Shown one piece after another: positions 1-64,000 of a stretch of DNA of 64,000 nucleotides; within the stretch, counting starts at the first letter, position 1; each line of letters begins with the position of its first letter. This DNA comes from an uncultured Gammaproteobacteria bacterium (GTDB lineage: Bacteria > Patescibacteriota > Patescibacteriia > Magasanikbacterales > UBA922). The notes under the pieces were generated by a model. That model saw only the letters and a list, made by a program, of their open reading frames with translations, made no database searches and was not told the DNA's origin. The stretch spans positions 108,215 through 172,214 of the forward strand of contig CAYFPM010000001.1 in NCBI GenBank assembly GCA_964345045.1, read 5' to 3'. The position numbers were made by a program, and so were the translations under genes.

Positions 1-885
1 TCGGAAAACGAAGTTAATATCCACAAAGAAGTTTGCAAGGCTCTTGGTCTAAAGGGAAGAATTTTGATGAATGAAGATGGAATAAACGGAACCGTTGGTG
101 GTAGAAAAGAAGCTATAGAAATGTATAAAAGCTACATGGACAATCATAAGATTTTTAAAAATATTGATTGGAAAGAAAGTACTAGTGAAATTGAGCCATT
201 TCCAAAATTGAGAGTACGCTATAGAAAAGAAATTATTACCACAGACGCCAAAGAAGATATAGATATTTGTGCCAGAGGCAACCATGTAGATAGAGACACT
301 TTTCATGGGTGGTTGAAAAATAACGAAGACATGGTGATACTCGATATGCGCAATGATTATGAATGGGAAATTGGCAGATTTGTAAATTCAGTTCGTCCAC
401 CAATGAAATATTTTCGTGATCTAAAGGACAACATGGATTTTTATGATCAATTCAAAGATAAAAAAATTGTAATGTTTTGTACAGGAGGAATTCGTTGTGA
501 ACCGGCTAGTGCTTATTTTATTGCCAAAGGTTTTGATCCCAAAAATCTTTATCAACTAGAAGGTGGAATTGTAAAGTACGCCGAGAAGTATGGTAACGAA
601 GGTTATTACGAAGGTAAATGTTTTGTGTTTGACGAACGTTTGGCTGTGCCGGTAGACACTAGTGAAAACGCCAAGATTATTGGGAACTGTTTACACTGCA
701 ATAATTCTTGCGATGTGTATCGCAATTGTGCCAACCGTAATTGCAACCAGCTTTTTATTGGTTGCAACGAGTGTACAATTGAATTTGAAAATACTTGTTC
801 GGCAGAATGCCAAGCTGTAATAAAAAATCCAGCCGAGATAAGACCTCCTAGAGTTGGGGCAAAAGTGTTGCATAGGAATAAATAA
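1..885 (+). CDS. trhO: tRNA uridine(34) hydroxylase TrhO (rhodanese domain; 5' end truncated by window edge)
   Basis: Frame 1 reads through from base 1 (..KEVCKALGLKGRILMNEDGINGTV..). Rhodanese active-site loop CTGGIRCE and a C-terminal Cys-rich tail typical of YceA/TrhO are present. Confidence 0.7.
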   Translation, partial: SENEVNIHKEVCKALGLKGRILMNEDGINGTVGGRKEAIEMYKSYMDNHKIFKNIDWKESTSEIEPFPKLRVRYRKEIITTDAKEDIDICARGNHVDRDTFHGWLKNNEDMVILDMRNDYEWEIGRFVNSVRPPMKYFRDLKDNMDFYDQFKDKKIVMFCTGGIRCEPASAYFIAKGFDPKNLYQLEGGIVKYAEKYGNEGYYEGKCFVFDERLAVPVDTSENAKIIGNCLHCNNSCDVYRNCANRNCNQLFIGCNECTIEFENTCSAECQAVIKNPAEIRPPRVGAKVLHRNK

Positions 886-890
886 TATTT

Positions 891-989
891 CTCCCCCTAT
901 TAGGGGGAGCTCGCCTGCCCCGATCGAAGCATCGGGGAGGGGGTCTGGAATAAGATTTGACCCCACCTAACCTCCCCTGATAGGGGAGG
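891..989. repeat. Composite GC-rich hairpin repeat (CTCCCCCTATTAGGGGGAG ... CCTCCCCTGATAGGGGAGG); 77-nt core has an inverted copy at 50324-50400
   Basis: Reverse complement of 50324-50400 aligns to 891-967 with few mismatches. The small palindromes are visible directly. Confidence 0.8.
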
Positions 990-1018
990 AAAAAAAAATC
1001 CGCTTTACGGATTTTTTT
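990..1018. terminator. Bidirectional intrinsic terminator between trhO (+) and rpmB (-)
   Basis: AAAAATCCG-CTTTAC-GGATTTTTTT hairpin flanked by A-run and T-run. Confidence 0.6.
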
Positions 1019-1049
1019 GTTACATGCTGCGTGTTACAGGCTACATGCT

Positions 1050-1214
1050 TTAGGCGGCTTGTTTGGCCAAGGTGCGGATGCATTTGGTGCATACAAGCAT
1101 ATTGCCCATTTTTTGTACGTTTACATTTTGGCGACGTAAGGTTTTGTTTTTGGCGTGGCTGCGGTTGGCAGCTTTTTGAGAACCTTTGTCGCATCTTTCA
1201 CATTTTTTGGCCAT
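1050..1214 (-). CDS. rpmB: 50S ribosomal protein L28
   Basis: Internal start MAKKCERCDKGSQKAANRSHAKNKTLRRQNVNVQK matches the L28 family. The longer 69-aa ORF has a non-conserved N-terminus. TATAAT lies 3 nt upstream of the ATG on the minus strand. Confidence 0.75.
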   Translation of the reverse strand: MAKKCERCDKGSQKAANRSHAKNKTLRRQNVNVQKMGNMLVCTKCIRTLAKQAA

Positions 1215-1405
1215 AGGATTATAGAGGCTAGAAAGGCTGGAGAGGCTATATATGCCCAAACAGCTTATTTACACTTTGATATAAATTATGAATGCATATA
1301 TAATATGCAAATACAGTGAAGCGATTATATATTGTAAACGCTGACTTGTCAAGTGTAAGCCTCTCAAGCCTCTTTGGCTGCTTTAGCTTCTTAAGCCTTT
1401 TTCTC

Positions 1406-2026
1406 ATGTCTTTCTTACCCCTTATATTCTTCTTTATTGTTATTATCCCCTCGGCGATCCTGCACGAGTATATGCATGGTTGGGTAGCCGACCAGCTAGG
1501 AGACCCTACGGCTAGGTATGCTGGCCGCCTTACTCTAGATCCTAGATCTCATATAGATCCTATGGGTACTTTTATTATGCCAATTGCTTTGTTTTTGCTT
1601 AGTGGTGGTAGTTTTATGTTTGCCTATGCCAAGCCGGTTCCCTACAATCCATTCAATTTGCGTGCTGGCAGATGGGGGCCACTATACGTGGCTGTTGCCG
1701 GTCCATTATCCAATTTTTTATTAGCTTTTGTATTTGGGCTTATTATTCAATTTGTACCGGTTTCTGCCAGTTTGGCTTCTGTACTTTCTATTATTGTGTA
1801 TGCCAATGTTTTGCTCGGCGTGTTTAACTTGGTTCCAATTCCACCGCTCGACGGCTCCAAAGTTTTATTTGCCTTACTCCCAGACTCAGCTTATCGTATC
1901 AAAGCTGGGCTAGAGCGTTATGGTTTTGTAATTCTTATTTTCTTTGTTTTCTTTTTCTTTCGTATTATTAGTCCAATTATAAATTATCTTTTTTATCTTT
2001 TTACCGGTGGAGTAGGAGGATTCTGA
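1406..2026 (+). CDS. Zinc metalloprotease, peptidase M50 (site-2 protease) family; possible longer form from GTG 1316
   Basis: HEYMHGW (HExxH) lies in the first TM segment and an LDG motif (PPLDGSKV) is present downstream. The protein is polytopic and hydrophobic. Confidence 0.6.
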   Translation: MSFLPLIFFFIVIIPSAILHEYMHGWVADQLGDPTARYAGRLTLDPRSHIDPMGTFIMPIALFLLSGGSFMFAYAKPVPYNPFNLRAGRWGPLYVAVAGPLSNFLLAFVFGLIIQFVPVSASLASVLSIIVYANVLLGVFNLVPIPPLDGSKVLFALLPDSAYRIKAGLERYGFVILIFFVFFFFRIISPIINYLFYLFTGGVGGF

Positions 2027-2065
2027 TTTTGACGCATGACACTTGAAACTTGACACAATTTTGTC

Positions 2066-2110
2066 TAATCAAAAAAAGCCTACTTATGTAAGCTTTTTTT
2101 GATTGATTTC
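2066..2110. repeat. AT-rich hairpin repeat/terminator copy 1 (AATCAAAAAAAGCCTACTTATGTAAGCTTTTTTTGATTG)
   Basis: Near-identical copies at 2494-2540 and 3089-3135. Stem is AAAAAAAGC/GCTTTTTTT. Confidence 0.8.
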
Positions 2111-2132
2111 GATGGGGCATGCTTGCTTATCT

Positions 2133-2441
2133 CTAGAGCTCTGTGAGGCGCCTTTGGATCTCTTCTAGTAGCAAGCGTGCTTTGCTGAAGTTGTAGCCGT
2201 GTGTTCTGGCAGCCTTTCGCGCCTTGTCGCTATTTGGATCACCTGCTATTGCGGCTTCGTAGCTAACTCCGGCAACCAGCGATGTTGTAGCTAGCTCACT
2301 AACCATGGCAGACAAGCTCATGGTTGAAAGTTGCCCTGGCACTTCTTGCTGGGCAGCTGCTGTGCCTGTGGTGTAGAAGTCACCTCTTAGGTATTCCAGA
2401 TCAGTTGAGTCTTGTTCAAAATCATCGGGCAATAGTCCCAT
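2133..2441 (-). CDS. Hypothetical protein (about 50% GC, strong AAGGAG RBS); island gene
   Basis: ORF with AAGGAG 7 nt upstream of the ATG. GC is far above the native background. No recognisable domain. Confidence 0.45.
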   Translation of the reverse strand: MGLLPDDFEQDSTDLEYLRGDFYTTGTAAAQQEVPGQLSTMSLSAMVSELATTSLVAGVSYEAAIAGDPNSDKARKAARTHGYNFSKARLLLEEIQRRLTEL

Positions 2442-2493
2442 CGAAAGATCTCCTTGTTTTTAAACTAGTTTTTTTGTACTTTTTTGTCAAATA

Positions 2494-2540
2494 TCAAAAA
2501 ACAAAAAAAGCCTACTTATGTAAGCTTTTTTTGATTGGGG
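2494..2540. repeat. AT-rich hairpin repeat/terminator copy 2
   Basis: Same 36-nt core as 2070-2105. Confidence 0.8.
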
Positions 2541-2569
2541 TCGATTGTCGAGTTTGTTATTCAGGCGAG

Positions 2570-3046
2570 TCATCGACCATCTCCTTCTACTCCTTTATCT
2601 GTTTCAAACAGATTCCAGTACCTATCAATAAGAGCGGTTCTGTCGGCTACCCCCAATTCACGGCAAAGTTTTCTGACATGATACTTGATAGTTCTAGTTT
2701 TCACGTTAGGGACAAGTTGCTCAGCTATCTCTCTGTTTGAGAGTCCTTCTGCTAGTAGAGTCCAGACTTCCATCTGTCTTTTTGATATGGATTCTGGTTT
2801 GGGGTTTTTTGGTTTTTGATCCGAGCATCTTTTGTGTCTGGCAATCAAATCGTAGGATGTAGAGCAGCCCTTCACTTTTTTTAGGATATTTTGGATATGA
2901 AATTTGACTGTTCTTGGGTTGAGACCCAGTTGATCAGCTATTTCTTGGTTGGTGGGCTTTTTGCTTGGAGAAGTGAGTAGGTCGTAGACCTGCCTCTGCA
3001 TACGAGTGAGACCAAGAGGGTCTTTTTTTGTATGTATGTTTGCCAT
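2570..3046 (-). CDS. Transcriptional regulator with two tandem LuxR/GerE-type HTH domains
   Basis: Two repeats of the L(T/S)xRExEVxxLLAxGxSNxEIAxQLxxSxxTVKxHxxNIxxKL pattern (residues about 15-65 and 90-145). Confidence 0.6.
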   Translation of the reverse strand: MANIHTKKDPLGLTRMQRQVYDLLTSPSKKPTNQEIADQLGLNPRTVKFHIQNILKKVKGCSTSYDLIARHKRCSDQKPKNPKPESISKRQMEVWTLLAEGLSNREIAEQLVPNVKTRTIKYHVRKLCRELGVADRTALIDRYWNLFETDKGVEGDGR

Positions 3047-3088
3047 TACACAAATATAAAAGCATATTTTTTTATTTAAATCAAGCTT

Positions 3089-3135
3089 TGAGAATCAAAA
3101 AAAGCCTACGTATGTAAGCTTTTTTTGATTGGGGC
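3089..3135. repeat. AT-rich hairpin repeat/terminator copy 3
   Basis: Same core with one substitution (CTACGTATG). Confidence 0.8.
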
Positions 3136-3214
3136 CGAGTTGTGTGTTCTGTCACTTCTCGGCAGAGGTTCTCCTTTCTTTGCGTCGGTTCTGAGCGGGG
3201 GCGTCAGCTTCCGA

Positions 3215-3934
3215 TCAGCCCTCGACGTCGAGGTAGCTGGGTTCGTCCTGCCCGGGGCGCGAGCGCGAGAAGAGCCAATCGATGCAGGGCTTGATGGCGC
3301 CCACCATCTTGGCTTCATCGAGCTGTCCCATGAAGCTGGGAATGCGGAACGAATACCCCGGCATAGGCAGACGAGAATCCGTAGTATTGTAGTTCCGTTC
3401 TTGCGTGGTGTTCAAGAGACCTGCCGTCCGAAATGAGTTCGCTCCTGGAGCAGACGCGAGCCCAATACGACCAAGGGGGCTACGGTGGGCCGTCTTTTTG
3501 ATCGCTTTGTGCTCCCATTTGAATTTGGCGACGAAGCGAATGTCTCGTTCGTCAATGGCGGAGTGTTGGATCGAGAGATCCACATTGTCCCAGTCGATGA
3601 GATCTCCAGCCGACTGGAGAGAGTCTGCTCCTTGATCGGCGGGGGTGCTTTCGGTTCCCACGGTGTAGAGGACTTTTCGACCATCCTCCATGAGCGAGAC
3701 CCTCACCCCCTTCTTGAGGGGGATCTGGGTTGTTGCCGAGAGGTGGTATTTCGGAGTCTCCTTGGTCGCGGTGACCAAGATCGCGCGGCCGTTATCGGCC
3801 GGGGACACCTGGATGTTTCCTTCCGGGATGTCCGCGAAGACGGTGATTTTCTCTCGGCACTGGTCGGCCGCCATCGAGGTGGTCGGGCTGAAGATGAATA
3901 GGCTCAAAAGAGCCAAAATCAGGCTACGATACAT
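3215..3934 (-). CDS. Secreted hypothetical protein (signal peptide; about 60% GC; AAGGAG RBS)
   Basis: N-terminal MYRSLILALLSLFIFSPTTSMA signal peptide. Strong SD is present. GC is far above the flanking DNA. Confidence 0.55.
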   Translation of the reverse strand: MYRSLILALLSLFIFSPTTSMAADQCREKITVFADIPEGNIQVSPADNGRAILVTATKETPKYHLSATTQIPLKKGVRVSLMEDGRKVLYTVGTESTPADQGADSLQSAGDLIDWDNVDLSIQHSAIDERDIRFVAKFKWEHKAIKKTAHRSPLGRIGLASAPGANSFRTAGLLNTTQERNYNTTDSRLPMPGYSFRIPSFMGQLDEAKMVGAIKPCIDWLFSRSRPGQDEPSYLDVEG

Positions 3935-4032
3935 CGTGTACTCCTTGCGGCCAAAGCCGCTTTGTTGCTTGCTTACTCCCCATCAAATAATGGCAGCTCG
4001 CAGCTAAAAAATATATCAGTAAAATAAGTTTT

Positions 4033-4077
4033 TGTCAACCTCTATTGACAAAAAAAAGTATATATAGTAGAGTGTAG
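4033..4077. promoter_or_regulatory. Divergent sigma70-like promoters with back-to-back -35 boxes (TTGTCAACCTCTATTGACAA); plus-strand TTGACA-N18-TAGAGT
   Basis: Palindromic paired TTGACA hexamers. A TATATT -10 lies on the minus strand about 17 nt from its -35. Confidence 0.45.
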
Positions 4078-4215
4078 CCAATCTATTGGGGTTGCTTTGC
4101 AAGCCCTAGAACGGAGTATCCAATCTGTATCATTAAAAAATGCTATAGAATTGGAGAAGTGCCTCGGGTCAGTCCTGGGAGACACGTTCGAGAATTCTTC
4201 TACAAAAAAGATTTT

Positions 4216-4245
4216 CGAGCCTCCGTACCAACGGAGATTTTTATT
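4216..4245 (+). terminator. Intrinsic terminator/attenuator hairpin (CTCCGTACCAACGGAG + ATTTTTATTT) in the rpsL upstream region
   Basis: 6-bp GC stem with a 4-nt loop followed by a T-rich tract. Confidence 0.45.
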
Positions 4246-4249
4246 TATT

Positions 4250-4337
4250 AAAGAAGCTGTAGAAGCCAGAAAGGCCAGAGAGGCTAGAATGCCTCTTAAG
4301 CCTCTTAAGCTTCTTAAGCCTCCCAAGCTTTTAATAT
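4250..4337 (+). promoter_or_regulatory. 95-bp periodic (9-nt) leader element abutting the rpsL start codon; copy 1
   Basis: AAGAAGCTGTAGAAGCCAGAAAG GCCAGAGAG GCTAGAATG CCTCTTAAG CCTCTTAAG CTTCTTAAG CCTCCCAAG CTTTTAATAT-ATG. About 90% identical to 4748-4843. Confidence 0.7.
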
Positions 4338-4757
4338 ATGCCAACAATGAATCAGGTGTTGCGCAAGGGCAGAAAGAAAAAGACTACCAAGTCAAAATCT
4401 CCTGCCATGCAATTCACCTACGACAGTTTGCACCGCAAGAAAACAGACTTGCGTAGAGGTGCTCCATTCAAAAGAGGTGTTTGTATCAAGGTAACAACCA
4501 AAACACCAAAAAAACCTAACTCTGCGTTGCGTAAGGTAGCTCGTGTCAGACTATCTAACGGAACCGAAGTTTGGGCTTATATCCCAGGTGAAGGACATGG
4601 ATTGCAAGAACACTCTGTAGTTCTAATCCGTGGAGGAAAAGTAAAAGACCTTCCAGGTGTAAAATATCATGTGGTTCGCGGTGTGTACGACACAACCGGA
4701 GTCGAGAATCGCAAACGTAGCCGTTCACTATACGGAACTAAGAAACCTAAATCATAA
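4338..4757 (+). CDS. rpsL: 30S ribosomal protein S12
   Basis: [14 protein letters not shown]...[11 protein letters not shown]...[25 protein letters not shown]. Canonical S12. Confidence 0.95.
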
Positions 4758-4843
4758 AGAAGCTGTAGAAGCCAGAAAGGCTAGAGAGGCTAAAAAGCCT
4801 CCTAAGCTTCTCAGGCCTCTTAAGCCTCTCAAGCTTTTAAAGT
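4748..4843 (+). promoter_or_regulatory. 95-bp periodic leader element abutting the rpsG start codon; copy 2
   Basis: Direct repeat of 4250-4337, ending AAGCTTTTAAAGT-ATGCCAAG. Confidence 0.7.
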
Positions 4844-5329
4844 ATGCCAAGAGGAAAAAGAATTCCGAAACGTGTAGTTTCTCCAGATTCAAGATACAAC
4901 AGTGTGCTTGTTTCCAAGTTCATTAATTTTGTAATGGAAAGAGGTAAAAAAACTGTAGCCGAAAAAATAGTGTACGGTGCTTTTGAAAAACTTGCCGAAA
5001 AGAAAAAAGGCGACGCTATTAAACTATTTGAACAAGTATTAGACATAATTAGACCACAAGTAGAGGTACGCTCTCGTAGAGTTGGTGGTGCCAACTACCA
5101 AGTACCTATGCCAGTAGCCAGTCATCGCCAAAACGCTTTGGCTTTTCGTTGGCTAGTAGGTGCTGCCAAAGCCAGAAGTGGCAAAACCATGCAAGACAAA
5201 CTAGCTATGGAAATGATGGATGTACTAGAAGGAACCGGTGGAGCTGTAAAGAAAAAAGAAGACGTCATTCGTATGGCCGAGGCCAACAAAGCCTTTGCCC
5301 ACTTCGCCAGATTTGGTGGCAGAAGATAA
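4844..5329 (+). CDS. rpsG: 30S ribosomal protein S7
   Basis: MPRGKRIPKRVV...VEVRSRRVGGANYQVP...AFAHF. Canonical S7. Confidence 0.95.
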   Translation: MPRGKRIPKRVVSPDSRYNSVLVSKFINFVMERGKKTVAEKIVYGAFEKLAEKKKGDAIKLFEQVLDIIRPQVEVRSRRVGGANYQVPMPVASHRQNALAFRWLVGAAKARSGKTMQDKLAMEMMDVLEGTGGAVKKKEDVIRMAEANKAFAHFARFGGRR

Positions 5330-5335
5330 TTAATA

Positions 5336-5427
5336 ATTAGTTCATCGCCAATAGCCAATAGTTAATAGTTATTAGATATAACTAAAACAAACGATTGGCT
5401 ATGAACGATGAACGATGAACTATTTAT
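5336..5427. repeat. Palindromic 90-nt intergenic element (AGTTCATCGCCAATAGCCAATAG ... ATTGGCTATGAACGATGAACT), family copy 1 of 4
   Basis: Long imperfect inverted repeat. Related copies at 24352-24458, 27318-27415 and 28912-28984. Confidence 0.75.
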
Positions 5428-7503
5428 ATGGCTAGAGAATATACCCTAGAAAAAACCCGCAACATCGGGATCATGGCGCATATCGACGCCGGAAAAACTA
5501 CTACCACCGAACGTGTCTTGTTTTATACTGGTAAAAAACACAAAATCGGTGAAACTCATGACGGTGAATCCGACATGGACTGGATGGAACAAGAAAAAGA
5601 GCGTGGTATTACTATTACTTCTGCTGCTACCACTTGTTTCTGGCAAAATAATCGTATCAACATTATCGATACTCCAGGTCACGTAGACTTTACTGTAGAA
5701 GTAGAGCGTTCACTACGTGTACTAGATGGTGCTTGTGCTGTTTTTGATGGTTCACAAGGTGTAGAACCACAAAGTGAAACCGTATGGCGCCAAGCCGACA
5801 AATACAAAGTACCTCGTATTTGTTTTGTAAACAAAATGGACAAAATGGGTGCAGATTTTTATATGAGTCTTAACTCAATTTTGGAACGTTTATCAGACAA
5901 AGCTGTTGCTATCCAACTTCCAATCGGAGCGGAAGGCGAATTTAGCGGTGTAATCGATCTTATCGAAAGAAAAGCTTCTAAATTTGAAGGCAACATGGGG
6001 ATCAATGTAGTAGAAATGGAAATCCCTGCCGACATGAAAGACCAAGTAGAAGAGTACCGTGCCAAAATGCTGGAAAAAGTAGCCGAAGCCGATGAAGAAA
6101 CCATGAATGCTTACCTAGAAAACGGTGACCTAACTACAGAACAAATCAAAGCTGCTATTAGAAAAATGGTAATTGCCGATGAACTTTATCCAGTATTATC
6201 TGGTTCTGCACTTGCCAACATTGGTGTACAAAAGATGCTAGATGCTGTTATCGATTACTTGCCATCTCCATTGGAAGTACCACCGCTAGAAGCAACTGAT
6301 GTAAATGACGAAAACAAAAAAGTAGAAATCAAACCAAGTGATGATGAAGCTTTTACTGCCTTGGCTTTCAAAATTGCTACTGATCCATACGTAGGAAAAT
6401 TGGCTTTTTTCCGTGTTTATTCTGGTTCTGTAAAAGCTGGTACCTATGTAGTAAACACTTCAACCGGTGCCAAAGAACGTATTGGTCGTATTGTTCGTCT
6501 ACATGCCAACAGCCGCGAAGAAGTAGACGAAGTATATGCTGGTGAGATTGCTGCTGCTATTGGTTTGAAATCTACCACTACCGGTAACACTCTTTGTGCC
6601 GAAAATCGTCAAGTAGTTTTGGAAAATATTAGTTTTCCAGAACCGGTTATCCATATTGCTATTGAACCAAACACCAAGCAAGATGCCGAAAAAATGAGTT
6701 TGGCTCTACAAAAATTGGCAGAAGAAGACCCAACCTTCAAGGTTCATACCGACGAAGAAACCATGCAAACTATTATTTCTGGAATGGGGGAACTTCACCT
6801 AGACATTATTGTAGATCGCATGAAACGTGAGTTTGGTGTAGAGGCCAATGTTGGTGCTCCGCAAGTAGCTTACAAAGAAACTATCCGTTCCGGTGCAGAA
6901 GGAGAAGGTAAATATGTAAAACAATCTGGTGGTCGTGGTCAATACGGTCACTGTTGGATCAAATTGGAACCAATGGAAGAAGGTGCAGACTTTGAATTCA
7001 TTGACGAAATCAAAGGTGGTACAATTCCAAAAGAATTTATTGGTCCTATCCAAAAAGGTATTAAAGAAGCTATGAGCAAAGGTATTGTAGCTGGTTACCA
7101 AATGGTAGATATCAAAGCTACAGTATACGATGGTAGTTACCATGATGTAGACTCTAGTGAAGTTGCCTTTAAAATGGCCGGATCTATGGCTTTTCAAGCT
7201 GCTGCCAAAAAAGCAGAACCTGTACTACTAGAACCGATCATGAAAGTAGAAGTAACTACTCCAGAAGAAAACATGGGAGACGTAATTGGAGACTTGTCTT
7301 CCAAACGTGGTCAAGTTCAAGAAATGACAGACCGTGGACAAAGCAAGGTAGTTCGTGCCGAAGTACCTTTGTCAGAAATGTTTGGTTATGTAACCAACCT
7401 ACGTAGTATGACCCAAGGTCGTGCCAGCTCCAACATGGAATTTTCTCACTACGCCGAATGTCCTAAAAACGTTGAGGCGCAGGTAGTAGAAGGTAAAAAG
7501 TAG
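5428..7503 (+). CDS. fusA: Elongation factor G
   Basis: [28 protein letters not shown]-motifs and a full-length EF-G architecture. Confidence 0.95.
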
Positions 7504-7535
7504 AATAAGCAGAGTAAGTAGTAAGCAGAGTAAGT

Positions 7536-7567
7536 AAACCCAGCTCAGAGAGGAGCTGGGTTTTTGG
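7536..7567 (+). terminator. Intrinsic terminator after fusA
   Basis: ACCCAGCTC-AGAGAGG-AGCTGGGT followed by TTTTT. Confidence 0.7.
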
Positions 7568-7674
7568 TTATGTAGTTTGTAAGATTGTGTTTTATTGAAT
7601 TAACTGATATATTGCTTAAGCTGCAATTTTATGTTATGATTTTTTAAATATATAAATTTTAATTATAAACATCT

Positions 7675-10600
7675 ATGTTTTCCAAACGTCTGGCTATCTT
7701 GGCCATTATAGGGGGTTTGGGGGGAGCGTTGCTAGGTTTTCAAGAATTAGCAAATGGTTTCACATTGGATTCTGGCAATACAGATCAAGTGAATCTTAAT
7801 ACCTTAAAATTTGATTCTGGCAAAAGTTCGGATATAACTGTTAACAGTCTTTTTTTGTTGGATAATTCGGAAAATGAAAAAGAAGATGAAAAATCTACTT
7901 TTGATACCAAAACAGAAGAAAAAGATGTAAGTAATTTTAGTATATTAAATTTTAATCAAAAATCTACAGAAACAGTTACTGCCACAGTAGATGTAAGTGA
8001 AAATTTTGCAAAAACAGAAGTGACAGATATTAATATTTTGGAACAAAAAAAAGAAGATGAAAAACAAGATCAAGATGAGGGTAGAGAGGATAGTTTGCTT
8101 ATAAAAACTACTCCAATTACTATTACCCCAATAAAGGTGGAGCCGGTGGAGCCTATAAAAAATATTGATGAGGATACCAAACAAAATGAACTACCAAAAA
8201 AAGAAGATCCAAAGGTAATTTCTGAACAGATTGAGACTAAGATTTCTGAGGAGGAAAAACCTGCCGATGCCACAGGCTCTGGCGCTGTGAAAGAAGAGAA
8301 AAAAAGTATTTTTAATATTTTTTCTCCAAAGGTAGACAAGGTTGATATTGAAGTAGAGTCCAAAAAAGATGCTAAAAAAGTAGAAGTAAAAACTTTGCCA
8401 GAAATAAAAGATACTCGTTTGCAAGTTGATTTTGAAATAGAAAAAAAAGAAGATGGATCTGTAAAAGTGGAAGGCTCTAAAGTAAGAACAAATTTGGAAA
8501 TTGCTATTGATAGTAAAGTAAAAGAATCTAACAAAGAAGATGCCCCAAAAGAAGAACAAGTTAAACCAAAAATACTTTCTCCAATCAAACCAACTCTTAT
8601 CAAAACCAAACAAGATCTTGGAACATATGCTGGAGATATTGCTGCTCGTGACACAGATGTAGAATCTGTAGAAATTGAAGAAGACACAGTAGAAGTGTCT
8701 TACAAAAAACCGGCCCGACTCTTTGGTATTTTCCCAACCAAAATAAAGGAAGACGTGGTTGTAAAAACAGATTCATTGGGTCGACCTGATGTAGAAGTAA
8801 AACGTCCTTGGTGGGCTATTTTCACTAGTGAAAAAGATAGTAAAGAAGAAGTAGCCGAAGATATAGAAAAGAGAGTTGGTTACACAGGTACAGGTGCTAG
8901 CAGCCAAGAATCTTCTGTAAGACTAGCTGGAATTCTTGGAGCCATTGATCGTACTATGAAGATTGGTAGTGACAAAGCTACTGGAATTGATGTGGTCTCT
9001 AGTGTAGAAGAAGGTTTGCCAGATAGAGATGACGTGCCAGAAGAAGGTGTACTTGTAAGTGATTTAGATGTCATGATGCGTCAAGCTTTCTTGGGGGACT
9101 TGTTTAATCGTCCTGGTTCTGGAAGCTCGGCTCATATTTTTATCGATCTGGCTATAGAAGGAACTTTTGGTAATTTTGCTTCGCAACAATTAAGTATTGC
9201 CAGCCGCACAGCCGGGGACAGTGGCGAATTTATTGTCGCTGGTATTGGCAGAGTATTGACCATGTTCAACGAAAGAGGACTTAGCCACCAGCATGATGCC
9301 TTCTTGCGTTCAGCTCTAGTACTAGAAGTCGCTAGAGCTATGAATGGAGACGCAGCTGCCGCAGCCTTTGTAAATCAGTATGCTAGTCAAATGAATAATT
9401 TATTGGCAAACAGTGGTGTGCCACTGACAACTTCTGCCAATGGAAATAGAACTTTGGTAAATTTTGCTGTTTGTTCTGGTGCCAATAGAGCTGGTTGTGT
9501 CGATGTCGCTACTCTACTTAGTTCACTTGGTGATCCTCGCTCACTTTCCAATTTGTGTGATCCAGGTAACATGGTGTTGAACGGAATTATGAATTTGGCT
9601 GGAGACGAAAGATATGGATGTGCTCCACCAACCGGAATGTGTGCTACTACCTTGGAAGGTGGTATTAACAATGGAGAAAACGTAGCTCCAGGATTACCAG
9701 GAATACAGCAACCAGAAAATGCCTTGGGACAATCGGATGTTCCAAATGGGGCACAAGGATTTTTGGAAGACCAAGGTATTACCGGTCAAGATTTGGAAAC
9801 CATCTGTGGAGCTCATGCTGCCGGAGCGCTGGGACTAGGCGGTGGAACACAAGAGTGTATAGAAAATGCAATTTCACAAATGGCCAGACAAGATCTGCTT
9901 GGTGCTGCTGGTATGGCTGGTTGTATGGCCGGAGCCCTAGGTCTAGAGCTAGGAGATGACCCAGCCATCGATAGAGTGATTGATGATGCCCTTAACAGTC
10001 GTGGTTGTGGAGACCTAGCCGCCGATGGAGAAAAGAAAGAAACTCCTCCAAAGGAAGAGAAAAAACCAGATCCTTCGAAAGAAACTGAGGAAAAAACTCC
10101 ACCACCAAAAGATAAAGAAGAACCAAAGAAAGAAGAAAAAGGATTTTTTGGTAAATTGTGGGATGCTGTTTTTGGTGGAGGTAATGATAAAAAACCAGGA
10201 GTAGAATTCCAATATGACAAAGAAGGAAAGTTAATTGGTGCAGAATCTGGAAATACAATAGTAAGACTTAATGAAGACGGTGAAGCAATAGTGGAAATAG
10301 GTGGTCAAAATGTAACTGTCGAAGGAAGCCAAAATGAATTGGAAGCTATATTAGACGCCATCGGAGGTGTTTATGATGGAGAAGGTGTAGGAAACATTGT
10401 AGATTATGATTCTACTGGAGAAATATACATTGGAGCACAAAGAGCCCTATTGAAGTTTAAAAATATTAGAGGTTCTTCGTTAGAGCCAAGCTCTGGTTGT
10501 AGCGAAGCTTTGCAAGCTCTAGAAGCAGCCTACACCCAATGTTCTGGCGACATTATAAACAATGCTGCTGCCGGAGCTGGTGTCCCAGGAGGTTCTCCTG

Positions 10601-11133
10601 CCGAAAGAATCGGACGAACTGCTCCAGGATCTAATCCTTTTGGTGGTAGACCAGGCGAGTATGGTGGCACTGCCGGAGCTACAGATCCAATCACTGCGTG
10701 TATGGAAGCCAATAGTTCTAGAACTCATGGTTCTGGTAACTGGGCCTCCAATGGAGGAGCTTGTGGCTTTATGGTTTGTGCCGATGGTACAGATAGTTGT
10801 TGTCAGGGAGCTGGTTTTGGCAATCAAGCAGCCGGAGAATTGCTTCGTGATTTACGAGATTGTACCGAAGTAATGTGTGTCCCAGGTGAGCCATGTCTTT
10901 GTGCTGGTGAACAAAGTACCGGAGAGTTACCAGAGATACCTATTTTTGGAGATGACGGTGGAGTAAATCCTGTAGCCAACGACAGTATTGCCCCAAACGA
11001 AGGTAGTTCGGCCAGAGGATTTTCTGAAACAGTTGGTAACACCAACTTTACAGGTTCTGTAGGAACTGGCTTTGGTGTGGGTTCTGGATCAAATCCAAGC
11101 CAGGAGCTAGACGGTGATGTAAATAGTAGATAA
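7675..11133 (+). CDS. Very large (1152 aa) predicted surface protein: N-terminal TM/signal, long K/E-rich low-complexity region, Gly/Cys-rich C-terminal region
   Basis: MFSKRLAILAIIGGLGGALLGF hydrophobic N-terminus. About 300 aa of KE-rich repeats. C-terminal half is rich in G, C, A and N with many CxxG/C patterns. Confidence 0.6.
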   Translation: MFSKRLAILAIIGGLGGALLGFQELANGFTLDSGNTDQVNLNTLKFDSGKSSDITVNSLFLLDNSENEKEDEKSTFDTKTEEKDVSNFSILNFNQKSTETVTATVDVSENFAKTEVTDINILEQKKEDEKQDQDEGREDSLLIKTTPITITPIKVEPVEPIKNIDEDTKQNELPKKEDPKVISEQIETKISEEEKPADATGSGAVKEEKKSIFNIFSPKVDKVDIEVESKKDAKKVEVKTLPEIKDTRLQVDFEIEKKEDGSVKVEGSKVRTNLEIAIDSKVKESNKEDAPKEEQVKPKILSPIKPTLIKTKQDLGTYAGDIAARDTDVESVEIEEDTVEVSYKKPARLFGIFPTKIKEDVVVKTDSLGRPDVEVKRPWWAIFTSEKDSKEEVAEDIEKRVGYTGTGASSQESSVRLAGILGAIDRTMKIGSDKATGIDVVSSVEEGLPDRDDVPEEGVLVSDLDVMMRQAFLGDLFNRPGSGSSAHIFIDLAIEGTFGNFASQQLSIASRTAGDSGEFIVAGIGRVLTMFNERGLSHQHDAFLRSALVLEVARAMNGDAAAAAFVNQYASQMNNLLANSGVPLTTSANGNRTLVNFAVCSGANRAGCVDVATLLSSLGDPRSLSNLCDPGNMVLNGIMNLAGDERYGCAPPTGMCATTLEGGINNGENVAPGLPGIQQPENALGQSDVPNGAQGFLEDQGITGQDLETICGAHAAGALGLGGGTQECIENAISQMARQDLLGAAGMAGCMAGALGLELGDDPAIDRVIDDALNSRGCGDLAADGEKKETPPKEEKKPDPSKETEEKTPPPKDKEEPKKEEKGFFGKLWDAVFGGGNDKKPGVEFQYDKEGKLIGAESGNTIVRLNEDGEAIVEIGGQNVTVEGSQNELEAILDAIGGVYDGEGVGNIVDYDSTGEIYIGAQRALLKFKNIRGSSLEPSSGCSEALQALEAAYTQCSGDIINNAAAGAGVPGGSPAERIGRTAPGSNPFGGRPGEYGGTAGATDPITACMEANSSRTHGSGNWASNGGACGFMVCADGTDSCCQGAGFGNQAAGELLRDLRDCTEVMCVPGEPCLCAGEQSTGELPEIPIFGDDGGVNPVANDSIAPNEGSSARGFSETVGNTNFTGSVGTGFGVGSGSNPSQELDGDVNSR

Positions 11134-11155
11134 TTAAATATTAAAGTTTAAGTAT

Positions 11156-11710
11156 ATGGAACATCCAAAAATTATACAGAAAATAAGTAAGCGCAATCTT
11201 TCACTAGCTGGTATTATTGCTGTAGTTGGTTTAGCCTCCCTTATTTTTGGTTTGCAATCCAGCATTGAATTGACCTTTGCCAGGTTCACTGTACCTCCAA
11301 TTTTGTTTGTGATTTTAGGTCTTGTTATTATCTTGGTAGCTATTGTTTGGGGTTTAATTGGTTTGAAATCAGAACATTGCGCAGAATGTAAATCAGAATT
11401 AACCTCTGAACAAGCTAGATTTGAATTTGAGGCTCAAAAAACTGTATTGGAAGCGATAAGTAAAAAGGAAGTCACTCTTCTTACCAGTTTGTCAATGGCC
11501 GAAGACCCGGGGAATGAAATTGAAATTGATTTTAACTATTGTAAAAAGTGTCATAACATTGGACAGGTAGAAGTAAATCGTCGCGAAGAATGGAATCCAG
11601 ACAATTTATTGCCAGAAGAAAATGTAGATAACAAAGATTTTATAAAATCTTTGGGAAAAATTACAGAAGAACAAGAAAAATTAAGAGAAGAAATGGAAGA
11701 TGATGAATAG
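11156..11710 (+). CDS. Membrane protein with two TM helices and a CxxC...CxxC zinc-ribbon-like segment
   Basis: Hydrophobic helices at about 15-70. Motifs CAECK and CKKCH. Acidic C-terminus. Confidence 0.45.
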   Translation: MEHPKIIQKISKRNLSLAGIIAVVGLASLIFGLQSSIELTFARFTVPPILFVILGLVIILVAIVWGLIGLKSEHCAECKSELTSEQARFEFEAQKTVLEAISKKEVTLLTSLSMAEDPGNEIEIDFNYCKKCHNIGQVEVNRREEWNPDNLLPEENVDNKDFIKSLGKITEEQEKLREEMEDDE

Positions 11711-11752
11711 AAAAAATATTAATTTATTTATTTACTTTAATTAATGTAATTT

Positions 11753-12223
11753 ATGAAGAAAATAATTGGAGTTGCTTTGGTAACACTTAGTATGGTTCTT
11801 TTTTTGAGTGGCTGTGCTGTAGGAGAAACAGGTAAACATAATACTTTGGTGGACAAATTAGATGCTGTAGTATCTGCAGACCAGGTATTTTATGGAGAAT
11901 TAGAAAATTATGAACTAGGAGGAGACACTAGTGCTTTAAGAACATCTTTTGATTCTTTCAAAGTTGCTACTGTTGAGTTGGATACTTTTTTTTCAGAGAC
12001 AAAACTTGATAAAGCCCAAGAATCTTTTCAGATAGAGTATGACGTTATTTACAAAAAAGCAGTGGATAGTTATCTATCCAAAGCAGAAGAAGTTGTAGAG
12101 GCTATAGAATCTGGAGTAAATGAGGAAGAGCTTAATGTTTTGTTTGAAGAGATTGTAGAACCAGCTAATGATTTTATAGAAGCAGATAATTCTATGACAG
12201 AGGCTATAAATAAGCAGGCTTAA
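11753..12223 (+). CDS. Putative lipoprotein
   Basis: Signal peptide with lipobox LFLSGC. Confidence 0.5.
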   Translation: MKKIIGVALVTLSMVLFLSGCAVGETGKHNTLVDKLDAVVSADQVFYGELENYELGGDTSALRTSFDSFKVATVELDTFFSETKLDKAQESFQIEYDVIYKKAVDSYLSKAEEVVEAIESGVNEEELNVLFEEIVEPANDFIEADNSMTEAINKQA

Positions 12224-12233
12224 TATACTAAGT

Positions 12234-12266
12234 TAAAAAAAGAACCTTCAAAAGGTTCTTTTTTGT
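12234..12266 (+). terminator. Intrinsic terminator
   Basis: AAAAAAAGAACCTTC-AAAA-GGTTCTTTTTTG. Confidence 0.7.
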
Positions 12267-12330
12267 TTTTTTACAGTTTTTTGTATAAATGCTATTATTA
12301 TACTAATAATTTTTTAAACATCATGAATAT

Positions 12331-15048
12331 ATGATTCAGCTTTTGCGTAAATATACGATTGGTTTTTTGGTTATGGGGGGATTATTTGCTTCATTGTATT
12401 TTTCAACTCAGGTGCAAACAGCATCTTGTTTTGGATTAGAATCTGGCAAACCTTATAAACATCCATTCCATAGTGGTGTTTATTATATTTCAGAAGACTG
12501 TACCAAACGTCCAATAAAAAATTCTAACATATACTTTTCCTATTTCAACAGTTGGAACGATGTGGACACGGTTAGTCAATCATTATTAGATAGTATCCCA
12601 GACAATGAGTTAGGATTTTTACCATGGGGACCAAAAAGAGATTTCAAAAATGGATCACTCTTAAAAACTGTAACTGATCCAAAAGTATATTTGATTCTAA
12701 ATGATAAACGTTATCCAATCGGTAGTGAAACAGCTTTTAGAAATTTGGGTTATTCATTTGCTTGGATAGAAGATGTTGATCAAAGAGTATTAAATAAATA
12801 TTTGGTTGGCCGAGATATTTCGTCGACAAGTGATTATCCAAAAACTTTGGTATTTAAATATGAGGGTAGTCCAAAGGTCTATATATTGGACGATCATAAT
12901 GATAAAGACTTGGGCAAACGTCATGTTATTTCTTATAAAGATTTGTCTCGTGATTACCGGGTAGATAGAATTGCAGTATTACCATCATCTGTAGTTATAA
13001 ATGATTCCCCAGATGGAGAAATTTTAGAAGGAACCAGTTTGAAAGATACAAATAAACAGGTAGAAGAATGTGAAAACTATGCACATGATGGCAGTTGTGA
13101 AAAGGATGAAAAAGAAAGTGAAAATAAAAGTAAAGCGATTTGTGGAAATGGTATAAAAGAAACAGGAGAGTACTGTGATGACGGTAGACTTAATGGTCAA
13201 GCAGGTGAGTGTAATGCACAGTGTAGTGCGTATTTGCCACTTTCTTCAGAACCAAGCGAAGATAGTGATAGTGGATCTATTTGTGGTAACAATATACGAG
13301 AATCAGGAGAAGTATGTGATAGTGGAAGCAACAATGGTAAAGTTGGGTATTGTAATAAAAGTTGTTCAGGCACTATTCCTTCTTCTTCAGTTGTTCTTCC
13401 AACTTTACCACCAGTAGGAACGCCAACCGTCCAATGGACCAAGTTTACCCCGGCGGCCAACACCAATATCATTTATGTAAGTAGCAATGGAAATGACAAG
13501 ACGGGGAAAGTATACTCAGCCGCTGAGGTAGGCAATGACCCATTTAATCCATCTGTTTCTATCCAATCGTTTGCTACTTTGGCAGCTGCCATGAATCAAG
13601 CGCGCAATGATATGCCAGACTGGGTGCTCTTGAAACGTGGTGATACTTTTTATACAGACACTTTGGTTCGTCCACGTAGTGGTCAATCAGCATCGGCAAT
13701 GTCACTCATCGGGAGTTATGGTAGTGGACCGCGTCCTGTTATTATCCCCACTGTAACAGATGTTTCAGTTATCACTGCGCCACCTGGCTTATCCCATGCA
13801 GCCATTACAGACCTCGACATCTATGGTGAACAACACGACCCAACCTCACCAAGCTTTGCTGGTTATGGCACAATGGCTGGAGGCATGCTCATGTTGGCTA
13901 GTACAGGTAATACCAACACAAATATTTTGATTGAAAACAACCGTTTTAGATATCTCGGTGGGGCATTCAATTTTCAAGCCTTTGGTGGCACTTTTACCAA
14001 TGTCACGATCCGTGGCAATGCTATATTGCATTCTTATGGACATACTGGTCATTCGGGGGGTGCATACTTTCAAGAAATCAATGGACTTCTTTTTGAAGGG
14101 AATATTTTTGATCATAATGGTTGGCTTAAGCAAAGCATTCAAGGGAATAATGCGAAGGAAGAGGGACAAGCAACCATTTTTAATCACAATTTATATTTGA
14201 ACGCAGTTCATAATACTACATTGCGTAATAACGCTTTCTTACGGGCTTCGTCAATTGGAGCAAAAGTCCTTTCTGAAAGTGCTACCCAATCAAGTAATGT
14301 TGTGTTTGAAGATAATCTATTTGTAGAAGGAGAAGTGGGGATTAGTTTTGGTGGAAACGACAAAACTGCGCTTCAAAAATATGACACTGTTTCTGTACGG
14401 GATAATGTTTTTATGCATATTGGACGTGCTCGTCCGACCAATCGACATTTGTCTTGGGCGATTACATTAGAGGCTCTCTTTGGTGGGCCAAATGTGATTG
14501 ACGGGAATATTTTTATGCTCCAAGAGGAGTCAAACCTTAGTGGTAATGCCTTTGCCATTCAAGCAACGTTGGCCAATGAACAAACAAGCATAACTAATAA
14601 TATCGTCTACGATTACTATTCAGACAGTGGAACGATGACATTGTACAACAATGCCGGGAACTCTCAGATTACGTTTGCAAATAATGAAGTTCAATCTCCT
14701 GGATATAGCTCTGTACTAATGAACTACGAAGCCGGGCCATATACATACTCTGGCAATAAATACTACTCTACAGCACCAACTAGCGGATGGTTTGTTGATA
14801 AAAGCAAGGGGAATGGGGTGGATCAATCGATGTGGTCTACTCTCTCAGGGGAGTCTAATCCACAGTTCTCGCAAGCATCCTACCCAAATCCAAATGTCCG
14901 TTTAGAATCGTATGTTAGTAGTCAAGGCAAGGGCAGCACATATTCCGATTTTATTAATGTTATGCGTGCTCAAGAACGTGCTAGCTGGAATGCCAATTTT
15001 GAACCATCAGTAATTAATGATTACATTCGAGCTGGATTTGGAAGATAA
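12331..15048 (+). CDS. Secreted 905-aa protein with Cys-rich CGNGI..GExCDDG repeats and a C-terminal parallel beta-helix (pectate-lyase-like) region
   Basis: Signal peptide. CGNGIKETGEYCDDGRLNGQAGECNAQCS and CGNNIRESGEVCDSGSNNGKVGYCNKSCS repeats. Repetitive N-rich I/V-x-N motifs typical of right-handed beta-helix. The 3' half is about 45% GC versus about 35% in the 5' half. Confidence 0.6.
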   Translation: MIQLLRKYTIGFLVMGGLFASLYFSTQVQTASCFGLESGKPYKHPFHSGVYYISEDCTKRPIKNSNIYFSYFNSWNDVDTVSQSLLDSIPDNELGFLPWGPKRDFKNGSLLKTVTDPKVYLILNDKRYPIGSETAFRNLGYSFAWIEDVDQRVLNKYLVGRDISSTSDYPKTLVFKYEGSPKVYILDDHNDKDLGKRHVISYKDLSRDYRVDRIAVLPSSVVINDSPDGEILEGTSLKDTNKQVEECENYAHDGSCEKDEKESENKSKAICGNGIKETGEYCDDGRLNGQAGECNAQCSAYLPLSSEPSEDSDSGSICGNNIRESGEVCDSGSNNGKVGYCNKSCSGTIPSSSVVLPTLPPVGTPTVQWTKFTPAANTNIIYVSSNGNDKTGKVYSAAEVGNDPFNPSVSIQSFATLAAAMNQARNDMPDWVLLKRGDTFYTDTLVRPRSGQSASAMSLIGSYGSGPRPVIIPTVTDVSVITAPPGLSHAAITDLDIYGEQHDPTSPSFAGYGTMAGGMLMLASTGNTNTNILIENNRFRYLGGAFNFQAFGGTFTNVTIRGNAILHSYGHTGHSGGAYFQEINGLLFEGNIFDHNGWLKQSIQGNNAKEEGQATIFNHNLYLNAVHNTTLRNNAFLRASSIGAKVLSESATQSSNVVFEDNLFVEGEVGISFGGNDKTALQKYDTVSVRDNVFMHIGRARPTNRHLSWAITLEALFGGPNVIDGNIFMLQEESNLSGNAFAIQATLANEQTSITNNIVYDYYSDSGTMTLYNNAGNSQITFANNEVQSPGYSSVLMNYEAGPYTYSGNKYYSTAPTSGWFVDKSKGNGVDQSMWSTLSGESNPQFSQASYPNPNVRLESYVSSQGKGSTYSDFINVMRAQERASWNANFEPSVINDYIRAGFGR

Positions 15049-15105
15049 TAGATTTAGCTAGGTTCTAGGTGGTTAGGTAATTAGGGAGGTAAGATAGTTT
15101 AGTCC

Positions 15106-15137
15106 AAAAACATCCGGTAGTTTATCGGATGTTTTTT
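15106..15137 (+). terminator. Intrinsic terminator
   Basis: AAAAACATCCGGTAG-TTTA-TCGGATGTTTTTT. Confidence 0.65.
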
Positions 15138-15188
15138 ATTGACAAAATACATTTTTTGCTATTTACTATTCACTATCTTAACAAGATT

Positions 15189-15935
15189 ATGAAATTCAAT
15201 ATCATCACAATTTTTCCAGATATAATTTCCAATTACGCCGGTGAAACTATTCTTGGTCGTGCTCAAAAAAATAATTTGATAAAAGTAAATCCAATTAACT
15301 TGCGTGACTTTACAGAAGACGCTAGGAAGACAGTTGACGATACTCCCTATGGTGGGGGAGCCGGCATGGTAATGAAATCAGAACCTATTTATAAGGCACT
15401 CAAATCAATCGATGCCATTCCCTTTGCCAAAGTAGATGGACTTTCCAAAGTCAAAAAAGTTTTTGATGGTAGTTTAAAAAAGAAAAAAAAGACTGTCTTA
15501 CTTTCTCCACGTGGCAAACAATTTGACCAACGTATGGCCGAGAAATTTAGTCAGTTAGACGAGTTAACTTTTGTTTGTGGTAGATACGAAGGGGTAGATG
15601 CTCGAGTTTCTCATTATATGGTAGACGAAGAAGTGTCTATAGGGCCATATGTATTGGCTGGTGGAGAACTGGGTGCTTTGGTAATGATAGAGGCTGTGTC
15701 TAGATTAGTTCCAGGAGTTTTGGGTAATAAAGAATCTTTGGCTGAAGAAACATTCATTGCCAATGGTTCATCGCCAATGGTATCCGATGAACCATTGGCT
15801 ACTGGCCATGAACTATTTGTAGAGTACGATCAGTATACAAAACCAGTCGATTTCAAGGGGTGGAAAGTGCCAGATGTACTCCTTTCTGGAGATCACAAAA
15901 AGATAGAAGAATGGAGGAAGGGCAAGGACATATAG
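15189..15935 (+). CDS. trmD: tRNA (guanine37-N1)-methyltransferase
   Basis: MKFNIITIFPD...LGRAQ...DDTPYGGGAGMVMK..., the TrmD SPOUT signature. The start was chosen at the conserved MKF rather than the upstream ORF start. Confidence 0.85.
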   Translation: MKFNIITIFPDIISNYAGETILGRAQKNNLIKVNPINLRDFTEDARKTVDDTPYGGGAGMVMKSEPIYKALKSIDAIPFAKVDGLSKVKKVFDGSLKKKKKTVLLSPRGKQFDQRMAEKFSQLDELTFVCGRYEGVDARVSHYMVDEEVSIGPYVLAGGELGALVMIEAVSRLVPGVLGNKESLAEETFIANGSSPMVSDEPLATGHELFVEYDQYTKPVDFKGWKVPDVLLSGDHKKIEEWRKGKDI

Positions 15936-15966
15936 TTTATCCCCATATCTGTGCAAAACTAGGCAC

Positions 15967-15995
15967 TTGACAACCTTTTGGGGTTCATATATAAT
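15967..15995 (+). promoter_or_regulatory. Consensus sigma70 promoter (TTGACA-N17-TATAAT) driving the 16S rRNA gene
   Basis: TTGACAACCTTTTGGGGTTCATATATAAT. Confidence 0.65.
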
Positions 15996-16328
15996 GGCCA
16001 AGCGTTAAAGAAACATTCCACAATTAAATATTCTGCTAGGCTCTTACAAGAGAGAACCGGTTGAAGAAAGAGTAACCTTGCTTTTTTTGAAAAGTTTCAA
16101 AGAAAGTGTATAAGGTTCCTCTTTTTTCTTTAGAAAAAAGTGGTAGCTCATGACAATCAAATACAAACAACATTCATACTAAGAATGTGACAAAGACAAC
16201 TAGGTGCCAATTTGGCACCAGGTGATAAAAGTCTATTTCTACAAAAAAGAATAAAAATCCTTTTACATTGAGTAAACGGAATAAATTCTCATCGTCGTTG
16301 AGACGATACTAATGTACTTCGGTACATT

Positions 16329-17822
16329 TTCATTGAGAGTTTGATCCTGGCTCAGGATGAACGTTGGCGGCGTGTCTAAGGCATGCAAGTCGAGCGACGG
16401 ACCCACTTCGGTGGGGGACCGAGCGGCAAACGGGTGAGTAACACATTGGTAACCTACCTCCGAGACGAGAATAGCTCATCGAAAGATGAATTAATACTCG
16501 ATAGTCATGAGGGGACGAAAGTCATTCTCATGTAAACCTCCGGGGCTCGGAGAGGGGCCTATGTCTGATTAGCTTGTTGGTAGGGTAAAAGCCTACCAAG
16601 GCGATGATCAGTAGCAGGCGTGAGAGCGTGACCTGCCTCACTGGGACTGAGACACTGCCCAGACTCCTACGGGAGGCTGCAGTCAAGAATATTCCGCAAT
16701 GGACGAAAGTCTGACGGAGCGACGCCGCGTGCAGGAAGACGCCCTTCGGGGTGTAAACTGCTTTTATTAGGGAAGAATTTGTGACGGTACCTAATGAATA
16801 AGAGGTTGCTAACTCTGTGCCAGCAGCAGCGGTAATACAGAGACCTCAAACGTTATCCGGATTTATTGGGCGTAAAGCGTCCGCAGGTTGTTTGGGAAGT
16901 CAGCGGTCAAATCTTCGGGCTTAACTCGAAGACTGCTACTGATACTCCCAGACTAGAGGCTGGAAGAGGCAAGCGGAATTTTCGGTGTAGTCGTAATAAG
17001 CGCTGATATCGAAAAGAACACCAAAGGCGAAGGCAGCTTGCTGGTACATGCCTGACACTCATGGACGAAAGCGTGGGTAGCGAATGGGATTAGATACCCC
17101 AGTAGTCCACGCCCTAAACGATGTCTACTAGGTATTGGAAGTATCGACCCTTTCAGTGCCGTTTAAAAAAGCTAACGCGTTAAGTAGACCGCCTGTGTAG
17201 TACGGCCGCAAGGCTAAAACATAAAGGAATAGACGGGGACCCGCACAAGCGGTGGATCATGCGGTTTAATTCGATGATACGCGGCGAACCTCACCCAGAC
17301 TTGACATGTAACTGCAAGCTCCTAGAAATAGGAGCCGCCTTCGAGGGTGTTACACAGGTGCTGCATGGTTGCCGTCAGCTCGTGCCGTGAGGTGTACCCT
17401 TAAGTGGGGTAACGAGCGCAACCCTCGTCTTGTGTTACATTGTACACAAGAGACTGCCCGGGCAACCGGGAGGAAGGTGAGGACGACGTCAAATCAGCAT
17501 GGCTCTTACGCCTTGGGCGACACACATGATACAATGGCCAGTACAACAGGTTGCCAACCCGCGAGGGGGAGCTAATCCTATAAAGCTGGTCTCAGTTCGG
17601 ATTGCAGGCTGCAACTCGCCTGCATGAAGTTGGAATCGCTAGTAAACGCGCATCAGCCACGGCGCGTTGAATACGTTCTCGGGTCTTGTACTCACCGCCC
17701 GTCACACCACGAAAGCTGGGGGCACCCGAAGGCTCTTTACGGGGACGAAGGTGAAACCAGTGATCAGGGTGAAGTCGTAACAAGGCATCCGTAGCGGAAG
17801 CTGTGGATGGATCACCTCCTTT
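16329..17822 (+). rRNA. rrs: 16S ribosomal RNA (complete, solitary)
   Basis: 5' AGAGTTTGATCCTGGCTCAG. Internal universal blocks GTGCCAGCAGCAGCGGTAATAC and GGATTAGATACCC. 3' end GGATCACCTCCTTT. No 23S follows. Confidence 0.95.
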
Positions 17823-17936
17823 CTGGAGTATATTTGCCGGAAGGCAAATCACAGATTTCGAACTTATGGTTCGGGATTAAATTATCAGAGTAGACCTAAA
17901 TCATCAGTTTCTTTGTCACATTTGTGGTATGAATAA

Positions 17937-17969
17937 AAAACACCAAGCTAAGGTGTTTTTTTGTTATTG
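17937..17969 (+). terminator. Intrinsic terminator about 115 nt after the 16S 3' end
   Basis: AAAAAACACC-AAGCTA-AGGTGTTTTTTTG. Confidence 0.6.
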
Positions 17970-18053
17970 GATTTTATTTAACATCTAACGTTTTCAAGCT
18001 TTTTTGCAGATGTACAATTTGTTTTTGTTATAAAATAGAATAATAACCAGTTG

Positions 18054-18566
18054 TTAATGTGTGATAGTAGTTTTACTTTTTTTTATCGTAGGATTGTCTA
18101 GTACATCGTGGATATAATTAACCAAGCAAACAGTTGTATACAATATAAAAATAATTAGAAGAACAAAAATCAAAGAGAGTGAAAAACCTGCAATGTTTTC
18201 TGTAGAAAAATTGGCAAGACGCTCTGTTGAGAAGAATAACTGAAGAACCTGAAAAAATATTTTAGGAATACTCTGTGCCAAGGATGTCCCCAAAAAAACA
18301 ATCAAAGGGGATATAACTATTATTTTAAATTTATAAGAAGAGAAATGATTTTTTCTAAGATAAAAACTTAAAATGAGAGCAACTGCAATGTAGAATGCAA
18401 TATTTACAGACCATCCCACGAGTCTAAACCAAGATGCTGGTTGAGTGTTGTAACGAAAATAGTTTGTAACTAATGTTATAAGTAAAAAAGATTTACTTAG
18501 ATAAATTAATATATATAATGCGGTTGCTACTAGTTTCTTTTTTGTTATTTTAAAAAAGGATGACAT
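18054..18566 (-). CDS. Hypothetical polytopic membrane protein
   Basis: 170-aa ORF with 4-5 hydrophobic helices. No known motif. Confidence 0.45.
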   Translation of the reverse strand: MSSFFKITKKKLVATALYILIYLSKSFLLITLVTNYFRYNTQPASWFRLVGWSVNIAFYIAVALILSFYLRKNHFSSYKFKIIVISPLIVFLGTSLAQSIPKIFFQVLQLFFSTERLANFSTENIAGFSLSLIFVLLIIFILYTTVCLVNYIHDVLDNPTIKKSKTTITH

Positions 18567-18744
18567 ATATAACGAAACTATGTCGAAAAATACAATAACG
18601 GATGTGTAAAAGTATAATGAAGGGGGTAATTTACGTCAAAAAGGCAGCTGTTTTATAGAGTTTATTAAAGAAATGTTTAAATTATAGCCTATAAAAAAGG
18701 GCATTAGCCCTAGATAAGAAGAAAAAATTTAAATAAAAAAACTC

Positions 18745-18772
18745 TTGACTATTTTTAACCTTCATTTATAAT
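18745..18772 (+). promoter_or_regulatory. sigma70-like promoter (TTGACT-N16-TATAAT)
   Basis: CTTGACTATTTTTAACCTTCATTTATAAT. Same CTTGACTATTT -35 context as the tuf promoter. Confidence 0.5.
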
Positions 18773-18804
18773 TCCTAATCATAAATATTTAATTATTTTT
18801 TGTT

Positions 18805-19335
18805 ATGTCATTAGATCGACTTATCAGATTGTCACAAAAGACAGGGGACAAATTAATCGTACACGATCCAATAGAGGGGAATGACGTAGTTATAATGTCT
18901 GTAGATGCTTACGAATATCTGCTAGATATAGATACCTATGGCGAATTAGATGACAATTTTTCCCCTTGGGACGAAGATTTTATAGAAGATATTAATTTTT
19001 ACGATGGCAAAGAGGCTCGTTCTGATTGGCATAGTACTGCCGATGTTTTAGAAGAAAAAGCCTCTGATTTTAAAGAAGATTCAGATTGGATGGATCTTGC
19101 CGATGATCTGCCAGAAGAAGATTTTTTTGCAAAAGAAGATAACCTTGCCCCTGGTAGTTTGAACTGGGATATAGATACTTGGCAAGAAGATTCTCCAAAT
19201 GAAATGGAAATAAATACAGAAGGCCTGTCCATGGAAAAAGTATCAGAAGATGAAATTGATATAACTAGTTTGGAAAATACTTGGGAAGAGCAAAAACTTT
19301 CTGATGAACCAGTATTTTACGAGGAACCAGTTTAA
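18805..19335 (+). CDS. Highly acidic protein with a Phd/YefM-like N-terminal fold and a 130-aa D/E/W-rich tail
   Basis: N-terminal LIVHDPIEGNDVVIMSVDAYEYLLD resembles antitoxin Phd/YefM. The remainder is D/E-rich with repeated W/F. Confidence 0.45.
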   Translation: MSLDRLIRLSQKTGDKLIVHDPIEGNDVVIMSVDAYEYLLDIDTYGELDDNFSPWDEDFIEDINFYDGKEARSDWHSTADVLEEKASDFKEDSDWMDLADDLPEEDFFAKEDNLAPGSLNWDIDTWQEDSPNEMEINTEGLSMEKVSEDEIDITSLENTWEEQKLSDEPVFYEEPV

Positions 19336-19361
19336 AGTCTTAGATGCTTAATTTATCAAAT

Positions 19362-19390
19362 AAAAAATCTCGACAAAGTCGAGATTTTTT
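19362..19390 (+). terminator. Intrinsic terminator
   Basis: AAAAAATCTCGAC-AAA-GTCGAGATTTTTT. Confidence 0.7.
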
Positions 19391-19461
19391 GTATTTTTAG
19401 CTTAAAAAAGATGTTTTTTAGCTAACCACATTCTATCCCCAATTTATTAATTATGTAGCAC

Positions 19462-19490
19462 TTGACTATTTCCTGTGGATAAGATATAAT
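19462..19490 (+). promoter_or_regulatory. sigma70 promoter for tuf (TTGACT-N17-TATAAT) with a 125-nt structured leader
   Basis: CTTGACTATTTCCTGTGGATAAGATATAAT. The leader contains CCCGC...GCGGG and CCGACCACTCGGGG stems. Confidence 0.55.
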
Positions 19491-19617
19491 CGTGACCACG
19501 TAATAGGTAATAGTTTTTTACCTTAAATTAGTTATTTTATAAATATATTATATTCCCGCTGGATACAAATCTATTCCGACCACTCGGGGTAGTGCGGGCA
19601 ACATTATTCTAAGCCGT

Positions 19618-20808
19618 ATGGCCGATTTTGATCGTTCCAAGGCTCACGTTAATGTGGGTACTATTGGTCACGTAGACCATGGAAAAACAACTACAACAGC
19701 TGCTATCTTGAAGGTAGCTGCCGCTGCTGGTTTGACTGCTCAAACCAAAGACGTAGACGCTATCGACTCTGCTCCAGAAGAGAAGCAACGTGGTATTACC
19801 ATTGCTACTGCTCATGTAGAGTACGAAACTGCCAACAGACACTACGCTCACGTAGACTGTCCTGGTCACGCCGATTATGTAAAAAACATGATCACTGGTG
19901 CTGCCCAAATGGATGGTTCTATCCTTGTAGTATCTGCTGCTGATGGTCCTATGCCTCAGACTCGTGAGCACATTTTGCTTGCTCGTCAAGTAGGTGTACC
20001 TTACATCATCGTATTTTTGAACAAAGTTGATCAAGTATCTGATCCAGAACTTATCGACCTAGTAGAAGAAGAAATTCGTGATCTATTGAAGAAATACGAA
20101 TTCCCAGGAGACGAAACTCCAATTATCCGTGGTTCAGCTCTAAAAGCCTTGGAAAACCCAAGTGACGAAGCTGCTGCTAAACCAATTTTGGACCTATTGA
20201 ACACTTTGGATGAATACATCCCAACCCCAGAACGTGATCTAGACAAAGACTTCCTAATGCCTATCGAAGACGTATTTTCTATCGAAGGTCGTGGTACTGT
20301 AGTAACCGGTCGTGTAGAACGTGGTTCTGTAAAAGTTGGTGAAGAAATCGAAATGGTAGGTATGCAAACCGAAACCATGAAAACCACTGTTACAGGTGTA
20401 GAGATGTTTAACAAATCTCTAGATCAAGCTCAAGCTGGTGACAATGCTGGTGTTCTTCTTCGTGGTACTAAGAAAGAAGAAGTACAACGTGGTATGGTGC
20501 TTTCCAAACCAGGTACTATTACTCCACATACCGAATTCGAAGCTGAAATTTACGCTCTTACCAAAGAAGAAGGTGGACGTCACAAACCATTCTTTACTGG
20601 TTACAAACCTCAGTTTTACATCCGTACAACTGACGTAACTGGTGATGTGACTTTGCCAGAAGGTACAGAGATGGTAATGCCAGGAGACACTGTAAACGGT
20701 AAAGTTAAACTTATCGTTCCAGTAGCTATGGAAGAAAAAATGCGTTTCGCTATCCGTGAAGGTGGACGTACAGTAGGAGCTGGTGTTGTAACTAAAATTA
20801 TAAACTAA
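19618..20808 (+). CDS. tuf: Elongation factor Tu
   Basis: [37 protein letters not shown]. Full length, 396 aa. Confidence 0.95.
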
Positions 20809-20817
20809 ATATTGTGA

Positions 20818-20858
20818 TCCTGCCCCGACCTAGTGTTGGGGCAGGGTTGTTCTTTTTT
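20818..20858 (+). terminator. Intrinsic terminator after tuf
   Basis: CCTGCCCCGACC-TAGTG-TTGGGGCAGG followed by a T-run. Confidence 0.7.
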
Positions 20859-20865
20859 CCAAGTT

Positions 20866-21210
20866 ATGGCTACAAAAACAGATGAAAAAACCAAACAAGA
20901 AGTAGGTCAAAAGATTAGAATCAAAATCTCTGCTTACGATAACAAGATTATCGATAGTGCTACCAAGACCATTATAGAAACCGCAGAGCGTAATAACGCC
21001 AAGGTTGTTGGTCCTGTGCCACTTCCAACCGCTAAGAACAAATTTAGTATCAACCGTTCTACTTTTGTTAGTAAAACTTCTCAAGAACAATACGAGATGC
21101 GTACTCACAAAAGATTGGTGGACATTCTAAATCCATCACCAAGAGCCATTGATGCTCTTATGAACCTAAATTTGCCTAGTGGGGTAGACGTAGAGATCAA
21201 GATGCAATAA
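20866..21210 (+). CDS. rpsJ: 30S ribosomal protein S10
   Basis: [41 protein letters not shown]. The start was set at MATKTD downstream of the terminator hairpin. Confidence 0.9.
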
Positions 21211-21270
21211 GCATTATTGTGGATCAACTCCACGTCCGGTTTCTAAAAATTTTAGTAACAGGATGTGGGG

Positions 21271-21299
21271 TTGACAGGGGATAAGTAATAGGCTATAAT
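21271..21299 (+). promoter_or_regulatory. Consensus sigma70 promoter (TTGACA-N17-TATAAT) internal to the S10 operon, upstream of rplC
   Basis: TTGACAGGGGATAAGTAATAGGCTATAAT. Confidence 0.6.
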
Positions 21300-21557
21300 T
21301 GTGCCACCCTATATTAAATAAAAAAGCCAATAGAGAAATCTATTGCAAAGATCATTGTTTTGCAAGCTAAAAAAGATTCTCCTTTTAGAGAAAAACCTTT
21401 AGTGAGTAAAAAATGAGACGAGGTATTTAAATTGAATATATTAACCGCCATACAAACCATAAAGGTTTTTGGCTAGAAGTTTGGACATTTGCACTTTAGA
21501 ATACGAAATTGCAGGTGTTTGGACTTCTAGTTTTTGTTATGATCCGGATCGGATCCA
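21300..21557 (+). promoter_or_regulatory. About 260-nt untranslated leader with an attenuator-like hairpin + T-run (21474-21540) preceding rplC
   Basis: No ORF. CTAGAAGT...ACTTCTAG stem followed by TTTTTGTT. Additional small hairpins. Confidence 0.4.
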
Positions 21558-22394
21558 ATGCGTGATACTATGAAATACATATTAGGAAAAAAATTAGGCA
21601 TGACTCAAGTTTTTAAGGACGACGGTACTGTTGTTCCTGTAACCAGAGTTCAAGCCGGACCATGTGTTGTAACACAGGTAAAAACAAAAGAAAAAGACGG
21701 AGTAAATTCTGTACAGTTAGGTTTTGGTGTACAAAAATCTTTTAGATTGAACAAGCCACAACAAGGACATTTGAAAGGTCTTACTTCTGTAAAAATCATG
21801 AGAGAAGTTCGTATGAATGATGATCATGGTTTGAAAAGAGGCGATACTTTTACTGCCGAAACTTTTAAAGCCGGTGAAAAAGTTCAAGTTGTTGGTTGGT
21901 CAAAAGGTAGAGGATTCCAAGGTGTAGTAAAACGTCATGGCTTTGGTGGTTCTCCTGCCAGTCATGGTCACAAAGACCAATTGCGTATGCCTGGTTCTAT
22001 TGGTGCTACCGACGCAGCCAGAGTTTTCAAAGGTACTCGCATGGGTGGTCACATGGGTGACAACAGAGTAACTGTAAAGAATTTGGAAATTGTAGAAATA
22101 AATCCAGCAGAAAACGAAATTCTTATCAAAGGTGCTGTTCCTGGAGCTAGAGGTGGTTTCCTTATTGTAGCTAATTCCGAAGGTAATATTGAAATCGTAG
22201 AAGATAAGAAAACAGAAGAAAAAGTAGAAGAGGTTAAAAATGAAGAAGTTGTAGAAACTAAAACAGAAAATACAGAAGAAAAAAAACCCGTCGACGCCGA
22301 AGGCTCTGACGTGGTGAAAGAAGAGGCTCCTGCAGAAACCAAAGAAGAATCTGTAGAAGCAGCTGAAGATAAAAAAGATGAAGAATCTAAATAA
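21558..22394 (+). CDS. rplC: 50S ribosomal protein L3 with about 70-aa K/E-rich C-terminal extension (alternative start 21570)
   Basis: KYILGKKLGMTQVF...VVGWSKGRGFQGVVKRHGF. The extension ends ...KKPVDAEGSDVVKEEAPAETKEE... Confidence 0.9.
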   Translation: MRDTMKYILGKKLGMTQVFKDDGTVVPVTRVQAGPCVVTQVKTKEKDGVNSVQLGFGVQKSFRLNKPQQGHLKGLTSVKIMREVRMNDDHGLKRGDTFTAETFKAGEKVQVVGWSKGRGFQGVVKRHGFGGSPASHGHKDQLRMPGSIGATDAARVFKGTRMGGHMGDNRVTVKNLEIVEINPAENEILIKGAVPGARGGFLIVANSEGNIEIVEDKKTEEKVEEVKNEEVVETKTENTEEKKPVDAEGSDVVKEEAPAETKEESVEAAEDKKDEESK

Positions 22395-22396
22395 AT

Positions 22397-23026
22397 ATGG
22401 CCAAAGTTGATTTGTACAATTTGGAAGGTAAAGTAAGTGGTAGCATTGATTTGAATGATGCAATATTTGCTGTACCTGTAAAAGAAGATGTAGTACACCA
22501 AGTATACTTGGCTCAAATGGCTAATGCCAGACAACCATGGGCTCACAGCAAAGACAAAAGTGAAGTTCGTGGTGGTGGTAAAAAACCATGGAGACAAAAA
22601 GGTACTGGTCGTGCTCGTCATGGTTCTATCCGCTCTCCACTTTGGAAAGGCGGTGGTGTGACTTTTGGTCCTTTGAATACCAGAAATTACAAACAAAAAA
22701 TTAACAAAAAAGCTAATAAAAACGCTGTACGCATGTGTTTGTCAGCCAAAGCTGCCGATGGTAAATTGATTATTTTAGATAGTTTGACTACCGATGGTAA
22801 AACAAAAGGAATGGCCAAATTGCGTGCTATGTTGCCAGGTTTTGGTAAAACAACCATTATGCTTTCTGGCAAAGCAGACGAATCATTGAACAGAGCTACC
22901 AGAAATATACCAAGATTAGATTTGCAAAGAGCTCTAGATGTAAACGTGGTAGACTTACTTCATCACCAATACATAATTATTTCCAAAGAAGGGATAGAAG
23001 TATTGGAAAAAAGATTGAATAAATAA
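22397..23026 (+). CDS. rplD: 50S ribosomal protein L4
   Basis: SKDKSEVRGGGKKPWRQKGTGRARHGSIRSPLWKGGGVTFGP. Confidence 0.9.
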   Translation: MAKVDLYNLEGKVSGSIDLNDAIFAVPVKEDVVHQVYLAQMANARQPWAHSKDKSEVRGGGKKPWRQKGTGRARHGSIRSPLWKGGGVTFGPLNTRNYKQKINKKANKNAVRMCLSAKAADGKLIILDSLTTDGKTKGMAKLRAMLPGFGKTTIMLSGKADESLNRATRNIPRLDLQRALDVNVVDLLHHQYIIISKEGIEVLEKRLNK

Positions 23027-23027
23027 T

Positions 23028-23489
23028 ATGGGAATATTGGATAAACTAAAAAAGAAAGATGAAGAAAATGTAGAAGAAGCAAAAACTGCTACTGTTAAGG
23101 CTGCTCCAAAAAAGAACGCTACATCCTCCGACGCAAAAAGCTCTGGCGTGACAAAAGAAAAGAAAGTAGAAGAGAGTAAAGAAGTTAAATCTGTAGCGAC
23201 AAAAGTAATAACTGATACTGTTTTGGTTAAACCATTCATTAGTGAAAAAGCTGTAATGCAAGAAGCCAAAGGAATTTATACTTTTGTAGTAAAAAATAAG
23301 GCAACAAAAGTAGATGTAAAAAAGGCAGTAAAAGCAGTTTATGGAGTAATCCCAGCTAAAGTAAGAATGTTGAACATGGAAGGTAAAAGAACCTCTTTTG
23401 GTATCCGCAGAGGCAAGAGATCTGATTGGAAAAAAGCAGTTGTAACTTTGCCAAAAGGTAAGACTATAAGTATTCACGAAGGCGTATAA
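23028..23489 (+). CDS. rplW: 50S ribosomal protein L23 with about 55-aa K/E-rich N-terminal extension
   Basis: The core [11 protein letters not shown]...[14 protein letters not shown] matches L23. The N-terminal extension contains ...[16 protein letters not shown]... Confidence 0.9.
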
Positions 23490-23499
23490 TTATAAAGGT

Positions 23500-24348
23500 A
23501 TGGCAGTAAAAGTATACAAACCAACCACACCAGGAAGACGCAAAGCTAGTGTCCAAGATTTTTCTAATATCACAAAAACCAAACCAGAAAAATCTTTGAC
23601 AAAAAGACTAAACAGAAAATCTGGTAGAAATAACCAAGGTAAAATTACTGTTCGTCACAGAGGTGGTGGAGCCAAAAAATTATACAGAATGGTTGATTTC
23701 AAAAGAACTGTAAACAAAGATGTTGTTGCCGAAGTTTTGGCTATTGAATACGATCCAAATCGTGGTCCTAGGGTGGCTCTTATCAAATACGAAAATGGTA
23801 CCAAGTCTTATGTCTTGGCTCCAGAAGGTTTGAAAGTAGGAGACAAAGTAATGTCTTCTAGCAAAAAGGTAGAAGCCAAGATAGGAAACCGCATGCCACT
23901 ACAACATATCCCAGTAGGTTTGTTTGTATATAATATCGAACTAAATCCTGGAGACGGTGGTAAAATGGCCAGAGGTGCTGGTAATGGGGCTCAGCTTCAA
24001 GTAATTGAAGGTGGTATCGCTCAATTAAAATTACCTTCTGGTGAAGTAAGACAAGTAAAAAAAGAATGTGCTGCTACTGTTGGTAAGGTAGGTAATGCTG
24101 ATTATCAATTGGTAAGACTTGGTAAGGCTGGTAGAAAAAGACATATGGGATGGAAGCCAACTGTAAAAGGTAAGAACATGAACCCAGTTGATCACCCTCA
24201 TGGGGGTGGTGAAGGTCACTCTCCAATTGGTTTGAAGAAAGGACCTAAGACCAAATGGGGTAAATTGGCTATGGGTGTTAAAACTCGTGAAAAAGGTAAA
24301 TGGAGTGATAAATTTATAGTTCAAAGAAGAAAAAAGAAAAAAAGATAA
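23500..24348 (+). CDS. rplB: 50S ribosomal protein L2
   Basis: ...[22 protein letters not shown]...[24 protein letters not shown]. Confidence 0.95.
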
Positions 24349-24351
24349 ATT

Positions 24352-24458
24352 ACTAGTTCATAGCCAATAGTTCTTAGTTCATAAGTTGTAAGTATCTAGA
24401 AGATAAACAAATATGAAATAAAGACTATTGGCCGTGAACCAAGAACGATTAACTAAAA
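24352..24458. repeat. Palindromic intergenic element, family copy 2 (AGTTCATAGCCAATAGTTCTTAGTTCAT ... ATTGGCCGTGAACCAAGAACGATTAACT)
   Basis: Inverted-repeat arms. Same family as 5336-5427. Confidence 0.75.
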
Positions 24459-24460
24459 TT

Positions 24461-24748
24461 ATGTCAAGAAGTCTTAAAAAAGGGCCTTATATAGACCCAA
24501 AACTAGCCAAGAAAGTACAAAAGGCTAAAGATGCCAACGACAAGAAGCCTATTAAAACTTGGGCTCGTGCATCTACTATTACACCGGAAATGGTGGGAAT
24601 GACTTTTTTGGTACACAATGGTAGAGATTTCTTGAGTGTGTTTGTAGATGAGAACATGGTTGGCCACAAGCTGGGAGAATTTTCTCCAACTAGAAAATTT
24701 GTTCGCCATGGTGGTAAGATGCAAAAAGAACAAGAAAAAGGTAAATAA
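24461..24748 (+). CDS. rpsS: 30S ribosomal protein S19
   Basis: [15 protein letters not shown]...[11 protein letters not shown]...[13 protein letters not shown]. The start was chosen after the palindromic element. Confidence 0.9.
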
Positions 24749-24750
24749 AT

Positions 24751-25296
24751 ATGAATAAAACATTAGATACAACTGCACACCTAAGAAAACTAAGAATGAG
24801 CCCAAGAAAGGTACGCTTGATTGTTGATCTTGTTCGTGGTATGAATGCCAAAGAAGCTGTATTGCAACTTCAGTTTTCTAAAAAACATGCGGCTAGACCA
24901 GTAAAAAAATTGATCGAATCTGCTATTGCCAATGCTAAACACAATCATAATGTTTTGGAAAATACCTTGGTAGTAAAAACAGCTTTTGTAAATGAAGGAC
25001 AAACTTTAAAACGTTGGATGCCAAGAGCTATGGGTAGAGCCACTCCACTTCGCAAAAGAATGTCTCATGTAACTATAGTATTGTCTGGAGAAGTAGATGA
25101 AAAAGCAGCCAAGCAAGAAAATAATGAACCAAAAAAGCAAGAAAGTAAAACAGAAAAAGTAGAAACTAAAGATTCTGAAAAAAAAGAAACTAAAAAAACA
25201 ACAGCAAAAAAAACAACTAAAAAAGTAGAGAAATCAAAGAAACCCGCCTCCGCTAAAAGCTCCGGCGTGGTGAAAGAAAGTAAGAAAAAAGCATAG
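24751..25296 (+). CDS. rplV: 50S ribosomal protein L22 with about 65-aa K/E-rich C-terminal extension
   Basis: The AHLRKLRMSPRKVRLIVDLVRGM core matches L22. The tail ends ...KPASAKSSGVVKESKKKA. Confidence 0.9.
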   Translation: MNKTLDTTAHLRKLRMSPRKVRLIVDLVRGMNAKEAVLQLQFSKKHAARPVKKLIESAIANAKHNHNVLENTLVVKTAFVNEGQTLKRWMPRAMGRATPLRKRMSHVTIVLSGEVDEKAAKQENNEPKKQESKTEKVETKDSEKKETKKTTAKKTTKKVEKSKKPASAKSSGVVKESKKKA

Positions 25297-25329
25297 AAAT
25301 TATTTATTAGAAATTAGGAATTAATATAT

Positions 25330-26025
25330 ATGGGTCATAAAGTCCATCCAAAAATTCATCGCACTCAGGTAATTTATACTTGGGATTCTCGCTGGTTCAA
25401 AAAAAGAAACTACGCCGAGTATGCTGAACAGGATATCAAAATCCGTGAATTTTTGATGAAAAAATTTAAAGACGCCCATATTGATGCTATTGGTATAGAA
25501 CGTGGTCCAAAAAATATGACCATTACTATAATGGCTGCCAAACCAGGATTTATCATTGGTCGTGGCGGTGAAGGACTAGATTCTTTGAGAAAACACGTTG
25601 AAAGAAAATTTTTGAAAATGAAACTAAAAGTAAAATTAAATATCAAAGAGGTTCGTTCTCCTGCTTTGTCTGCTGCTGTTGTAGCTCAAACTATGGCCTC
25701 TGATATTGAAAGACGTATCCCGTTTAGAAGAGTAATGAAACAATCTATTGAACGTGTAAGGAAAGCTGGGGCTCAAGGTGTAAAAGTATCTATGGCAGGA
25801 CGCCTAAACGGAGTTGATATTGCTAGAACCGAAACTTTGTCAGCTGGAAAAGTTCCATTGATTACTTTGAGAAGTGATGTAGATTTTTACAAACATTACG
25901 CTATCACTACTTATGGTAAGATAGGTATTAAAGTTTGGATTTACAAAGGTGAAGTATTTGGTAGAAAAGAAACTGTCTCCGAAATTGCTGATGCTGAACC
26001 AAAATCTAAACAAAAAAGAAAATAA
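25330..26025 (+). CDS. rpsC: 30S ribosomal protein S3
   Basis: MGHKVHPKIHRTQVIY... with KH and S3-C domains. Confidence 0.95.
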   Translation: MGHKVHPKIHRTQVIYTWDSRWFKKRNYAEYAEQDIKIREFLMKKFKDAHIDAIGIERGPKNMTITIMAAKPGFIIGRGGEGLDSLRKHVERKFLKMKLKVKLNIKEVRSPALSAAVVAQTMASDIERRIPFRRVMKQSIERVRKAGAQGVKVSMAGRLNGVDIARTETLSAGKVPLITLRSDVDFYKHYAITTYGKIGIKVWIYKGEVFGRKETVSEIADAEPKSKQKRK

Positions 26026-26031
26026 CTTTGT

Positions 26032-26445
26032 ATGTTGTTGCCAAAAAAAGTAAAACACAGAAAGTGGCATAAGCCACGTAGAGCCAACAAAGGTGTAGCT
26101 ACCCGCATAAACACTGTAGCTTTTGGTACTTATGGTCTAAAATCTACTACTCATGCTTGGGTTAGCTCTCGTCAAATTGAAGCTGCTCGTCGTGTGCTTA
26201 CCAGATATGTAAAACGTGGTGGTAAAATTTGGATTAGACTTTTCCCAGATAGACCTGTAACTAAAAAAGGTAATGAATTGCCTATGGGGGGAGGAAAAGG
26301 TTCTCCAGAATTCTACGTATGTACTGTAAAACCAGGAACTGTAATGTTTGAGATGGAAGGTATTCCAGAAGAAAAAGCTATGGAAGCTTTGAAATTGGCT
26401 AGCTACAAATTGCCACTTAAGACAAAGATTGTTACCAAAAAATAA
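26032..26445 (+). CDS. rplP: 50S ribosomal protein L16
   Basis: [16 protein letters not shown]...[11 protein letters not shown]. Confidence 0.95.
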
Positions 26446-26448
26446 TAT

Positions 26449-26649
26449 ATGGATTTTACTGAAATTAAAAACAAATCAGAAAAAGAACTTCATGACTTGC
26501 TAAATGAAAAACGATCAGAGTTGAGAGAACTTGAATTTAAAGTTAGTGAAAGACAGCTAAAAAATGTCCGTTCTATAAGAGACACCAAAAAGGTGATAGC
26601 ACGTATTTTGACTGCTATTAAAGCAATAACCAATAAACAAAACCAATAA
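26449..26649 (+). CDS. rpmC: 50S ribosomal protein L29
   Basis: 66-aa helical protein in the conserved position. KSEKELHDLLNEKRSELRELEFK. Confidence 0.85.
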   Translation: MDFTEIKNKSEKELHDLLNEKRSELRELEFKVSERQLKNVRSIRDTKKVIARILTAIKAITNKQNQ

Positions 26650-26654
26650 TTAGT

Positions 26655-26933
26655 ATGGCAGAAAAAACTGTAGAAAATTCAAAAAAAGTTATTAACCGTG
26701 AATTTGATGGTGTGGTTGTTGGTGCCAAAGCAGACAAAACTATTAGTGTTTTGGTAAAAACTGTAAAAGTGCATTCTAAATACAAAAAACAATATACTGT
26801 TAGTAAAAAGTACGCTGTACACGATGAAAAAGGACAAGCCAAAGTAGGAGATATTGTAAAGTTTGCAGAATGTCGTCCAATTAGCAAAACCAAAAAATGG
26901 AGATTGGTTAGTGTAGTAAAAACTAGCGCTTAA
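26655..26933 (+). CDS. rpsQ: 30S ribosomal protein S17
   Basis: GVVVGAKADKTISVLV...YKKQYTVSKKYAVHDE...GDIVKFAECRPISKTKKW. Confidence 0.9.
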   Translation: MAEKTVENSKKVINREFDGVVVGAKADKTISVLVKTVKVHSKYKKQYTVSKKYAVHDEKGQAKVGDIVKFAECRPISKTKKWRLVSVVKTSA

Positions 26934-26945
26934 TTATCGTTTTGT

Positions 26946-27317
26946 ATGATTCAACATAGAACAATCTTGAAAGTAGCAGACAATACAGGTGCCAAGAAGC
27001 TTATGTGTATTCGTGTTCTTGGTGGTTACAAAAAACGATATGCTCAAATTGGAGATGTTATTACTTGTACTGTAAAAGAAGCTGCTCCTCGTGGTATGGT
27101 AAAAAAGAGTGAGATCGTACACGCTGTGATTGTAAGACAACGTAAGGAAAAACGTCGTAAAGATGGAACTTATATCCGTTTTGATGAGAATTCTGCTGTA
27201 GTAATTGATAAAAAAACCAAAGAACCAAAAGGTACTCGTATCTTTGGCCCCATTGCCAGAGAACTACGTGGTAAAGGTTATCAAAAAATTGTATCATTAG
27301 CCCCAGAAGTTCTGTAG
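26946..27317 (+). CDS. rplN: 50S ribosomal protein L14
   Basis: [27 protein letters not shown]. Confidence 0.95.
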
Positions 27318-27415
27318 TAGTTCATAGCCAATAGTTCTTAGTTCATAGTGTGTAAGTAAAATATCTATGAAACAAAGACTATTGGCTACGAACCAAGAAC
27401 GATGAACTAATTATA
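27318..27415. repeat. Palindromic intergenic element, family copy 3
   Basis: TAGTTCATAGCCAATAGTTCTTAGTTCATAG...GACTATTGGCTACGAACCAAGAACGATGAACT. Confidence 0.75.
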
Positions 27416-27417
27416 TT

Positions 27418-27738
27418 ATGAAAATTAAAACTGGTGACAATGTAAAAGTTATATCTGGAAAAGACCGTGGTAAAACTGGTAAAGTTATTCAGGTATTAAC
27501 AGATAAAAAAACAAAACAAACTTTTGTGGTAGTTGAAGGTGTAAATATGAGAAAAAAACACCTAAGAACTAATCAAGCAGATCAAAAAGGTCAAATTATA
27601 GAATTGTCTGCTCCGATGAACGCCAGTAATGTAATGCTAATTGATCCAAAATCAAAAAAGTCTACTAGAGTTGGTTTTAAAATAGAAGGTAAGGATAAAA
27701 AAAGAGTCGCCAAAAAAAGTGGTGAATACATAGAATAA
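27418..27738 (+). CDS. rplX: 50S ribosomal protein L24
   Basis: MKIKTGDNVKVISGKDRGKTGKV (KOW motif). Confidence 0.9.
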   Translation: MKIKTGDNVKVISGKDRGKTGKVIQVLTDKKTKQTFVVVEGVNMRKKHLRTNQADQKGQIIELSAPMNASNVMLIDPKSKKSTRVGFKIEGKDKKRVAKKSGEYIE

Positions 27739-27740
27739 TT

Positions 27741-28286
27741 ATGGAACCTGTACTATACACACAATATAAAAAAGAAGTTGTTCCTGCTCTAAAGGAAGAG
27801 TTTGGATACAAAAACATAATGCAAGTCCCTAAAATCAAAAAGGTGATTGTTAATGTTGGTTATGGAAGACATGTAAAAGATAAATCTTATATAGATAAAG
27901 TAGAAAATACTTTGGCTACTATTACTGGGCAAAAACCTGTTCATAACAAAGCTCGTAAATCTATCTCTAACTTTAAGATTAGAGCCGGTATGCCAATTGG
28001 AGCCTCTGTTACCTTGCGTGGTAAGTCAATGTATGATTTCCTATATAGATTAAATCACTTGGCATTGCCTCGTGTAAGAGATTTTCGTGGTATTAGTAAA
28101 AAAGGTTTTGATAAACAAGGTAACTATACTTTGGGTCTAAAAGAACAAATTGCTTTCCCAGAGTTGGGTGCAGAAACGGCTGACTTTGTACATGGTATGG
28201 AAATTACTGTAGTAACTAGCGCAAATAGCAAAAAAGAAGGTGAATCTTTATTGAGTAAGTTAGGTTTTCCGTTTAAAGCAAAATAA
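27741..28286 (+). CDS. rplE: 50S ribosomal protein L5
   Basis: ...VPKIKKVIVNVG...RGMPIGASVTLRG...YDFLYRL. Confidence 0.95.
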   Translation: MEPVLYTQYKKEVVPALKEEFGYKNIMQVPKIKKVIVNVGYGRHVKDKSYIDKVENTLATITGQKPVHNKARKSISNFKIRAGMPIGASVTLRGKSMYDFLYRLNHLALPRVRDFRGISKKGFDKQGNYTLGLKEQIAFPELGAETADFVHGMEITVVTSANSKKEGESLLSKLGFPFKAK

Positions 28287-28292
28287 GTATAT

Positions 28293-28478
28293 ATGGCAAC
28301 AAAAGCACAAATAGCAAAATCAAATAAAAAACCAAAGTTTAGCACTAGAACTGTTAGACGTTGTTGGAAGTGTGGTCGTAAACGTGGTTTTATGAGAAAA
28401 TTTGGTTTGTGCAGAATTTGTTTTAGAGAATTGGCAAACGATGGAAAATTGCCAGGTGTACGTAAATCAAGTTGGTAA
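28293..28478 (+). CDS. rpsZ: 30S ribosomal protein S14 type Z (zinc-binding)
   Basis: 61 aa with [20 protein letters not shown]. Confidence 0.9.
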
Positions 28479-28521
28479 ATTTATAAAATAAATATAAGAA
28501 TATTTTCATCAAGTTAAGATT

Positions 28522-28911
28522 ATGATGACAGATCCAATAGCAGACATGTTAACTCGCATCAGAAATGCCCAGCAAATAAGAAAAGCTGAGGTTGATGTAC
28601 CATACTCAAAACTAAAACTAAAATTATTAGAAATTCTTAGTGCTGAAAGTTATATTTCTGGTTTTGAAAAAGTTGGTGACAATCACCCATTATTGCGTGT
28701 TAAACTAAAATACGAAGGCAAAGAATCTGCCATTCGCTCTATTAAACGTGAAAGTAAACCAGGTCATAGAGTGTATTGTAAAGCAGGTGAGATGCCAAGA
28801 ATTTTGAATGATTACGGTATTGCTGTTGTTTCTACTTCTAAAGGTCTTATGACTAATAAAGAAGCTAGAAAGCAAGGCATAGGTGGAGAAATTATTTGTT
28901 CAATATATTAA
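28522..28911 (+). CDS. rpsH: 30S ribosomal protein S8
   Basis: TDPIADMLTRIRNA... Confidence 0.95.
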   Translation: MMTDPIADMLTRIRNAQQIRKAEVDVPYSKLKLKLLEILSAESYISGFEKVGDNHPLLRVKLKYEGKESAIRSIKRESKPGHRVYCKAGEMPRILNDYGIAVVSTSKGLMTNKEARKQGIGGEIICSIY

Positions 28912-28984
28912 TGGTTCATGGCCAATCGTCCATTGCCATTAATATTTGACGATTGGCGATTGGCTATGAACTAAGAACTACTTT
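28912..28984. repeat. Palindromic intergenic element, family copy 4 (shorter variant)
   Basis: GGTTCATGGCCAATCGTCCATTGCC...ACGATTGGCGATTGGCTATGAACTAAGAACT. Confidence 0.65.
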
Positions 28985-28986
28985 TT

Positions 28987-29532
28987 ATGTCAAGAATAGG
29001 TAAACAAATTATAGAAATCCCAAATGGAGTCACTGTAACAGTAGCAGATGGCAAAGTTGTGGTACGCGGATCAAAGGGAGAATTATCTAGACCAATACAC
29101 AGTTTAGTATCTGTAACTGTAGCCGACAATCAAGTTACTGTAGATGTAAAGAATAAAGAAGTAAAAGAAGAAAGATCTTTGTGGGGAACTTTTTCATCTC
29201 ACATAAAGAATATGGTAGTAGGTGTAACTGAAGGATTCAAAAAACAATTAGAAGTAAACGGAGTAGGTTACCGTGTAAGCATGCAAGGTACTGACCTTAA
29301 ATTAGAAGTAGGATATTCTCATCCGGTAATTTACAAAGTAGCTCCAGAAGTAAAAGCTTCTGTAGAAAAAAATGTAATTACTTTGGAAAGTGCTGACAAA
29401 GAACTTTTGGGTAGAGTAGCTTCTGAAGTAAGAGCTGTACGTAAACCAGAACCGTATAAAGGTAAAGGTATCAAGTATATGGACGAAGTAATTCGTCGCA
29501 AGGCTGGTAAATCTGCCAAAGCCGCTGCTTAA
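28987..29532 (+). CDS. rplF: 50S ribosomal protein L6
   Basis: MSRIGKQIIEIPNGVTV... two-domain L6. Confidence 0.95.
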   Translation: MSRIGKQIIEIPNGVTVTVADGKVVVRGSKGELSRPIHSLVSVTVADNQVTVDVKNKEVKEERSLWGTFSSHIKNMVVGVTEGFKKQLEVNGVGYRVSMQGTDLKLEVGYSHPVIYKVAPEVKASVEKNVITLESADKELLGRVASEVRAVRKPEPYKGKGIKYMDEVIRRKAGKSAKAAA

Positions 29533-29541
29533 TAAAAAAAT

Positions 29542-29910
29542 ATGAAGAAATTAAGTAAATTACAACAAAGACAACGAAGACACAATAGAGTTCGTGCTGT
29601 TGTTTCTGGTACAGCGGATCGCCCTAGATTGCACGTACACCGTAGTTTGACTGGTATGTATGTACAGCTTATTGACGATGCTTCTAGCAAAACTTTGCTT
29701 AGTGTAAATAGCAAAAAAGATGCCACCAAAGGTGATGCGGGAGAAAGAAAAGGTAAAGTTGCTGTAGCTTATATATTAGGAAAAATTTTGGCAGAAAAGG
29801 CTAAAGAACAAAATATTACCAAAGTAGTTTTTGATAGATCTGGACACAGATACATGGGACGTGTACAAGCTGTAGCCGATGGTGCTCGTGATGGTGGTTT
29901 GCAGTTTTAA
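29542..29910 (+). CDS. rplR: 50S ribosomal protein L18
   Basis: ...RPRLHVHRSLTGMYVQLIDD... Confidence 0.9.
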   Translation: MKKLSKLQQRQRRHNRVRAVVSGTADRPRLHVHRSLTGMYVQLIDDASSKTLLSVNSKKDATKGDAGERKGKVAVAYILGKILAEKAKEQNITKVVFDRSGHRYMGRVQAVADGARDGGLQF

Positions 29911-29950
29911 TTAAATAATATATAGTTTAGAATCAAACGTATAAATACAT

Positions 29951-30547
29951 ATGGCACAAAAACCCGGTAGAGGCAGAGGCAAGCCTAGACAAAAAAGAGA
30001 AAAACCAGAATTTGACCAACAAATTATTGATTTGGCTCGTGTAACTCGTGTTACCAAAGGTGGTAAACAAATGAGTTTTAGAGCTACTGTTGTAATTGGT
30101 GATAGAAAAGGTAGAGTTGGTCATGGTACAGAAAAAGGAAAAGATGTACAGATCGCTGTAGAAAAAGCCGTAAACCAAGCCAAGAAAAATCTTATCAGAG
30201 TGCCAATTGTAAAAGAAACTATTCCACATAGAATTGAGAAAAAATACAAAGCTGGTAGAGTAATGATTAAACCAGCTCCAAAAGGTTCTGGTATTATTGC
30301 TGGTAGTGCTTTGCGTGTAGTTCTAGAATTAGCAGGTGTCCCAAATGCTTCTGGAAAAGTTATGGGCAAGACCAATAACAAAGTAACTAACGTAAAAGCA
30401 GCAGTAGAAGCTTTGAAAACTTTTAAATCTGTAAAGAAAACAGATAAAAATAAACCGGTTCCTACCAAAAAGAAAGTAGCTACCAAAGCTAAAGCAAAAA
30501 CCGCCTCTGTCAAAAAAGACTCCGGCGTAGTGAAAGAAGAAAAATAA
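29951..30547 (+). CDS. rpsE: 30S ribosomal protein S5 with K-rich C-terminal extension
   Basis: ...RVTRVTKGGKQMSFRATVVIGD.... The tail ends ...KTASVKKDSGVVKEEK. Confidence 0.95.
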   Translation: MAQKPGRGRGKPRQKREKPEFDQQIIDLARVTRVTKGGKQMSFRATVVIGDRKGRVGHGTEKGKDVQIAVEKAVNQAKKNLIRVPIVKETIPHRIEKKYKAGRVMIKPAPKGSGIIAGSALRVVLELAGVPNASGKVMGKTNNKVTNVKAAVEALKTFKSVKKTDKNKPVPTKKKVATKAKAKTASVKKDSGVVKEEK

Positions 30548-30548
30548 T

Positions 30549-30992
30549 ATGTCTTTAAACGCTAGCACAATTAAACCAAACAAAGGTGCCAAGAAAACTT
30601 CTAAAAGAGTTGGTCGTGGTAACGCTTCTGGAAAAGGAACAACTGCTGCCAGAGGTATGAAAGGACAAAAAGCTCGTTCTGGTGGTAAAAGTGGTACAGC
30701 TAGAAGAGGTTTTAAACAATCTTTGCAAAAGGTACCAAAACTTCGTGGTTTTAAAAGTCATGTTCCAAAAAAAGAAACAGTGACACTTAGACTTTTGGAA
30801 AAAATTACCAAAGATGGTGACACCGTAACACCGTACTTCCTAAAAGAAAAAGGGGCTATCTCTAGACCAAAAAATGGAGTAAAGATTGTAGCCACTGGAG
30901 AATTAAAAAAGAAATTAAAAGTAGAGGGTTGCTTGGCTTCTAAAAAAGCGGTAGAAGCAATAGAAAAAGCCGGAGGCAACTTAACTTTTTAA
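30549..30992 (+). CDS. rplO: 50S ribosomal protein L15 (follows rpsE directly; no rpmD/L30 gene)
   Basis: MSLNASTIKPNKGAKK...GRGNASGKGTTAARGMKGQKARSGG. Confidence 0.9.
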   Translation: MSLNASTIKPNKGAKKTSKRVGRGNASGKGTTAARGMKGQKARSGGKSGTARRGFKQSLQKVPKLRGFKSHVPKKETVTLRLLEKITKDGDTVTPYFLKEKGAISRPKNGVKIVATGELKKKLKVEGCLASKKAVEAIEKAGGNLTF

Positions 30993-31049
30993 GCAAAAAG
31001 ATATAAGATACAAGCAACAATTTGTATCTTATTATTTATATCTTGTATT

Positions 31050-32330
31050 TTGTTTAGTATGTTGGAAAAATTAAAAAGAATTTGGAAAATAAAAGAATTA
31101 CGAGGCAGCATCTTGTTTGTTCTTGGAATGCTTGTTATCTTCCGTTTGGTAGCTCATATCCCTGTGCCGGGGGTAGATGTAGACAATCTAAGAGCTTTTT
31201 TGGCAGGCAACCAAGTGCTTGGATTACTTAATGTATTTTCTGGTGGGACTATAGAAAATTTTTCTGTAGTCATGCTTGGGATTGCTCCGTATATTACTTC
31301 TTCTATTATTTTTCAGTTGCTTACCATGGTTGTCCCACAGTTAGAAGAGCTAAGTAAAGAAGGTGAGTCTGGTCAGCAAAAAATAAATATGTATACCAGA
31401 TTGGCTACCGTGCCATTGGCTTTGTTACAAGCTTATGCATTTTTGCAACTGTTAAATAATTCTAACGCAGCTATCTTTGGCGGAGTTTCTACTTGGCAGT
31501 TTATTTCCATGGTATTGGTTGTCACTGCCGGTACTGTCTTCCTAATGTGGATTGGAGAGCTTATCACCGAAAGAAAAATTGGTAATGGTATTTCATTGCT
31601 TATCTTTGCTGGTATTATTTCTGCTTTGCCAAGCGCACTTCGTAATGCCATTGTAAACTATAATCCATCGGATCTTTATACTTATATTTTGTTTTTGGTG
31701 ATTGCAATTGCCACTGTAGTAGGTGTTGTAATTATTAGTGAAGGACAAAGAAATATTCCAGTTAGTTATGCCAAACAAGTTCGTGGTGGTAGAGTGCTTG
31801 GTGGCGCTACTACTCATTTGCCACTTCGTGTAAACATGGCTGGAGTTATCCCGATTATCTTTGCGATTTCAATTGTGCTTTTCCCATCTATGGTAGCTCA
31901 ATTTTTTGTAAATGGAACTGGATTTTTGGCTAGGGCTTCTGAGGCGACTATTAATTTGTTTAACAATCAATTGTTTTACGGAGCTACTTATTTTTTGTTA
32001 GTATTTGGTTTTACATATTTCTACACAGCTGTAATTTTCAAACCGGAAAAAATGGCTGAAAATTTGCAACGACAGGGTGGTTTTATTCCAGGTATTAGAC
32101 CAGGCAAAGAAACCGAAGAATACTTGTCTAGAACTATGACCAGATTGGTTTTTGTTGGAGCTTTGTTTTTGGCTATTATTGCTATTTTGCCTCTCTTAAT
32201 GCAGCTTATTACCAATTCTCAAACTTTGGTAGTTGGTGGTACTGGTCTGCTTATCGTGGTGTCTGTGGCTATAGAAACTGCCAAGCAAATTCAAGCACAG
32301 TTGACTGTGCACGAGTACGATAAGATCTAG
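31050..32330 (+). CDS. secY: Preprotein translocase subunit SecY
   Basis: 10-TM topology and conserved ...LGIAPYITSSIIFQLL... block. Confidence 0.95.
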   Translation: MFSMLEKLKRIWKIKELRGSILFVLGMLVIFRLVAHIPVPGVDVDNLRAFLAGNQVLGLLNVFSGGTIENFSVVMLGIAPYITSSIIFQLLTMVVPQLEELSKEGESGQQKINMYTRLATVPLALLQAYAFLQLLNNSNAAIFGGVSTWQFISMVLVVTAGTVFLMWIGELITERKIGNGISLLIFAGIISALPSALRNAIVNYNPSDLYTYILFLVIAIATVVGVVIISEGQRNIPVSYAKQVRGGRVLGGATTHLPLRVNMAGVIPIIFAISIVLFPSMVAQFFVNGTGFLARASEATINLFNNQLFYGATYFLLVFGFTYFYTAVIFKPEKMAENLQRQGGFIPGIRPGKETEEYLSRTMTRLVFVGALFLAIIAILPLLMQLITNSQTLVVGGTGLLIVVSVAIETAKQIQAQLTVHEYDKI

Positions 32331-32364
32331 TCATGAAAACAAAAAAGCAATAAGGTATAAAAAA

Positions 32365-32399
32365 TACCCCGCACCATTTTGGTGCGGGGTTCTTTTTTG
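32365..32399 (+). terminator. Intrinsic terminator after secY
   Basis: ACCCCGCACC-ATTTT-GGTGCGGGGT followed by TCTTTTTTG. Confidence 0.7.
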
Positions 32400-32484
32400 T
32401 CTTCATTTTTATAAAAACAAAAGAGATGGGGGAGTAGGTGAAATACACTTGGGTAAGGCTCTCAGCTACTCAGGTGTGGGCATT

Positions 32485-33456
32485 CTAAGCGCCACGGAAA
32501 GGACATTCTTCCAAACGTAGTTCCTTGATCACAGACTCTGGGGGGCAATATCGAAGTGGCTGGTTGAACCAGCGCTTCTCTTGGCTTCCTTCTTCTAGAC
32601 AGAAACCGCCGCATTCAGAGGTTTCCTCCTCGAAGTATTCAATGGCTCGTTCCACTACGCTACCTTTGTCACCAATAATCTGCTTGAGATCTTCAGCGAG
32701 GCCGACAGCGGCCTTGGTTCGCTTCTCTTGGTTTTGGGCTAGGCGCCGGTTGGCTTCTTCCACGTCCAGGCTTTCCGGAACCTCTAGCTGCTCAACTTGG
32801 CTTAGCCTGAGCGAAAACCACATTCGACCTAGCTGGACGATATCCAGTTGATCATTACTCTGACGTAGTGCATCTTCGATAACCGGGATCGCTCCGCGGA
32901 TACCCAGGATCATCAGAGCAATTCGTGCTTGGTTCTTTGTGGCTAGATCGATTCGGTTGTTGATGAGAGCGTCGTGGACGACGCGGCGAGCCACAACTTG
33001 CCAGGCAAGTCCGCAAAATACGGCGTCATACTCCTTGAATTCATCGAATCCATGCAGGTTGAGCGCTTCCGATGCCTCTACAAGCATGGAGTAAGCATGC
33101 TGTCGCTGTCCGATCTGGTTGGCGGCGAGCAGGTTGGCCGCGGCGCAGGCCAGCGAGGCTCCCTGCCCGGTTGCGAAGCCGGTCCAGGTGCTGGGCCACT
33201 TGGTGCAGACACGGGGTTCAACCTGGAGACCCCTGATCTTGTTGTCGGTGTTGATGGGGTCGTCTTTGGCTAGAAGAGACGGGGTGATGTGTAGTGCACA
33301 TCTGTTTTCGTGTCGTGGGGTCATCGTGTCCGCGATGGGATTCTGCAGAAGAGGTTCCTTTTGGACGGGGGTGTTGGTAGATGTTTCGTGACACCCACTA
33401 GTTATGGTAGCGAACAGGACGAGGATGTTGACGATTGCCGAGTTGCTTTTCAGCAT
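32485..33456 (-). CDS. GC-rich (about 58%) putative lipoprotein inserted between secY and adk
   Basis: Signal peptide with lipobox (ITSGC). GAAAGGA RBS. Codon usage and GC clearly differ from neighbours. C-terminal Cys-containing tail. Confidence 0.55.
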   Translation of the reverse strand: MLKSNSAIVNILVLFATITSGCHETSTNTPVQKEPLLQNPIADTMTPRHENRCALHITPSLLAKDDPINTDNKIRGLQVEPRVCTKWPSTWTGFATGQGASLACAAANLLAANQIGQRQHAYSMLVEASEALNLHGFDEFKEYDAVFCGLAWQVVARRVVHDALINNRIDLATKNQARIALMILGIRGAIPVIEDALRQSNDQLDIVQLGRMWFSLRLSQVEQLEVPESLDVEEANRRLAQNQEKRTKAAVGLAEDLKQIIGDKGSVVERAIEYFEEETSECGGFCLEEGSQEKRWFNQPLRYCPPESVIKELRLEECPFRGA

Positions 33457-33586
33457 GGATCGTTCCTTTCTTGCTTGTTGGTGTGCCTAGCCAAGTATAT
33501 ACAGCTTGGGCACAGTTGTAAAAAGAGCAATATGTAAATCTATCAAAAATTTGTATATTTGTCAATATTTAAATAATTAATTATTC

Positions 33587-33615
33587 TTGTCAACCTAGCA
33601 AAATTTTGTTATAGT
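33587..33615 (+). promoter_or_regulatory. sigma70-like promoter (TTGTCA-N17-TATAGT)
   Basis: CTTGTCAACCTAGCAAAATTTTGTTATAGT. Confidence 0.45.
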
Positions 33616-33640
33616 AGGCTGGCTTAAATTTGCTAAAAAT

Positions 33641-33937
33641 ATGGGAATTTTAGGGGACATTTTTGGTTTTTCTGCTAGCAATCTTTCTACAGAGGAAAAA
33701 TCCGTTAGCCGAGCAGTTATAGATAATTTGGTCTCTTCTAGCCGGGTGCAAAGTTTGTCACAAAAAGAAGCTATAGAAATAAGACAAGAACTAGACAAGC
33801 GTCGTCGGGGAGATGGAAAAATATCTTTGGCTCAAGTACACGAAGTTTTACTAAGATTGAGAAACCAAAATAAAATAAGTGAAGTAGATAAAAAAGGTGT
33901 AGAAAGACAGTTTAAAAATTATTTTGAAAATAGCTAA
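33641..33937 (+). CDS. Hypothetical 98-aa protein translationally coupled to adk
   Basis: Its stop codon lies 1 nt before the adk ATG. Native-like composition. Confidence 0.45.
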   Translation: MGILGDIFGFSASNLSTEEKSVSRAVIDNLVSSSRVQSLSQKEAIEIRQELDKRRRGDGKISLAQVHEVLLRLRNQNKISEVDKKGVERQFKNYFENS

Positions 33938-33938
33938 C

Positions 33939-34532
33939 ATGAAAAAAGTTATTATACTTATGGGGGTTCCTGGTAGTGGCAAGGGAACCCAAGCCAAAAA
34001 AATTGTTGAAAAATATAATTATGGTCATATTTCGACCGGAGATTTATTGCGTGCTTTGGAAAGTGATGCGAATGCCGACCCAGAAGATTTGCAAAAATTG
34101 GCCGACATGAAGGCCGGCAAATTAGTCTCTGATGATTTGATTTACAAACTAGCTTTTCGAGAAATTGAAAAATATCTAGACAATGGTCAAGGAGTGGTTC
34201 TTGATGGAGCTATAAGAAATGCAGACCAAGCCAAAAAGTATCAACAATTTTTTGAAGAAAAAAACCTGGGAGACGATATGGTAGTAATAGAAGTGCATAT
34301 TTCCGACGAGACAATTATGAGAAGATTAGAAATAAGATTGGAAACATTTGGTAAAACCAGATCGGACGATGACCCGGAAATAATGAAAAAAAGAATTAAA
34401 GAACAAGGTAACGAAGCTATTAAACCAATTCTAGATTATTATAAAGAATTAAATATTTTAGAAGTAATAGATGGGGAACCTCCAATTGATGAAGTTGAAA
34501 AAAGTGTGGAGGAAGTTTTATCAAAAAATTAA
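33939..34532 (+). CDS. adk: Adenylate kinase
   Basis: MKKVIILMGVPGSGKGTQAKKIVEKYNYGHISTGDLLR. Confidence 0.9.
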   Translation: MKKVIILMGVPGSGKGTQAKKIVEKYNYGHISTGDLLRALESDANADPEDLQKLADMKAGKLVSDDLIYKLAFREIEKYLDNGQGVVLDGAIRNADQAKKYQQFFEEKNLGDDMVVIEVHISDETIMRRLEIRLETFGKTRSDDDPEIMKKRIKEQGNEAIKPILDYYKELNILEVIDGEPPIDEVEKSVEEVLSKN

Positions 34533-34539
34533 CTTTGAG

Positions 34540-34720
34540 CTGTCATTACGAGGAGTATGAAATAACGACGTAGTAATCTCTGGATAGAAAGTATTAGAGA
34601 TTGCTACGTCGCTGCGCTCTACGACGCAAGGTACGGTCCGATGTTTCAATACGGACTCCGTACCTTGCGTCGGAGAGTCCTTATCGCAAGCATCGGACCT
34701 TGCAATGACAGATATTGTAT
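34540..34720. repeat. MITE-like structured element with TGTCATTRCGAGG terminal inverted repeats and nested hairpins
   Basis: Ends are GCTGTCATTACGAGG ... CCTTGCAATGACAG. Internal inverted repeats CGACGTAGTAATCTCT/AGAGATTGCTACGTCG and GACGCAAGGTACGG/CCGTACCTTGCGTC. A related element with the same termini is at 45545-45700. Confidence 0.65.
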
Positions 34721-35521
34721 ATGTCTTACGTAAAAAAATTAGAAGAAACAAAAAAAATTGAAGAGGGAGGAAAATTGATAGGAGAAATACTGGAAAAAAT
34801 ATCAAAAATGGTAAAGCCAGGTATTTCTACTTGGGAAATTGATCAAGAAGCAGAAAGATTGATAAAAGAAATTGGCGGTAGACCGGCTTTTAAAAATTAT
34901 AAACCAAGGATAACAGATACTCCATTTCCTGGAACTATTTGTGCCTCTATCAATAATGAATTGGTGCATGGTATCCCCAGTAAAGAAAGAATTCTTAAAG
35001 AGGGGGATATCTTTAGTATGGATATTGGAATGGAATATCCTTTGGGTAAAGAACAAGGATATTATACAGATACAGCTTTGACAGTGCCGGTTGGTAAACT
35101 TAATAAAAAAACTTACGAACTTTTGAATGTAACTTCGGAGGCTCTGGAAGAGGGGATTGTCATGTGTAAACCGGGCAATACTATAGCCGATATTGGTAGA
35201 GCTATAGAGGATTATGTAAAATCTCAAGGTAAATATGGTATTGTTCGTGATTTGGTAGGACATGGAGTGGGTCACAAACCTCATGAAGAACCGGCTGTCC
35301 CAAATTTTTATGCCAAAGAATTAGAATCTTGGGTTTTGGAGCCGGGAGTCGTTATTGCAATTGAACCGATGATAACGCTAGGAACGCACGAGGTAGAAAC
35401 AGCCGAAGATAGATGGACTATTCTTACCGCCGACAATAGCTTGAATGCTCACTTTGAGCATACCGTTATAATTACCGAAGATGAGCCAATTGTGGCTACC
35501 AGAAGACCAAGTGAAAAATAA
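34715..35521 (+). CDS. map: Methionine aminopeptidase type I
   Basis: ...HGIP...DIGMEY...GHGVGHKPHEEP...EHTVIIT metal-binding residues. Confidence 0.9.
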   Translation: MYMSYVKKLEETKKIEEGGKLIGEILEKISKMVKPGISTWEIDQEAERLIKEIGGRPAFKNYKPRITDTPFPGTICASINNELVHGIPSKERILKEGDIFSMDIGMEYPLGKEQGYYTDTALTVPVGKLNKKTYELLNVTSEALEEGIVMCKPGNTIADIGRAIEDYVKSQGKYGIVRDLVGHGVGHKPHEEPAVPNFYAKELESWVLEPGVVIAIEPMITLGTHEVETAEDRWTILTADNSLNAHFEHTVIITEDEPIVATRRPSEK

Positions 35522-35522
35522 T

Positions 35523-35903
35523 ATGAACATACTAGCCATAGACTATGGTGAAAAAAAAATTGGTTTGGCTTGGATGCAAACTGGCATTGATGTGGTTTTG
35601 CCATACGGAAAAATAGAGAATATTGATTTGGCATTGGCTATAGGTCAAGTGGTAGAATTGATAGAAGATGAAAATGTAGACAAAGTGGTAGTAGGCTTAC
35701 CCATTGGTCTAGATGGAGAAGAAAATGAAAATACCAAAAGAGTGAGAGATTTTGCTAGAGAATTAAAAAGTAAAATTGATATTAAGATAGATTTTGTAGA
35801 CGAGCGTTTTAGTTCTCGCCAAGCAGACAGCACTCCGGGAGACGTAAGCCGAGATGAAAAAGCGGCTATGATTATTTTGCAAAGTTATATTGATAGTAAT
35901 TGA
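35523..35903 (+). CDS. ruvX: Holliday-junction resolvase-like YqgF/RuvX
   Basis: MNILAIDYGEKKIGLA...VVVGLPIGLDG. Confidence 0.8.
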   Translation: MNILAIDYGEKKIGLAWMQTGIDVVLPYGKIENIDLALAIGQVVELIEDENVDKVVVGLPIGLDGEENENTKRVRDFARELKSKIDIKIDFVDERFSSRQADSTPGDVSRDEKAAMIILQSYIDSN

Positions 35904-35904
35904 T

Positions 35905-35985
35905 GTGCGAATTACGAATATTGCGAATTTACGAATTATGTTGTTTTTAAATTCGTATATTCGTACAATTCGTAATTCGTACATA
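35905..35985. repeat. Palindromic CGAATTACGAAT-type intergenic element
   Basis: GCGAATTACGAATATTGCGAATTTACGAATT...AATTCGTATATTCGTACAATTCGTAATTCGTAC. A related fragment is at 56785-56815. Confidence 0.6.
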
Positions 35986-35988
35986 TTT

Positions 35989-36774
35989 ATGCAAGCAATT
36001 GTTTTATCCCGTCGAGATTTTCGAGAGAACGACCAGATTGTAAGTTTTTATACCAAGGAAAAAGGAAAGATTGAACTCTTGGCTCGAGGAGTAAAAAAAA
36101 TTACTAGTAAAAATGCGGCTCATCTGGAGCCGTTTTCTTTGGTTTGGATAGAGATGGTTTCTGGCAAAGAGTTAAATCATCTAACCAAAGTTGTACCTGT
36201 TAATTTTTTTACAAATATTAGACAAAATTTTTTAGGGAGTAGGAGGGCAGGTTTTGTAGTTTCTTTTTTGGATAAGATGTTGGAAGTAGGAGAGCCAGAC
36301 AAAAAAATTTGGGATATCTCTTTGTCGTATCTTAAGTTTATTGATCAAAATTTGAATAATCAATCTAATTCAATAAATCTGCTAACTTTGGTAGATGCTT
36401 ATATTGTTAAGTTATTAAATTATTTGGGTTTGTCACCCATTTTGGATAGGTGTGTGGTTTGTGAAAAAAGTTTTCAAGAAATTGCCAAAGAGCAAATTGT
36501 TACCAATAAAAAAGCCGGTATGTATTTTGCCGGTGGAGGTTTGATCTGTCCAACCTGTTTACCAGAAAAGCAAAAAATTGGAGAAGAAATTTCGATTTGT
36601 GGTTTGAAAGAGATTGGAGACATGGAAATTTTGAGCAAAGGAGAGTGGTTGGCAATTAATAAATTTGAGATGACTAGTACAGAGAGACCCAGGTTACACA
36701 AGCTTATTTATGATTATTTGACTTTTCATAGTGAGAAAAAAATAGTTGATTGGAACAAAGTTTTGCAAATATAA
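35989..36774 (+). CDS. recO: DNA repair protein RecO
   Basis: MQAIVLSRRDFRENDQIVSFYTKEKGKIELLARGVKK... plus a C-terminal Cys cluster (CVVCEK...CPTC). Confidence 0.75.
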   Translation: MQAIVLSRRDFRENDQIVSFYTKEKGKIELLARGVKKITSKNAAHLEPFSLVWIEMVSGKELNHLTKVVPVNFFTNIRQNFLGSRRAGFVVSFLDKMLEVGEPDKKIWDISLSYLKFIDQNLNNQSNSINLLTLVDAYIVKLLNYLGLSPILDRCVVCEKSFQEIAKEQIVTNKKAGMYFAGGGLICPTCLPEKQKIGEEISICGLKEIGDMEILSKGEWLAINKFEMTSTERPRLHKLIYDYLTFHSEKKIVDWNKVLQI

Positions 36775-36799
36775 AAAATCCTGTTCAACAGGATTTTTT
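36775..36799 (+). terminator. Intrinsic terminator after recO
   Basis: AAAAATCCTGTTCAACAGGATTTTT. Confidence 0.7.
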
Positions 36800-36891
36800 A
36801 CTTCTCAATAGTCTCGATGATTCAAGATGATTGGGAATTGGGGGAAGGCGGGGGCTGTAGTCTGAATTAACTCAGCGCGTTCCCGAAGGAG

Positions 36892-37911
36892 CTATTTGTG
36901 GAATACCACACCCTCTGAGCCGAGGGAGAAGACGATTCCTCGTCCACTCTCTACCATGGCCATATAGCATCTCTGATTGGCCTTGAGCTTGTCGCTGCAA
37001 TAACTCGCGGTCACTTGACCTAGGTGGTAGAGCTGCTCCTCGCCAAAGGCGCGCAGAGGCTGGTGGTTGTAGGTCGCGTAGGCCAGGTTCCGGCGCTCGC
37101 CGTTGACCGGACGGATGTAGAACCCAAGCTGTACGGTAGGGTCTGCCATCATTTGACCCAAGAGCTTGCGTTCACTACGGTTCAGCCTAGCGGCTCGAGA
37201 CCTCAGGACTAGTTCTGTTGCGATCTTTTCCAGCAGATCCCAGCGAGCGTGGGCCATCTTCTCGAGTGCCTCCAAGGCCTTTTGTGATCCATCCTTGTAG
37301 GGGGTCTCTACCTTGAAGGTGATGACTCGGAGATCTCCGTTGAACATCCTGTTGAAGTAGGCCAATAGGACCTCGACCTGGGGCTCGGTGCGAGTCGCCC
37401 TGTACACTGGAGCCAGGAGACCTGTTCTCTCCATGGGGCCAGCGATAGTGACTTCGAATTGGTTTAACCCGACATGCCGGATGCCCTGAACGTGCCACTG
37501 GTGCAGCTTGGGTTTGCCTGCATCTCGTGCAGCTGCCAGGCGTTGCATCTCAGCTTGGGCGTGCTGAAAGTGGTGGCGCCAGGCCTGCTCAGCATCCTCC
37601 ATCTTTGCAAAGGGTGCCTTGAAGGTGATGCCCTGGAGATCTTCGAACCTATCGACACCGTGAAACGGCATGATCGTGAGGTTGAAGTAGCTCCTACAGA
37701 TCAGAGCAGGCGCTCTTGGGTCGGTGACTGGCTTGATCAAGAGACATTGGCTAAGCCGTGCCCCTCTGTAGTTCGGGGTGTAGCTGGTGGTGTGGATCAC
37801 CTTCCAGGTGTGAAGCTTGGGCGGCTTTTTGGCCTCGGCTTCTGGGGTGGTCAGCAGGTTGAAGACAGCCGCCACAACCAGAATCAAAAGAGCGGTTAGA
37901 GTTCGACGCAT
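36892..37911 (-). CDS. GC-rich secreted hypothetical protein with internal tandem duplication
   Basis: The start was chosen at MRRTL.. (signal peptide) with GGGAGG RBS. Two homologous halves (KPPKLHTWKV...FKAPFAKMEDAEQAWRHHFQ and KPKLHQWHVQ...FKVETPYKDGSQKALEALEK). About 58% GC. Confidence 0.6.
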   Translation of the reverse strand: MRRTLTALLILVVAAVFNLLTTPEAEAKKPPKLHTWKVIHTTSYTPNYRGARLSQCLLIKPVTDPRAPALICRSYFNLTIMPFHGVDRFEDLQGITFKAPFAKMEDAEQAWRHHFQHAQAEMQRLAAARDAGKPKLHQWHVQGIRHVGLNQFEVTIAGPMERTGLLAPVYRATRTEPQVEVLLAYFNRMFNGDLRVITFKVETPYKDGSQKALEALEKMAHARWDLLEKIATELVLRSRAARLNRSERKLLGQMMADPTVQLGFYIRPVNGERRNLAYATYNHQPLRAFGEEQLYHLGQVTASYCSDKLKANQRCYMAMVESGRGIVFSLGSEGVVFHK

Positions 37912-38261
37912 GATTGATTCCTCCCTCATGCTGGATATGCATCTTGGCGATAAAACCTTGACGCGTTTTGGCGTGACTAGAAGACCCTCGTATAGTCCGA
38001 AGACAGAGGGGAAACAGCAGACCAAGATTGACCCACTATTTTCCAGCTGTTTTGGCTAAAAATAGGCAGATATTTGACTTGGCAGAATACCACATTGTTA
38101 CTAGCTTGTCAATATGACGTTCTCTCTCATTTCAAAGCACTTGACATAGTTTTTTGAGTCTGATAACTTAAAATTAATATGATTAAATTTGTTCAAACAA
38201 TTCAAAATCGTCGTAACAACTTCCTCTTTCGAGAGTAGGTTGTGTTGATATTTAAAATAAA

Positions 38262-38298
38262 TATAACCCCCTCTCGAAAGAGAGGGGGTTTTGTTTTG
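38262..38298. terminator. Strong GC hairpin (AACCCCCTCTCGAAAGAGAGGGGGTT) flanked by T-runs
   Basis: 11-bp perfect stem; possibly a bidirectional terminator. Confidence 0.5.
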
Positions 38299-38348
38299 CT
38301 GTGGGAGCAAAATTTGTACCTAACAAGATTAAAAAGGAGAATCGAAGG

Positions 38349-38705
38349 ATGAATGGAAACAAGTACGGATTTACCGTAGCTCTTGGCCGTTGCTGGAGCA
38401 ATCGTTTACCGGTAAAAGGTTGGAACCTAAGGTGCTCTGACTATGGAGAAATAGTTCATCATCATCTAAAAGTAAGGCGTGGTGAAGATGAAAGGCTGTT
38501 TGGTTTCTCCATAGAATCACAAGAATTCTTGATGGCTGTGCTACAAAAACTTCTCGAAAGGGATATTGCTGACGAGCAAGATGTGGCTCGGTTTGAAAAA
38601 AACGGTCTCGATTTGAAAAATCTTACAGAGAGGGAGAGAGTTCTTCTAAAAAACAGAAAGGAATTCGAGGCGTTGATTGAATTTATTGTTGGCATTAGCA
38701 AATAG
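38349..38705 (+). CDS. Hypothetical protein (AAAGGAG RBS; intermediate GC), adjacent to a GC-rich island
   Basis: Start at MNGNKYG with a strong SD. No known domain. Confidence 0.45.
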   Translation: MNGNKYGFTVALGRCWSNRLPVKGWNLRCSDYGEIVHHHLKVRRGEDERLFGFSIESQEFLMAVLQKLLERDIADEQDVARFEKNGLDLKNLTERERVLLKNRKEFEALIEFIVGISK

Positions 38706-38836
38706 TTGTTTTTCCCCCTTCACAAGTTAAGATCGGTCAGATTGTATTTGATATCTGACCGATCTCGCCTTCAATCTACTAGGCTTGCACAAGAGGCAAA
38801 AATTCTATAGTATAAAGACTAATCTTAGCTAAAAAT

Positions 38837-40135
38837 ATGACAAAAATACACATAAAGGATATAGCAAAATTTGTAGATGAGGAGGTTATCATTTCGGCTT
38901 GGCTCCATAATCATCGTTCTAGCGGTTCGATTGCTTTTTTGGAATTACGTGATGGATCTGGTTTTGTACAGGCGGTTGTGGCCAAGGATTCTGTTGGTGC
39001 AGAAGTTTGGGCTAATATAGAAAAATTAACCCAAGAAAGTTCTGTCAAAGTAACCGGAAAAGTTTCCAAACATCCCAAAAAAGAAGGAGTTTATGAATTG
39101 CAAGTTAGTGATTTGAACATAATTCATATAGCCGCCGAATATCCAATTGGGAACAAAGAGCATGGACCAGAATTTTTGCTAGACCAAAGACACTTGTGGC
39201 TTCGTGGCAAAAAGCAGTGGGCCATACTCCGTATTCGCGATACAGTTGAAACCGCTATCCATGATTACCTGCACCAAGAAGGCTTTATCCGTACCGATTC
39301 GCCAATTTTTACCCCAAATGCTTGCGAGGGGACTACCACACTTTTTCCTGTAGAATATTTTGACGAAGGTACAGCTTACTTGGCTCAAACTGGACAGCTT
39401 TATTTAGAAGCTGCTATCGCCAGCGTAGGACGTTGCTACGATTTTGGTCCGGTTTTCCGAAACGAAAAATCCAAAACCAAAAGACACTTGGCCGAGTTTT
39501 GGATGATGGATGCCGAAGCTGCTTTTGTAGAGCACAAAGAAAATTTAGATATTCAAGAAGGTTTAGTTAAATTTATTGTCAAAAGATGTTTGGAAAGATG
39601 CGAAGAAGAATTTAAGCTTTTGGGAAGAGACTTGGAAAAATTAAAACCAATTGTAGACGAGCCTTTTACTCGCTACAGCTACGAAGAGGCTATAAAAAAA
39701 TTAAAGGAACTTGGTTCAGATATTAAACATGGTGAAGATCTGGGGAATGATGACGAAGGCATGCTAACCAAAGATTCCAAAGTACCTATCTTTATCGATC
39801 GTTGGCCAAAAGAAATCAAACCTTTTTATATGAAACGTGATTCGGAAAATGAAAGTTTGGTATTAAACGCAGACCTAATTGCTACCGAAGGAGCTGGGGA
39901 AATTATTGGTGGCAGCCAGCGCGAAGAAGATTTGCAAATTTTGCAAGCAAGAATAAAAGAAGAAGGTTTACCAGAAGAAGATTATAATTGGTATTTGGAC
40001 ACTAGACGTTTTGGTACTGTCCCTCATTCTGGTTTTGGGATTGGTCTAGAGCGTATGGTGCGTTGGATGGCGGGTGTAGAACACATTCGCGAAACTATTC
40101 CATTTCCAAGACTTATCAACCGCATGAGACCATAG
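38837..40135 (+). CDS. asnS: Asparaginyl-tRNA synthetase
   Basis: Class II aaRS. FRNEKSKTKRHLAEFWMMDAEAAF motif 2 of AsnRS, GGSQRE, GFGIGLERMV. Confidence 0.85.
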   Translation: MTKIHIKDIAKFVDEEVIISAWLHNHRSSGSIAFLELRDGSGFVQAVVAKDSVGAEVWANIEKLTQESSVKVTGKVSKHPKKEGVYELQVSDLNIIHIAAEYPIGNKEHGPEFLLDQRHLWLRGKKQWAILRIRDTVETAIHDYLHQEGFIRTDSPIFTPNACEGTTTLFPVEYFDEGTAYLAQTGQLYLEAAIASVGRCYDFGPVFRNEKSKTKRHLAEFWMMDAEAAFVEHKENLDIQEGLVKFIVKRCLERCEEEFKLLGRDLEKLKPIVDEPFTRYSYEEAIKKLKELGSDIKHGEDLGNDDEGMLTKDSKVPIFIDRWPKEIKPFYMKRDSENESLVLNADLIATEGAGEIIGGSQREEDLQILQARIKEEGLPEEDYNWYLDTRRFGTVPHSGFGIGLERMVRWMAGVEHIRETIPFPRLINRMRP

Positions 40136-40136
40136 A

Positions 40137-41213
40137 ATGAAAAAAAAGAAAAAACAAATAAGAGAATTACCAGAAATGTTTTTAGAAAGACTCACAGATA
40201 TGGTGGGTCCTTCTTTGTTTCGACAAGTAAAAGAAACTTTTGTAGAACGGCCAACTACTTTTCGAGTTAATACATTGAAACATTCAAACATACAAACATT
40301 AAAACATGGCTTAGAAAGTCAAGGTTTTAAAATTAGACAAATACCTTGGTACAAGTCAGCGTTTGTTTTATTGAACAAAAGTAAACGAGATCTAACCAAA
40401 ACAGAAGAATACAAAGAAGGTAAGATTTATATTCAGAGTCTGGCGAGTATGGTGCCGCCTATAATTCTTGATCCAAAACCAGGAGATACTGTTTTAGATT
40501 TGACGGCGGCTCCTGGTAGCAAAACTAGCCAGATAGCCGCTCTTATGAATAAAGAAGGTGAATTGGTGGCCAATGATATTAACAAAGTACGTTTTTTTAA
40601 GCTAAAGGCGAATATGGAGAATTTGGGTGTGTCTGACAACTTCTCACCCTATCAGGGGGAGTTAGAGGGGGTCGATCAAAAAAATGAAAGTATTTCTGGG
40701 GATGGACCCCACCCGGCCTCCCCTAATAGGGGAGGAGATTGGGAGTTTACCCTGCGGATGGAGGATGGGGTGAAGCTGTGCAAAGAATATAGTGAGCCTT
40801 ATTTTGATAAAATTTTGTTAGATGCGGTGTGTAGTTCGGAAGCCAGATTTGTAGAGGGTAATCCAAAAACATATGGTTATTGGAAACCGCAAAAAGTAAA
40901 ACAAATGGCTTACATGCAACAAAAATTGTTACTAGCTGCTTGGAATGTGCTAAAGCCTGATGGAGAATTAGTTTATTCTACCTGTACCTGGGCACCAGAA
41001 GAAAATGAATCTAGGATTTCCAAACTTTTGGAAATTCATAGTGATGCCAAAGTAGAAAAAGTTGAAATTAAAGAATTAAAAAAATTACCAGCTGTAATGA
41101 AATGGAAAGATAGAAAGTTTGATAAGTCTGTAAAAGATACTTTAAGAATAATGCCAACCAAAGAAATAGAAGGATTTTTTGTAGCAAAAATTAAAAAGAA
41201 ACGTCTTGATTAA
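40137..41213 (+). CDS. RsmB/RsmF-family (NOL1/NOP2/Sun) RNA m5C methyltransferase carrying an in-frame CCCCT-hairpin repeat insertion (40688-40745)
   Basis: DLTAAPGSKTSQIA (SAM-binding), FDKILLDAVCSSEARF and STCTW catalytic Cys motifs. The inserted segment GDGPHPASPNRGGDWEF is encoded by CCTCCCCTAATAGGGGAGG. Confidence 0.75.
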   Translation: MKKKKKQIRELPEMFLERLTDMVGPSLFRQVKETFVERPTTFRVNTLKHSNIQTLKHGLESQGFKIRQIPWYKSAFVLLNKSKRDLTKTEEYKEGKIYIQSLASMVPPIILDPKPGDTVLDLTAAPGSKTSQIAALMNKEGELVANDINKVRFFKLKANMENLGVSDNFSPYQGELEGVDQKNESISGDGPHPASPNRGGDWEFTLRMEDGVKLCKEYSEPYFDKILLDAVCSSEARFVEGNPKTYGYWKPQKVKQMAYMQQKLLLAAWNVLKPDGELVYSTCTWAPEENESRISKLLEIHSDAKVEKVEIKELKKLPAVMKWKDRKFDKSVKDTLRIMPTKEIEGFFVAKIKKKRLD

Positions 41214-41237
41214 TAGAAGACTATTGTTATACTATAG

Positions 41238-41756
41238 TTGCCAAAAGAAAATACTATGAAACAAGCAGATTTTAAAAGAGCCGAAAAAATGGCCGAAGAA
41301 CTTTTGAAAAAGTACAGTATAGAAGATCCTGTTACTCCTGTTTTTGATATAGCCGAAAGTGAAGGACTGAAAGTAAAGGTAATAAAAATGCCAGAAAATC
41401 TTAAAGATTTGTCTGGATTTATAGATCCAGACAAAGGAGTGATATATGTAAACGCCGATGACTCTTCTAAAAGACAATTGTTTACAGTAGCACACGAGCT
41501 AGGCCACTACGCCCTAAAGCACGAACCAAACGACTACGGAGTTTTGCCAAGAAATACTACCGAACCTACTACTCCAGCCGAAAAAGAAGCCAATTGTTTT
41601 GCTGCCAATATTTTGGTTCCGTCAGTTCAGTTAAAAAGGTTTATGAAACAATACCGAGTTAGGAAAGGGGCTTTGTCTTCTTTGGATGTAGAGCTTTTGG
41701 CAGATATTTTTGGAGTATCCAATCAAATGATGCGTCATCGTTTAAATAAAATCTAA
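41238..41756 (+). CDS. ImmA/IrrE-family zinc metallopeptidase (COG2856-like)
   Basis: HELGHYALKHE (HExxH) with a conserved upstream block VTPVFDIAESEGLKV...YVNADDS. Confidence 0.65.
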   Translation: MPKENTMKQADFKRAEKMAEELLKKYSIEDPVTPVFDIAESEGLKVKVIKMPENLKDLSGFIDPDKGVIYVNADDSSKRQLFTVAHELGHYALKHEPNDYGVLPRNTTEPTTPAEKEANCFAANILVPSVQLKRFMKQYRVRKGALSSLDVELLADIFGVSNQMMRHRLNKI

Positions 41757-41761
41757 GGCTT

Positions 41762-42124
41762 ATGGAAAATAATCGTGTAAAGAGAGAAGCCTTGGAAACT
41801 GTAAGAAATTATAATTTTGAAGATGAGATTGAACAAAAAAAGGCTTATCAAGAATTAAAAAACAATAGTATAGAATCGCAAATAAAAGCGGATGAAAAAG
41901 TTGATCTTATTTTTATGCGTCGGATTTGGTCGAAGTATATTCTTATTTCGATTGTGGGTTTGATTATTTTTGATGTTTTTGTGGTTTTGGCGCTGGGGCT
42001 GCATTGGATATCTTTTGAGGCCAATTATTTGGTACCAGTTTTTATTGGGGAGAGTATGTTCAAAATGTTTGGTTTGGCGTGGATAGTGGTAAAGTTTTTA
42101 TTTCACAAAGATTCTTTGGTTTAG
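41762..42124 (+). CDS. Small membrane protein (2-3 TM), gene immediately 3' of the ImmA-like peptidase
   Basis: Soluble N-terminal about 60 aa, then hydrophobic helices. 6-nt intergenic gap. Confidence 0.45.
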   Translation: MENNRVKREALETVRNYNFEDEIEQKKAYQELKNNSIESQIKADEKVDLIFMRRIWSKYILISIVGLIIFDVFVVLALGLHWISFEANYLVPVFIGESMFKMFGLAWIVVKFLFHKDSLV

Positions 42125-42228
42125 TTTAAGTATTTTTTCAAAAGTTATTTTCTATCAAGTTTAATACTTGATTTTTTTTTAATCTTGTGCTTATATAGGT
42201 GGGCTTAGCTGTAAAAAGGAGGAAGCAG

Positions 42229-42690
42229 ATGAGCCAGCCGAGTATCAATCTTGGAGCTTTTGGAGGAGGAAGAGAGCAAGATCTAGCCAGGATATTGGTA
42301 AAGATGGAGCCCAGCTATGATTTGTTGATGGCCTTGGCACACGAATTGGATGTGACCAGGCCGGAGGCTACTCGTAGGTGGCAGCAGCTCTTGTACTATC
42401 TGGTGACTTTGTTTTACATGCGGTATGTAATCGATCGTATCGACTATACCGAAAAGTTCACGCAGCTGCCCAGCACTTTCGCGCCCATGTGGAAACTTTT
42501 TTGTGATGCGAGTAGTGAAGGGGTTCGCCTTTTCGAGGGCAATTATTTCCCCGGCTGGAACTGGCAGTGGCGTGAGTCGGGAGAGTACGAACCTTGTGAG
42601 AGGATCGATGCTGAGTTCGTAGCCATAGTTGTAGATGTGGCAGAGGATTTACTAGGTATCCCCGTCGACAGAGAGCTCTGGCAGCTATAG
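42229..42690 (+). CDS. Hypothetical protein (about 50% GC, AAAGGAGGAAG RBS); island gene
   Basis: The start was chosen at MSQPS with a strong SD. W-rich, no known domain. Confidence 0.45.
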   Translation: MSQPSINLGAFGGGREQDLARILVKMEPSYDLLMALAHELDVTRPEATRRWQQLLYYLVTLFYMRYVIDRIDYTEKFTQLPSTFAPMWKLFCDASSEGVRLFEGNYFPGWNWQWRESGEYEPCERIDAEFVAIVVDVAEDLLGIPVDRELWQL

Positions 42691-42794
42691 CCAGCCCAAC
42701 AACCGATCTCGACTGAGAAGCGAAAGTACTAGCATTTCGCGATCGGACAATTCAAATTTTAGAGGCACCTGTTGGTTTTGGATTATAAACATAC

Positions 42795-42875
42795 CAGGTA
42801 GTCCTACTTTATTGCTGTGGAATGAAGCTCTCTTCGCTCTCGCAAACGTCCTCGCGGCGAAAGTAGGACTACCTG
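42795..42875. repeat. Long hairpin: perfect 16-bp stem (CAGGTAGTCCTACTTT/AAAGTAGGACTACCTG) enclosing a 50-nt GC-rich loop
   Basis: The inverted repeat is read directly from the sequence. Confidence 0.7.
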
Positions 42876-42996
42876 TGTTATAACTTACTTAATCCAAAGT
42901 CTGTTAGCAGGTGTTTTTTATTTTACTAATCCTTAGAAATTATGCTATAATTTACAAACTTCAATAATCAAAAAAATAGCTAAAATTAGCCAAAAT

Positions 42997-44763
42997 ATGT
43001 ACAGAACACATACCTGTGGACAACTAACCGAAAAAGAAGAAGGGAAAGAAGTAACCCTGTCTGGCTGGGTACACAAACGCCGTGATTTGGGTGGTCTTAT
43101 TTTTGCCGATTTGCGCGATAGATATGGCATAACCCAAGTCGTATTCCACCCAGATACTACCAGCAATTTTGCTATAGCAGAAAGTTTAAAATACGAACAC
43201 ATAATCAGAGTCACTGGCGAAGTAGTAAAAAGAGATGAAAAGTCTGTAAACAAAGATTTAAAAACAGGGCAGATAGAATTGAAAGTGAAAGAAGTAGAGA
43301 TCCTCAGTGAAACCAAACCCATGCCGTTTGAAATTTTTGATGCTAGAAAAGAGGAAGAAGACGAGGAGCTTAGATTAAAATATAGATTTTTGGAATTACG
43401 CCGTGAGAAATTGAAAAATAATATTTTGTTTCGCGCCAAAGTAGTCAAATATATTCGAGAGTACATGGACAGTCGCGATTTTGTTCATATTGATACGCCA
43501 ATTTTAACAGTATCTTCGCCAGAAGGAGCTCGCGATTTTTTAGTGCCAAGTCGGCTTCATCCTGGCAAGTTTTACGCTCTGCCCCAAGCCCCACAACAGT
43601 ACAAACAACTTCTTATGGTTGCCGGTTTTGACCGCTACTACCAAATTGCTCCGTGCAATCGCGACGAAGACCCCAGAGCCGACCGCGCCCCGGGTGAGTT
43701 TTACCAACTAGATTGCGAAACTAGTTTTATGACCTCGGCAGAATTTTTTGATCTCATGGAACCGCTTTTTGTAGAACTAACCGAAAAAGTAGCTAATAAA
43801 AAAGTAAAACAAAAACCATTTCCAAGAATTCCTTTTCGAGAATGTATGGAAACCTATGGTAGCGACAGACCAGACTTACGTTTTGAATTACCAATAAAAG
43901 AAATTACAAACTGGGCCAAGACCACAGATTTTAAAGTATTTGCCGAAGCCGAGTATGTACGAGCTTTGGTAGTACCTGGTGGATCTGAGTTTAGCCGCAA
44001 AGATATAGACGGAGAATTTACCGATGCAGCCAAACGAGCTCATGCCAAAGGATTAGCTTGGATGAAATACGTAGATGGCGCTTACGAAGGTGGTGTGAGT
44101 AAATTTTTTAACGAAGCCCAATTGGAAGAGTTGGGAAAAATTCTCAAACCAAAGTCTGGCAGTATTATATTTTTTGGAGCAGACAACTGGGAAATTTCTG
44201 CCAAAGCTTTGGGAGCCGTGCGTCAATTAGCTGGAGAAAAATTGGATTTAGCTGACCCCAATGAAATCGCTTGGGCTTGGATAGTAGATTTCCCAATGTT
44301 TGAATGGGATGAAAAAAACAACAAAGTAGATTTTGGCCACAATCCTTTTTCTATGCCACAAGGTGGATTGGACGCTTTGGAAAATCAAGATCCATTAGAA
44401 ATTTTGGCAGACCAATACGATATTATTGCCAATGGTTTTGAACTTTCTTCTGGAGCAGTAAGAAACAAAGATCCAAAAGTGATGTACAAGGCTTTTGAAA
44501 TTGCTGGCTACACCAAAGAAGATGTCGACAAAAAGTTTGGCCATATGATAAAGGCGTTTGAATTTGGTGCTCCTCCTCACTGCGGTTTTGCGCCTGGGAT
44601 TGAACGTTTGGTTATGGTACTTTTGGGAGAGAAGAATATTCGTACCGTGGTACCATTTCCAAAAAACCAAAAAGCCGAAGAGCCAATGATGGGTAGCCCA
44701 GCCGAAGTAAGTGCAGAGCAATTGAAAGAATTAGGGATAAAGTTGGATATACAAAAATCATAA
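42997..44763 (+). CDS. aspS: Aspartyl-tRNA synthetase
   Basis: Anticodon-binding OB N-terminus. APCNRDEDPRADRAPGEFYQLDCE motif 2. GAPPHCGFAPGIERLVM motif 3. Confidence 0.9.
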   Translation: MYRTHTCGQLTEKEEGKEVTLSGWVHKRRDLGGLIFADLRDRYGITQVVFHPDTTSNFAIAESLKYEHIIRVTGEVVKRDEKSVNKDLKTGQIELKVKEVEILSETKPMPFEIFDARKEEEDEELRLKYRFLELRREKLKNNILFRAKVVKYIREYMDSRDFVHIDTPILTVSSPEGARDFLVPSRLHPGKFYALPQAPQQYKQLLMVAGFDRYYQIAPCNRDEDPRADRAPGEFYQLDCETSFMTSAEFFDLMEPLFVELTEKVANKKVKQKPFPRIPFRECMETYGSDRPDLRFELPIKEITNWAKTTDFKVFAEAEYVRALVVPGGSEFSRKDIDGEFTDAAKRAHAKGLAWMKYVDGAYEGGVSKFFNEAQLEELGKILKPKSGSIIFFGADNWEISAKALGAVRQLAGEKLDLADPNEIAWAWIVDFPMFEWDEKNNKVDFGHNPFSMPQGGLDALENQDPLEILADQYDIIANGFELSSGAVRNKDPKVMYKAFEIAGYTKEDVDKKFGHMIKAFEFGAPPHCGFAPGIERLVMVLLGEKNIRTVVPFPKNQKAEEPMMGSPAEVSAEQLKELGIKLDIQKS

Positions 44764-44767
44764 AATA

Positions 44768-44822
44768 TATAACACGTAACAAGTAACATTTGTTATATGT
44801 TTTATGTTACAGGTTACATGCT
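44768..44822. repeat. Palindromic GTTACAGGTTACATG-type element (related copy at 1015-1050)
   Basis: ACACGTAACAAGTAACAT...ATGTTACAGGTTACATG. TGTTACAGGCTACATGCT occurs at 1033-1050. Confidence 0.55.
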
Positions 44823-45539
44823 ATGAAATTAGAATTAGAAAAATTTTCCGGGCCTTTGGAGTTATTATTAGAATTACTGCAGGGGCAAAAATTAACGATT
44901 ACAGAATTAAATCTAAGTGAAGTAACTGAGCAATTTTTGAATTTTTTAGATAAATTGGAAGATGATCCCTTAGATCATAGCCAAGATGGTCAAAATAGGG
45001 CAGACAAATTGGCTGATTTTTTGGTAGTTGGTTCTCGATTGCTTCTCTTAAAATCAAAAGCCTTGCTCCCACAGTTTGCACCAGAAGAAGACGAAGGCCC
45101 GAGTTTAGAGGATCAGCTAAGGCTTTATAAAAAATTTGTAGAGGCAAGCAAAGAGCTAAATAAAAAATGGCTAAAAGAGAATAGAAGCTATTTTAGAATA
45201 GAACCTCCGAGAAAAATGACCGAGTTTACTGCTCCGGGTAATTTGAACAAAGACGCAATTTGCACCAGTATGGTACAATTGGTAAACCGCTTGAAACCGG
45301 TAAAAGAATTACCTACCACCAAAATAGACAAAACCATTTCTATAAAACAAAAGATAGATAACATTAGAAATTTTTTGAAGAAAAGAGAAAAAATGAGTTT
45401 TTTGGAAGTGGTAGAAAGTTCTAAAAATAAGACAGATGTGATTACAAGTTTTTTGGCGGTTTTAGAACTTGTAAAACAGAGAACCGTTTATTTACAGCAA
45501 GAAGATAATTTTAGTGATATATTGATTGAGAGAGCATAA
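44823..45539 (+). CDS. scpA: Segregation and condensation protein A
   Basis: LELEKFSGPLELLLELLQGQKLTITELNLSEVTEQFL. Confidence 0.75.
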   Translation: MKLELEKFSGPLELLLELLQGQKLTITELNLSEVTEQFLNFLDKLEDDPLDHSQDGQNRADKLADFLVVGSRLLLLKSKALLPQFAPEEDEGPSLEDQLRLYKKFVEASKELNKKWLKENRSYFRIEPPRKMTEFTAPGNLNKDAICTSMVQLVNRLKPVKELPTTKIDKTISIKQKIDNIRNFLKKREKMSFLEVVESSKNKTDVITSFLAVLELVKQRTVYLQQEDNFSDILIERA

Positions 45540-45544
45540 AATTT

Positions 45545-45700
45545 GGAAAACAGTAATCCATACCTTAAAATCTAATACTGTCATTGCGAATTTGGCGATA
45601 GCCAGATGAAGCAATCTCACACTTAACTTAATTACTGTGGTGTGAGATTGCCACCCTTCGATTTCGCTCAGGGCAAGCTCGGGCACAACGCTCCTCGCAA
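45545..45700. repeat. MITE-like structured element, second copy of the TGTCATTGCGA...TCGCAATGACAG family
   Basis: ACTGTCATTGCGAATTTGG ... CTCCTCGCAATGACAGTTG termini. Internal GTGTGAGATTG/CAATCTCACAC inverted repeat. Confidence 0.65.
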
Positions 45701-45727
45701 TGACAGTTGTGGTTAATTTATTTAAAT

Positions 45728-46270
45728 ATGAGTTTGAATTCTAAAATTGAATCAATTTTATTTGTAGCTTCTAAACCTTTGGCTATTGGAAAAATTGCCA
45801 AAGCACTTGTCAAAAACGAGGCTGAAGTAGAAGAAGCGATTGAAAATTTGATTTTGAAATATAATGGAGACAATTCGGGTATTCATATTTTGAAAGAAGG
45901 CAAAGAAGTGCAAATGACTACAAATGCAAACAATGCCGAAATTGTAGAAGGCTTTGTAAAAAGTGAAGTGTCTGGAGAATTGACCAAAGCACAACTAGAA
46001 ACATTGACTGTGATTGCTTATAGGGCACCTATTACTAGACCAGAATTAGAACAAATTCGTGGAGTAAATTGTTCACTTATAATTAGAAATTTGTTGGTCA
46101 GAGGGTTGATTACCGAGACAGAAGATGCTGATAAATTTGGTATGGTTTATAGTTTGTCTATGAATGCTTTGGCTCATCTAGGCATTACAGACAAAAATGA
46201 ATTACCAAACTTTGAAGAATTAAGTAAACATGAACACATAGAAAATACTATTAACGAAGGAGTGGAGTAA
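45728..46270 (+). CDS. scpB: Segregation and condensation protein B
   Basis: IESILFVASKPL...LTVIAYRAPITRPELEQIRGVNCSLIIRNLLVRGLI (winged helix). Confidence 0.8.
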   Translation: MSLNSKIESILFVASKPLAIGKIAKALVKNEAEVEEAIENLILKYNGDNSGIHILKEGKEVQMTTNANNAEIVEGFVKSEVSGELTKAQLETLTVIAYRAPITRPELEQIRGVNCSLIIRNLLVRGLITETEDADKFGMVYSLSMNALAHLGITDKNELPNFEELSKHEHIENTINEGVE

Positions 46271-46275
46271 AAATT

Positions 46276-47313
46276 ATGAAAAATTATTTTGGTCCACAAA
46301 AACCGGTTGATGATTCTTCCAATCTATGGCGTGCGATTGTTGCAGGAACGAGTATTTTTGTAGGTTTGGTAATTTTGGGAGTACTTTATTACAACAAAAT
46401 TCCAGGCAACCTTAGCACTGTTTCGGTAGCTGTAAAAACCCTTACTTCTGTAGCCAATCCCGAAAAAGCTTCGGCTGGAGGAGACGTAACAGTAGCTCCA
46501 CCAGAAATAGAAAAACCAAAATTACCAGAATTAATGGGAGAAATGATTAATCAAGATGACTTTTCGGCCAAGGCAATAATTGTAAAAGACAAAGAAACCG
46601 GTACAATTTTGTTTGCAAAAAATGAATACCAAAAAAGACCGATTGCTAGTATTACCAAGCTTATGAGCGCTTTGGTAGTATTGGAAAAAAATCCAGATTG
46701 GGATTCAACTTTTGTTGTTATCCCAGACGATATTATAGATACGCATATGTATGCTGGCGATACTTATACTCTAGATGATTTATGGTATTCGGCTTTGATA
46801 GCTTCTTCCAACAAGGCTATTTATACCTTGGCCGATGCCGTGGGTTGGCCTAGAGCTGCTTTTGTAGAACGTATGAATCAAAAAGCTCAAGAACTAGGGA
46901 TGGTGTCTACCAAGTTTGTAGAACCAACCGGCCTGTCGGCCGACAATGTTTCTACTGCTTCGGATCTTTCTATACTTTTGGAAGAAGCCTTGCGTCAAGA
47001 AAAAGTTAAAAAAGCTTTGCTCAAACCAGAATACAATCTTTATTCTGCCGAAAGAAAAAAATCTCACCATATGTGGAATACTAATTGGCTTTTGCTTGGT
47101 TGGATCCCAAATGAGTTTGCAGAAATTGTAGGGGGCAAAACAGGTTATATCCCAGAATCTGGTTATAATTTTTCGGTTCAGTTAAAGAATGAAGCAGAAA
47201 ACGTTTTGAATGTAATTGTACTGGGTGCGGGTGTACACGAAGCCAGATTTACCGAAGCACGGGACATCGCTAATTGGACTTTCGCAAATTATAAATGGCC
47301 AAACAATAATTAG
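46276..47313 (+). CDS. D-alanyl-D-alanine carboxypeptidase (peptidase S11, PBP5/6-like), membrane anchored
   Basis: SITK (SxxK), SSN (SxN) and KTGY motifs in the correct order and spacing. N-terminal TM. Confidence 0.8.
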   Translation: MKNYFGPQKPVDDSSNLWRAIVAGTSIFVGLVILGVLYYNKIPGNLSTVSVAVKTLTSVANPEKASAGGDVTVAPPEIEKPKLPELMGEMINQDDFSAKAIIVKDKETGTILFAKNEYQKRPIASITKLMSALVVLEKNPDWDSTFVVIPDDIIDTHMYAGDTYTLDDLWYSALIASSNKAIYTLADAVGWPRAAFVERMNQKAQELGMVSTKFVEPTGLSADNVSTASDLSILLEEALRQEKVKKALLKPEYNLYSAERKKSHHMWNTNWLLLGWIPNEFAEIVGGKTGYIPESGYNFSVQLKNEAENVLNVIVLGAGVHEARFTEARDIANWTFANYKWPNNN

Positions 47314-47322
47314 TAAAATAAT

Positions 47323-47706
47323 ATGCCAAGGAGATCTACTACAGCTAAAAGAGATAACCCAAAACTTTGGGAAAGATGCAAAAAATTAGCTATAGAAAAA
47401 ATGGGCGGTAAGTTTTCTGCTAGGGCTATGCAGTACGCTGTAAAACTCTACAAAGAAAAAGGCGGACGCTATATTGGCTCAAAAGATAAAAATAATAGTT
47501 TGGTAAAATGGACAAAAGAGGATTGGGGATACGTAGGAGAAGAAAAACATAGTCGTTATTTGCCAAAAAAAGCCAGAGAAAAATTGACTCCGGCAGAAAA
47601 GAGTGCCACCAGTCGCGCCAAAAACAAAGGTACAGCAAAAGGGGAGCAGTGGGTGAAGCAGCCGAAAAAGATTGCCAAAAAGATAGCTAAATATAGAAAA
47701 AAATAA
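47323..47706 (+). CDS. Small basic conserved hypothetical protein
   Basis: K/R-rich 127-aa ORF with KLWERCKKLAIEKMGGKFSARAMQYAVKLYKEKGG block. Followed by a terminator. Confidence 0.5.
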   Translation: MPRRSTTAKRDNPKLWERCKKLAIEKMGGKFSARAMQYAVKLYKEKGGRYIGSKDKNNSLVKWTKEDWGYVGEEKHSRYLPKKAREKLTPAEKSATSRAKNKGTAKGEQWVKQPKKIAKKIAKYRKK

Positions 47707-47709
47707 ACA

Positions 47710-47740
47710 AAAAACCTCTCGGATAATCGGGAGGTTTTTT
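47710..47740 (+). terminator. Intrinsic terminator
   Basis: AAAAACCTCTCGG-ATAA-TCGGGAGGTTTTTT. Confidence 0.65.
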
Positions 47741-47806
47741 AATCTAAAAAATTAGGAATGGTTGAGGTGCGATTGAAATTGTCGTTTCTCTTGCTACGAG
47801 GCAGAG

Positions 47807-48058
47807 TCAGTAGAATGCTATCATGCCGCCACCGTTGCAGATGGCTGTGGCAGAGATACCTTCTGCGCGTAGTGCAGCCGCTTGTGCTTCGAAGTCTTGC
47901 TCTGGCCACTCGCGAGTCTGAGACATCTCCCTCGCTTCTTCGACGCCTCTTTGTCGGCGAGCGTGATCTTTTGCCTCGCTGATTCTCAAGCTGAGTTCTA
48001 ACACTATTGCCAGAATCGAAAGGGCTACATTGAGCCATAGACCAACAATAAGTATCAT
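47807..48058 (-). CDS. GC-rich small membrane protein (83 aa) with GGAGGTG RBS; island gene next to tRNA-Leu
   Basis: N-terminal TM (MILIVGLWLNVALSILAIVL). Strong SD. About 55% GC. Confidence 0.5.
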   Translation of the reverse strand: MILIVGLWLNVALSILAIVLELSLRISEAKDHARRQRGVEEAREMSQTREWPEQDFEAQAAALRAEGISATAICNGGGMIAFY

Positions 48059-48131
48059 CGCACCTCCGTTTAGTTATTTTAGATAATATTTTAGAAAAAG
48101 GCAATTGATAGTATTTAAGAGAGGTTATGTT

Positions 48132-48160
48132 TTTGTAAAATAAAAATCCTACTTAAAAGT
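48132..48160. terminator. Bidirectional terminator hairpin
   Basis: AAAAATCCTACTT-AAAAG-TAGGATTTTT. Confidence 0.6.
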
Positions 48161-48168
48161 AGGATTTT

Positions 48169-48187
48169 TGGTGCCCGAGGAGAGAAT
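48169..48187 (-). repeat. Partial duplicate of the tRNA-Leu 3' end (GATTCTCTCCTCGGGCAC), att-site-like scar
   Basis: 19-nt identity with 48259-48277. Confidence 0.7.
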
Positions 48188-48259
48188 CCCAGCCTGCGGC
48201 TGATGACTCGTAGGGTCAGAACTCTTTAATTATTCTATTTTGGATTACGTTTTTTATAG

Positions 48260-48341
48260 TGCCCGAGGAGAGAATCGAACTCTCACTCCCGAAGGAACAC
48301 GATTTTGAGTCGTGCGCGTCTACCAGTTCCGCCACTCGGGC
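48260..48341 (-). tRNA. tRNA-Leu (anticodon CAA), type II with long variable arm; CCA not encoded
   Basis: Minus-strand GCCCGAGTGGCGGAACTGGTAGACGCGCACGACTCAAAATCGTGTTCCTTCGGGAGTGAGAGTTCGATTCTCTCCTCGGGCACT folds into a cloverleaf with a GTTCGATTC T-loop. Confidence 0.8.
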
Positions 48342-48351
48342 TTTATTGTTT

Positions 48352-48436
48352 ATTAAAGTAATTTTTTTGCTTAAACCCTTGTGGTCTTTGGTACCAGTGG
48401 AGTCTATCCCGACGTATGTCGGGACCACTCGGGCTT
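48352..48436 (-). other. Degenerate tRNA-like segment sharing the tRNA-Leu 5' end (AAAGCCCGAGTGG) but lacking a complete cloverleaf
   Basis: 13-nt identity to the tRNA-Leu 5' terminus. Contains TCCCGACATACGTCGGGA hairpin. No T-arm. Confidence 0.4.
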
Positions 48437-48551
48437 TTTATTAGCTACATAATTATAGCTATACTTGGGGATTTTGTCAATCTCTAGTATAATATAGCCA
48501 GTACAGCCACAGGTTGTTACTAACTTTGTATAGAAATATTTTATAGTAAAC

Positions 48552-49319
48552 ATGAGTAGAATAATCGCCATTGTAAATCAAAAAGGTGGAGTAGGCAAAA
48601 CTACCACAGCCATGAATTTGGCTGCTTTTTTGGCCGAAATGGGCAAATTTGTTTTGCTGGTAGATATGGATCCACAGGGCAATGCTACCAGCGGTTTGGG
48701 ATTGGCAAAAGAAGAATTAAACCATGGGATCTACGAAGCTTTGTCCAAACAAAAGAGATTTCATGATATTGTAAACAACACTCTACACGAAGGTTTGCGA
48801 ATTGCGCCAGCTACAACAAATTTGGCAGGTGCCAATGTAGAATTGGTAGATATGGAAAGAAGAGAACATCAGTTACACGATCTTTTGCAAGAAGCCAAAC
48901 ATGCTTATGATTATATTATTATAGATTGTCCCCCATCTCTTGGGTTGCTTACAATAAATAGTTTGGTTGCAGCAGACGATATCTTGATTCCGGTGCAAGC
49001 AGAATATTATGCTCTAGAAGGGATTAGCCAACTTTTAAATACCATCAACTTGATTCAAGAACATATCAAACCAGATCTAAATGTGATTGGAGCTGTAATT
49101 ACCATGTTTGATAAACGCACCAAGCTTTCGGAAGATATTATGAACGAGCTTTACAAATATTTTCCAGATACAATTTTTCGCAGTGTAATTCCTAGAACTG
49201 TTCGTTTGGCCGAAGCTCCTAGTTTTGGTCAATCAATTTTGCATTATGATCCAAAAGGCAAAGGAGCTAGAGCTTATGAGCGCTTGGCCAAAGAACTTTT
49301 GGAAAAATATGAATATTAA
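48552..49319 (+). CDS. parA: Chromosome partitioning ATPase ParA/Soj
   Basis: MSRIIAIVNQKGGVGKTTTAMNLAAFLA (deviant Walker A). Confidence 0.9.
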   Translation: MSRIIAIVNQKGGVGKTTTAMNLAAFLAEMGKFVLLVDMDPQGNATSGLGLAKEELNHGIYEALSKQKRFHDIVNNTLHEGLRIAPATTNLAGANVELVDMERREHQLHDLLQEAKHAYDYIIIDCPPSLGLLTINSLVAADDILIPVQAEYYALEGISQLLNTINLIQEHIKPDLNVIGAVITMFDKRTKLSEDIMNELYKYFPDTIFRSVIPRTVRLAEAPSFGQSILHYDPKGKGARAYERLAKELLEKYEY

Positions 49320-49378
49320 CCCCGAACATTTGACCATTGACCTCTGACAATTTGTTTTTGTTAAAGGTTAATTGTTAA

Positions 49379-50251
49379 ATGTCAAAAGTTAAAGCTATGG
49401 CACTTGGAAAAGGTTTAAATTCTCTAATACCACAAAACAAACCAAGAAAAAGTATTCGCAAAGAAACAGGCGGAGATTTTTCTAGTCATGACAAAATTTG
49501 GCAAATTCCTATTTCGGAAATAGTTCCAAATCAAGAGCAGCCTAGAAAATATTTTGATCATGCTGAATTAGAAAATTTGGTTAGCTCTATTAAAAAACAC
49601 GGTGTAATGCAACCAATAACCGTGACCGAAAAAACAGATGGTGGTTATGAACTTATTGCCGGAGAAAGACGTTTGCGATCTTCGCAAATTGCCGGGCTTA
49701 CAACTATCCCTGCTATAGTGCGTAGCGCCACCCAACAAGAAAAATTAGAATTAGCTATAATCGAAAATGTCCAAAGACAAAATCTTGATCCAATTGAAGA
49801 AGCTTTTGCTTATGAAAGATTAATGCAAGAATTTGGCCTAACTCAAGAAGAAGTCGCCGAACAAGTTGGTAAAAGTCGTTCTACAGTGGCCAATATGATT
49901 CGTTTGTTGGATCTGCCAGAAAAAATACAAAAAGCCCTGGTCGACAAAAAAATAAGTGTGGGCAAAGCCAAAGCTTTGCTTAGTTTGCGTGATGAAAAAG
50001 AACAAATGAAAGTTTTTTCCAGTATGATAGGGGAGTCGGCCACTGTAAGAGATGTAGAAAAAGTAGTTTCGCAATCTGGTTCTCGCAAAGGTTCTACCAG
50101 ACGAGATCCAAATATAATGGCTCAAGAAGATTTGGTAGAAGATCGGTTGGGAGCCAAGGTGGAGATAAAACAAAAAGGAGAAAAAGGTACGATTACAATT
50201 TATTATAGTTCTCGCGAGGAATTAAAAAGGTTGTTGGAAGAATTGAGTTAG
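49379..50251 (+). CDS. parB: Chromosome partitioning protein ParB/Spo0J
   Basis: ParB N-domain GERRLRS plus an HTH segment. Confidence 0.85.
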   Translation: MSKVKAMALGKGLNSLIPQNKPRKSIRKETGGDFSSHDKIWQIPISEIVPNQEQPRKYFDHAELENLVSSIKKHGVMQPITVTEKTDGGYELIAGERRLRSSQIAGLTTIPAIVRSATQQEKLELAIIENVQRQNLDPIEEAFAYERLMQEFGLTQEEVAEQVGKSRSTVANMIRLLDLPEKIQKALVDKKISVGKAKALLSLRDEKEQMKVFSSMIGESATVRDVEKVVSQSGSRKGSTRRDPNIMAQEDLVEDRLGAKVEIKQKGEKGTITIYYSSREELKRLLEELS

Positions 50252-50261
50252 GTGTTGATAA

Positions 50262-50405
50262 AATTCCTCCCCTATGAAGGGAGGTTAGCCCGCCTGCATT
50301 GCTTTGCGAAGCATTGCGGGCAGGGTGGGGTCAAATTTTATACCAGACCCTCTCCCCGATGCTTCGATCGGGGCAGGCCAGCTCCCCCTGATAGGGGGAG
50401 AGTTT
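50262..50405. repeat. Composite GC-rich hairpin repeat; 50324-50400 is the inverted copy of 891-967
   Basis: TCCTCCCCTATGAAGGGAGG ... CTCCCCCTGATAGGGGGAG. Reverse-complement identity with 891-967. Confidence 0.8.
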
Positions 50406-50437
50406 TTTAATAAAGCGAAGATTGCCTTGGGGAGGGG

Positions 50438-51922
50438 TTACTTCTTTGGCAAAACAGATTGTAACCAACCGGTAATTTTGGTTTTTTGGGTAGCCTTGAT
50501 GTGGTATTTGGCTGTATGAGTTTTTACAAAATTTAGCCAATCTTGATTTGGGCCTTTTCTATTTTTGTCTACAATTATATCCACTACATCACCACTTTTT
50601 AGAGGGCTATCTAGTCTTACCATTTTGTCGTTTACTATAGCGCCGTTACATTTGTTGCCAATATCTGTATGGATATGATAAGCAAAATCAACCGGAGTAG
50701 CATTTTCTGGCAAATCTATCACATCTCCCTTTGGAGTAAAGACAAAAATTCTAGTTTGCAAAAAATCTACTTTTATTTCTTCTAAGTCAGATAATTTTGT
50801 TAGCATGTCTTTTTGGATTTCGGCTAGTTCTTTTACCCACCGAATTTGTCTACCAGGTAATCTGGATCCACTTTCGTCGTAGTGCCAATGAGCCGCCACA
50901 CCGTATTCGGCTTCTTCATGCATTTCTTCGGTTCTAATTTGAAATTCTATTAATTCTCCATGGTCATCAAAAATAGTGGTATGGAGTGATTGATAGCCAT
51001 TTGGTTTGGGTTGAGAAATATAATCTTTTATTCTACCTTTTACTGGGCGCCAAGTTTTGTGAAGTATCCCCAAAGCAGCATAACAGTCGGCTACGTTTGG
51101 GAGAATAACACGAATTGCTACCAAATCATAAATTTTGGCGATATCATTTTCTTTTCGCAAAAGTTTTCTATAAAAACTGTATAATCTTTTGTTTCTACCA
51201 TATACAGACAAAGTTTTTATTCCGGCGGCTTTTAATTCTTTTTTTGCTTTTTCTACTGCTTCTTGAACATAAACTTCTTTGCCTTTTATTTTTTCATCCA
51301 TCAATTTGGTAACTCTTTTGTATTCTTTGGGATAAACGTATTTAAAAGATAAGTCTTCTAATTCTCCTTTCATTTCGGCCATCCCCAATCTATTGGCAAT
51401 AGGAGCATATATTTCCAAGCTCTCTAAAGCAATACGGTATCTTTTGGGGGCTGGCAATGATTCCAGAGTTTGTAAATTGTGGATACGATCGGCAAATTTA
51501 ATAATCATGACACGAATATCTTCGGCCATGGCTACAAACATTTTTCTTAGATTTTCTATGTATCGTTCAACACCTCTATATTTTAACTTACCTAGTTTGG
51601 TAATTCCTTCTACCAAGTTGGCTATTTCACTACCAAAATTTTGTTCTACTTCTTCCAAAGTTACTTCTGTATCTTCGGGTACATCGTGGAGTAGGGTAGC
51701 GGTGACAATAATTGGGTCGATATGCATCTTGGCCAATATGTGGGCAGCAGCCAAAGGATGGATTATATAAGGTTCCCCAGATTTTCTAAATTGCCCTTCG
51801 TGAGCATCTTTGGCAAAATCATAAGCTAGGCGGATAATATCTGTATCTGCTTTTGGGGCATACTCTTTTACAATTTTTATCAGAGTATCTATGGTTTGTT
51901 TTTCTTCTTTTTTGGGGGTCAT
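50438..51922 (-). CDS. rel: Short bifunctional (p)ppGpp synthetase/hydrolase Rel (HD + synthetase + TGS; no ACT domain)
   Basis: HD motif LLHDVPEDT, synthetase RIKDYISQPKPNGYQSLHTTI, TGS FVFTPKGDVIDLPENATPVDFAYHIH. Only 494 aa. Confidence 0.85.
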   Translation of the reverse strand: MTPKKEEKQTIDTLIKIVKEYAPKADTDIIRLAYDFAKDAHEGQFRKSGEPYIIHPLAAAHILAKMHIDPIIVTATLLHDVPEDTEVTLEEVEQNFGSEIANLVEGITKLGKLKYRGVERYIENLRKMFVAMAEDIRVMIIKFADRIHNLQTLESLPAPKRYRIALESLEIYAPIANRLGMAEMKGELEDLSFKYVYPKEYKRVTKLMDEKIKGKEVYVQEAVEKAKKELKAAGIKTLSVYGRNKRLYSFYRKLLRKENDIAKIYDLVAIRVILPNVADCYAALGILHKTWRPVKGRIKDYISQPKPNGYQSLHTTIFDDHGELIEFQIRTEEMHEEAEYGVAAHWHYDESGSRLPGRQIRWVKELAEIQKDMLTKLSDLEEIKVDFLQTRIFVFTPKGDVIDLPENATPVDFAYHIHTDIGNKCNGAIVNDKMVRLDSPLKSGDVVDIIVDKNRKGPNQDWLNFVKTHTAKYHIKATQKTKITGWLQSVLPKK

Positions 51923-51983
51923 AGCTAAGGTTACTTTAACACTTTCGCGCTACCATTGACAAGTAAGAAAAAAGAGCTTTTAT

Positions 51984-54542
51984 TTAGCTCTTTTTCTTTG
52001 ATTTTTTTTCTTTTATTAGCTCCAAGGCTTTTTCTAGAGTTACATCTTCGGGTTTTAGATCTTTTGGTAGGGAGGCAAAAGTTCTTGTGCCGTTCGATAT
52101 ATAGGGGCCATAGCGTCCATCCAAGACTTCTACAGGTTTATCTGTTTTTGGATCTTTGCCAACTGCTTTGAGTACTTTTTTTGTTCTTCTTCCTCGGCCT
52201 TTTTTTTCTTGGGCAAAGAGTTCTTTGGCTTCGTCAATAGTAATTTTTAAGACGTCCATTTCTTTGGGGACTGATCTAAAATCATCTACCCTTTTTACAT
52301 ATGGTCCAAATCTTCCTACACTGGTTACTACTTTTTCTCCATCTATTTCTCCTAGTTCTTTTGGCAGGGCAACTACAGCTTTGGCATCTGTTTTTGATAA
52401 GTTTTCTATATCAATTGATTGGCTAATTGGAGTTCTTTTTGGTCCATAGGTAAGAGCAACTTTTTTGGCTTTTTTGGGTTTACCATTGGCAAAAGTTTCA
52501 TCGCCGTCTTCGCCAACTTGTAGATAAGGACCATAACGACCAGTTCGATAAGTGATAATCTTTCCTTCTTCTGTTTCTCCCAAAACTTCTGGTCCTTTGG
52601 CAGCATCTTCTATCATTTTTAGCGCTTTTTCTATATCTAATTCTGCTGGAGCCAAAGTGTCTGGTATAGAAGCTGTATTGCCTTCGCCTCCTTCACTTCT
52701 TTGGACATAAGGTCCATATTTACCACTTTTTACTATTACTTTATTATCATCTTTATCTTGGCCCAATTCGATAATAGGGTATTCTTCGGATTGGCTGGCT
52801 TTTTCTACTTCGGGGTGAAATCCTTTACCTTTTTCTCCATTATAAAAAGATTTTATATATGGTGACCAGGCTTCTTTGCCTTCGGCAATTAAGTCTAGAT
52901 CATCTTCCATTTTGGAAGTGAATTTTACATCTACTAGTTTGCCAAAATGTTCTTGCAAATAATTGTCTACAATCATGGCAGTATAAGTTGGTACTAAAGC
53001 TTTGCCATCTTTTACAACATAATCGCGAGCTACAATTGTATCCATAATGCTGGCGTACGTAGAAGGTCTCCCTACGCCTTCGGCTTCCATTTTTTTGATT
53101 AAACTGGCTTCGGTATATCTGGCGGGTGGTTGGGTTTCGTGACTTTCGGCAGTTACGGATTTTGGATCTACTTTTTCGCCTTGGTCTAATTCTGGCAAAG
53201 TGATTTCTTGGTCATCTAGTTGGGCTTCTGGATCATCGCTGCCTTCTACATAAGCGCGCAAATAACCGGCAAATTCTATTCTTTTGCCTTTGGCTTCAAA
53301 AATACATTCATCAACTTTTATTTTCAAAGAAACACTAACCATTTGGGCGCTTTTCATTTGGCTGGCCACAGTTCTTTTCCAAATCAATTCGTATAGTTTG
53401 GCTTCGTGTGATTCTACTTCTTTTTTAACTTGGTTTGGATGTTTGAATTCTGCTCCGGATGGACGGATAGCTTCGTGAGCTTCTTGGGCTAGTTTTGATT
53501 TGCCAGAATATTGTTTTGGTTTTTCTGATAAATATTCATCACCAAATTCTTTGGCAGCCGCTCTGGCAGCGTTAATTGCTTGTTTTGACAGGTTTACCGA
53601 ATCGGTACGCATATAGGTAATATAACCTTTTTCGTACAAAGATTGGGCTGTACGCATAGTTTCTTTGGCACTCCAACTTAGTTTGCGGTGTCCTTCTTGT
53701 TGCAGAGTAGAAGTAATAAATGGAGCATAAGGATGAGTTTTGTATGGTTTTTCGGTTACTTCGCTAACTTGCCAATCTTTTGTATCTTTTAGTTGGTCTG
53801 CCAGTTTTTCTGCTTCTGTTTTGCTTAAGAAAGCAAAATTTTCTGGTTTTTTAAGTTTGCCGGTAGTACTATCAAAATCTTTTCCAGTTGGAATTGGTTT
53901 TTCTTTGTAAGAAATTAGAGTGGCTTCGAAATCTTCTTTTTTGGCGTTTAGGACAGCCAATAGATCAAAATAATTTGCTCTTACAAAAACAGCTCTTTCT
54001 TTTTCTCTTTCTACAATCAAATGGACAGCTACAGATTGCACTCTACCGGCAGAAAGTCCATATCTAACTTTTTTCCAAAGTAGGGGAGATAGTTCGTAAC
54101 CAACCAAGCGGTCTAGCACTCTTCTGGCTTGTTGGGCATAAGACAAATTCATGTCTAGAGGTCTAGGATTTTGAGTAGCATTTGTTATGGCATCTTTGGT
54201 GATTTCGTGAAAAACCAAGCGTTTTACAGATTCTGGTTTTATTTTCAAAAGTTCGGCCAAATGCCAAGAGATGGCTTCTCCTTCGCGGTCTTCATCTGTA
54301 GCAAATAGTATTTCGTCGGCAGCCTTGGCTAATTTCCTTAATTCGGCTACTTTTTTCTTCTTTTTGGTTGGTATTTCATAATCCGGTTCAAATGTGCCAC
54401 CTTCTATATCTATACCCATTTTACTCTTTGGCAGATCACGGACATGGCCCATACTGGATTCAACCTTAAAATCACTACCTAGAAATTTGGAGATAGTTTT
54501 GGCTTTGGTGGGACTTTCCACTATTACTAATGTTTTACTCAT
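51984..54542 (-). CDS. topA: DNA topoisomerase I
   Basis: MSKTLVIVESPTKAKTISKFLG (TOPRIM). Active-site Tyr region. K-rich C-terminus. Confidence 0.9.
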   Translation of the reverse strand: MSKTLVIVESPTKAKTISKFLGSDFKVESSMGHVRDLPKSKMGIDIEGGTFEPDYEIPTKKKKKVAELRKLAKAADEILFATDEDREGEAISWHLAELLKIKPESVKRLVFHEITKDAITNATQNPRPLDMNLSYAQQARRVLDRLVGYELSPLLWKKVRYGLSAGRVQSVAVHLIVEREKERAVFVRANYFDLLAVLNAKKEDFEATLISYKEKPIPTGKDFDSTTGKLKKPENFAFLSKTEAEKLADQLKDTKDWQVSEVTEKPYKTHPYAPFITSTLQQEGHRKLSWSAKETMRTAQSLYEKGYITYMRTDSVNLSKQAINAARAAAKEFGDEYLSEKPKQYSGKSKLAQEAHEAIRPSGAEFKHPNQVKKEVESHEAKLYELIWKRTVASQMKSAQMVSVSLKIKVDECIFEAKGKRIEFAGYLRAYVEGSDDPEAQLDDQEITLPELDQGEKVDPKSVTAESHETQPPARYTEASLIKKMEAEGVGRPSTYASIMDTIVARDYVVKDGKALVPTYTAMIVDNYLQEHFGKLVDVKFTSKMEDDLDLIAEGKEAWSPYIKSFYNGEKGKGFHPEVEKASQSEEYPIIELGQDKDDNKVIVKSGKYGPYVQRSEGGEGNTASIPDTLAPAELDIEKALKMIEDAAKGPEVLGETEEGKIITYRTGRYGPYLQVGEDGDETFANGKPKKAKKVALTYGPKRTPISQSIDIENLSKTDAKAVVALPKELGEIDGEKVVTSVGRFGPYVKRVDDFRSVPKEMDVLKITIDEAKELFAQEKKGRGRRTKKVLKAVGKDPKTDKPVEVLDGRYGPYISNGTRTFASLPKDLKPEDVTLEKALELIKEKKSKKKS

Positions 54543-54606
54543 AGTTTCGTGACTCTAGCTCAATGTGGTTTTTTTGTCAACCAGGCTATAAGTTAAGGAC
54601 TATTTT

Positions 54607-55995
54607 CTATAGTTGTTTATTTTTTTTGCTAGATAAAATATACTTGCGAATTTCTCCACTAAAGAAAATTGAACCTGTAACCAAAAGTATATCATTTTTT
54701 TTGATTTTGGTCTTGGCTTCCGCCAAAGCTTCTCTTGGATCCAAAAAAACGCTAGTTTCAACACCTTTTTCTTTGAAAAGTTTGGCTACTTTGGCAGGAT
54801 TGGCTACTTTTCGAAAAATATTCATAGTGTTGCGACTACAAGTTACATGGCTGGGTTTTAACTCTGCTAGAAGATCTACTAAGTTATTTATTTCTTTGTC
54901 GGCAGAAAAGCCTACCAGAAGGTGAATTGACCCCCTCAGCTCGCCGCGGCGAGGCAGCTCCCCCTCGTAGGGGGAGCAATTACTTTCTGTTTTCAAATTT
55001 TTATCCAGTAATGCCTTTACGGTAGTTTTCATTTTTTCTAGATTGTGAGCGCCATCCAATATTATGGTGGGGTCTTTGGAAATTATTTCCAGACGTAGAG
55101 GTTGTTTTACTTTTTTGAGGCCTTTTTTAATAGCTTTATCTTTTATGCCCAAGCTCTTGGCAACTTCTATTACCAAAGCAGAATTTTTGGCTTGGTGTAT
55201 CCCTGGGGTGGGTACGAAATAGACTTTTTCTTTATAAGTGAATTTTGTTCCTTCTAAATTAGATTCTATATTAGATATTGGATATTCAATATTATTGAAA
55301 GTGGCTTTTACTTTTTGACTTTGTTTTTTAATTATCTCAAGTAAAGGTTTACTTTTTTCCATGGTAAAAACTTGGCAGGGGGCAGTAATAATACCGGCTT
55401 TTTCTGTAGTAATATTTTTTTTGGTTGGACCGATCAAATTTTTGTGGTCCCAACCAATGTTGGTAATTATAGCTGCATCTTTTTTTTCTATTACATTGCT
55501 AGAACAAAATCTTCCTCCCATGCCAACTTCCAAAATTCCCCATTTTACTTTTTTTTGAGCGAAATAATAAAAACCAATTATGTCGGTTATCTCATGAAAA
55601 GAGACCATGTCATGTGGACTATTTTTTAAATACTTGTCCATAATTGGTTTGAACTTTTTTACAATCTCTACAAATTCTTTTTGGCTCATTTGTTTACCAT
55701 TTACTTGCCAACGCTCTATAATGGAGGAAGCATGAGGAGAAGTAAGCAAACCTGTCGTGTGGCCAGCTTGTCTAAAAATAGATTCTAATAAAGTGGCTAC
55801 AGAACCTTTGCCACTGGTGCCGGTAATATGAATATAATGTGGTACCTTTTTTTCTGGACTGCCAAGAAGCTTGAGAAAAAATTTGGTACGTTCAAGATAA
55901 ACCCCACATTTTCTAGGATCTTTCATGTATTCTTGTCTGGGTAAATTAGACAAAGAAAGTAAATAATTTTCTGCTTCGTTAAAAGTCATAGTCAA
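54607..55995 (-). CDS. folC: Folylpolyglutamate synthase/dihydrofolate synthase-like Mur-ligase family protein with an in-frame hairpin-repeat insertion (54928-54990)
   Basis: N-terminal EAENYLLSL...LERTKFFLKLLGSPEKKVPHYIHITGTSGKGS (FolC P-loop context). Mur ligase middle and C domains. Confidence 0.7.
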   Translation of the reverse strand: MTMTFNEAENYLLSLSNLPRQEYMKDPRKCGVYLERTKFFLKLLGSPEKKVPHYIHITGTSGKGSVATLLESIFRQAGHTTGLLTSPHASSIIERWQVNGKQMSQKEFVEIVKKFKPIMDKYLKNSPHDMVSFHEITDIIGFYYFAQKKVKWGILEVGMGGRFCSSNVIEKKDAAIITNIGWDHKNLIGPTKKNITTEKAGIITAPCQVFTMEKSKPLLEIIKKQSQKVKATFNNIEYPISNIESNLEGTKFTYKEKVYFVPTPGIHQAKNSALVIEVAKSLGIKDKAIKKGLKKVKQPLRLEIISKDPTIILDGAHNLEKMKTTVKALLDKNLKTESNCSPYEGELPRRGELRGSIHLLVGFSADKEINNLVDLLAELKPSHVTCSRNTMNIFRKVANPAKVAKLFKEKGVETSVFLDPREALAEAKTKIKKNDILLVTGSIFFSGEIRKYILSSKKNKQL

Positions 55996-55997
55996 AT

Positions 55998-56045
55998 TTA
56001 GAAGATCGAGAATAAATAAAATTTCCTCCCCGAGTAGAAGATGGG
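55998..56045. repeat. CCCCT-hairpin family member acting as terminator for the downstream minus-strand gene
   Basis: TTCCTCCCCGAGTAGAAGATGGGGAGGAAAAA. Confidence 0.6.
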
Positions 56046-56075
56046 GAGGAAAAATTATTTAGTCGAGAGCCCCTA

Positions 56076-56753
56076 CTAAGCACTGTGCTTAATAGTGTAT
56101 TTTGGATTTAACTTTACAAAAGGAATTTCTACTTTGTTTTTTAAGGCGCTCATTAGGTAGTTAAAGAGAATATATGTAAGTGAAATTCCAATAGCCATTA
56201 GCATTCTTTCTTTCCAAACAATTGGAATTAAACTAATCCATAGTTCTGCTTTCATCCCAAAAGCCCAGATCCAGAGTGCTCCGCCAACGCTATGAGCAGT
56301 AAATGTACTACCCAAAGCTCTTGCAAACAAAAATTTGTTGTGGAAGAAATAAGCTAATATAGGAACAGTCCAATAAAGGGCGTAGTACCAAGCGGCTCTT
56401 CCTTCTGGGTGAGCCCAAAAAGCTAGCATAGCTGCAATTGGTACAAGCAAAGTCCATTTGCTTTGTTTGGCAAAATAAAGAACTGCAAAAAGCATTGGTA
56501 GTAATCTAATTAATTGAGCAGTTTCTGTAGAAAAACCACCGATGGCCCAACCAAAAACTTGCATAACAGCTACAGTGATTAGACCCAAACCAGAACCAAC
56601 AAAAGCTCCGGCAATAGGACCATAGAAATCGAATAAGCTAAAGCGAACGTTTTCTGCTCCAACTAATTGACTAAAAGGAACTTGCATAGCTAGTAGCCCC
56701 AACAAGGCGAATACAGCTACAAATAAGGTTTTCTTTTGAGTTTGTTTCTTCAT
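56076..56753 (-). CDS. Polytopic membrane protein (possible vitamin/precursor uptake S-component-like transporter)
   Basis: 6 predicted TM helices, about 225 aa. No definitive motif. Confidence 0.4.
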   Translation of the reverse strand: MKKQTQKKTLFVAVFALLGLLAMQVPFSQLVGAENVRFSLFDFYGPIAGAFVGSGLGLITVAVMQVFGWAIGGFSTETAQLIRLLPMLFAVLYFAKQSKWTLLVPIAAMLAFWAHPEGRAAWYYALYWTVPILAYFFHNKFLFARALGSTFTAHSVGGALWIWAFGMKAELWISLIPIVWKERMLMAIGISLTYILFNYLMSALKNKVEIPFVKLNPKYTIKHSA

Positions 56754-56852
56754 AAATGATAGTAAATAGTAATTAGTAAACGGTAAATTGAGTTATGTAC
56801 GAATTACGAATTGACGAATGATTTTTTTGTTACAACATAGCTTTTAATTTAT

Positions 56853-57932
56853 TTATCTGGCTAGTACATACATCATATTGCCTAGGTTTCTGACTTTGCC
56901 TTTCATTTCCATTATAGTCAGCGTACTGTTTACTATTGCCCCAGGCAAGGAACTTTTTTTGCTAATTTCGTCTACATGTTTTGGTTCTCTAGAAAGATGC
57001 TCTATGAGCAAATTTTCTTCCTTTGTATCGCCGACAATGGCTCTATTTGTAACATATTGAGTAGCGTCCTGCAAGTTTAGAGCGTCCAAAATATCTTCTG
57101 GATCAGTAACTACTTTGGCTCCCATTTTTAGCAGATTATTCGAACCGGCAGCCGTAGGAGAGGTAATATTTTGGGGTACTGTGAATACATCTCTACCACC
57201 TTCCAACGCGCATTCGGCTGTAATCAACGAGCCAGAACCTTGGCTAGCTTCTATTACAAGTGTCCCCAGACTCATACCGGCAATAATTCTGTTTCTCCTG
57301 GGGAAGGTATATTTGTTTGGGACGGTTCCAGGAGGGTATTCTGTAATTACGGCTCCACCGGTTTCAATTATCTTGTTTGCCATGCGGCGATGGATCCCTG
57401 GTTGTACATGAGCTTCGTTGTTGCCAGAGCCTAGGACGGCAATAGTCTTGCCGCCTTGGTCTAGTGTAGATTGATGAGCTATGCCATCTATTCCCAGTGC
57501 CAAACCACTAACTATGGTTATATTCTTTCTAGCTAGTTCAGATATTAATTCTTGGGTGACTTGTTCTCCGTATTGACTGAATTTTCTTGGGCCTACTACT
57601 GCCAGAGGAAAATGTAAATTTTTCAAAGATCCTCGTACAAACAAGCAAATTGGAGGATCATAAATTTGTTGCAAAAGTTCTGGATAATCTGGGTCTTCTT
57701 TTGTAATACAATTTATTTTTTCTTTTTCTAATATTTTTGTTATTTTTTCTACATCTAAATTATCTCGCCAATTTACAAATTCATCTACAAATTCTTCTTT
57801 CCATCCCAGATTTTTCAATTCTTTTTTCCCAGACACCCAAGCTTTGTCCAAGTTGCCAAAATATTTAATTAAATCTTGATAACGTTTGTGAGTTAGCTTT
57901 GGGAAATGAGCTAATAGTACCTCCTTTTTCAT
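56853..57932 (-). CDS. dprA: DNA processing protein DprA
   Basis: Rossmann-like block IVSGLALGIDGIAHQSTLDQGGKTIAVLGSG. Confidence 0.85.
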   Translation of the reverse strand: MKKEVLLAHFPKLTHKRYQDLIKYFGNLDKAWVSGKKELKNLGWKEEFVDEFVNWRDNLDVEKITKILEKEKINCITKEDPDYPELLQQIYDPPICLFVRGSLKNLHFPLAVVGPRKFSQYGEQVTQELISELARKNITIVSGLALGIDGIAHQSTLDQGGKTIAVLGSGNNEAHVQPGIHRRMANKIIETGGAVITEYPPGTVPNKYTFPRRNRIIAGMSLGTLVIEASQGSGSLITAECALEGGRDVFTVPQNITSPTAAGSNNLLKMGAKVVTDPEDILDALNLQDATQYVTNRAIVGDTKEENLLIEHLSREPKHVDEISKKSSLPGAIVNSTLTIMEMKGKVRNLGNMMYVLAR

Positions 57933-57935
57933 ATT

Positions 57936-58484
57936 TTATATTTCTATTATCTTGTTAATTTCTGTTACAGATCTTTGGATTGCTTTGTCTAATTTCTTTT
58001 TTTCAAGAATACCAAACTTGTTCAAAACAAATTTTGGAATGTCTTGCATTTTTTTTTCATTTTCACTGGCAATTCCAATTCTTACCCGATCAAATTTTTG
58101 GGTGCCGATATGCTCTATGGCAGAGCGTACCCCGTTGTGCCCGGCGTGGCCTCGGTCAGATTGTACCTTTACATTGCCAAGCAATATATCTTTGTCGTCG
58201 TGAACCAAGATAATATCCCTTGGAGCGATTTTGTAATAATGGGCGATTAGACCAATTGATTCCCCAGAGTTATTCATAAAGGTCATTGGTTTGGCCAAAA
58301 TTATTTTGTCACCACCAATCTGACAACCACTAATCTCGGCGTTGAATTTTTTACTTAATTGCCAATCTCCAATATCGTTATTTAGCAAATTTTTGTGCAA
58401 AGCATCTAATACCATAAAACCAACGTTGTGTCTGGTACGTTCATATTTTTTGCCTGGATTGCCTAGACCAATGATTAGTTTCAT
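57936..58484 (-). CDS. pth: Peptidyl-tRNA hydrolase
   Basis: MKLIIGLGNPGKKYERTRHNVGF. Confidence 0.9.
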   Translation of the reverse strand: MKLIIGLGNPGKKYERTRHNVGFMVLDALHKNLLNNDIGDWQLSKKFNAEISGCQIGGDKIILAKPMTFMNNSGESIGLIAHYYKIAPRDIILVHDDKDILLGNVKVQSDRGHAGHNGVRSAIEHIGTQKFDRVRIGIASENEKKMQDIPKFVLNKFGILEKKKLDKAIQRSVTEINKIIEI

Positions 58485-58591
58485 ATTTCTTAAAAAGCTT
58501 ACAATGCCTACAAAGCTCGCAAGGCTATTTTGGGCGGTTATGTATGATTATCATTTAGCTTAGTAAGCCTTGCAGGCCTGGTAAGCTTTTT

Positions 58592-59974
58592 TTATCTTTT
58601 AATTTTGCTCATTCTTATAATAATAGGACTGGCAAAAAAATCAAATCTTTCTCTTAGTCTTCTTTCTACAAAGTTTACATAAGAGCTGTGCAAAGAAGTT
58701 TTGCTTTTGATAAGAAGTTCAAAAACCGGTGGATTACTATCTAATTGACGCATACCCAAAATTTTTGGTCTTCGAGTACCTTTGCCTTTGCCTGGTTTGT
58801 GTTCGGCAATACAATCTTCCAAAAATTTTTCCAAAACTTCACCAGGGATAAGGGTTTTTCTAGATTCGGCGGCTCTAATTAGAAGAGGAAATATTTTGTG
58901 AATGCCGTAACTTGTTTTGCCACTTACAAATTCAATTGGGGCAAATTTGACATGAGGAAAATGAGCATAGATCATTTTTTTGACTTCTTGACGGTTGGCA
59001 TCACTATTGTCTTCGGCCAAGTCCCATTTGTTCAAGATTATCACTACGCTTTTGCCACGTCTTTCTACTAGTCCGCCTAGTTGCATGTCTTGTTGAGAAA
59101 TAGGCTCAGAACCGTCTAGTACAAATAATACCAGATCTGACTCTTCGATAGAATTGATACTTTTTTGGATTCCAGCTCTTTCTAATTCTCCTTTTACTTT
59201 GGTTTTGCGACGAATCCCAGCCGTATCTACAAAAGTAATTTGATGTTTTCTTTTGCCCTCTGTATATTCTATTTCTGTGTCATGAGGTTCACGAGTAGTA
59301 TGTGGTTTGTCACTAACAATTACTTTTTCTTCACCGATTAGTTTGTTGAATATAGAAGATTTACCCGCGTTTGGTTTGCCGATTAGGCTAACTCTTAGAG
59401 TATTACTTTTTTCAGTGTATTTTTTTGGTCTTTTGCTACCTTTTTGCAAGGTTGTATAAATATGATCTAGCAAATCTCCAACCCTGCGGCCGCTGGCAGC
59501 CGAGATAGGATACACATCACCCAAGCCAAGTTTATAAAATTCGCTATTGGTGATATTTTCTTCAATACTTTTTTTATCGGCTTTGTTGGCCACTACTAAG
59601 ACAGGCTTGGTTATTATTCTTCTCATGCGTTTGGCCAATTCTTTTTCTTGGGGCATTAGGCCTTCGGCTGCATCTACCACAAACAATATTAAATCGGCTA
59701 CTTTCATAGCAGCTTCACTTTGTTTCAAAATATCGTGTTCAAAATCAATCTCATCTTCAAAAGTAAGGCCTCCTGTGTCTATTACTTTTATTTCTTTTCC
59801 TTTCCAAAGGATAAGACCTTCGTTACTGGTTCTGGTAGTGCCTGGTGTATCGGAGACTATAGCTTTTCTATCTTCGATTAGTTTGTTAAACAAGGTTGAT
59901 TTGCCAACATTAACTCTACCAACCAAAGCAATGGTGGGTAGTTTGTTTTCTGTTTGGATAACTTTTTTACTCAT
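58592..59974 (-). CDS. der: GTPase Der (EngA), tandem GTPase domains + KH-like
   Basis: Two G1 boxes: GRVNVGKSTLFN and GKPNAGKSSIFN. Confidence 0.9.
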   Translation of the reverse strand: MSKKVIQTENKLPTIALVGRVNVGKSTLFNKLIEDRKAIVSDTPGTTRTSNEGLILWKGKEIKVIDTGGLTFEDEIDFEHDILKQSEAAMKVADLILFVVDAAEGLMPQEKELAKRMRRIITKPVLVVANKADKKSIEENITNSEFYKLGLGDVYPISAASGRRVGDLLDHIYTTLQKGSKRPKKYTEKSNTLRVSLIGKPNAGKSSIFNKLIGEEKVIVSDKPHTTREPHDTEIEYTEGKRKHQITFVDTAGIRRKTKVKGELERAGIQKSINSIEESDLVLFVLDGSEPISQQDMQLGGLVERRGKSVVIILNKWDLAEDNSDANRQEVKKMIYAHFPHVKFAPIEFVSGKTSYGIHKIFPLLIRAAESRKTLIPGEVLEKFLEDCIAEHKPGKGKGTRRPKILGMRQLDSNPPVFELLIKSKTSLHSSYVNFVERRLRERFDFFASPIIIRMSKIKR

Positions 59975-59977
59975 AAA

Positions 59978-61486
59978 TTATTCTTCAAAATTTTCTCCCA
60001 ATATTATTAATATATCGGTTGTGCTGGTGGCAGCTTCTCCCTCTGGGATAGTTTGTTTTACAGGTATGCCCAAAGAATTTTTTAAAATTTCTAATACATC
60101 TGGAGCAGAAATATCCGACACTACATAGATTCCACTTTGGGAGATGGGTCTTTCATTTGTATTCCCAATGTTAGAAACAGTTACTTCTTTGTTGATTAAT
60201 CTTTGTCTAATTCTAGCGGCCATACCAGCTTGCCAGGTTCCATTTAAAACTTCAACTTTGGCCGGAGTTAGAGCTGGGATATCTTGATTTGGGGTAGTGT
60301 CTGGAGTTTCTTCTACAATTACAAAAACTTCGTCAATCATTTTGTTTATGTCGTCAAAGTTACCGGTTTTTGGTTTTAGGATAAAGGCACCTTCTTTGGT
60401 AAAACCGCTATTCAAAAATCCATCTTGGCTACTGTCTATAACTGTACTTGAAAGTTTTATCATTTCCATGTCTTTGGCCAATCGGATAAAAGATATAATA
60501 TCGGAAAAAGATAAATTGGTTTGCATGTGACTACCTAAGGATTTTATAATGCCACTAAGCTTGATGGGATTGGCCAAAGTTTGAAAAGAAGTTAATTTTT
60601 CTTTTAGGGCCAAGATTACTTTTTGTTGTCTTTTGGCACGGGCAAAATCCGAACCTTCGTGGTTGTTGCCATGACGTGAACGAGCATATTGCAAAGCTCT
60701 GTCTCCATCCATAGTCTCGATCCCTTTTTGGAATCGAACAGTTTGGTAAGTGTCGTTTATGTCTGGATATTCTATATCTGTAAAAGATCTTTCTACATCT
60801 ATTTTTACGCCACCTACCACATCTACTATTTCGGCAAAAGCTTTGAAGTCGACTCGGATATAATAGGGAATTTCTACATCAAAAGTATCTTCTACTACTG
60901 TTACAGCTAGCTTAGCTCCATCTCCTGGGTTGTCGGCCTCGCCAAAGGCATTGGCATGATTAATTTTGTTCCAACCGTGACCAGGTATTTTTACTCCCAA
61001 GTCTCGGGGTATAGAAACCATGGCTACTTGGCTAGTAGAAGGTTTTATACTAGCGAGGATCATAGTATCTGTAAGAAATGGTCCATCGTGGCCTAGTCCG
61101 CCCATGCCTAAGAGAAGTATATTGATACGATCATCTTTTTGGCCATCTAACTTTGGTTCTGGTTTGAAAATGTGGGTAATTTTTTGGAAAAATCCTTCTG
61201 GTTTTTTGGTTTCCAAAGTAGTGGGATCGTAAATATTTGGGTCGTTTACATTTTGGTTGCCAAAAGCTCCTTTTAGTTGACCAAAGGCGACAAAGACAAA
61301 AAATAATAGGGCAAAAATAAAGACAACCCGGCTAATTTTTTTGCGGGTATTTTTTTGTTGCTTATCTTTTTCTAGAAAATTTACCGATTGCCTCTCGGCT
61401 ATAGTACCGAATTGTCTGGTTTTTCTTGGAGAGTTTGTATCGGGAATATTTCTATTTTGCGAATTGTTGGGAGTGTTTGGCTCCAT
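59978..61486 (-). CDS. LytR-CpsA-Psr (LCP) family cell-envelope phosphotransferase
   Basis: N-terminal TM. LCP core INILLLGMGG...TDTMILASI...VSIPRD. C-terminal LytR_C-like region. Confidence 0.8.
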   Translation of the reverse strand: MEPNTPNNSQNRNIPDTNSPRKTRQFGTIAERQSVNFLEKDKQQKNTRKKISRVVFIFALLFFVFVAFGQLKGAFGNQNVNDPNIYDPTTLETKKPEGFFQKITHIFKPEPKLDGQKDDRINILLLGMGGLGHDGPFLTDTMILASIKPSTSQVAMVSIPRDLGVKIPGHGWNKINHANAFGEADNPGDGAKLAVTVVEDTFDVEIPYYIRVDFKAFAEIVDVVGGVKIDVERSFTDIEYPDINDTYQTVRFQKGIETMDGDRALQYARSRHGNNHEGSDFARAKRQQKVILALKEKLTSFQTLANPIKLSGIIKSLGSHMQTNLSFSDIISFIRLAKDMEMIKLSSTVIDSSQDGFLNSGFTKEGAFILKPKTGNFDDINKMIDEVFVIVEETPDTTPNQDIPALTPAKVEVLNGTWQAGMAARIRQRLINKEVTVSNIGNTNERPISQSGIYVVSDISAPDVLEILKNSLGIPVKQTIPEGEAATSTTDILIILGENFEE

Positions 61487-61578
61487 ACTGGCCTTAGTAT
61501 AGCCAAAAATTGGCTTTTTGGCAATGGTTGTTGCTATGCAATTTTTTTGGTATAATTAGGTCGAATCATATTTTTGCT

Positions 61579-62082
61579 ATGCCAAAAAATATCGACAATC
61601 AAACTTTGATCGGGAGCCACTTGCATGAGTGGACTATTCCAGAGTACGAACAGCACAATAGAGGCATCTTGTGGTATGTACTTACCATAAGTGTTGGTAT
61701 TATTTTTGTACTATATGGACTTTTTAGTGATAATTTTATTTTTTCACTAATTATAATTTTGGCAGCTATTATTGTGTTTTTGCAATCTCATCAAGATCCT
61801 TTGCAAGTTAGTTTTAAGATTACGGAGCTTGGTTTGGTAGTGGGCAATAGATTTTATGATTATTCCGAGTTGGATGATTTTTATATTATTTACAATCCAC
61901 CAGAAGTAAAGACTTTGTTTTTTTCTACCAAAAGTATTGCCAGACCTACTATTAGAATTCCGCTTTTGGATCAAAATCCTCTGCAAGTTAGAGAGTCTTT
62001 GCAAAATTTTTTGGACGAAGATTTGGAAAAAGAAGAAGAACCAAAGAGTGATTTGCTAGCTAGAAGATGGAAAATTCACTAA
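61579..62082 (+). CDS. Hypothetical membrane protein (2 TM + C-terminal soluble domain)
   Basis: The start was moved to MPKNIDNQ because the longer ORF would abut the divergent LCP gene start. Confidence 0.4.
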   Translation: MPKNIDNQTLIGSHLHEWTIPEYEQHNRGILWYVLTISVGIIFVLYGLFSDNFIFSLIIILAAIIVFLQSHQDPLQVSFKITELGLVVGNRFYDYSELDDFYIIYNPPEVKTLFFSTKSIARPTIRIPLLDQNPLQVRESLQNFLDEDLEKEEEPKSDLLARRWKIH

Positions 62083-62188
62083 GTTTTGGATTTTATAATT
62101 ATAAATTAGCGCGCAGCGCTTTTTTGGTTGCATTGACATTTTTTTAATTTTGAGGTATATTCTCTTCACTTAATTGCAAATTTTATTT

Positions 62189-62260
62189 GCCCCTGTAGTT
62201 TAATGGATAAAACAACGGCTTGCGGAGCCGTCGATCTAGGTTCGATTCCTGGTGGGGGCA
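62189..62260 (+). tRNA. tRNA-Arg (anticodon reads GCG); CCA not encoded
   Basis: GCCCCTGTAGTTTAATGGATAAAACAACGGCTTGCGGAGCCGTCGATCTAGGTTCGATTCCTGGTGGGGGCA. Cloverleaf with a GTTCGATTC T-loop and a 5-bp anticodon stem ACGGC/GCCGT. Confidence 0.7.
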
Positions 62261-62269
62261 CAATGTAAA

Positions 62270-62451
62270 AATTATTTATCTAGGTTCTGCCCCTTTGGGG
62301 CATCCGCCTGAGGCGGAGATTCCTAGCGAGAGCACAGAAAAACGCCCATTGTGGCGTTTTTTGTTTTGTTAGAGATTCTCACCCTTCGGGTGATCCGCCG
62401 AAGGCGGGTTGGTGGGGGCACAAATTTAACCAGCCAATTTGGCTGGTTTTT
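62270..62451 (+). repeat. Degenerate tRNA-Arg-derived segment: CTAGGTTC and TGGTGGGGGCACA (62410-62422) repeats, two CCGCC...GGCGG hairpins and two terminator-like hairpins
   Basis: 13-nt identity with the tRNA-Arg 3' end. AAAAACGCCCATTGTGGCGTTTTTT and AACCAGCCAATTTGGCTGGTTTTT. Confidence 0.6.
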
Positions 62452-62561
62452 GGTAGCTAAAATTTATATATAATACTTGACCCTTAATAACAAAAATGAT
62501 ATACAAAATTTGTAGATAGTCTGTCTACAAATTTGTTCATTCTTACCCTAGGAGGGGAAAG

Positions 62562-63140
62562 ATGTTAGTCGTAGAAAAAAAATTTCCAGTGGTGTACAGT
62601 CTTCTCGATGGTAAAGTCACTGAGATTCACTCGGAATGGGTGCGGCTGGAAGAGCTGGCTGCCATGGTGGGTATGCCTCCTCGGAAGGTTTTCAAGGCCT
62701 TCCGTCTGCTTGCACATATCAGCCAAATAGCCGGTAAGGTCCCGGTTCTACACTGGGCGACAGAAGATGGATTTTGTTGCGACCTCGGTATGCAAGACGG
62801 TCACCCAGATCCGGAAGCACATCAGTTCAATGGGCTATACGTGCCCAGCAGCTGGGTTCACAAGGTGCTCGAGGCCGTGAAATACGAAGTCACCAAACTC
62901 AAAATAGTCGAAATGAAAGTAGATGGAGAACATGAAAATACCGGTGTAGGGTATCAAAGGTGGATTCCGCCTGGGGTTGCACGAGTGTTGGATTCTACCG
63001 TTGACTCGGGTAGTACCAATTGCCGGTTCGTCATGGCCTATACAGGCTCTAGAGGGCAAACACCATTGTCTCCGGATCGCTCTCATTTCATGAGAAAGGG
63101 GACTAGTTATCAGGTTCTACGAAACAACAAAGAGGTTTAG
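62562..63140 (+). CDS. GC-rich hypothetical protein (GGAGGGG RBS) downstream of the tRNA-Arg scar; island gene
   Basis: 192-aa ORF, about 53% GC, strong SD. No known domain. Confidence 0.5.
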   Translation: MLVVEKKFPVVYSLLDGKVTEIHSEWVRLEELAAMVGMPPRKVFKAFRLLAHISQIAGKVPVLHWATEDGFCCDLGMQDGHPDPEAHQFNGLYVPSSWVHKVLEAVKYEVTKLKIVEMKVDGEHENTGVGYQRWIPPGVARVLDSTVDSGSTNCRFVMAYTGSRGQTPLSPDRSHFMRKGTSYQVLRNNKEV

Positions 63141-63224
63141 TCTGGTTTTTTACTTTTTTGATTTGAAGGGGAGAATCCCATGTAGATCAATTTGTTCTAG
63201 TACAATCCAGACAATCACAAAAGT

Positions 63225-63250
63225 CCATCATTTAAAATGGTGGTTTTTTG
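63225..63250 (+). terminator. Intrinsic terminator
   Basis: CCATCATTTAAAATGGTGG followed by TTTTTTG. Confidence 0.55.
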
Positions 63251-63265
63251 TTTGTATTTTTTTAT

Positions 63266-63793
63266 TTATGCTTTGAGGTAGTTAAGCATAGTATCGACAT
63301 CGGAAATTTCGAATGGATCGGTTGGGCAGTTGTCTCCAAAACCTGGTTCAATAAAGGCTTGTTTGATTTGACCATCTTCTATATACAAACTATATCTCCA
63401 AGATCTTTTGCCAAAGCCTAGATTTTCTTTTTTTACCATCATGCCAAGAGCTTCGGTAAATTCACACGAACCATCTGGAATTAATTTTACTTTTTTTACA
63501 CCTTGGTCTTTGCCCCAAGCATTCATTACAAAAGCGTCGTTTACAGAGATACAATAAACTTCGTCAACACCAGCTTCTTTTAGTTCTTCGTATTTGGTTT
63601 CGTAGCCTGGCAAATGAGTAGAAGAACAAGTAGGAGTAAAGGCTCCTGGCAATCCAAATAGGACTACTTTTTTGCCAGCAAATAATTCGTCGGAAGTAGT
63701 ATCTTTCCAATCTATTGTGCCAGATTCGTCTTTGGTTCTCATTTTAAAAGTTACAGATGGGATTTGTTTCCCAACTAGATTTTTGCTTTCCAT
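63266..63793 (-). CDS. Peroxiredoxin, Prx5-like (AhpC/TSA family)
   Basis: Peroxidatic Cys context GLPGAFTPTCSSTHLPGY. Confidence 0.8.
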   Translation of the reverse strand: MESKNLVGKQIPSVTFKMRTKDESGTIDWKDTTSDELFAGKKVVLFGLPGAFTPTCSSTHLPGYETKYEELKEAGVDEVYCISVNDAFVMNAWGKDQGVKKVKLIPDGSCEFTEALGMMVKKENLGFGKRSWRYSLYIEDGQIKQAFIEPGFGDNCPTDPFEISDVDTMLNYLKA

Positions 63794-63929
63794 ATATTAT
63801 TTAGTTAATTACATTTAGTTGTGAGAGAGTGAATTATACCCTAAAAAATAAAAGAGACAAAACTGCTGGAATTTTCATATAAAATGTTATAAAATTAGTA
63901 CAACCAGTTGGCAGTATCCCTGTAGCAAC

Positions 63930-64000
63930 TGGAGGATCTTACGTTGGTTTCGACGTAGAAAGGCGAGCCATAATGTCTGAAATTCCTGAAGACCAAGATC
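63930..64000 (+). ncRNA. ssrA: Possible 5' end of tmRNA (ssrA), truncated by the window edge
   Basis: GGAGGATCTTACGTTGGTTTCGACGTAG resembles the tmRNA 5' acceptor/P2 region (GGGG..CGUUACGGAUUCGAC). Weak, partial. Confidence 0.25.

Follow-up and report, generated by a model that had tools for sequence, protein, structure and literature searches.

Two translation-start dialects in a Magasanikbacteria-like genome: native genes without Shine-Dalgarno sites and GC-rich genes led by them

Introduction

How does a bacterium initiate translation when its own genes lack Shine-Dalgarno (SD) sequences although its 16S rRNA retains the anti-SD, and why do GC-rich genes scattered among them carry strong SD sites? 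The question arises from a window of 64,000 nucleotides, the whole stretch of DNA analysed here, which a preliminary description had read as SD-less native genes, with often near-leaderless mRNAs, interspersed with SD-led genes of foreign origin. The source of the window was shown to be a Magasanikbacteria-like member of the Patescibacteria (CPR) with a small genome. Two sequencing runs, assembled independently, both yielded the contig, and its sequence is identical or near-identical in the ENA (two runs) and Logan assemblies, with 31 mismatches over an overlap of ~58 kb. An NCBI contig of 621 kb likewise has the proteins recorded.

Methods

The gene table comprised 69 genes, 61 native and eight GC-rich, and combined independent gene calls, Pfam matches and knowledge of N-termini. 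The 22 nt 5' of each start were scored against the 16S tail of the window itself (GAUCACCUCCUUUCU) using RNA duplexfold, and sites with dG <= -7.5 kcal/mol were considered SD-like.

Results

The 16S rRNA 3' tail (GGATCACCTCCTTTCT, 17809..17824, plus strand; Rfam SSU match 16329-17822) was read directly and still contains the anti-SD core CCTCC at 17815-17819, as previously described. An SD-like site precedes one of the 61 curated native genes versus all eight GC-rich ORFs (Fisher 1.1e-9; Mann-Whitney 3e-6), the median dG of the native genes being -1.7 kcal/mol versus -7.9 to -13.2 for the GC-rich ones. The only native gene that passes the cut-off encodes an S11 peptidase (46276), whose AAGGAG, with a spacer of 13, is located within the 3' end of scpB; SD is absent at the aligned starts in both comparable relatives. 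The cut-off is reached by 7.8% of random 22-mers from native DNA and by 17.8% of those from island DNA. GC content therefore does not explain eight out of eight, since 0.178^8 is ~1e-6. The lack of SD in native genes was borne out, but it is a trait of the whole lineage and not peculiar to this genome: SD was found in 0.5% of 190 homology-anchored starts from ~25 related genomes, which is a depletion (1/190 vs 7.8% background). Outgroup loci from Cloacimonadota and Peribacteria do use SD, and have T at -1 in fractions of only 0.13-0.30.

A second feature of the native starts had been missed in the preliminary description. T occupies position -1 in 56 of the 61 native genes and in none of the eight GC-rich ones; the background frequency of T in NATG is 0.26 (binomial 3e-27 for the native enrichment). 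The same holds for 94.7% of the 190 starts of the relatives, and for 100% of those from the GC-rich relatives among them (56-63% GC). In the position matrix of native starts, -1 holds 1.2 bits and every other position has a KL of at most 0.3 bit. The context of U(-1) is A/U-rich, G-poor and weakly folded, start regions having -5.0 kcal/mol in native genes versus -8.4 for internal windows (Wilcoxon 2e-6) and -10.7 for island starts. Moreover, T(-1) is present in 25 of 27 operon-internal native genes with spacers of up to 45 nt, many of 1-12 nt, and for this reason U(-1) is taken as a translational signal. Two native blocks on the plus strand are SD-less: rpsL-rpsG-fusA (4338..7503) has T at -1, and the tuf-S10-spc-secY block (tuf, 20 ribosomal-protein genes and secY; 19618..32330), with spacers often of 1-12 nt, has it in every gene once the rpsS start is corrected to 24461. 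These data show that the genes of the lineage itself do not rely on SD pairing, and that their starts are marked by a near-invariant U 5' of AUG ('UAUG').

The proposal of often near-leaderless mRNAs was not supported: in front of genes that come first in their operon, -10-like hexamers are concentrated 20-34 nt from the ATG, leaders are predicted to be ~15-30 nt long, and operon-internal genes with spacers of 1-12 nt share the same start context. An exception is the LytR-family gene at 59978-61486, whose -10-like box is only 9 nt away from its ATG. Tandem repeats of AAGCCTCTT, 9 nt each, are present in the rpsL and rpsG leaders.

All eight SD-led ORFs are ORFans. Five are on the minus strand. 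The first (2133..2463, CDS 2133-2441; 102 aa) has AAGGAG at 2450-2455 (spacer 8, G at -1, dG -8.3), GC1/2/3 of 0.59/0.46/0.49, a singleton cluster and no Pfam, PHROG or PADLOC match. The second (3215..3956, CDS 3215-3934; 239 aa, N-terminal signal peptide) has AAGGAG at 3941-3946 (spacer 6, G at -1, dG -7.9) and a GC3 of 0.71; it is present on contigs of independent assemblies from the two runs, and showed no match in phage/viral collections. The third was missed in the preliminary description. It encodes 323 aa, the N-terminus resembling that of a lipoprotein (..ITSGC), lies between secY and hyp98/adk (32485..33478, CDS 32485-33456) and is led by AAGGA at 33464-33468 (spacer 7, C at -1, dG -13.2), with a bidirectional terminator-like hairpin at 32366-32390 and a promoter-like site at 33522-33494 in its flanks. 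Between recO and asnS, the GC-rich island at 36820..38060 (CDS 36892-37911; 339 aa with signal peptide, GC3 0.69) has GGGAGG at 37920-37925 (spacer 8, C at -1, dG -13.2). The fifth (47807..48080, CDS 47807-48058; 83 aa with an N-terminal hydrophobic helix) has GGAGGTG at 48061-48067 (spacer 2, G at -1, dG -13.2) and lies ~200 bp from tRNA-Leu(CAA) at 48259-48341.

On the plus strand, an ORF of 153 aa in the variable rsmB-aspS junction (42207..42690, CDS 42229-42690) carries AAGGAGG at 42216-42222 (spacer 6, G at -1, dG -12.2), and another of 192 aa (62540..63140, CDS 62562-63140), downstream of tRNA-Arg(GCG) at 62189-62261, carries AGGAGG at 62550-62555 (spacer 6, G at -1, dG -11.3). The last one (38327..38705, CDS 38349-38705; 118 aa) has AAGGAG at 38334-38339 (spacer 9, G at -1). 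All seven ORFs named in the preliminary description as GC-rich carry the motifs attributed to them, but this last one has only 41% GC; it is possibly an older, partly ameliorated import. GC3 of the SD-bearing genes is 0.38-0.71 versus 0.28 for the pooled native genes, and by their composition the GC-rich genes are coding, GC1 exceeding GC2 as coding sequence should show. Promoter-like and terminator-like sites were found near each window island examined.

The pattern extends along the contig. Beyond the window, GCS2 a/b/c, hyp104 and hyp147 are five further GC-rich genes with SD and without T(-1), and a sixth, hyp149 on L002, has no strong SD at its called start (dG -3.8). Their native neighbours (rhodanese, M20 peptidase, radA, recG) have the opposite pattern. 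Altogether, 14 of the 15 GC-rich/ORFan genes scored on the contig have an SD-like site, mostly with a spacer of 6-9 nt, or 13 of 14 when the 41%-GC ORF is set aside. The GCS2 genes form a multi-gene cluster just outside the window, and relatives of the one adjoining it are only 26-31% identical. The contrast is confirmed: two sets of translation-start signals coexist in one genome, one SD-less with T(-1), the other SD-led without it.

Four of the SD-led ORFs are located at three junctions (secY-adk, recO-asnS and rsmB-aspS) that are shorter than 200 bp in most related genomes. The secY-adk gap has 1611 bp here versus 106-253 bp in six of 14 relatives and at most 822 bp in the remainder, and the recO-asnS gap has 2062 bp versus less than 150 bp in 16 of 24 relatives. 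The SD-led ORFs have no orthologue at ~40 related loci; at junctions of the same types, relatives have GC-rich SD-led ORFs of their own, which are different and unrelated (loci L016, L042, L011, L031 and L009). No convincing homologue of these ORFs was found among ~15 billion proteins. For the two largest island proteins no credible one was found in the same ~15 billion. In searches of 5.8e9 clusters, ORFs 32485-33456 and 36892-37911 each matched only themselves. A phmmer search of 1.84e9 representatives gave one further match for the latter, to a repeat protein, which was considered spurious. No donor was found, nor any integrase, transposase or direct repeat flanking the genes.

Discussion

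Our joint reading, with a probability of about 0.68, combines UAUG-based SD-less native starts, U(-1):A37 pairing and GC-rich SD-led imports. The foreign origin of the GC-rich ORFs is well supported and is the best fit. The eight ORFs would be single-gene imports from one or more GC-richer, SD-using sources, four of them placed at three operon junctions that vary across genomes of the lineage, and they would retain the initiation dialect of the donor, with a strong SD at 6-9 nt and no U(-1). Since the 16S rRNA retains CCUCC, the GC-rich genes are probably translatable by classical SD pairing, on which their more structured start regions would depend more than native genes do.

For the native genes, the near-invariant U(-1) is a candidate answer to the question of SD-less initiation, and its bias points to an unusual mode of start-codon selection. 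The most likely partner of U(-1) is A37 of the initiator tRNA, which would extend the codon-anticodon interaction to four bases. In E. coli this quadruplet pairing was demonstrated via compensatory tRNA mutations, and the effect on record there and in chloroplasts is modest (PMC10018350 and chloroplast work cited therein). Both cases share the U directly 5' of the start codon, and the initiator tRNAs of relatives have A37. However, in E. coli it is a modest modulation without strong genomic bias, whereas here U(-1) reaches 92-95% and SD is absent, so that the pairing may have been raised to the main determinant of start sites. The initiators of relatives differ from that of E. coli also in carrying C33: U33 is the normal state in bacterial initiators, and EcTsaBCDE cannot form t6A37 when C33 is present (PMC8887486). 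C33 replaces U33 in the initiator tRNAs of seven related loci, and the anticodon loop in related T(-1)-using Patescibacteria is C32-C33-CAU-A37-A38. Given this block on the E. coli enzymes, C33 would leave A37 available for pairing in these lineages. C33 is also found in eukaryotic cytoplasmic initiators (PMC8887486, which lists bacterial initiators as U33), but those of the Patescibacteria are of bacterial type (C1:A72 or A1:A72 mismatch). In 55 independent metagenome contigs with a C33 initiator tRNA, first ATGs had pooled T(-1) of 0.61 and SD of 0.13; the coupling is not strict, as SD use without T(-1) is seen in four or five C33 contigs (L090, L091, L098, L116, L149).

It is unlikely, though still deserving weight, that the islands are imports whose SDs are inert relics, the anti-SD being sequestered on the 30S platform of an SD-blind ribosome that translates them poorly or not at all. 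Bacteroidia such as Flavobacterium johnsoniae have almost SD-less native mRNAs, A/U-rich, weakly structured start regions and a retained anti-SD, which is sequestered so that ribosomes do not recognise SD (PMC7797042, PMC6847099), and such sequestration could apply here too. Their start regions have A at -3, -6, -12 and -13, and a U(-1) rule has not been reported for them, in contrast to this lineage, where only T(-1) is strong. The island GC3 is un-ameliorated, so the SDs could simply not have decayed yet. Within the same radiation, one study reports that about half of Parcubacteria have lost the anti-SD, which shows that they can dispense with the interaction (PMC9297842); it deals with the rRNA motif rather than mRNA start contexts, the passages searched contain nothing on T(-1) or SD-bearing foreign genes, and the present genome retains its anti-SD. 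Against inert SDs, 14 of 15 genes keep the site, including the partly ameliorated one at 38349, each window island examined has promoter-like and terminator-like sites nearby, and the depletion of SD at native starts hints at an accessible anti-SD.

We regard it as improbable that the GC-rich ORFs are a native, fast-evolving accessory class, for instance of secreted host-interaction proteins, with a separate SD-dependent channel. Such genes, mostly Pfam-less, do recur in many related genomes, several have signal peptides or a lipobox, and no donor homologues were found. However, the AT-biased mutation of the lineage would not keep GC3 at 0.6-0.7, the genes of one genome are unrelated to those of another and missing at the syntenic sites of most relatives, and they lack the T(-1) that relatives of 56-63% GC hold throughout. 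As imports, they resemble genomic islands and integration hotspots in atypical GC and codon use, variable inter-operon junctions, mostly ORFan content and, for two of them, adjoining tRNA genes. They differ in being mostly single genes of 0.3-1.2 kb with undetectable donors and no integrase, transposase or direct repeats, and in that the diagnostic contrast lies in translation-initiation signals.

A transcriptional origin of T(-1), with mostly leaderless mRNAs and T(-1)/A(+1) reflecting the pyrimidine-purine start preference of RNA polymerase, is very doubtful: it would agree with the earlier impression of very short leaders and with the LytR-family gene, but not with T(-1) at operon-internal genes, the lack of a -10 signal at fixed distance or the 20-34 nt peak of first-gene hexamers. 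Finally, that the islands are assembly chimeras or chance frames in GC-rich non-coding DNA is hardly credible, for although GC-rich DNA yields long ORFs in several frames, homologues are absent and a single-sequence AlphaFold model had low confidence (pLDDT 42), the independent assemblies agree, all islands fall exactly between native genes, GC1 exceeds GC2, SD and ATG are correctly spaced, signal peptides are present, and real Pfam domains occur in the neighbouring GC-rich cluster and in L042.

The suggestion that SD is an independent marker of foreign origin is therefore backed by GC3, T(-1), junction variability and absent homologues, and the combination of SD with absent T(-1) is supported as a marker of imports.

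Results

Start signals of native and GC-rich genes

The 22 nt before the start of 61 curated native genes and eight GC-rich ORFs were scored against the tail of the window's own 16S rRNA, GAUCACCUCCUUUCU, a free energy of -7.5 kcal/mol or lower being taken as Shine-Dalgarno (SD)-like. The preliminary description had reported native genes without SD sequences, GC-rich ORFs with strong ones and a 16S tail that keeps the anti-SD, and this observation is right and statistically solid. The 16S 3' end is GGATCACCTCCTTTCT at 17809-17824, with CCUCC kept. Native genes have a median free energy of -1.7 kcal/mol and one of the 61 reaches the threshold, whereas the GC-rich ORFs lie between -7.9 and -13.2 kcal/mol (native vs GC-rich, Fisher test, 1e-9). 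The seven ORFs first described, those at 2133, 3215, 36892, 38349, 42229, 47807 and 62562, carry AAGGAG, GGGAGG, AAGGAGG, GGAGGTG or AGGAGG 2-9 nt from the start, and an eighth SD-led ORF, at 32485-33456(-), has AAGGA. GC content alone is insufficient to account for the contrast, since only 17.8% of random 22-mers from island DNA pass the threshold. The sole native gene to do so is the S11 peptidase at 46276, whose motif lies inside the end of scpB with a 13-nt spacer; we consider it a chance match, the aligned starts of the two compared relatives being without SD.

When the 61 native starts are tabulated position by position, T directly 5' of the ATG, T(-1), is the sole strong position (90%, 1.2 bits), and all other upstream positions hold 0.3 bit or less. 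After two starts had been re-set on N-terminal grounds (rpsS to 24461 and ruvX to 35523), T(-1) was found in 56 of the 61 genes, against T before 26% of all ATG trinucleotides (binomial P 3e-27). None of the eight GC-rich genes has it; six have G and two have C. Since 25 of the 27 native genes located 45 nt or less from the upstream gene carry T(-1), it is taken as a translational signal. Native start regions fold weakly, at -5.0 kcal/mol vs -8.4 for internal windows (Wilcoxon 2e-6), and island starts at -10.7. The conserved N-termini of rpsJ, rplC, rpsS and ruvX fall on TATG sites downstream of the automatic calls, which lie too far upstream (automatic/conserved starts 20833/20866, 21558/21570, 24428/24461 and 35481/35523, respectively), and the re-set ruvX start also abolishes a 41-nt overlap with map.

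In genes that are first in their operon, -10-like hexamers cluster 20-34 nt from the ATG, as in TTGTCA-17-TATAGT before hyp98 and, for asnS, in a -10-like box located 25 nt from the ATG, which predicts leaders of about 15-30 nt. The earlier suggestion of near-leaderless mRNAs is not supported, given this spacing and the start context shared by operon-internal genes.

Several leaders contain short repeats. A 9-nt tandem repeat, AAGCCTCTT, occurs in 3-4 copies in the leaders of rpsL (4291-4334), rpsG (4795-4834) and an M50 peptidase (1357-1396); it is pyrimidine-rich and resembles the anti-SD strand, not the SD, and AAGCYTCYYAAGC has 11 matches vs about one expected. GATTGGC/GAACGAT repeats are found in the leaders of fusA (5395-5427), rpsS (24410-24433), rplX (27380-27417) and rplF (28945-28986), and TTCGTA(A/C) repeats before recO (35950-35983) and hyp225 (about 56755-56800).

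Start context and initiator tRNAs in related loci

SD-less initiation is a trait of the lineage. An SD is as frequent near candidate ORF starts as at internal control sites in some 40 related loci, and Cloacimonadota outgroup loci show clear SD use. The asnS start has an SD in outgroups and none in Patescibacteria. Among the starts of relatives (L008-L045) anchored by homology to window proteins, 0.5% (1/190) have an SD-like sequence vs a background of 7.8% (P = 3e-6), alongside 1/61 in the window; if anything, such sequences are avoided upstream of native starts. T(-1) is present in 180 of these 190 starts, and reaches 100% in relative loci of 56-63% GC. By a cruder first-ATG rule, its frequency is 0.65-1.0 in Magasanikbacteria-like loci vs 0.15-0.4 at internal ATGs, and 0.13-0.30 in the outgroups.

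The anticodon loop C32-C33-CAU-A37-A38 (CCCAUAA) was found in seven tRNA-Met genes of initiator type, all from related loci that use T(-1): L058 19282-19357(-), L061 20661-20736, L063 21164-21239, L064 18308-18383, L071 18628-18703, L053 9202-9276(-) and L083 16151-16225. Elongator tRNA-Met genes in loci with C33 initiators have the usual U33. More than 120 further C33 initiator genes were found in metagenome contigs (L088-L207). Fifty-five contigs with a C33 initiator were long enough to test, with a pooled first-ATG T(-1) frequency of 0.61 and SD of 0.13, the comparison covering C33-bearing contigs only. Most of the 55 are T(-1)-rich and SD-poor; C33 is not sufficient for T(-1), since four or five use SD and are without T(-1). 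No initiator tRNA gene from the window organism, nor from Magasanikbacteria proper, was present in the loci covered.

The GC-rich genes and their sites

The GC-rich ORFs look like real genes, judging from their coding features. GC1 exceeds GC2 in all eight, GC3 rises to 0.71 and an SD stands at working distance from the ATG. The translations suggest a signal peptide or lipobox in three and an N-terminal hydrophobic helix in one, and the flanks contain promoter-like sites in AT-rich DNA and hairpin terminator-like sites. Seven of the eight have GC of 0.49-0.58 and GC3 of 0.49-0.71 vs 0.28 for native genes, the one at 38349 being intermediate. AlphaFold, run on 36892 without an alignment, gave a pLDDT of 42.

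Synteny was compared at secY-adk, recO-asnS, rsmB-aspS and S11 peptidase-parA, which together take in five of the eight GC-rich genes. Magasanikbacteria share a conserved gene order from secY to topA. The secY-adk gap is 1611 bp in the window vs 106-253 bp in 6 of 14 relatives, the recO-asnS gap 2062 bp vs less than 150 bp in 16 of 24, and the rsmB-aspS gap 1783 bp vs about 110-220 bp in 3 of 9; these three junctions account for four of the eight GC-rich genes. The region around 47807, between the S11 peptidase gene and parA, varies in length among relatives (216-3117 bp). These comparisons indicate that the GC-rich ORFs are insertions. Two of the eight adjoin tRNA genes, and the gene calls contain no domain of an integrase or transposase. 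Several relatives (compared in L010-L013) have a tRNA-Asn at recO-asnS, a site (36775-38836) that in the window holds two SD-led ORFans and no tRNA.

The relatives carry GC-rich ORFs of their own, mostly SD-led, at like junctions: secY-adk in L016, recO-asnS in L042, rsmB-aspS in L011 and L031, and relA-topA in L009. Among 17 GC3-outlier ORFs of relatives, a strong SD precedes 53%, vs 12% for internal control sites of the same ORFs, and T(-1) occurs in just two. No homology was found among the relatives' GC-rich ORFs or between them and the window islands, and 8 of 10 tested had no Pfam domain. AT-rich, SD-less accessory genes share such gaps, for example an M78 peptidase and hyp120 at 41256-42124; thus, the junctions are variable sites of a general kind, with the GC-rich, SD-led genes as one class of cargo.

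Searches with the island proteins returned essentially themselves. Among 5.8e9 clusters, 36892 and 32485 had self-matches only; each of the seven island proteins checked for clustering is a singleton, and 32485 is a one-member self-cluster. Pfam, PHROG and PADLOC gave no family for any of the eight, and no paralogy was seen among them. No match to mobile elements was obtained in IMG/VR pattern scans (36892 and 3215), phage tblastn (3215) or plasmid tblastn (36892), and no donor-like sequence was found among about 15 billion proteins, including assemblies of the same samples. A phmmer scan of 36892 against 1.84e9 representatives added one match, a 1307-aa repeat protein, which was judged spurious (weak pairwise alignments with 23-27% identity, best E 2e-5, score summed over 10 repeats). 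Some 1.4-6.8 kb ahead of window position 1, on the contig that contains the window (L001 15318-20720), three divergent GCS2 (PF04107) genes stand in a GC-rich cluster (57-59% GC, at least 5 kb), each being SD-led and without T(-1); GCS2 was discarded as a donor clue, its best relatives being only 26-31% identical.

Gene content and assembly of the window

The window has 38.9% GC overall and contains rpsL-rpsG-fusA, a lone 16S rRNA gene (16329-17822), tuf and the S10-spc operon through secY, followed by adk, map, ruvX, recO, asnS, rsmB, aspS, scpAB, parAB, relA, topA, dprA, pth and der. In a scan of GTDB genomes the nearest AsnRS relatives belong to Candidatus Magasanikbacteria and other Patescibacteria MAGs (60-73% identity). 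The 16S rRNA gene has no 23S within 46 kb downstream, and uL30 is missing between rpsE and rplO (29951-30992); both the lone 16S rRNA gene and the absence of uL30 are usual in CPR genomes. Four consecutive native-composition genes without Pfam matches occupy 7675-15048, between fusA and trmD, and encode proteins of 1152, 184, 156 and 905 aa, all with an N-terminal hydrophobic segment. A CPR-type dispersed repeat containing CTCGCAATGACAG lies at about 34690-34715 (before map) and 45680-45706 (before scpB) and gives spurious antisense ORFs, e.g. 34521-34805. The convergent parB/relA spacer (50252-50437, 186 bp) has 54% GC vs about 30% in relatives.

Assemblies of two runs in ENA (ERR2281802/3), as well as Logan assemblies, contain the same DNA, and the proteins are also recorded on an NCBI contig of 621 kb. 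Where the window and the ENA contig overlap, over about 58 kb, they differ at 31 positions. parA (48552-49319, 255 aa) is intact in the window, and the gene calls of the ENA contig (L006 15556-16323) split it into two pieces of 118 aa, in a 21.8-kb stretch with only three mismatches.

Discussion

The lineage-wide UAUG start context, together with the C33 initiators of relatives, is a more interesting result than the SD contrast. The preliminary description had asked how this organism initiates translation without SD, and this context supplies a concrete answer that can be tested. In E. coli, pairing of U(-1) with A37 of the initiator tRNA was established with compensatory tRNA mutations and about 45,000 mRNA variants, as it had been earlier in chloroplasts, and its effect in E. 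coli is small (PMC10018350). The strong enrichment of U(-1) in the window and its relatives, as opposed to the outgroups, resembles such quadruplet codon-anticodon initiation. U(-1) probably pairs here with A37, giving a four-base start signal, UAUG, and this pairing, in an open A/U-rich context, would be the main start determinant. Bacterial initiators are listed as U33, and since the E. coli enzymes do not form t6A37 in the presence of C33 (PMC8887486), A37 of a C33 initiator would stay unmodified and free to pair with U(-1); the C33 genes thus provide a lead that supports the U(-1):A37 reading.

Initiation of the Bacteroidia type shares with this lineage a very low SD fraction and CCUCC kept in the 16S tail. 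It differs in its adenines at -3, -6, -12 and -13, positions at which A stands at 44-56% here with a KL value of at most 0.3 bit. Leaderless initiation, with a -10 box about 6-8 nt from the start and no 5' UTR, is rejected as an explanation of T(-1), because operon-internal genes share the context and the -10-like hexamers are too distant. Within the searchable papers, none dealing with the mRNA start contexts of this radiation was found; published work gives the anti-SD motif as lost in about half of Parcubacteria (PMC9297842). Returning to U(-1):A37 pairing, we tentatively propose, at roughly three chances in ten, that in a large branch of Patescibacteria comprising Magasanikbacteria, Uhrbacteria and relatives UAUG has replaced the SD, the initiator carries C33 and the anti-SD is kept mainly as a second channel for SD-led genes captured from other organisms.

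The proposal that SD sequences mark foreign genes is supported, as composition, both initiation signals, synteny and uniqueness agree, and foreign origin seems the best reading of the GC-rich genes. As in genomic islands, four of the eight are absent from the syntenic site in relatives, and seven depart from the host in their composition and codon usage; unlike in genomic islands, homologues in a donor lineage are not identifiable. The un-ameliorated GC3 argues for a recent arrival, and the absence of a donor speaks for an origin that has been little sampled, such as mobile elements or viruses of other hosts. The SD of the island genes may be functional here: an anti-SD is present and SD is avoided before native genes. 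In Bacteroidia, however, a retained anti-SD can be hidden (PMC7797042), through sequestration by bS21, bS18 and bS6 that leaves the ribosome SD-blind; the window contains none of rpsU, rpsR and rpsF.

How starts are chosen without SD has still to be explained across much of bacterial diversity, and Prodigal-type calls miss or misplace starts here, as in rpsS, ruvX, rpsJ and rplC. For an entire uncultured radiation, the near-invariant U(-1) supplies a start rule that is simple and can be tested, and this rule connects with a mechanism so far considered a minor modulator in E. coli. The combination of SD and no T(-1) is a sharp, composition-independent marker of foreign genes, working even for partly ameliorated ones such as 38349, and it exposes a steady inflow of unique, often secreted genes into tiny symbiont genomes. 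The finding is also relevant to the persistence of the anti-SD in lineages with hardly any SD use. If the proposal is true, one ribosome would read two initiation dialects, one native and one foreign.

Follow-up and report, generated by a model that had tools for sequence, protein, structure and literature searches.

Three small genes, each followed by a copy of one terminator-like hairpin, in an insertion hot spot of an ultra-small, AT-rich bacterial genome

In lambdoid phages, a moron is an independent promoter-gene-terminator unit of atypical composition that lies between two genes. Integron cassettes, which often encode orphan or secreted proteins, are generally promoterless and are expressed from a common Pc promoter. 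REPs are palindromes associated with a RAYT transposase and scattered in tens to hundreds of copies, and CRISPR arrays combine repeats of 28 to 48 nt with spacers of ~30 to 40 nt, usually with cas genes. The dif system relies on a Xer recombinase and an 11-6-11 XerC/XerD core, which is found at the replication terminus or at the boundaries of modules. PeSL (promoter-early stem-loop) cassettes of the hyperplastic regions of T4-type phages consist of a terminator stem-loop followed by a sigma-70-type promoter, and mini-circles of ~400 to 1400 bp together with recombination at <50 bp of homology explain their gain and loss without an integrase (PMC2839356, PMC4122927). The attC sites of integrons have R and L boxes with an AAC...GTT triplet, unpaired central spacers, extrahelical bases, and a variable terminal structure of 20 to 100 nt, and clusters of attC sites without an integrase are termed CALINs (PMC4889954).

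The 64-kb stretch of DNA analyzed here (the window) carries three minus-strand ORFs between an M50-family peptidase gene and rpsL, each followed by a copy of the same palindrome (Table 1). The first-pass annotation of this DNA had described a 45-nt element at positions 2066, 2494, and 3089. Three near-identical copies do follow the three ORFs, but the repeated unit is 39 nt long (A7, a 6-bp stem, and T7) and is located a few bases from those coordinates. The ORFs themselves are real and encode, as annotated, a small protein, a double LuxR-HTH protein, and a secreted-type protein with a signal-peptide-like N terminus. All three palindromes are in the same orientation within 1.1 kb, compared with 0.00 copies expected in shuffled sequences. 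Copy A is one change away from each of copies B and C, which are two changes apart from each other. The difference in copy B is explained better by a 7-nt tandem duplication of copy A sequence, (CAAAAAA)x2, with the extra bases in the A/T run at 2492-2498, than by a substitution.

Similarity between the copies reaches ~47 nt on the gene side, at 87 to 91% identity, and no significant similarity relative to shuffles was detected in the flanks beyond this point (p>0.1). The edges of the repeat unit are sharp and match the palindrome. Between the hairpins lie protein-coding intervals of 393 and 555 nt, giving repeat-to-repeat units of 432 and 594 nt. A TTGACA sequence occurs 9 nt after copy B and a TTGATT sequence 9 nt after copy C, and comparison of the promoter parts among copies showed no significant similarity. 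We rejected a longer repeat unit of terminator plus promoter, as the GACAAAA and CCCC shared by eye were not significant against shuffles.

Table 1. Coordinates of the features at the M50 peptidase-rpsL locus; positions are those of the window
Feature	Position	Strand	Description
M50-family peptidase gene	1406..2026	+	Left border of hot spot
Hairpin copy A	2067..2105	-	Exact 39-nt string
ORF1	2133-2441	-	102 aa; GC 0.51, GC3 0.49; orphan; predicted three-helix protein, low confidence
ORF1 5' region	2442..2498	-	SD AAGGAG 2450-2455; predicted weak -10 TAGTTT 2462-2467 and -35 TTGACA 2485-2490; GC 0.25
Hairpin copy B	2499..2537	-	1 mismatch; 32 nt past ORF2 stop
ORF2	2570-3046	-	158 aa; two tandem GerE/LuxR-type HTH domains (Pfam E=4e-24); GC 0.42, GC3 0.38; no SD
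ORF2 promoter-like region	3047..3092	-	Predicted -10 TATATT 3053-3058; GC 0.20
Hairpin copy C	3093..3131	-	1 mismatch, a loop substitution of T to G; 83 nt past ORF3 stop
ORF3 transcript-shaped segment	3132..4003	-	3' UTR GC 0.59; CDS 3215-3934 (239 aa, GC 0.58, GC3 0.71); SD AAGGAG 3941-3946; 5' UTR GC 0.54
ORF3 predicted promoter	4004..4040	-	TTGACA 4033-4038, 17 nt, TG-TATATT 4010-4015; GC 0.22
rpsL (ribosomal protein S12)	4338..4757	+	Right border of hot spot

As minus-strand RNA, the hairpins fold with energies of -20.3 kcal/mol for copy A (z -8.1), -17.3 kcal/mol for copy B (z -5.7), and -19.6 kcal/mol for copy C (z -6.6); as plus-strand RNA, copy A folds at -18.3 kcal/mol. The 17-bp stem is fully paired on the minus-strand RNA, with a G-U wobble that turns into a C-A mismatch in plus-strand RNA, and it closes in a 4-nt loop. 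A stable stem-loop past the stop codon with a U-run, here U7 after the core stem, predicts intrinsic termination, and native terminators have the same A-run, stem, and T-run layout, each with its own stem sequence. Since copy A is located downstream of both convergent stops, 40 nt past that of the M50 peptidase gene on the plus strand and 27 nt past that of ORF1 on the minus strand, it is a shared, bidirectional terminator-like palindrome. An Rfam search of positions 800-5500 returned no family other than noise.

The native genes have a mean GC content of 0.38 (not 0.35, as the earlier estimate had it) and a median GC3 of 0.29. ORF3 and ORF1 are GC3 outliers, which upholds the annotated GC contrast for these two genes; ORF2, with a z score of about 1, is native-like in composition, and the label of a GC-rich three-gene cassette does not survive. 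The AAGGAG motifs noted before two of the ORFs are strong Shine-Dalgarno (SD) sites, with anti-SD duplex energies of -8.3 kcal/mol for ORF1 and -7.8 kcal/mol for ORF3 versus a mean of -1.0 kcal/mol for the other 47 genes scored, a comparison set that includes ORF1 and ORF2. Strong SD sites are associated with high GC3 (Fisher p=3e-4), and the 3' end of the 16S rRNA is still CCUCC. The GC-rich stretch of ORF3 covers its UTRs and ends sharply at the predicted promoter and at the hairpin. On this contrast in composition and SD usage, ORF1 and ORF3 look foreign. Across the 64 kb, strong ribosome-binding sites precede at least seven scattered GC-rich genes, several of which encode secreted or lipoprotein-like orphans, and the genome's own genes use no such sites. 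In literature on SD-less candidate-phyla bacteria, we found nothing directly relevant.

Each ORF also appears to have a promoter of its own, as judged from consensus matches. The putative ORF3 promoter matches 11 of the 12 sigma-70 consensus positions and stands back to back with a plus-strand TTGACA at 4045 that faces rpsL. The candidate sites of ORF1 and ORF2 are weaker (3 of 6 matches in the ORF1 -10 box), and the -10 element of ORF2 ends 6 nt before the ATG, which would fit a leaderless transcript. ORF1 and ORF3 thus resemble morons, each having a promoter-like site, a terminator hairpin, and a composition unlike that of its neighbors. They differ from morons in that there is no prophage context, the neighbors being the M50 peptidase gene and rpsL, in that three units are stacked with one terminator sequence, and in that ORF2 is not atypical.

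Searches for relatives of the three proteins among 5.8 billion proteins returned only self-matches, along with generic GerE-domain matches for ORF2. An actinobacterial donor, which had been thought plausible, found no backing, as no close homologue of any of the ORFs was present in these billions of proteins. A full HMMER scan with ORF3 gave one credible remote relative, P0020, at ~20% identity; P0020 is a GC-rich, SD-led island within an AT-rich genome. Pfam, NCBIfam, PHROGs, and PADLOC yielded nothing for ORF1, ORF3, or four other GC-rich genes. AlphaFold produced poor models, with pLDDT values of 52 and 68, and a Foldseek comparison with the PDB gave no match below E=0.2.

Relatives differ in what lies between the M50 peptidase gene and rpsL. 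The gap is empty in L016, contains other genes in L013-L015, and in L010 contains one GC-rich minus-strand gene for a lipoprotein-like (secreted) protein that shares the M50 terminator. None of these relatives has a homologue of any of the three ORFs at this locus. These observations support the M50-rpsL gap as an insertion hot spot across a lineage of very small, AT-rich, SD-less genomes. Two parallel arrangements were observed: in L011, two consecutive GC-rich units with a terminator stem in common precede rpsL, and in the same genome as our array, two unrelated GC-rich GCS2-family genes are each followed by a hairpin, the two hairpins being 88% identical.

An assembly artefact, in which GC-rich fragments of other organisms were joined through the short repeat, could be suspected from short-read contigs of two assemblies that end within or near hairpin B. 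We consider such an origin highly improbable, because the array is identical in assemblies from three samples, which argues against a chimera. These samples were assembled independently, with MEGAHIT at k=127, longer than the repeat (the assembler being inferred from k127 contig names). The array is also present in the Logan collection and in a 621-kb NCBI contig, and AT-rich promoter regions adjoin the GC-rich ORFs within read length.

Beyond the three copies, we detected no hairpin in the ~80.6 kb of this genome that was searched (64 kb plus 6.8 kb and 9.8 kb; 13% of the genome), and the hairpin follows no native gene elsewhere in this sequence. Together with the lack of ORF homologues at this locus in relatives, this means that neither finding named in advance as contradicting the first-pass annotation was obtained. 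JGI metagenomes and IMG/VR gave no match. An exact-pattern search of GTDB species genomes, among which the source genome is absent, gave one chance-like match, an unrelated terminator in a gut Bacilli MAG. Because the M50 terminators of relatives all differ in sequence, the identity among the copies here appears to be recent. These data support the three hairpins as recent duplicates of one sequence that is confined to this locus within the ~80 kb searched. Other locally clustered palindrome families flank native ribosomal-protein genes in this genome, including a 9-nt-periodic hairpin upstream of rpsL and rpsG; a ~100-nt hairpin is found upstream of fusA and three other genes, and there is in addition a dispersed GC-rich repeat of ~100 nt. 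Foreign genes are therefore not the only ones beside repeated hairpins, which may spread here independently of gene insertion.

On a rival view, the hairpin is a small palindrome that is mobile or copies itself, like a REP/REPIN or MITE, or else spreads by local gene conversion; it would have colonised three neighboring intergenic spaces irrespective of how the genes arrived, and its link to foreign genes would be incidental. The clustered families beside native ribosomal-protein genes, the dispersed GC-rich repeat, and the sharp repeat edges that coincide with the palindrome would agree with such a history, and an imperfect extragenic palindrome of ~35 to 40 nt at gene 3' ends, possibly acting as a terminator or transcript stabiliser, does resemble REP/BIME and REPIN elements. 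We nevertheless regard this explanation as unlikely. Rather than being dispersed, the copies number just three in ~80 kb, all inside one 1.1-kb stretch, and they share one orientation and the same post-stop position. Furthermore, no RAYT, IS200/IS605-type, or other transposase was detected in the window, and the metagenome and species-genome searches gave no further family members.

The sharp-edged direct repeats also bound gene-sized segments, and two inserts with three copies would fit target duplication. A further rival is a dedicated site-specific system that recombines or integrates at the palindrome, in which an integrase from elsewhere in the genome, whether integron-like, Xer/dif-module-like, or Cas1/casposase-like, would duplicate or regenerate the palindrome with each cassette. 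Same-orientation small ORFs of cassette size with orphan or secreted products, each followed by an imperfect palindrome with near-identical sequence, resemble an integron or a CALIN. Two 12-nt arms flanking a 6-nt centre can be recognised in the palindrome, matching the core geometry of a tyrosine recombinase. Xer/dif geometry can be fitted, and a part of the hairpin, TTATGTAAGCT, presumably resembles a XerD arm. Insertion beside a palindromic repeat of ~30 to 48 nt with duplication, such that n inserts leave n+1 repeats, likewise recalls the duplication of CRISPR repeats by Cas1-Cas2 and of casposon targets, as a formal analogy only; the intervals here encode whole genes, and no cas matches beyond generic HTH were found.

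Several results speak against such a system. The attC-like boundaries proposed at first are not supported: in contrast to attC sites (criteria of PMC4889954), the stem of the hairpin is fully paired, with neither bulges nor extrahelical bases nor an unpaired spacer, its ends lack a GTT/AAC pair, and the loop is just 4 nt. No nearby tyrosine or serine recombinase was detected: Pfam searches of the window ORFs outside the ribosomal-protein block at ~19.6-32.3 kb, together with precomputed Pfam annotation of the flanks, revealed no such recombinase (IntI included), no transposase (including the HUH, RAYT, and IS200/IS605 types), and no cas gene. DprA and RecO are encoded in the window. With no GC-skew switch at the locus, we discarded a chromosomal dif site; the units have predicted promoters of their own unlike integron cassettes, and the hairpin looks like an ordinary native terminator. 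We find a dedicated site-specific system improbable.

The array may instead have arrived in one piece from another replicon (plasmid, phage, or related strain) that used this hairpin as its regular terminator, and its arrival would have replaced or supplied the M50 terminator. The AT-rich promoters and hairpins share the regulatory grammar of the host, as expected for a donor of the same lineage, and the three samples yield one and the same array, without intermediate forms. However, the strongly unequal GC3 values of ORF1, ORF2, and ORF3 argue for different origins or ages, and the gene in the L010 gap represents a plausible one-gene precursor at the same site. Phage or plasmid relatives were also lacking: ORF3, the query for this search, had no match by tblastn in phage and plasmid collections or in IMG/VR scans, PHROGs contained no phage family for any of the three ORFs apart from HTH domains, and another GC-rich gene of the window (36892-37911) had no IMG/VR relative. 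A single arrival seems to us a doubtful account of the locus.

With moderate confidence, we favor a model in which three moron-like accessory transcription units accrued at the locus while a native-style bidirectional terminator was copied by recombination at hairpin homology, similarly to PeSL cassettes. Each unit would be self-contained, with its own promoter, ORF, and terminator, and stacked in the M50-rpsL hot spot. The repeated palindrome would be a Rho-independent terminator of which copy A also ends the convergent M50 transcript, and copies B and C would block read-through into the next unit and, finally, antisense transcription into the M50 peptidase gene. The ancestral state may have resembled L010, with a single terminator serving both the M50 peptidase gene and one GC-rich gene for a secreted protein, which here would be ORF3. 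ORF2 and ORF1 would then have been added between terminator and gene, each leaving an extra hairpin, so that two inserts yielded three copies. Copying could have occurred through small circles or unequal exchange at the short hairpin homology, with no dedicated integrase needed. The serial insertion of foreign genes at the hairpin that had been proposed at first is retained here in part: ORF1 and ORF3 look foreign, the gap is a hot spot, and the hairpins are recent local duplicates, but each unit has its own promoter-like sequence.

The likeness to PeSLs lies in a terminator stem-loop with a promoter-like box within ~10 nt, placed between consecutive small ORFans that form units predicted to be insulated, and in unit sizes that fall within the mini-circle range. 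The differences are that the array resides in a cellular genome with no phage genes nearby, that just the stem-loop and not the promoter is kept between copies, that array genes are compositionally foreign to the genome, and that circles have been demonstrated for phage PeSLs alone. The lack of conservation in the promoter parts beside the hairpins, unlike in true PeSLs, weighs against the PeSL mechanism itself, and a homology of 39 to 47 bp is short for RecA-type recombination. As for the stepwise order, the supposed later insert ORF2 is native-like in composition, and amelioration is least advanced in ORF3, the supposed first resident, so that the proposed order fits only if the donors differed in GC content.

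A broader possibility is a so far undescribed gene-capture mode of very small, SD-less, AT-rich genomes, in which an enzyme encoded elsewhere in the genome inserts gene-sized, GC-rich, SD-led orphan units at terminator hairpins and duplicates the hairpin, the units coming from a pool that circulates among these genomes and stays GC-rich. Such a mode would have a formal likeness to integron capture or to CRISPR repeat duplication. P0020, as another GC-rich, SD-led island, and the two further arrays with shared 3' hairpins offer hints of it, and we consider it a long shot.

If the favored model is true, the locus preserves a history of genes gained step by step by a probably symbiotic, ultra-small bacterium, each acquired gene being supplied with a promoter of native style and a duplicated terminator in a manner that spares the flanking essential genes. 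If the hairpin is merely a locally copied terminator, the array would represent a tidy but ordinary case of horizontal gene transfer at a hot spot. The wider pattern of GC-rich, SD-led genes may matter more than the hairpin, as it raises the questions of who the donors are, why the GC-rich state persists, and whether two modes of translation initiation in one cell divide accessory from core genes.

We detected three copies of the 39-nt string AATCAAAAAAAGCCTACTTATGTAAGCTTTTTTTGATTG in the 64-kb window, all on one strand, and none in dinucleotide-preserving shuffles. Each copy follows one of three minus-strand genes (ORF1 to ORF3) lying between an M50-family peptidase gene (M50) and rpsL, confirming the first-pass annotation that one hairpin repeat stands behind all three. 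Repeat finding (family D7) extended the unit to ~47 nt toward the gene-proximal side at 87-91% identity. Beyond this, local alignments of the flanks were not above shuffled controls, and thus the repeat unit is essentially the palindrome alone. Copy B most plausibly represents copy A after a tandem duplication of 7 nt within the A-run. The minus-strand RNA folded into a 17-bp stem without mismatches, capped by a loop of 4 nt (-17.3 to -20.3 kcal/mol; z -5.7 to -8.1), and the plus-strand RNA folded more weakly, with a G-U wobble becoming a C-A mismatch. This asymmetry hints only weakly at minus-strand function, because all three copies stem from one sequence and count as a single observation. 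The layout of the element (A-run, short stem, loop, stem, T-run) recurs in native terminator-like hairpins of the window (e.g., at 992, 12236, 19362, 47709, and 48142), each with a different stem sequence. Furthermore, copy A lies 40 nt past the stop of the convergent M50 gene and is the sole terminator-like structure between M50 and ORF1. Considering this shared layout and position, we interpret the element, whose structure is computed, as a putative intrinsic terminator acting in both directions. Short-read contigs tend to break at hairpin B. Assemblies of three samples (project PRJEB17505) yielded the same locus sequence, which also lies within a 621,257-bp contig, making assembly chimerism very unlikely.

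Coordinates of genes, hairpins, and repeats (window positions unless a locus is named; L001 is the source-contig locus reaching left of the window start, L023 a further locus)
Feature	Position	Strand	Details
ORF1	2133-2441	minus	102 aa; GC3 0.49, outlier
ORF2	2570-3046	minus	158 aa; GC3 0.38, inside native range
ORF3	3215-3934	minus	239 aa; GC3 0.71, clear outlier
Hairpin copy A	2067-2105		0 mismatches; 27 nt after ORF1 stop
Hairpin copy B	2499-2537		1 mismatch; 32 nt after ORF2 stop
Hairpin copy C	3093-3131		1 mismatch; 83 nt after ORF3 stop
Isolated GC-rich SD-led gene	32485-33456	minus	
Isolated GC-rich SD-led gene	36892-37911	minus	
Isolated GC-rich SD-led gene	42229-42690	plus	
Isolated GC-rich SD-led gene	62562-63140	plus	
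Isolated GC-rich genes, same class	L023 3879-4193 and 6309-6752		outside window
Hairpins after GCS2-family genes	L001 17159-17192, 18843-18876		34 nt, AT-rich, 88% identical
9-nt-periodic hairpins	4249-4344, 4755-4850		before rpsL and rpsG; also around L28/M50 promoter region (related arms at 1205-1400)
~100-nt hairpin family	5335-5425, 24351-24456, 27315-27416, ~28920-28980		
Dispersed GC-rich repeat, ~100 nt	889-990(+), ~50320-50420(-), L001 16938-17045		
Extended -35 motif at this locus	2481-2490(-), 4029-4038(-), 4045-4054(+)		ORF1 promoter, ORF3 promoter, divergent rpsL-facing promoter

Native genes in the window have a mean GC content of 0.38, not 0.35 as first annotated, and a median third-codon-position GC (GC3) of 0.29 (robust sd 0.07). 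All three ORFs had been described as GC-rich, which holds for ORF1 and ORF3 and not for ORF2. The strong ribosome-binding sites ascribed to two genes were upheld: AAGGAG lies 8 nt before the ATG of ORF1 and 7 nt before that of ORF3, with anti-Shine-Dalgarno (anti-SD) duplexes of -8.3 and -7.8 kcal/mol, respectively; the 47 other scored genes, ORF1 and ORF2 among them, average -1.0. Since the 16S rRNA retains its CCUCC tail, these sites are usable. The GC-rich stretch of ORF3 covers its 3' UTR (0.59) and 5' UTR (0.54) and ends sharply at the hairpin (0.28) and the promoter (0.22). The predicted ORF3 promoter is near consensus (TTGACA-17-TG-TATATT), and ORF1 has a promoter-like site with TTGACA and a weak -10 box. 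A -10 box 6 nt upstream of the ORF2 ATG suggests a leaderless transcript. The extended -35 motif TTGACAAAAA has five occurrences in the window versus 0.8 expected, three of them at this locus.

ORF2 contains two GerE/LuxR-type HTH domains (Pfam E=4e-24). ORF1 and ORF3 had no family match in Pfam, NCBIfam, PHROGs, or PADLOC. Against 5.8 billion proteins, word-indexed searching recovered nothing but self-hits for these two and nothing beyond weak HTH-domain matches for ORF2, so that the actinobacterial donor considered plausible earlier was not borne out. For ORF3, one credible relative emerged from a full HMMER scan of 1.84 billion representatives: P0020 (259 aa), whose entire length aligns at 20-23% identity and which shares a signal-peptide-like start, a cysteine just after, and the KWE.K, GY.[FW]RI, and PC motifs. 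The P0020 gene is likewise GC-rich (0.52), SD-led, and preceded by a TTGACA promoter, with flank GC of 0.26 and 0.40. Structure models were of low confidence, and fold searches with them gave no significant match.

Among eleven relative loci collected via M50 homologues (56-70% identity), five kept M50-rpsL adjacency, with variable gap content. The gap is empty (~80 nt) in L016, holds a low-GC gene that appears methyltransferase-like from its sequence in L015, and holds two low-GC genes in each of L013 and L014. In L010, the closest relative (EF-G 76% identical), it holds a single SD-led gene on the minus strand, GC-rich (0.52) and lipoprotein-like, that uses M50's own terminator, which differs in sequence from the window hairpin. 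L011 (SPJK01035479.1, a 632-kb contig of GC 0.50) has a homologue of the window's 1152-aa gene between M50 and rpsL and, directly upstream of rpsL (13719-15000), two GC-rich units in succession, each with a promoter of its own, whose terminators both have the stem ACGCCCT..GAGGCGT (2 matches versus 0.00 expected). The M50 terminator differs in every relative; the three matching hairpin copies are therefore not a conserved sequence but arose by recent duplication within this genome.

These findings are best explained by three insulated units, every one comprising promoter, ORF, and terminator, stacked in a hot spot shared across the lineage. With the arrival of each further unit, a terminator of native style would have been copied; an L010-like ancestor (M50, terminator, and one inserted gene) receiving two later insertions would carry exactly three hairpins. 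Alternatively, the terminator hairpin may have spread on its own, independent of gene arrival. Other long, locally clustered intergenic hairpin families adjoin native genes, implying that intergenic palindromes multiply locally here whether their neighbors are foreign or native, which keeps this possibility alive. The 9-nt-periodic hairpins (-35 kcal/mol; GAAGCCAGA / AAGCCTCTT unit types) end right before the rpsL and rpsG start codons. The ~100-nt hairpins (-30 kcal/mol; arms GTTCATAGCCAATAG / CTATTGGCTATGAAC) immediately precede fusA and three further ribosomal-protein-cluster genes. The dispersed GC-rich repeat (CTCCCCCTA.TAGGGGGAG ... GCCTGCCCCGATC.AAGCATCGGGGAGGGGGTCTGG ...), highly structured with three intergenic copies, had no Rfam match.

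A dedicated site-specific capture system and en-bloc import of the whole array are both conceivable. Pfam scans of the window's non-ribosomal ORFs and the precomputed flank annotation revealed neither a tyrosine or serine recombinase nor a transposase or cas gene, although DprA and RecO are present. The sign of the GC skew stays the same across the locus. The hairpin lacks every hallmark of integron cassette (attC) sites listed in PMC4889954. Of the serial insertion of foreign genes at one hairpin proposed in the first-pass annotation, the foreign genes, the hot spot, and the duplicated terminator stand, and the attC-like boundary falls. The closest documented mechanism is that of the promoter-early stem-loop (PeSL) cassettes of T4-type phages, in which ORFans are flanked by repeated stem-loop/promoter elements; recombination between these via homologies of <50 bp excises and inserts mini-circles of 400-1400 bp (PMC2839356). 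This likeness is functional and not family membership, as the context here is cellular and the stem-loop alone is conserved between copies.

Four further isolated window genes are GC-rich (GC3 0.50-0.69) with a strong SD and without family matches; in two of them the N-terminus resembles that of a lipoprotein or a signal peptide, and a native terminator adjoins each. Strong SD sites were associated with high GC3 (Fisher p=3e-4), and the flanks beyond the window contain more genes of this class. Immediately left of the window start, L001 14000-20720 holds a block of four GC-rich genes (0.57-0.61) with AT-rich spacers between them; two of the genes have SD-like sites. Three of the four are GCS2-family genes, without BLASTP similarity in the two pairs compared, and two of these, dissimilar to each other by BLASTP, are each followed by a 34-nt AT-rich hairpin, the two hairpins being 88% identical. 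The gene at 42229-42690 is followed by ~220 nt of GC-rich sequence (42691-42910) with long inverted repeats (e.g., GTAGTCCTACTTT...AAAGTAGGACTAC), possibly a structured 3' UTR or small RNA. Window-wide, native genes are essentially without SD sites despite a 16S rRNA (16329-17822) ending in CCUCC, many native start codons directly follow AT-rich, -10-like sequence, and the 16S gene is unlinked to a 23S gene. Together with the 621-kb contig, these features suggest a candidate-phyla-radiation-type organism. What gives our finding its weight is mainly the class of GC-rich, SD-led orphan genes found genome-wide, and the locus is a case of cassette stacking, moron-like (a moron being a phage promoter-gene-terminator unit) or PeSL-like, known in kind, in an unusual host.

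Follow-up and report, generated by a model that had tools for sequence, protein, structure and literature searches.

The window, a stretch of 64,000 nt from a Candidatus Magasanikbacteria (CPR) genome, carries the str genes rpsL, rpsG and fusA. A repeat search and a MAFFT alignment identified a 96-nt pair of sequences with 89% identity at the starts of rpsL and rpsG (4249-4344 versus 4755-4850). The intergenic part of each copy (~88 nt; 4249-4337 and 4755-4843) runs into an ATGCCAA, the start of rpsL (4338) or of rpsG (4844). Copy 2 begins at the rpsL stop codon TAA (4755-4757) and stops 5 nt short of the rpsG ATG. An earlier sequence-only reading of this DNA had described a duplicated leader ending at both start codons, and the duplication was recovered. 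The region is 100% identical in two independent metagenome assemblies (L081 and L228), and it is therefore not an assembly artefact. Contigs with identical S12 or S7 were searched for strain variants in unit number, and all of them matched it at 100% throughout; beyond these, the next S7 relative is only ~75% identical. Upstream of copy 1 lies a conserved rpsL leader (4108-4248), a mimic of the S7 binding site on 16S rRNA (helix 43) with a terminator at its end. MAFFT alignments of this leader were structurally wrong, so its P2 helix was compiled manually and with a script.

Each copy consists of nine 9-nt units in one continuous register, four purine-type units followed by five pyrimidine-type units, where three and four had been counted previously. 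In copy 1 the units are AGAAGCTGT, AGAAGCCAG, AAAGGCCAG, AGAGGCTAG, AATGCCTCT, TAAGCCTCT, TAAGCTTCT, TAAGCCTCC and CAAGCTTTT, followed by 5 nt and the ATG. All units of both copies have in common a quasi-palindromic core, A-R-G-C-Y-T. TRF reported period-9 arrays in both arms of copy 1 and copy 2, and the autocorrelation at lag 9 was 0.70 and 0.67 for the two copies, versus 0.14-0.34 at neighbouring lags (reached by 0 of 5000 shuffles), which bears out the strict 9-nt periodicity claimed in the sequence-only reading. A weak 18-nt super-period was present in the 3' arms.

Both copies were predicted to fold into long interrupted hairpins (-35.1 and -35.2 kcal/mol; z = -4.3 and -2.9), and 0 of 200 shuffles folded as well, in agreement with the fold-back potential that had been proposed. 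The predicted stems have 29-31 pairs with small internal loops every 2-8 pairs and form a single rod. Because the AAGCTT-like core is self-complementary and the 3-nt spacers are rich in purines up to the centre and in pyrimidines beyond it, the sequence is a direct 9-nt array and a palindrome at once. TAA or TTAA occurs at both ends of copies 1 and 2, but the palindrome, when extended naturally, gives these bases as well (TTAAAG...CTTTTAA), so that a target-site duplication would be indistinguishable from such an extension. A coding reading of the two copies was considered and rejected: a frame is open in both (...PLKPLKLLKP...), but it joins neither rpsL nor rpsG and contains a stop in the copy before the M50 protease gene.

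At least 15 tandem-repeat elements were found in the window. They are dispersed intergenic elements of 60-115 nt with tandem-repeat arms, and they include multi-copy families with 9-nt (family A) or 7-nt (family B) units. Their coordinates are collected in Table 1.

Table 1. Tandem-repeat elements of the window, with the arms of copy 1 given separately.
Feature	Position	Strand	Location
Family-A copy 1	4249-4337	+	between rpsL-leader terminator and rpsL ATG (4338)
Copy 1, purine-type units	4252-4287	+	
Copy 1, pyrimidine-type units	4288-4332	+	followed by AATAT
Family-A copy 2	4755-4843	+	occupies entire rpsL/rpsG spacer (4758-4843)
One-armed family-A array, M50 protease, pyrimidine-type units	1357-1400	+	predicted 5' UTR (ATG 1406)
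One-armed family-A array, rpmB	1222-1250	-	before L28 start codon (1214-1212, minus strand)
Family-A-like 9-mer hairpin, units AGCTTACAA / TTGTAAGCT	58485-58591	-	occupies der/pth spacer
Family-B palindrome, termini GTTCATCGCCAATAG ... CGATGAAC	5330-5427	+	occupies rpsG/fusA spacer
Family-B palindrome	24349-24460	+	rplB/rpsS spacer
Family-B palindrome	27318-27417	+	rplN/rplX spacer
Family-B palindrome	28912-28986	+	rpsH/rplF spacer
Family-B palindrome	15753-15812	+	in frame within trmD coding sequence
Single-copy tandem-repeat hairpin	30993-31058	+	rplO/secY spacer
Tandem-repeat hairpin, CGAATTA-type units, -37 to -38 kcal/mol	35904-35988	+	ruvX/recO spacer
Heptamer hairpin, TAACAAG / TGTTATA	44764-44822	+	before scpA
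Tandem-repeat hairpin	49320-49378	+	parA/parB spacer
Two heptamer direct arrays (ATAGTAA, TACGAAT on + strand)	56754-56852	-	dprA/next-gene spacer

Positions are those of the window. The recO start was taken as ATG 35989.

Family A occupies five loci of the window (rpsL, rpsG, rpmB, M50 and pth). Matches to the AAGCCTCTT dimer pattern numbered 8 in the 64 kb versus 0.08 expected, and 9-periodic GCYT arrays gave 40 matches versus 2.1 expected, all at five gene starts. When aligned without gaps on the ATG, the M50 array was 70% identical to the last 53 nt upstream of rpsL. The rpmB array reads, in the mRNA sense, UAGCCUCUC CAGCCUUUC UAGCCUCUA, then 7 nt, then ATG. Both of these one-armed arrays lie 3' of near-consensus promoters and end 5-8 nt upstream of their ATGs, with no significant predicted fold (z about -1); they are mirror images of each other and may derive from a single event. 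The register relative to the ATG is the same in the rpsL, rpsG and M50 copies (three family-A copies with a 5-nt linker). A spurious ORF call at 967-1194 was seen to hide rpmB.

Family B is built of heptamer units and also has five loci in the window. Its terminus gave 12 matches versus 0.9 expected, and the termini are common to the five window copies and to two copies in a related genome (L229). The trmD copy adds ~17 residues in the interdomain linker as compared with solved TrmD structures (PDB 8b1n/8byh). In-frame intragenic insertion was seen in the window for family B only, in trmD, and not for family A. Elements are not tied to r-protein genes, since they also precede the M50 protease gene, pth, scpA, parB, recO and secY. 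The direct arrays of the dprA spacer form no hairpin (-4 kcal/mol). Element fold energies were -25 to -41 kcal/mol on either strand, with predicted stems of 25-34 pairs. In 13 of 21 elements the antisense fold matched or exceeded the sense fold in stability, and in family A it was better by 6-17 kcal/mol. This asymmetry tracks strand composition, copies of the same genome are not independent, and there is no consistent preference for the sense strand, which fits a palindrome at the DNA level and not an RNA under selection.

Every intergenic copy ends ~0-24 nt from a start codon, and no element was found in the eight convergent spacers of the window. Among 18 intercistronic elements from 6 genomes, the median distance is 3.5 nt from the stop codon to the stem and 8 nt from the stem to the ATG. 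Such positions would suit the other proposal of the sequence-only reading, a translation-initiation element specific to this lineage, but in a compact genome selection against insertions at other sites would largely account for them too. The sequence-only reading had remarked on the lack of a Shine-Dalgarno (SD) sequence in both copies. None lies beside either start, but this is not specific to the element: a GGAG/GAGG/AGGA core was found within 20 nt upstream of only 8 of 69 genes, despite a normal 16S rRNA tail (CCUCC). Pairing of AGAAAGG in the purine arm with the 16S 3' end was also considered; the two are complementary, but the motif is 55-85 nt away from the ATG and takes part in the pairing of the stem.

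The related genomes compared are about equally distant from the window genome (EF-G 74-78% identical). Junction occupancy varies across nine genomes: at rpsL/rpsG/fusA, relatives have no element, a member of the same family in which units have changed in a compensatory way, or an element of another family. The regulatory interpretation of the sequence-only reading had been made to depend on relatives having the element upstream of rpsL and rpsG; in three of them (L001, L005 and L230) the str junctions have no element, and the spacers are 23-34 nt. One relative (L003) has 9-mer hairpins at all three junctions, another (L233) has a 9-mer hairpin at rpsL/rpsG and arrays around the rpmB/M50 promoters, L229 has family B at two junctions, and L002 has a different hairpin of the ACAGAT type. 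Occupied junctions are shared by the window with L003 and by the window with L233. The site before rpsL is empty in L001, where it reads TTTTTTATTTATT / CATATATTGTTATG (the slash marks the site), and filled in the window, where it reads TTTTTATTTATT-element-ATATATG. A single seed unit, ATAGGCCTCTTTTTTTGG, is present in L231 at the site of the arrays in the window and L233, and the comparison of these sequences suggests local expansion. Pairing was followed through unit turnover in 23 pairs; 90% of cells were paired, and in 8 pairs both sides had changed.

A metagenome scan with the pattern ARGCYT-N3-AAGCYT-N3-AAGCTTTT returned 120 stretches, which were mostly low-complexity AAGCTTTT repeats; ~8 were relevant (L131, L134, L136, L174, L188, L190, L214 and L222). 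Purely direct 9-mer arrays ending AAGCTTTTAAAAGT-ATG precede rplK in L188, and L190 has 9-mers within a 5' UTR. The pattern fixed the array orientation, so that these stretches give no unbiased count of orientation. A pilot pattern for viral contigs (ARGCYTCYY x2.7) gave 26 matches, nearly all of them coding 3-residue repeats, and was abandoned. A scan of the elements against Rfam gave nothing at the gathering threshold, and at E ≤ 10 only hairpin noise from eukaryotic microRNA precursors, in keeping with the remark in the sequence-only reading that no described family was recognised. No account of such an element class in Patescibacteria was found in the searchable literature.

Taken as a whole, the elements are multi-copy, are present or absent at orthologous junctions of relatives, are able to land inside a gene, and evolve fast and in concert. 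We therefore consider it probable that copies 1 and 2 belong to a fast-evolving class of dispersed short-tandem-repeat palindromes (MITE/REP/RPE-like) and are co-transcribed with the operon, and that they are not an S7/S12 operator. Such elements would spread or expand as selfish or near-neutral DNA, through MITE/REP/RPE-like insertion, local slippage and arm-to-arm templating. In a compact genome poor in SD sequences they would be tolerated, and so kept, only in the few bases that separate a stop codon or terminator from the following start. Once co-transcribed, they would form a long interrupted hairpin in the mRNA, the base of which would set the upstream stop (median 3.5 nt) beside the downstream start (median 8 nt); any effect would for that reason be generic (mRNA processing, stability or translational coupling) and not specific to S7 or S12. 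The 39 window proteins that were scanned against Pfam included no transposase, RAYT or other mobilising protein. Abutment on start codons together with absence from convergent spacers, the fixed register, the one-armed arrays that share an mRNA-sense orientation in two 5' UTRs, and the shared occupancy could reflect a start-proximal function rather than tolerance, and it is not obvious that a -35 kcal/mol hairpin before essential, highly expressed genes is neutral.

If the hairpin is under selection, it might act as an intercistronic RNA structure that couples translation, or as an RNase III or 3'-exonuclease-barrier site that sets cistron stability, an explanation that we regard as unlikely but not negligible. 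Because the stem spans the whole spacer, a terminating ribosome would melt its base, free the AU-rich next start and stay adjacent to it, and because the genome is SD-poor, internal cistrons with long spacers would need another route of initiation. The nearness of the stem ends to stop and start, the 25-34 predicted pairs, the pairing retained by compensatory change and the lack of SDs are all consistent with this. An RNase III-type processing hairpin comprises roughly two or more turns of double-stranded RNA between cistrons. For E. coli, it has been proposed that the folded rpsL-rpsG spacer aids coupled S12-S7 translation (PMC3616713), and Correia and ERIC hairpins in transcripts are RNase III substrates or make RNase E sites accessible (PMC10969869). 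However, copy 1 is not preceded by a cistron, only one arm and no significant fold are present in the rpmB and M50 arrays, relatives manage without elements, one copy lies inside a coding sequence, and the sense fold is not favoured over the antisense fold. It is rather improbable that short-tandem-repeat palindromes are a selected, Patescibacteria-wide answer to SD-less internal initiation, in which a hairpin as long as the spacer would hand a terminating ribosome on to the next start codon, or RNase III would make a short unstructured leader, and sequence would turn over by concerted tandem-repeat evolution as architecture and sites were kept. There is a slim chance that the start-proximal pyrimidine-type array is itself a platform for the ribosome (e.g. 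S1) or a post-transcriptional regulator, and that the purine arm masks it. Pointing that way are the one-armed M50 and rpmB arrays, which end 5-8 nt short of the ATG, downstream of near-consensus promoters, the common register of rpsL, rpsG and M50, the arrays of L188 and L190, and an analogous proposal for the TAACTGA heptamers of Beggiatoaceae (MacGregor 2015, PMC4679880). The other families, however, occupy the same positions with different compositions (the family-B 3' arm is GAAC-rich, others are U-rich), and hence there is no common sequence to be recognised; moreover, the mirror-image arrays of rpmB and M50 may stem from one event, the L188 and L190 arrays came from a search that required orientation, and no candidate binding protein was identified.

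The suggestion of the sequence-only reading that the 9-mer hairpin serves as an autoregulatory operator for S7 or S12, particular to the str operon, is very improbable, and we take this interpretation to be largely refuted, whereas the description of the sequence in that reading stands apart from the number of units. Copy 2 does lie in the rpsL/rpsG spacer, where E. coli S7 binds (PMC3616713), and both copies precede str genes. The S7-interacting RNA of E. coli combines a helix flanked by AGUAA and UGAAN, a mimic of the S7 site on rRNA, with a CCA/UUGGR junction of three stems (Fu et al. 2013, PMC3616713); here there is neither, and neither copy contains AGTAA, TGAA or TTGG. The family is also found before rpmB, M50 and pth, the element is absent in the three relatives with short spacers, and unrelated hairpins take its place in L002 and L229. 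The separate conserved leader at 4108-4248 carries the helix-43-like S7 site and is likelier than the 9-mer hairpins to be the autoregulatory element. Very little credence can be given to an intrinsic terminator or attenuator between the cistrons (A-tract, hairpin, UUUU). The element does start with AAAGAAGCU and end with AAGCUUUU, with a weak U-run after the stem. An intrinsic terminator, however, has a G+C-rich stem and then at least 5 U in 8, whereas here the base of the stem is AU-rich and the run has just 4 U; family B and others have no U-run. Neither copy was called on the + strand by a scan that called true terminators at 4221-4236 and 7536-7563, and termination inside the S10, spc and str operons would starve essential downstream genes. 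A guide-RNA array of the TIGR or CRISPR kind is extremely unlikely. TIGR-Tas systems occur in Patescibacteria, and the 9-nt periodicity and the weak 18-nt super-period of the 3' arms recall them; a TIGR array, however, adjoins a Nop-domain Tas gene and has 5-15 units of 36 nt, in which two repeats of 8-12 nt alternate and are separated by variable 9-nt spacers (PMC12045711). Here, every 9-mer has the same core without variable spacers, the elements are dispersed inside operons, and no Nop-domain protein is present among the window proteins.

If the elements are simply selfish, conspicuous periodic hairpins before CPR r-protein genes should be read with caution, as dispersed repeats and not as operators, and even streamlined 0.6-Mb genomes would carry actively turning-over palindromic repeats able to enter coding sequences. 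The elements also generate spurious ORFs and shift start-codon calls. If they are selected, they would offer a testable model for the initiation of operon-internal genes in SD-poor bacteria.

Among known systems, the elements resemble those of the MITE and REP types (Correia/CREE, ERIC, RUP and REP/BIME) in being multi-copy, dispersed imperfect palindromes of ~60-150 bp with conserved termini, located in transcribed operon spacers, variably present among relatives and predicted to form hairpins in the mRNA. They differ in that the arms are 7- or 9-nt tandem repeats in one register, the family-A hexamer core is self-complementary, one-armed and purely direct versions exist, and the copies adjoin start codons and not gene 3' ends; there is also no transposase or RAYT among the window proteins and no clear target-site duplication. 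Rickettsia palindromic elements (RPE) also insert in frame into protein genes without destroying them (PMC10969869), and the likeness extends to small palindromic repeats in a reduced genome and to the in-frame family-B copy in trmD. Unlike RPE, the elements have a tandem-repeat architecture, are mostly intercistronic with one intragenic copy, and encode no conserved peptide. The E. coli rpsL-rpsG S7 RNA is similar in its ~90-100 nt spacer and in an extensive structure thought to couple S12 and S7 translation (PMC3616713), but the elements here have no three-way junction or S7-site motifs, are not conserved in relatives and also occur at unrelated genes. MacGregor (2015, PMC4679880) described heptamer repeats that lie a few nt from start codons where an SD is lacking, and that occur within r-protein operons. 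Like these TAACTGA repeats of Beggiatoaceae, Cyanobacteria and Bacteroidetes, and the cyanobacterial STRR, the elements are start-proximal short tandem repeats in SD-poor settings; in both cases they lie in r-protein operons, including upstream of fusA, with no functional pattern among downstream genes, and with a function that is putative (PMC4679880). The unit sequences and lengths are different (AAGCYTYTY-type 9-mers and TTCATAG/CCAATAG-type heptamers), as is the phylum, CPR, and whereas the TAACTGA sets are almost all direct, the elements described here are mostly inverted double arrays that form hairpins.

The two copies preceding rpsL and rpsG were 89% identical across 96 nt (4249-4344 versus 4755-4850), exactly the arrangement claimed from the sequence alone, a duplicated element of about 90% identity fused to the ATGCCAA of both genes. 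Two independent assemblies were identical over the str region containing both copies. The 9-nt periodicity was confirmed (lag-9 autocorrelation 0.67-0.70, reached by 0 of 5000 shuffles). The order of purine-rich then pyrimidine-rich units also held, with the count corrected from 3+4 to 4+5 in one register: 9-nt cuts from 4252 or 4758 gave nine units per copy, all with an A-R-G-C-Y-T core, the spacers being purine-rich (AGA, AG) in units 1-4 and pyrimidine-rich (TCT, TCC) in the last five. The final unit, CAAGCTTTT, is followed by 5 nt and the ATG. Because the core approaches the self-complementary AAGCTT and the spacers of the two halves are mutually complementary, the 9-nt array doubles as a palindrome. 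As had been proposed, both copies can fold back, giving a predicted rod of 29-31 pairs (-35 kcal/mol, z -4.3 and -2.9) broken up by small internal loops. Copy 2 starts with the rpsL stop codon, and copy 1 with an equivalent TAA directly behind a terminator-like hairpin. The public gene call in one identical metagenome assembly (L228, 1004-1414) begins S12 at the second ATG (MNQV..., window 4347), 9 nt downstream of the conserved start MPTMNQV at 4338; the upstream repeat element may mislead start-codon prediction.

The window has a G+C content of 39% and carries the str, S10 and spc ribosomal-protein clusters with an unlinked 16S rRNA gene; no 23S or 5S rRNA gene was detected within it. The best relatives of the S12 protein were in Candidatus Magasanikbacteria MAGs (83-84% identity), indicating a CPR/Patescibacteria genome, and an identical S7 is encoded on further contigs, one of them 621 kb. 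Unlike in E. coli, tuf (19618) is not downstream of fusA, whose stop is directly followed by a direct 16-nt repeat (7504-7536, TAAGCAGAGTAAGTAG twice) and then a strong terminator (7536-7563). The 16S rRNA ends in ...GGAUCACCUCCUUUCU. Neither copy contains a Shine-Dalgarno sequence, as the sequence-only reading stated, which is not special to the element: a 4-nt core lay within 20 nt upstream of only 8 of 69 genes in the window, in a region that is 73% A+T. The missing Shine-Dalgarno is a property of the genome.

Coordinates of features in the window
Feature	Position	Strand	Details
rpmB (L28, MAKKCERCDKGSQ...)	1053-1214	minus	start at 1214
Promoter between rpmB and M50		+	TTGATA-17-TATAAT
Promoter between rpmB and M50		-	TTGACA-17-TATAAT
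Promoter of str leader	4045-4073		TTGACA-17-TAGAGT
str leader	~4108-4248		immediately precedes copy 1; conserved across nine Magasanikbacteria loci
Heptamer-family spacers			rpsG-fusA; rplB-rpsS; rplN-rplX; rpsH-rplF
Fifth heptamer-family copy	15753-15812		in frame inside trmD (15189-15935)
16S rRNA gene	16329-17822		solitary; terminator-like hairpin follows at ~17935
Double heptamer array	56754-56852		non-pairing
9-mer array at pth	58485-58591

Arrays of GCYT with a period of 9 matched 40 times in the window (2.1 expected), exclusively at five gene starts: rpsL, rpsG, pth and both genes flanking 1215-1405. These last are rpmB, hidden by a spurious ORF in another frame (967-1194), and an M50 protease gene. 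Two near-consensus promoters lie face to face between them (1276-1352), and each predicted 5' UTR holds a one-armed, pyrimidine-type array ending 5-8 nt before the ATG, with no significant fold in either array. The last 53 nt before the ATG were 70% identical between rpsL and M50 (ATG-anchored, ungapped). The two predicted transcripts share only a few nt at their 5' ends, a layout also seen in a related locus, L233. Three minus-strand genes separate M50 from rpsL (2027-3934), one encoding a LuxR/GerE HTH domain, the others lacking a Pfam match; two of the three have an AAGGAG Shine-Dalgarno, and the same terminator follows each (ATCAAAAAAAGCCTACKTATGTAAGCTTTTTTTGATTG at about 2070, 2500 and 3105). 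Since M50 lies immediately upstream of rpsL in four relatives (L001, L005, L229, L230), this segment looks like an inserted island.

A second family, built of 7-nt units with termini GTTCATAGCCAATAG ... ATGAAC, occupies four spacers. Its copy in trmD encodes ~17 inserted residues (ANGSSPMVSDEPLATGH) within the linker between the domains (aligned to PDB TrmD 8b1n/8byh). With the 9-mer elements, single-copy tandem-repeat hairpins before secY, recO, scpA and parB and the double heptamer array, the class totals at least 15 elements in the 64 kb. All intergenic elements lie upstream of a start codon, in co-directional or divergent spacers, and none was found in the eight convergent spacers of the window. 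In 18 intercistronic elements (six genomes), the median distance is 3.5 nt from the stop to the start of the stem and 8 nt from its end to the ATG. Copies 1 and 2 are members of a dispersed class of short-tandem-repeat palindromes. An 8-nt tandem repeat (ACATTCAA, 4.5 times, 40272-40307) in the N-terminal domain region of an RsmB/F-like methyltransferase ORF (40137-41213) may be a further in-frame insertion or reflect a wrongly called start codon. Other repeats comprised a long palindrome of another type, present twice and lacking the tandem-repeat build (34533-34720 and 45540-45727, termini CTGTCATTRCGA...TCGCAATGACAG), and G+C-rich nested palindromes in spacers after genes (886-966 and 50252-50437; CTCCCCCTATTAGGGGGAG, CCCCGATCGAAGCATCGGGG), another family, whose composition departs from that of the genome at large.

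Across nine Magasanikbacteria loci (EF-G 74-78% identical to that of the window in those tested), occupancy of the three str junctions differed. In L003 each junction holds a 9-mer hairpin (units GCCTACAAA / TTGTAAGCC); L233 has one at rpsL-rpsG and 9-mer arrays on both sides of the rpmB-M50 promoters; L229 carries the heptamer family at rpsL-rpsG and rpsG-fusA; and L002 has an unrelated hairpin of ACAGAT units. The rpsL-rpsG spacer is only 23-34 nt in L001, L005 and L230/L231, and rpsG-fusA is equally short in L001 and L005. The site before rpsL is empty in L001, and L231 shows just one seed unit at the position of the arrays of the window and L233; insertion and local expansion therefore both seem to occur. 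Among other Patescibacteria contigs, L188 (9400-9545) carries before rplK 9-mer arrays that are purely direct and end AAGCTTTTAAAAGT-ATG, and the rpsL-rpsG spacers hold heptamer or octamer tandem repeats in L014 (Saccharibacteria) and L032 and a direct repeat of ~24 nt in L036, so the phenomenon extends beyond one genus.

An S7-type operator had been proposed for the copies themselves, a reading not supported, given the 9-mer arrays at pth, rpmB and M50. The likelier candidate for an S7-responsive attenuator of the str operon is the conserved leader upstream of copy 1. It comprises RCGGAGUA and a P2 helix of 6-9 bp, GAAG and a second hairpin, ACGUUCGAR and a further helix, and a terminator with a U-run. 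All P2 pairs are maintained in nine of nine loci despite complete sequence change (position 1 U-A/A-U, positions 4-6 mixed). The AGUA-helix-GAA...ACGUUC arrangement is common to the leader and the organism's own 16S helix 43, the S7 binding region (17640-17676, AGUA-A ACGCGC...GCGCGU U-GAAUACGUUC). It also matches AGUAA/UGAAN around a helix, one of two proposed S7 sites in E. coli mRNA, which resembles the rRNA site (Fu et al. 2013, PMC3616713). In the window and L229 the leader's 5' ACGGAG can base-pair with the terminator's 5' arm, which suggests an antiterminator alternative. No Rfam match was obtained for the leader. Copy 1 would then have been inserted between the leader's terminator and the rpsL start.

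A selected role of the elements in coupling, processing or initiation was weighed against tolerated DNA. The consensus hairpin had 90% of cells paired and both-sided changes in 8 of 23 pairs (seven 9-mer elements from three genomes, aligned in register, same-genome copies not being independent), and shuffled and slid controls were clearly below this; homogenisation between the arms of a DNA-level palindrome would have the same outcome. A selected sense RNA hairpin should accumulate G-U pairs on the sense strand, and no such accumulation was found on folding both strands of 21 elements. The antisense fold was more stable in 13 of 21, and by 6-17 kcal/mol in six of seven 9-mer elements. The folding comparison lends RNA-level constraint no support; the pattern fits a DNA-level palindrome, with the mRNA hairpin if anything weakened. 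We consider that the elements are probably selfish or expanding DNA that is tolerated and whose effects at the RNA level are only generic, and a selected role seems rather unlikely.

A TIGR array (PMC12045711) and an intrinsic terminator were both ruled out as the identity of the element on defining features, and literature searches found no description of a short-tandem-repeat palindrome class in CPR. The closest systems in kind are co-transcribed MITE/REP-like palindromic repeats (Correia, ERIC, RUP, REP) and the Rickettsia palindromic elements, for which in-frame gene insertion is known, as in the trmD copy (PMC10969869). Closest in position are the TAACTGA heptamer repeats of Beggiatoaceae, of unknown function, which lie a few nt from start codons in contexts lacking a Shine-Dalgarno, r-protein operons included (PMC4679880). 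In possible mechanism, the nearest is the structured E. coli rpsL-rpsG spacer, thought to favour coupled S12-S7 translation (PMC3616713). Peculiar to the elements described here are the in-register short-tandem-repeat arms, the self-complementary unit core, the one-armed and direct variants, and the phylum.
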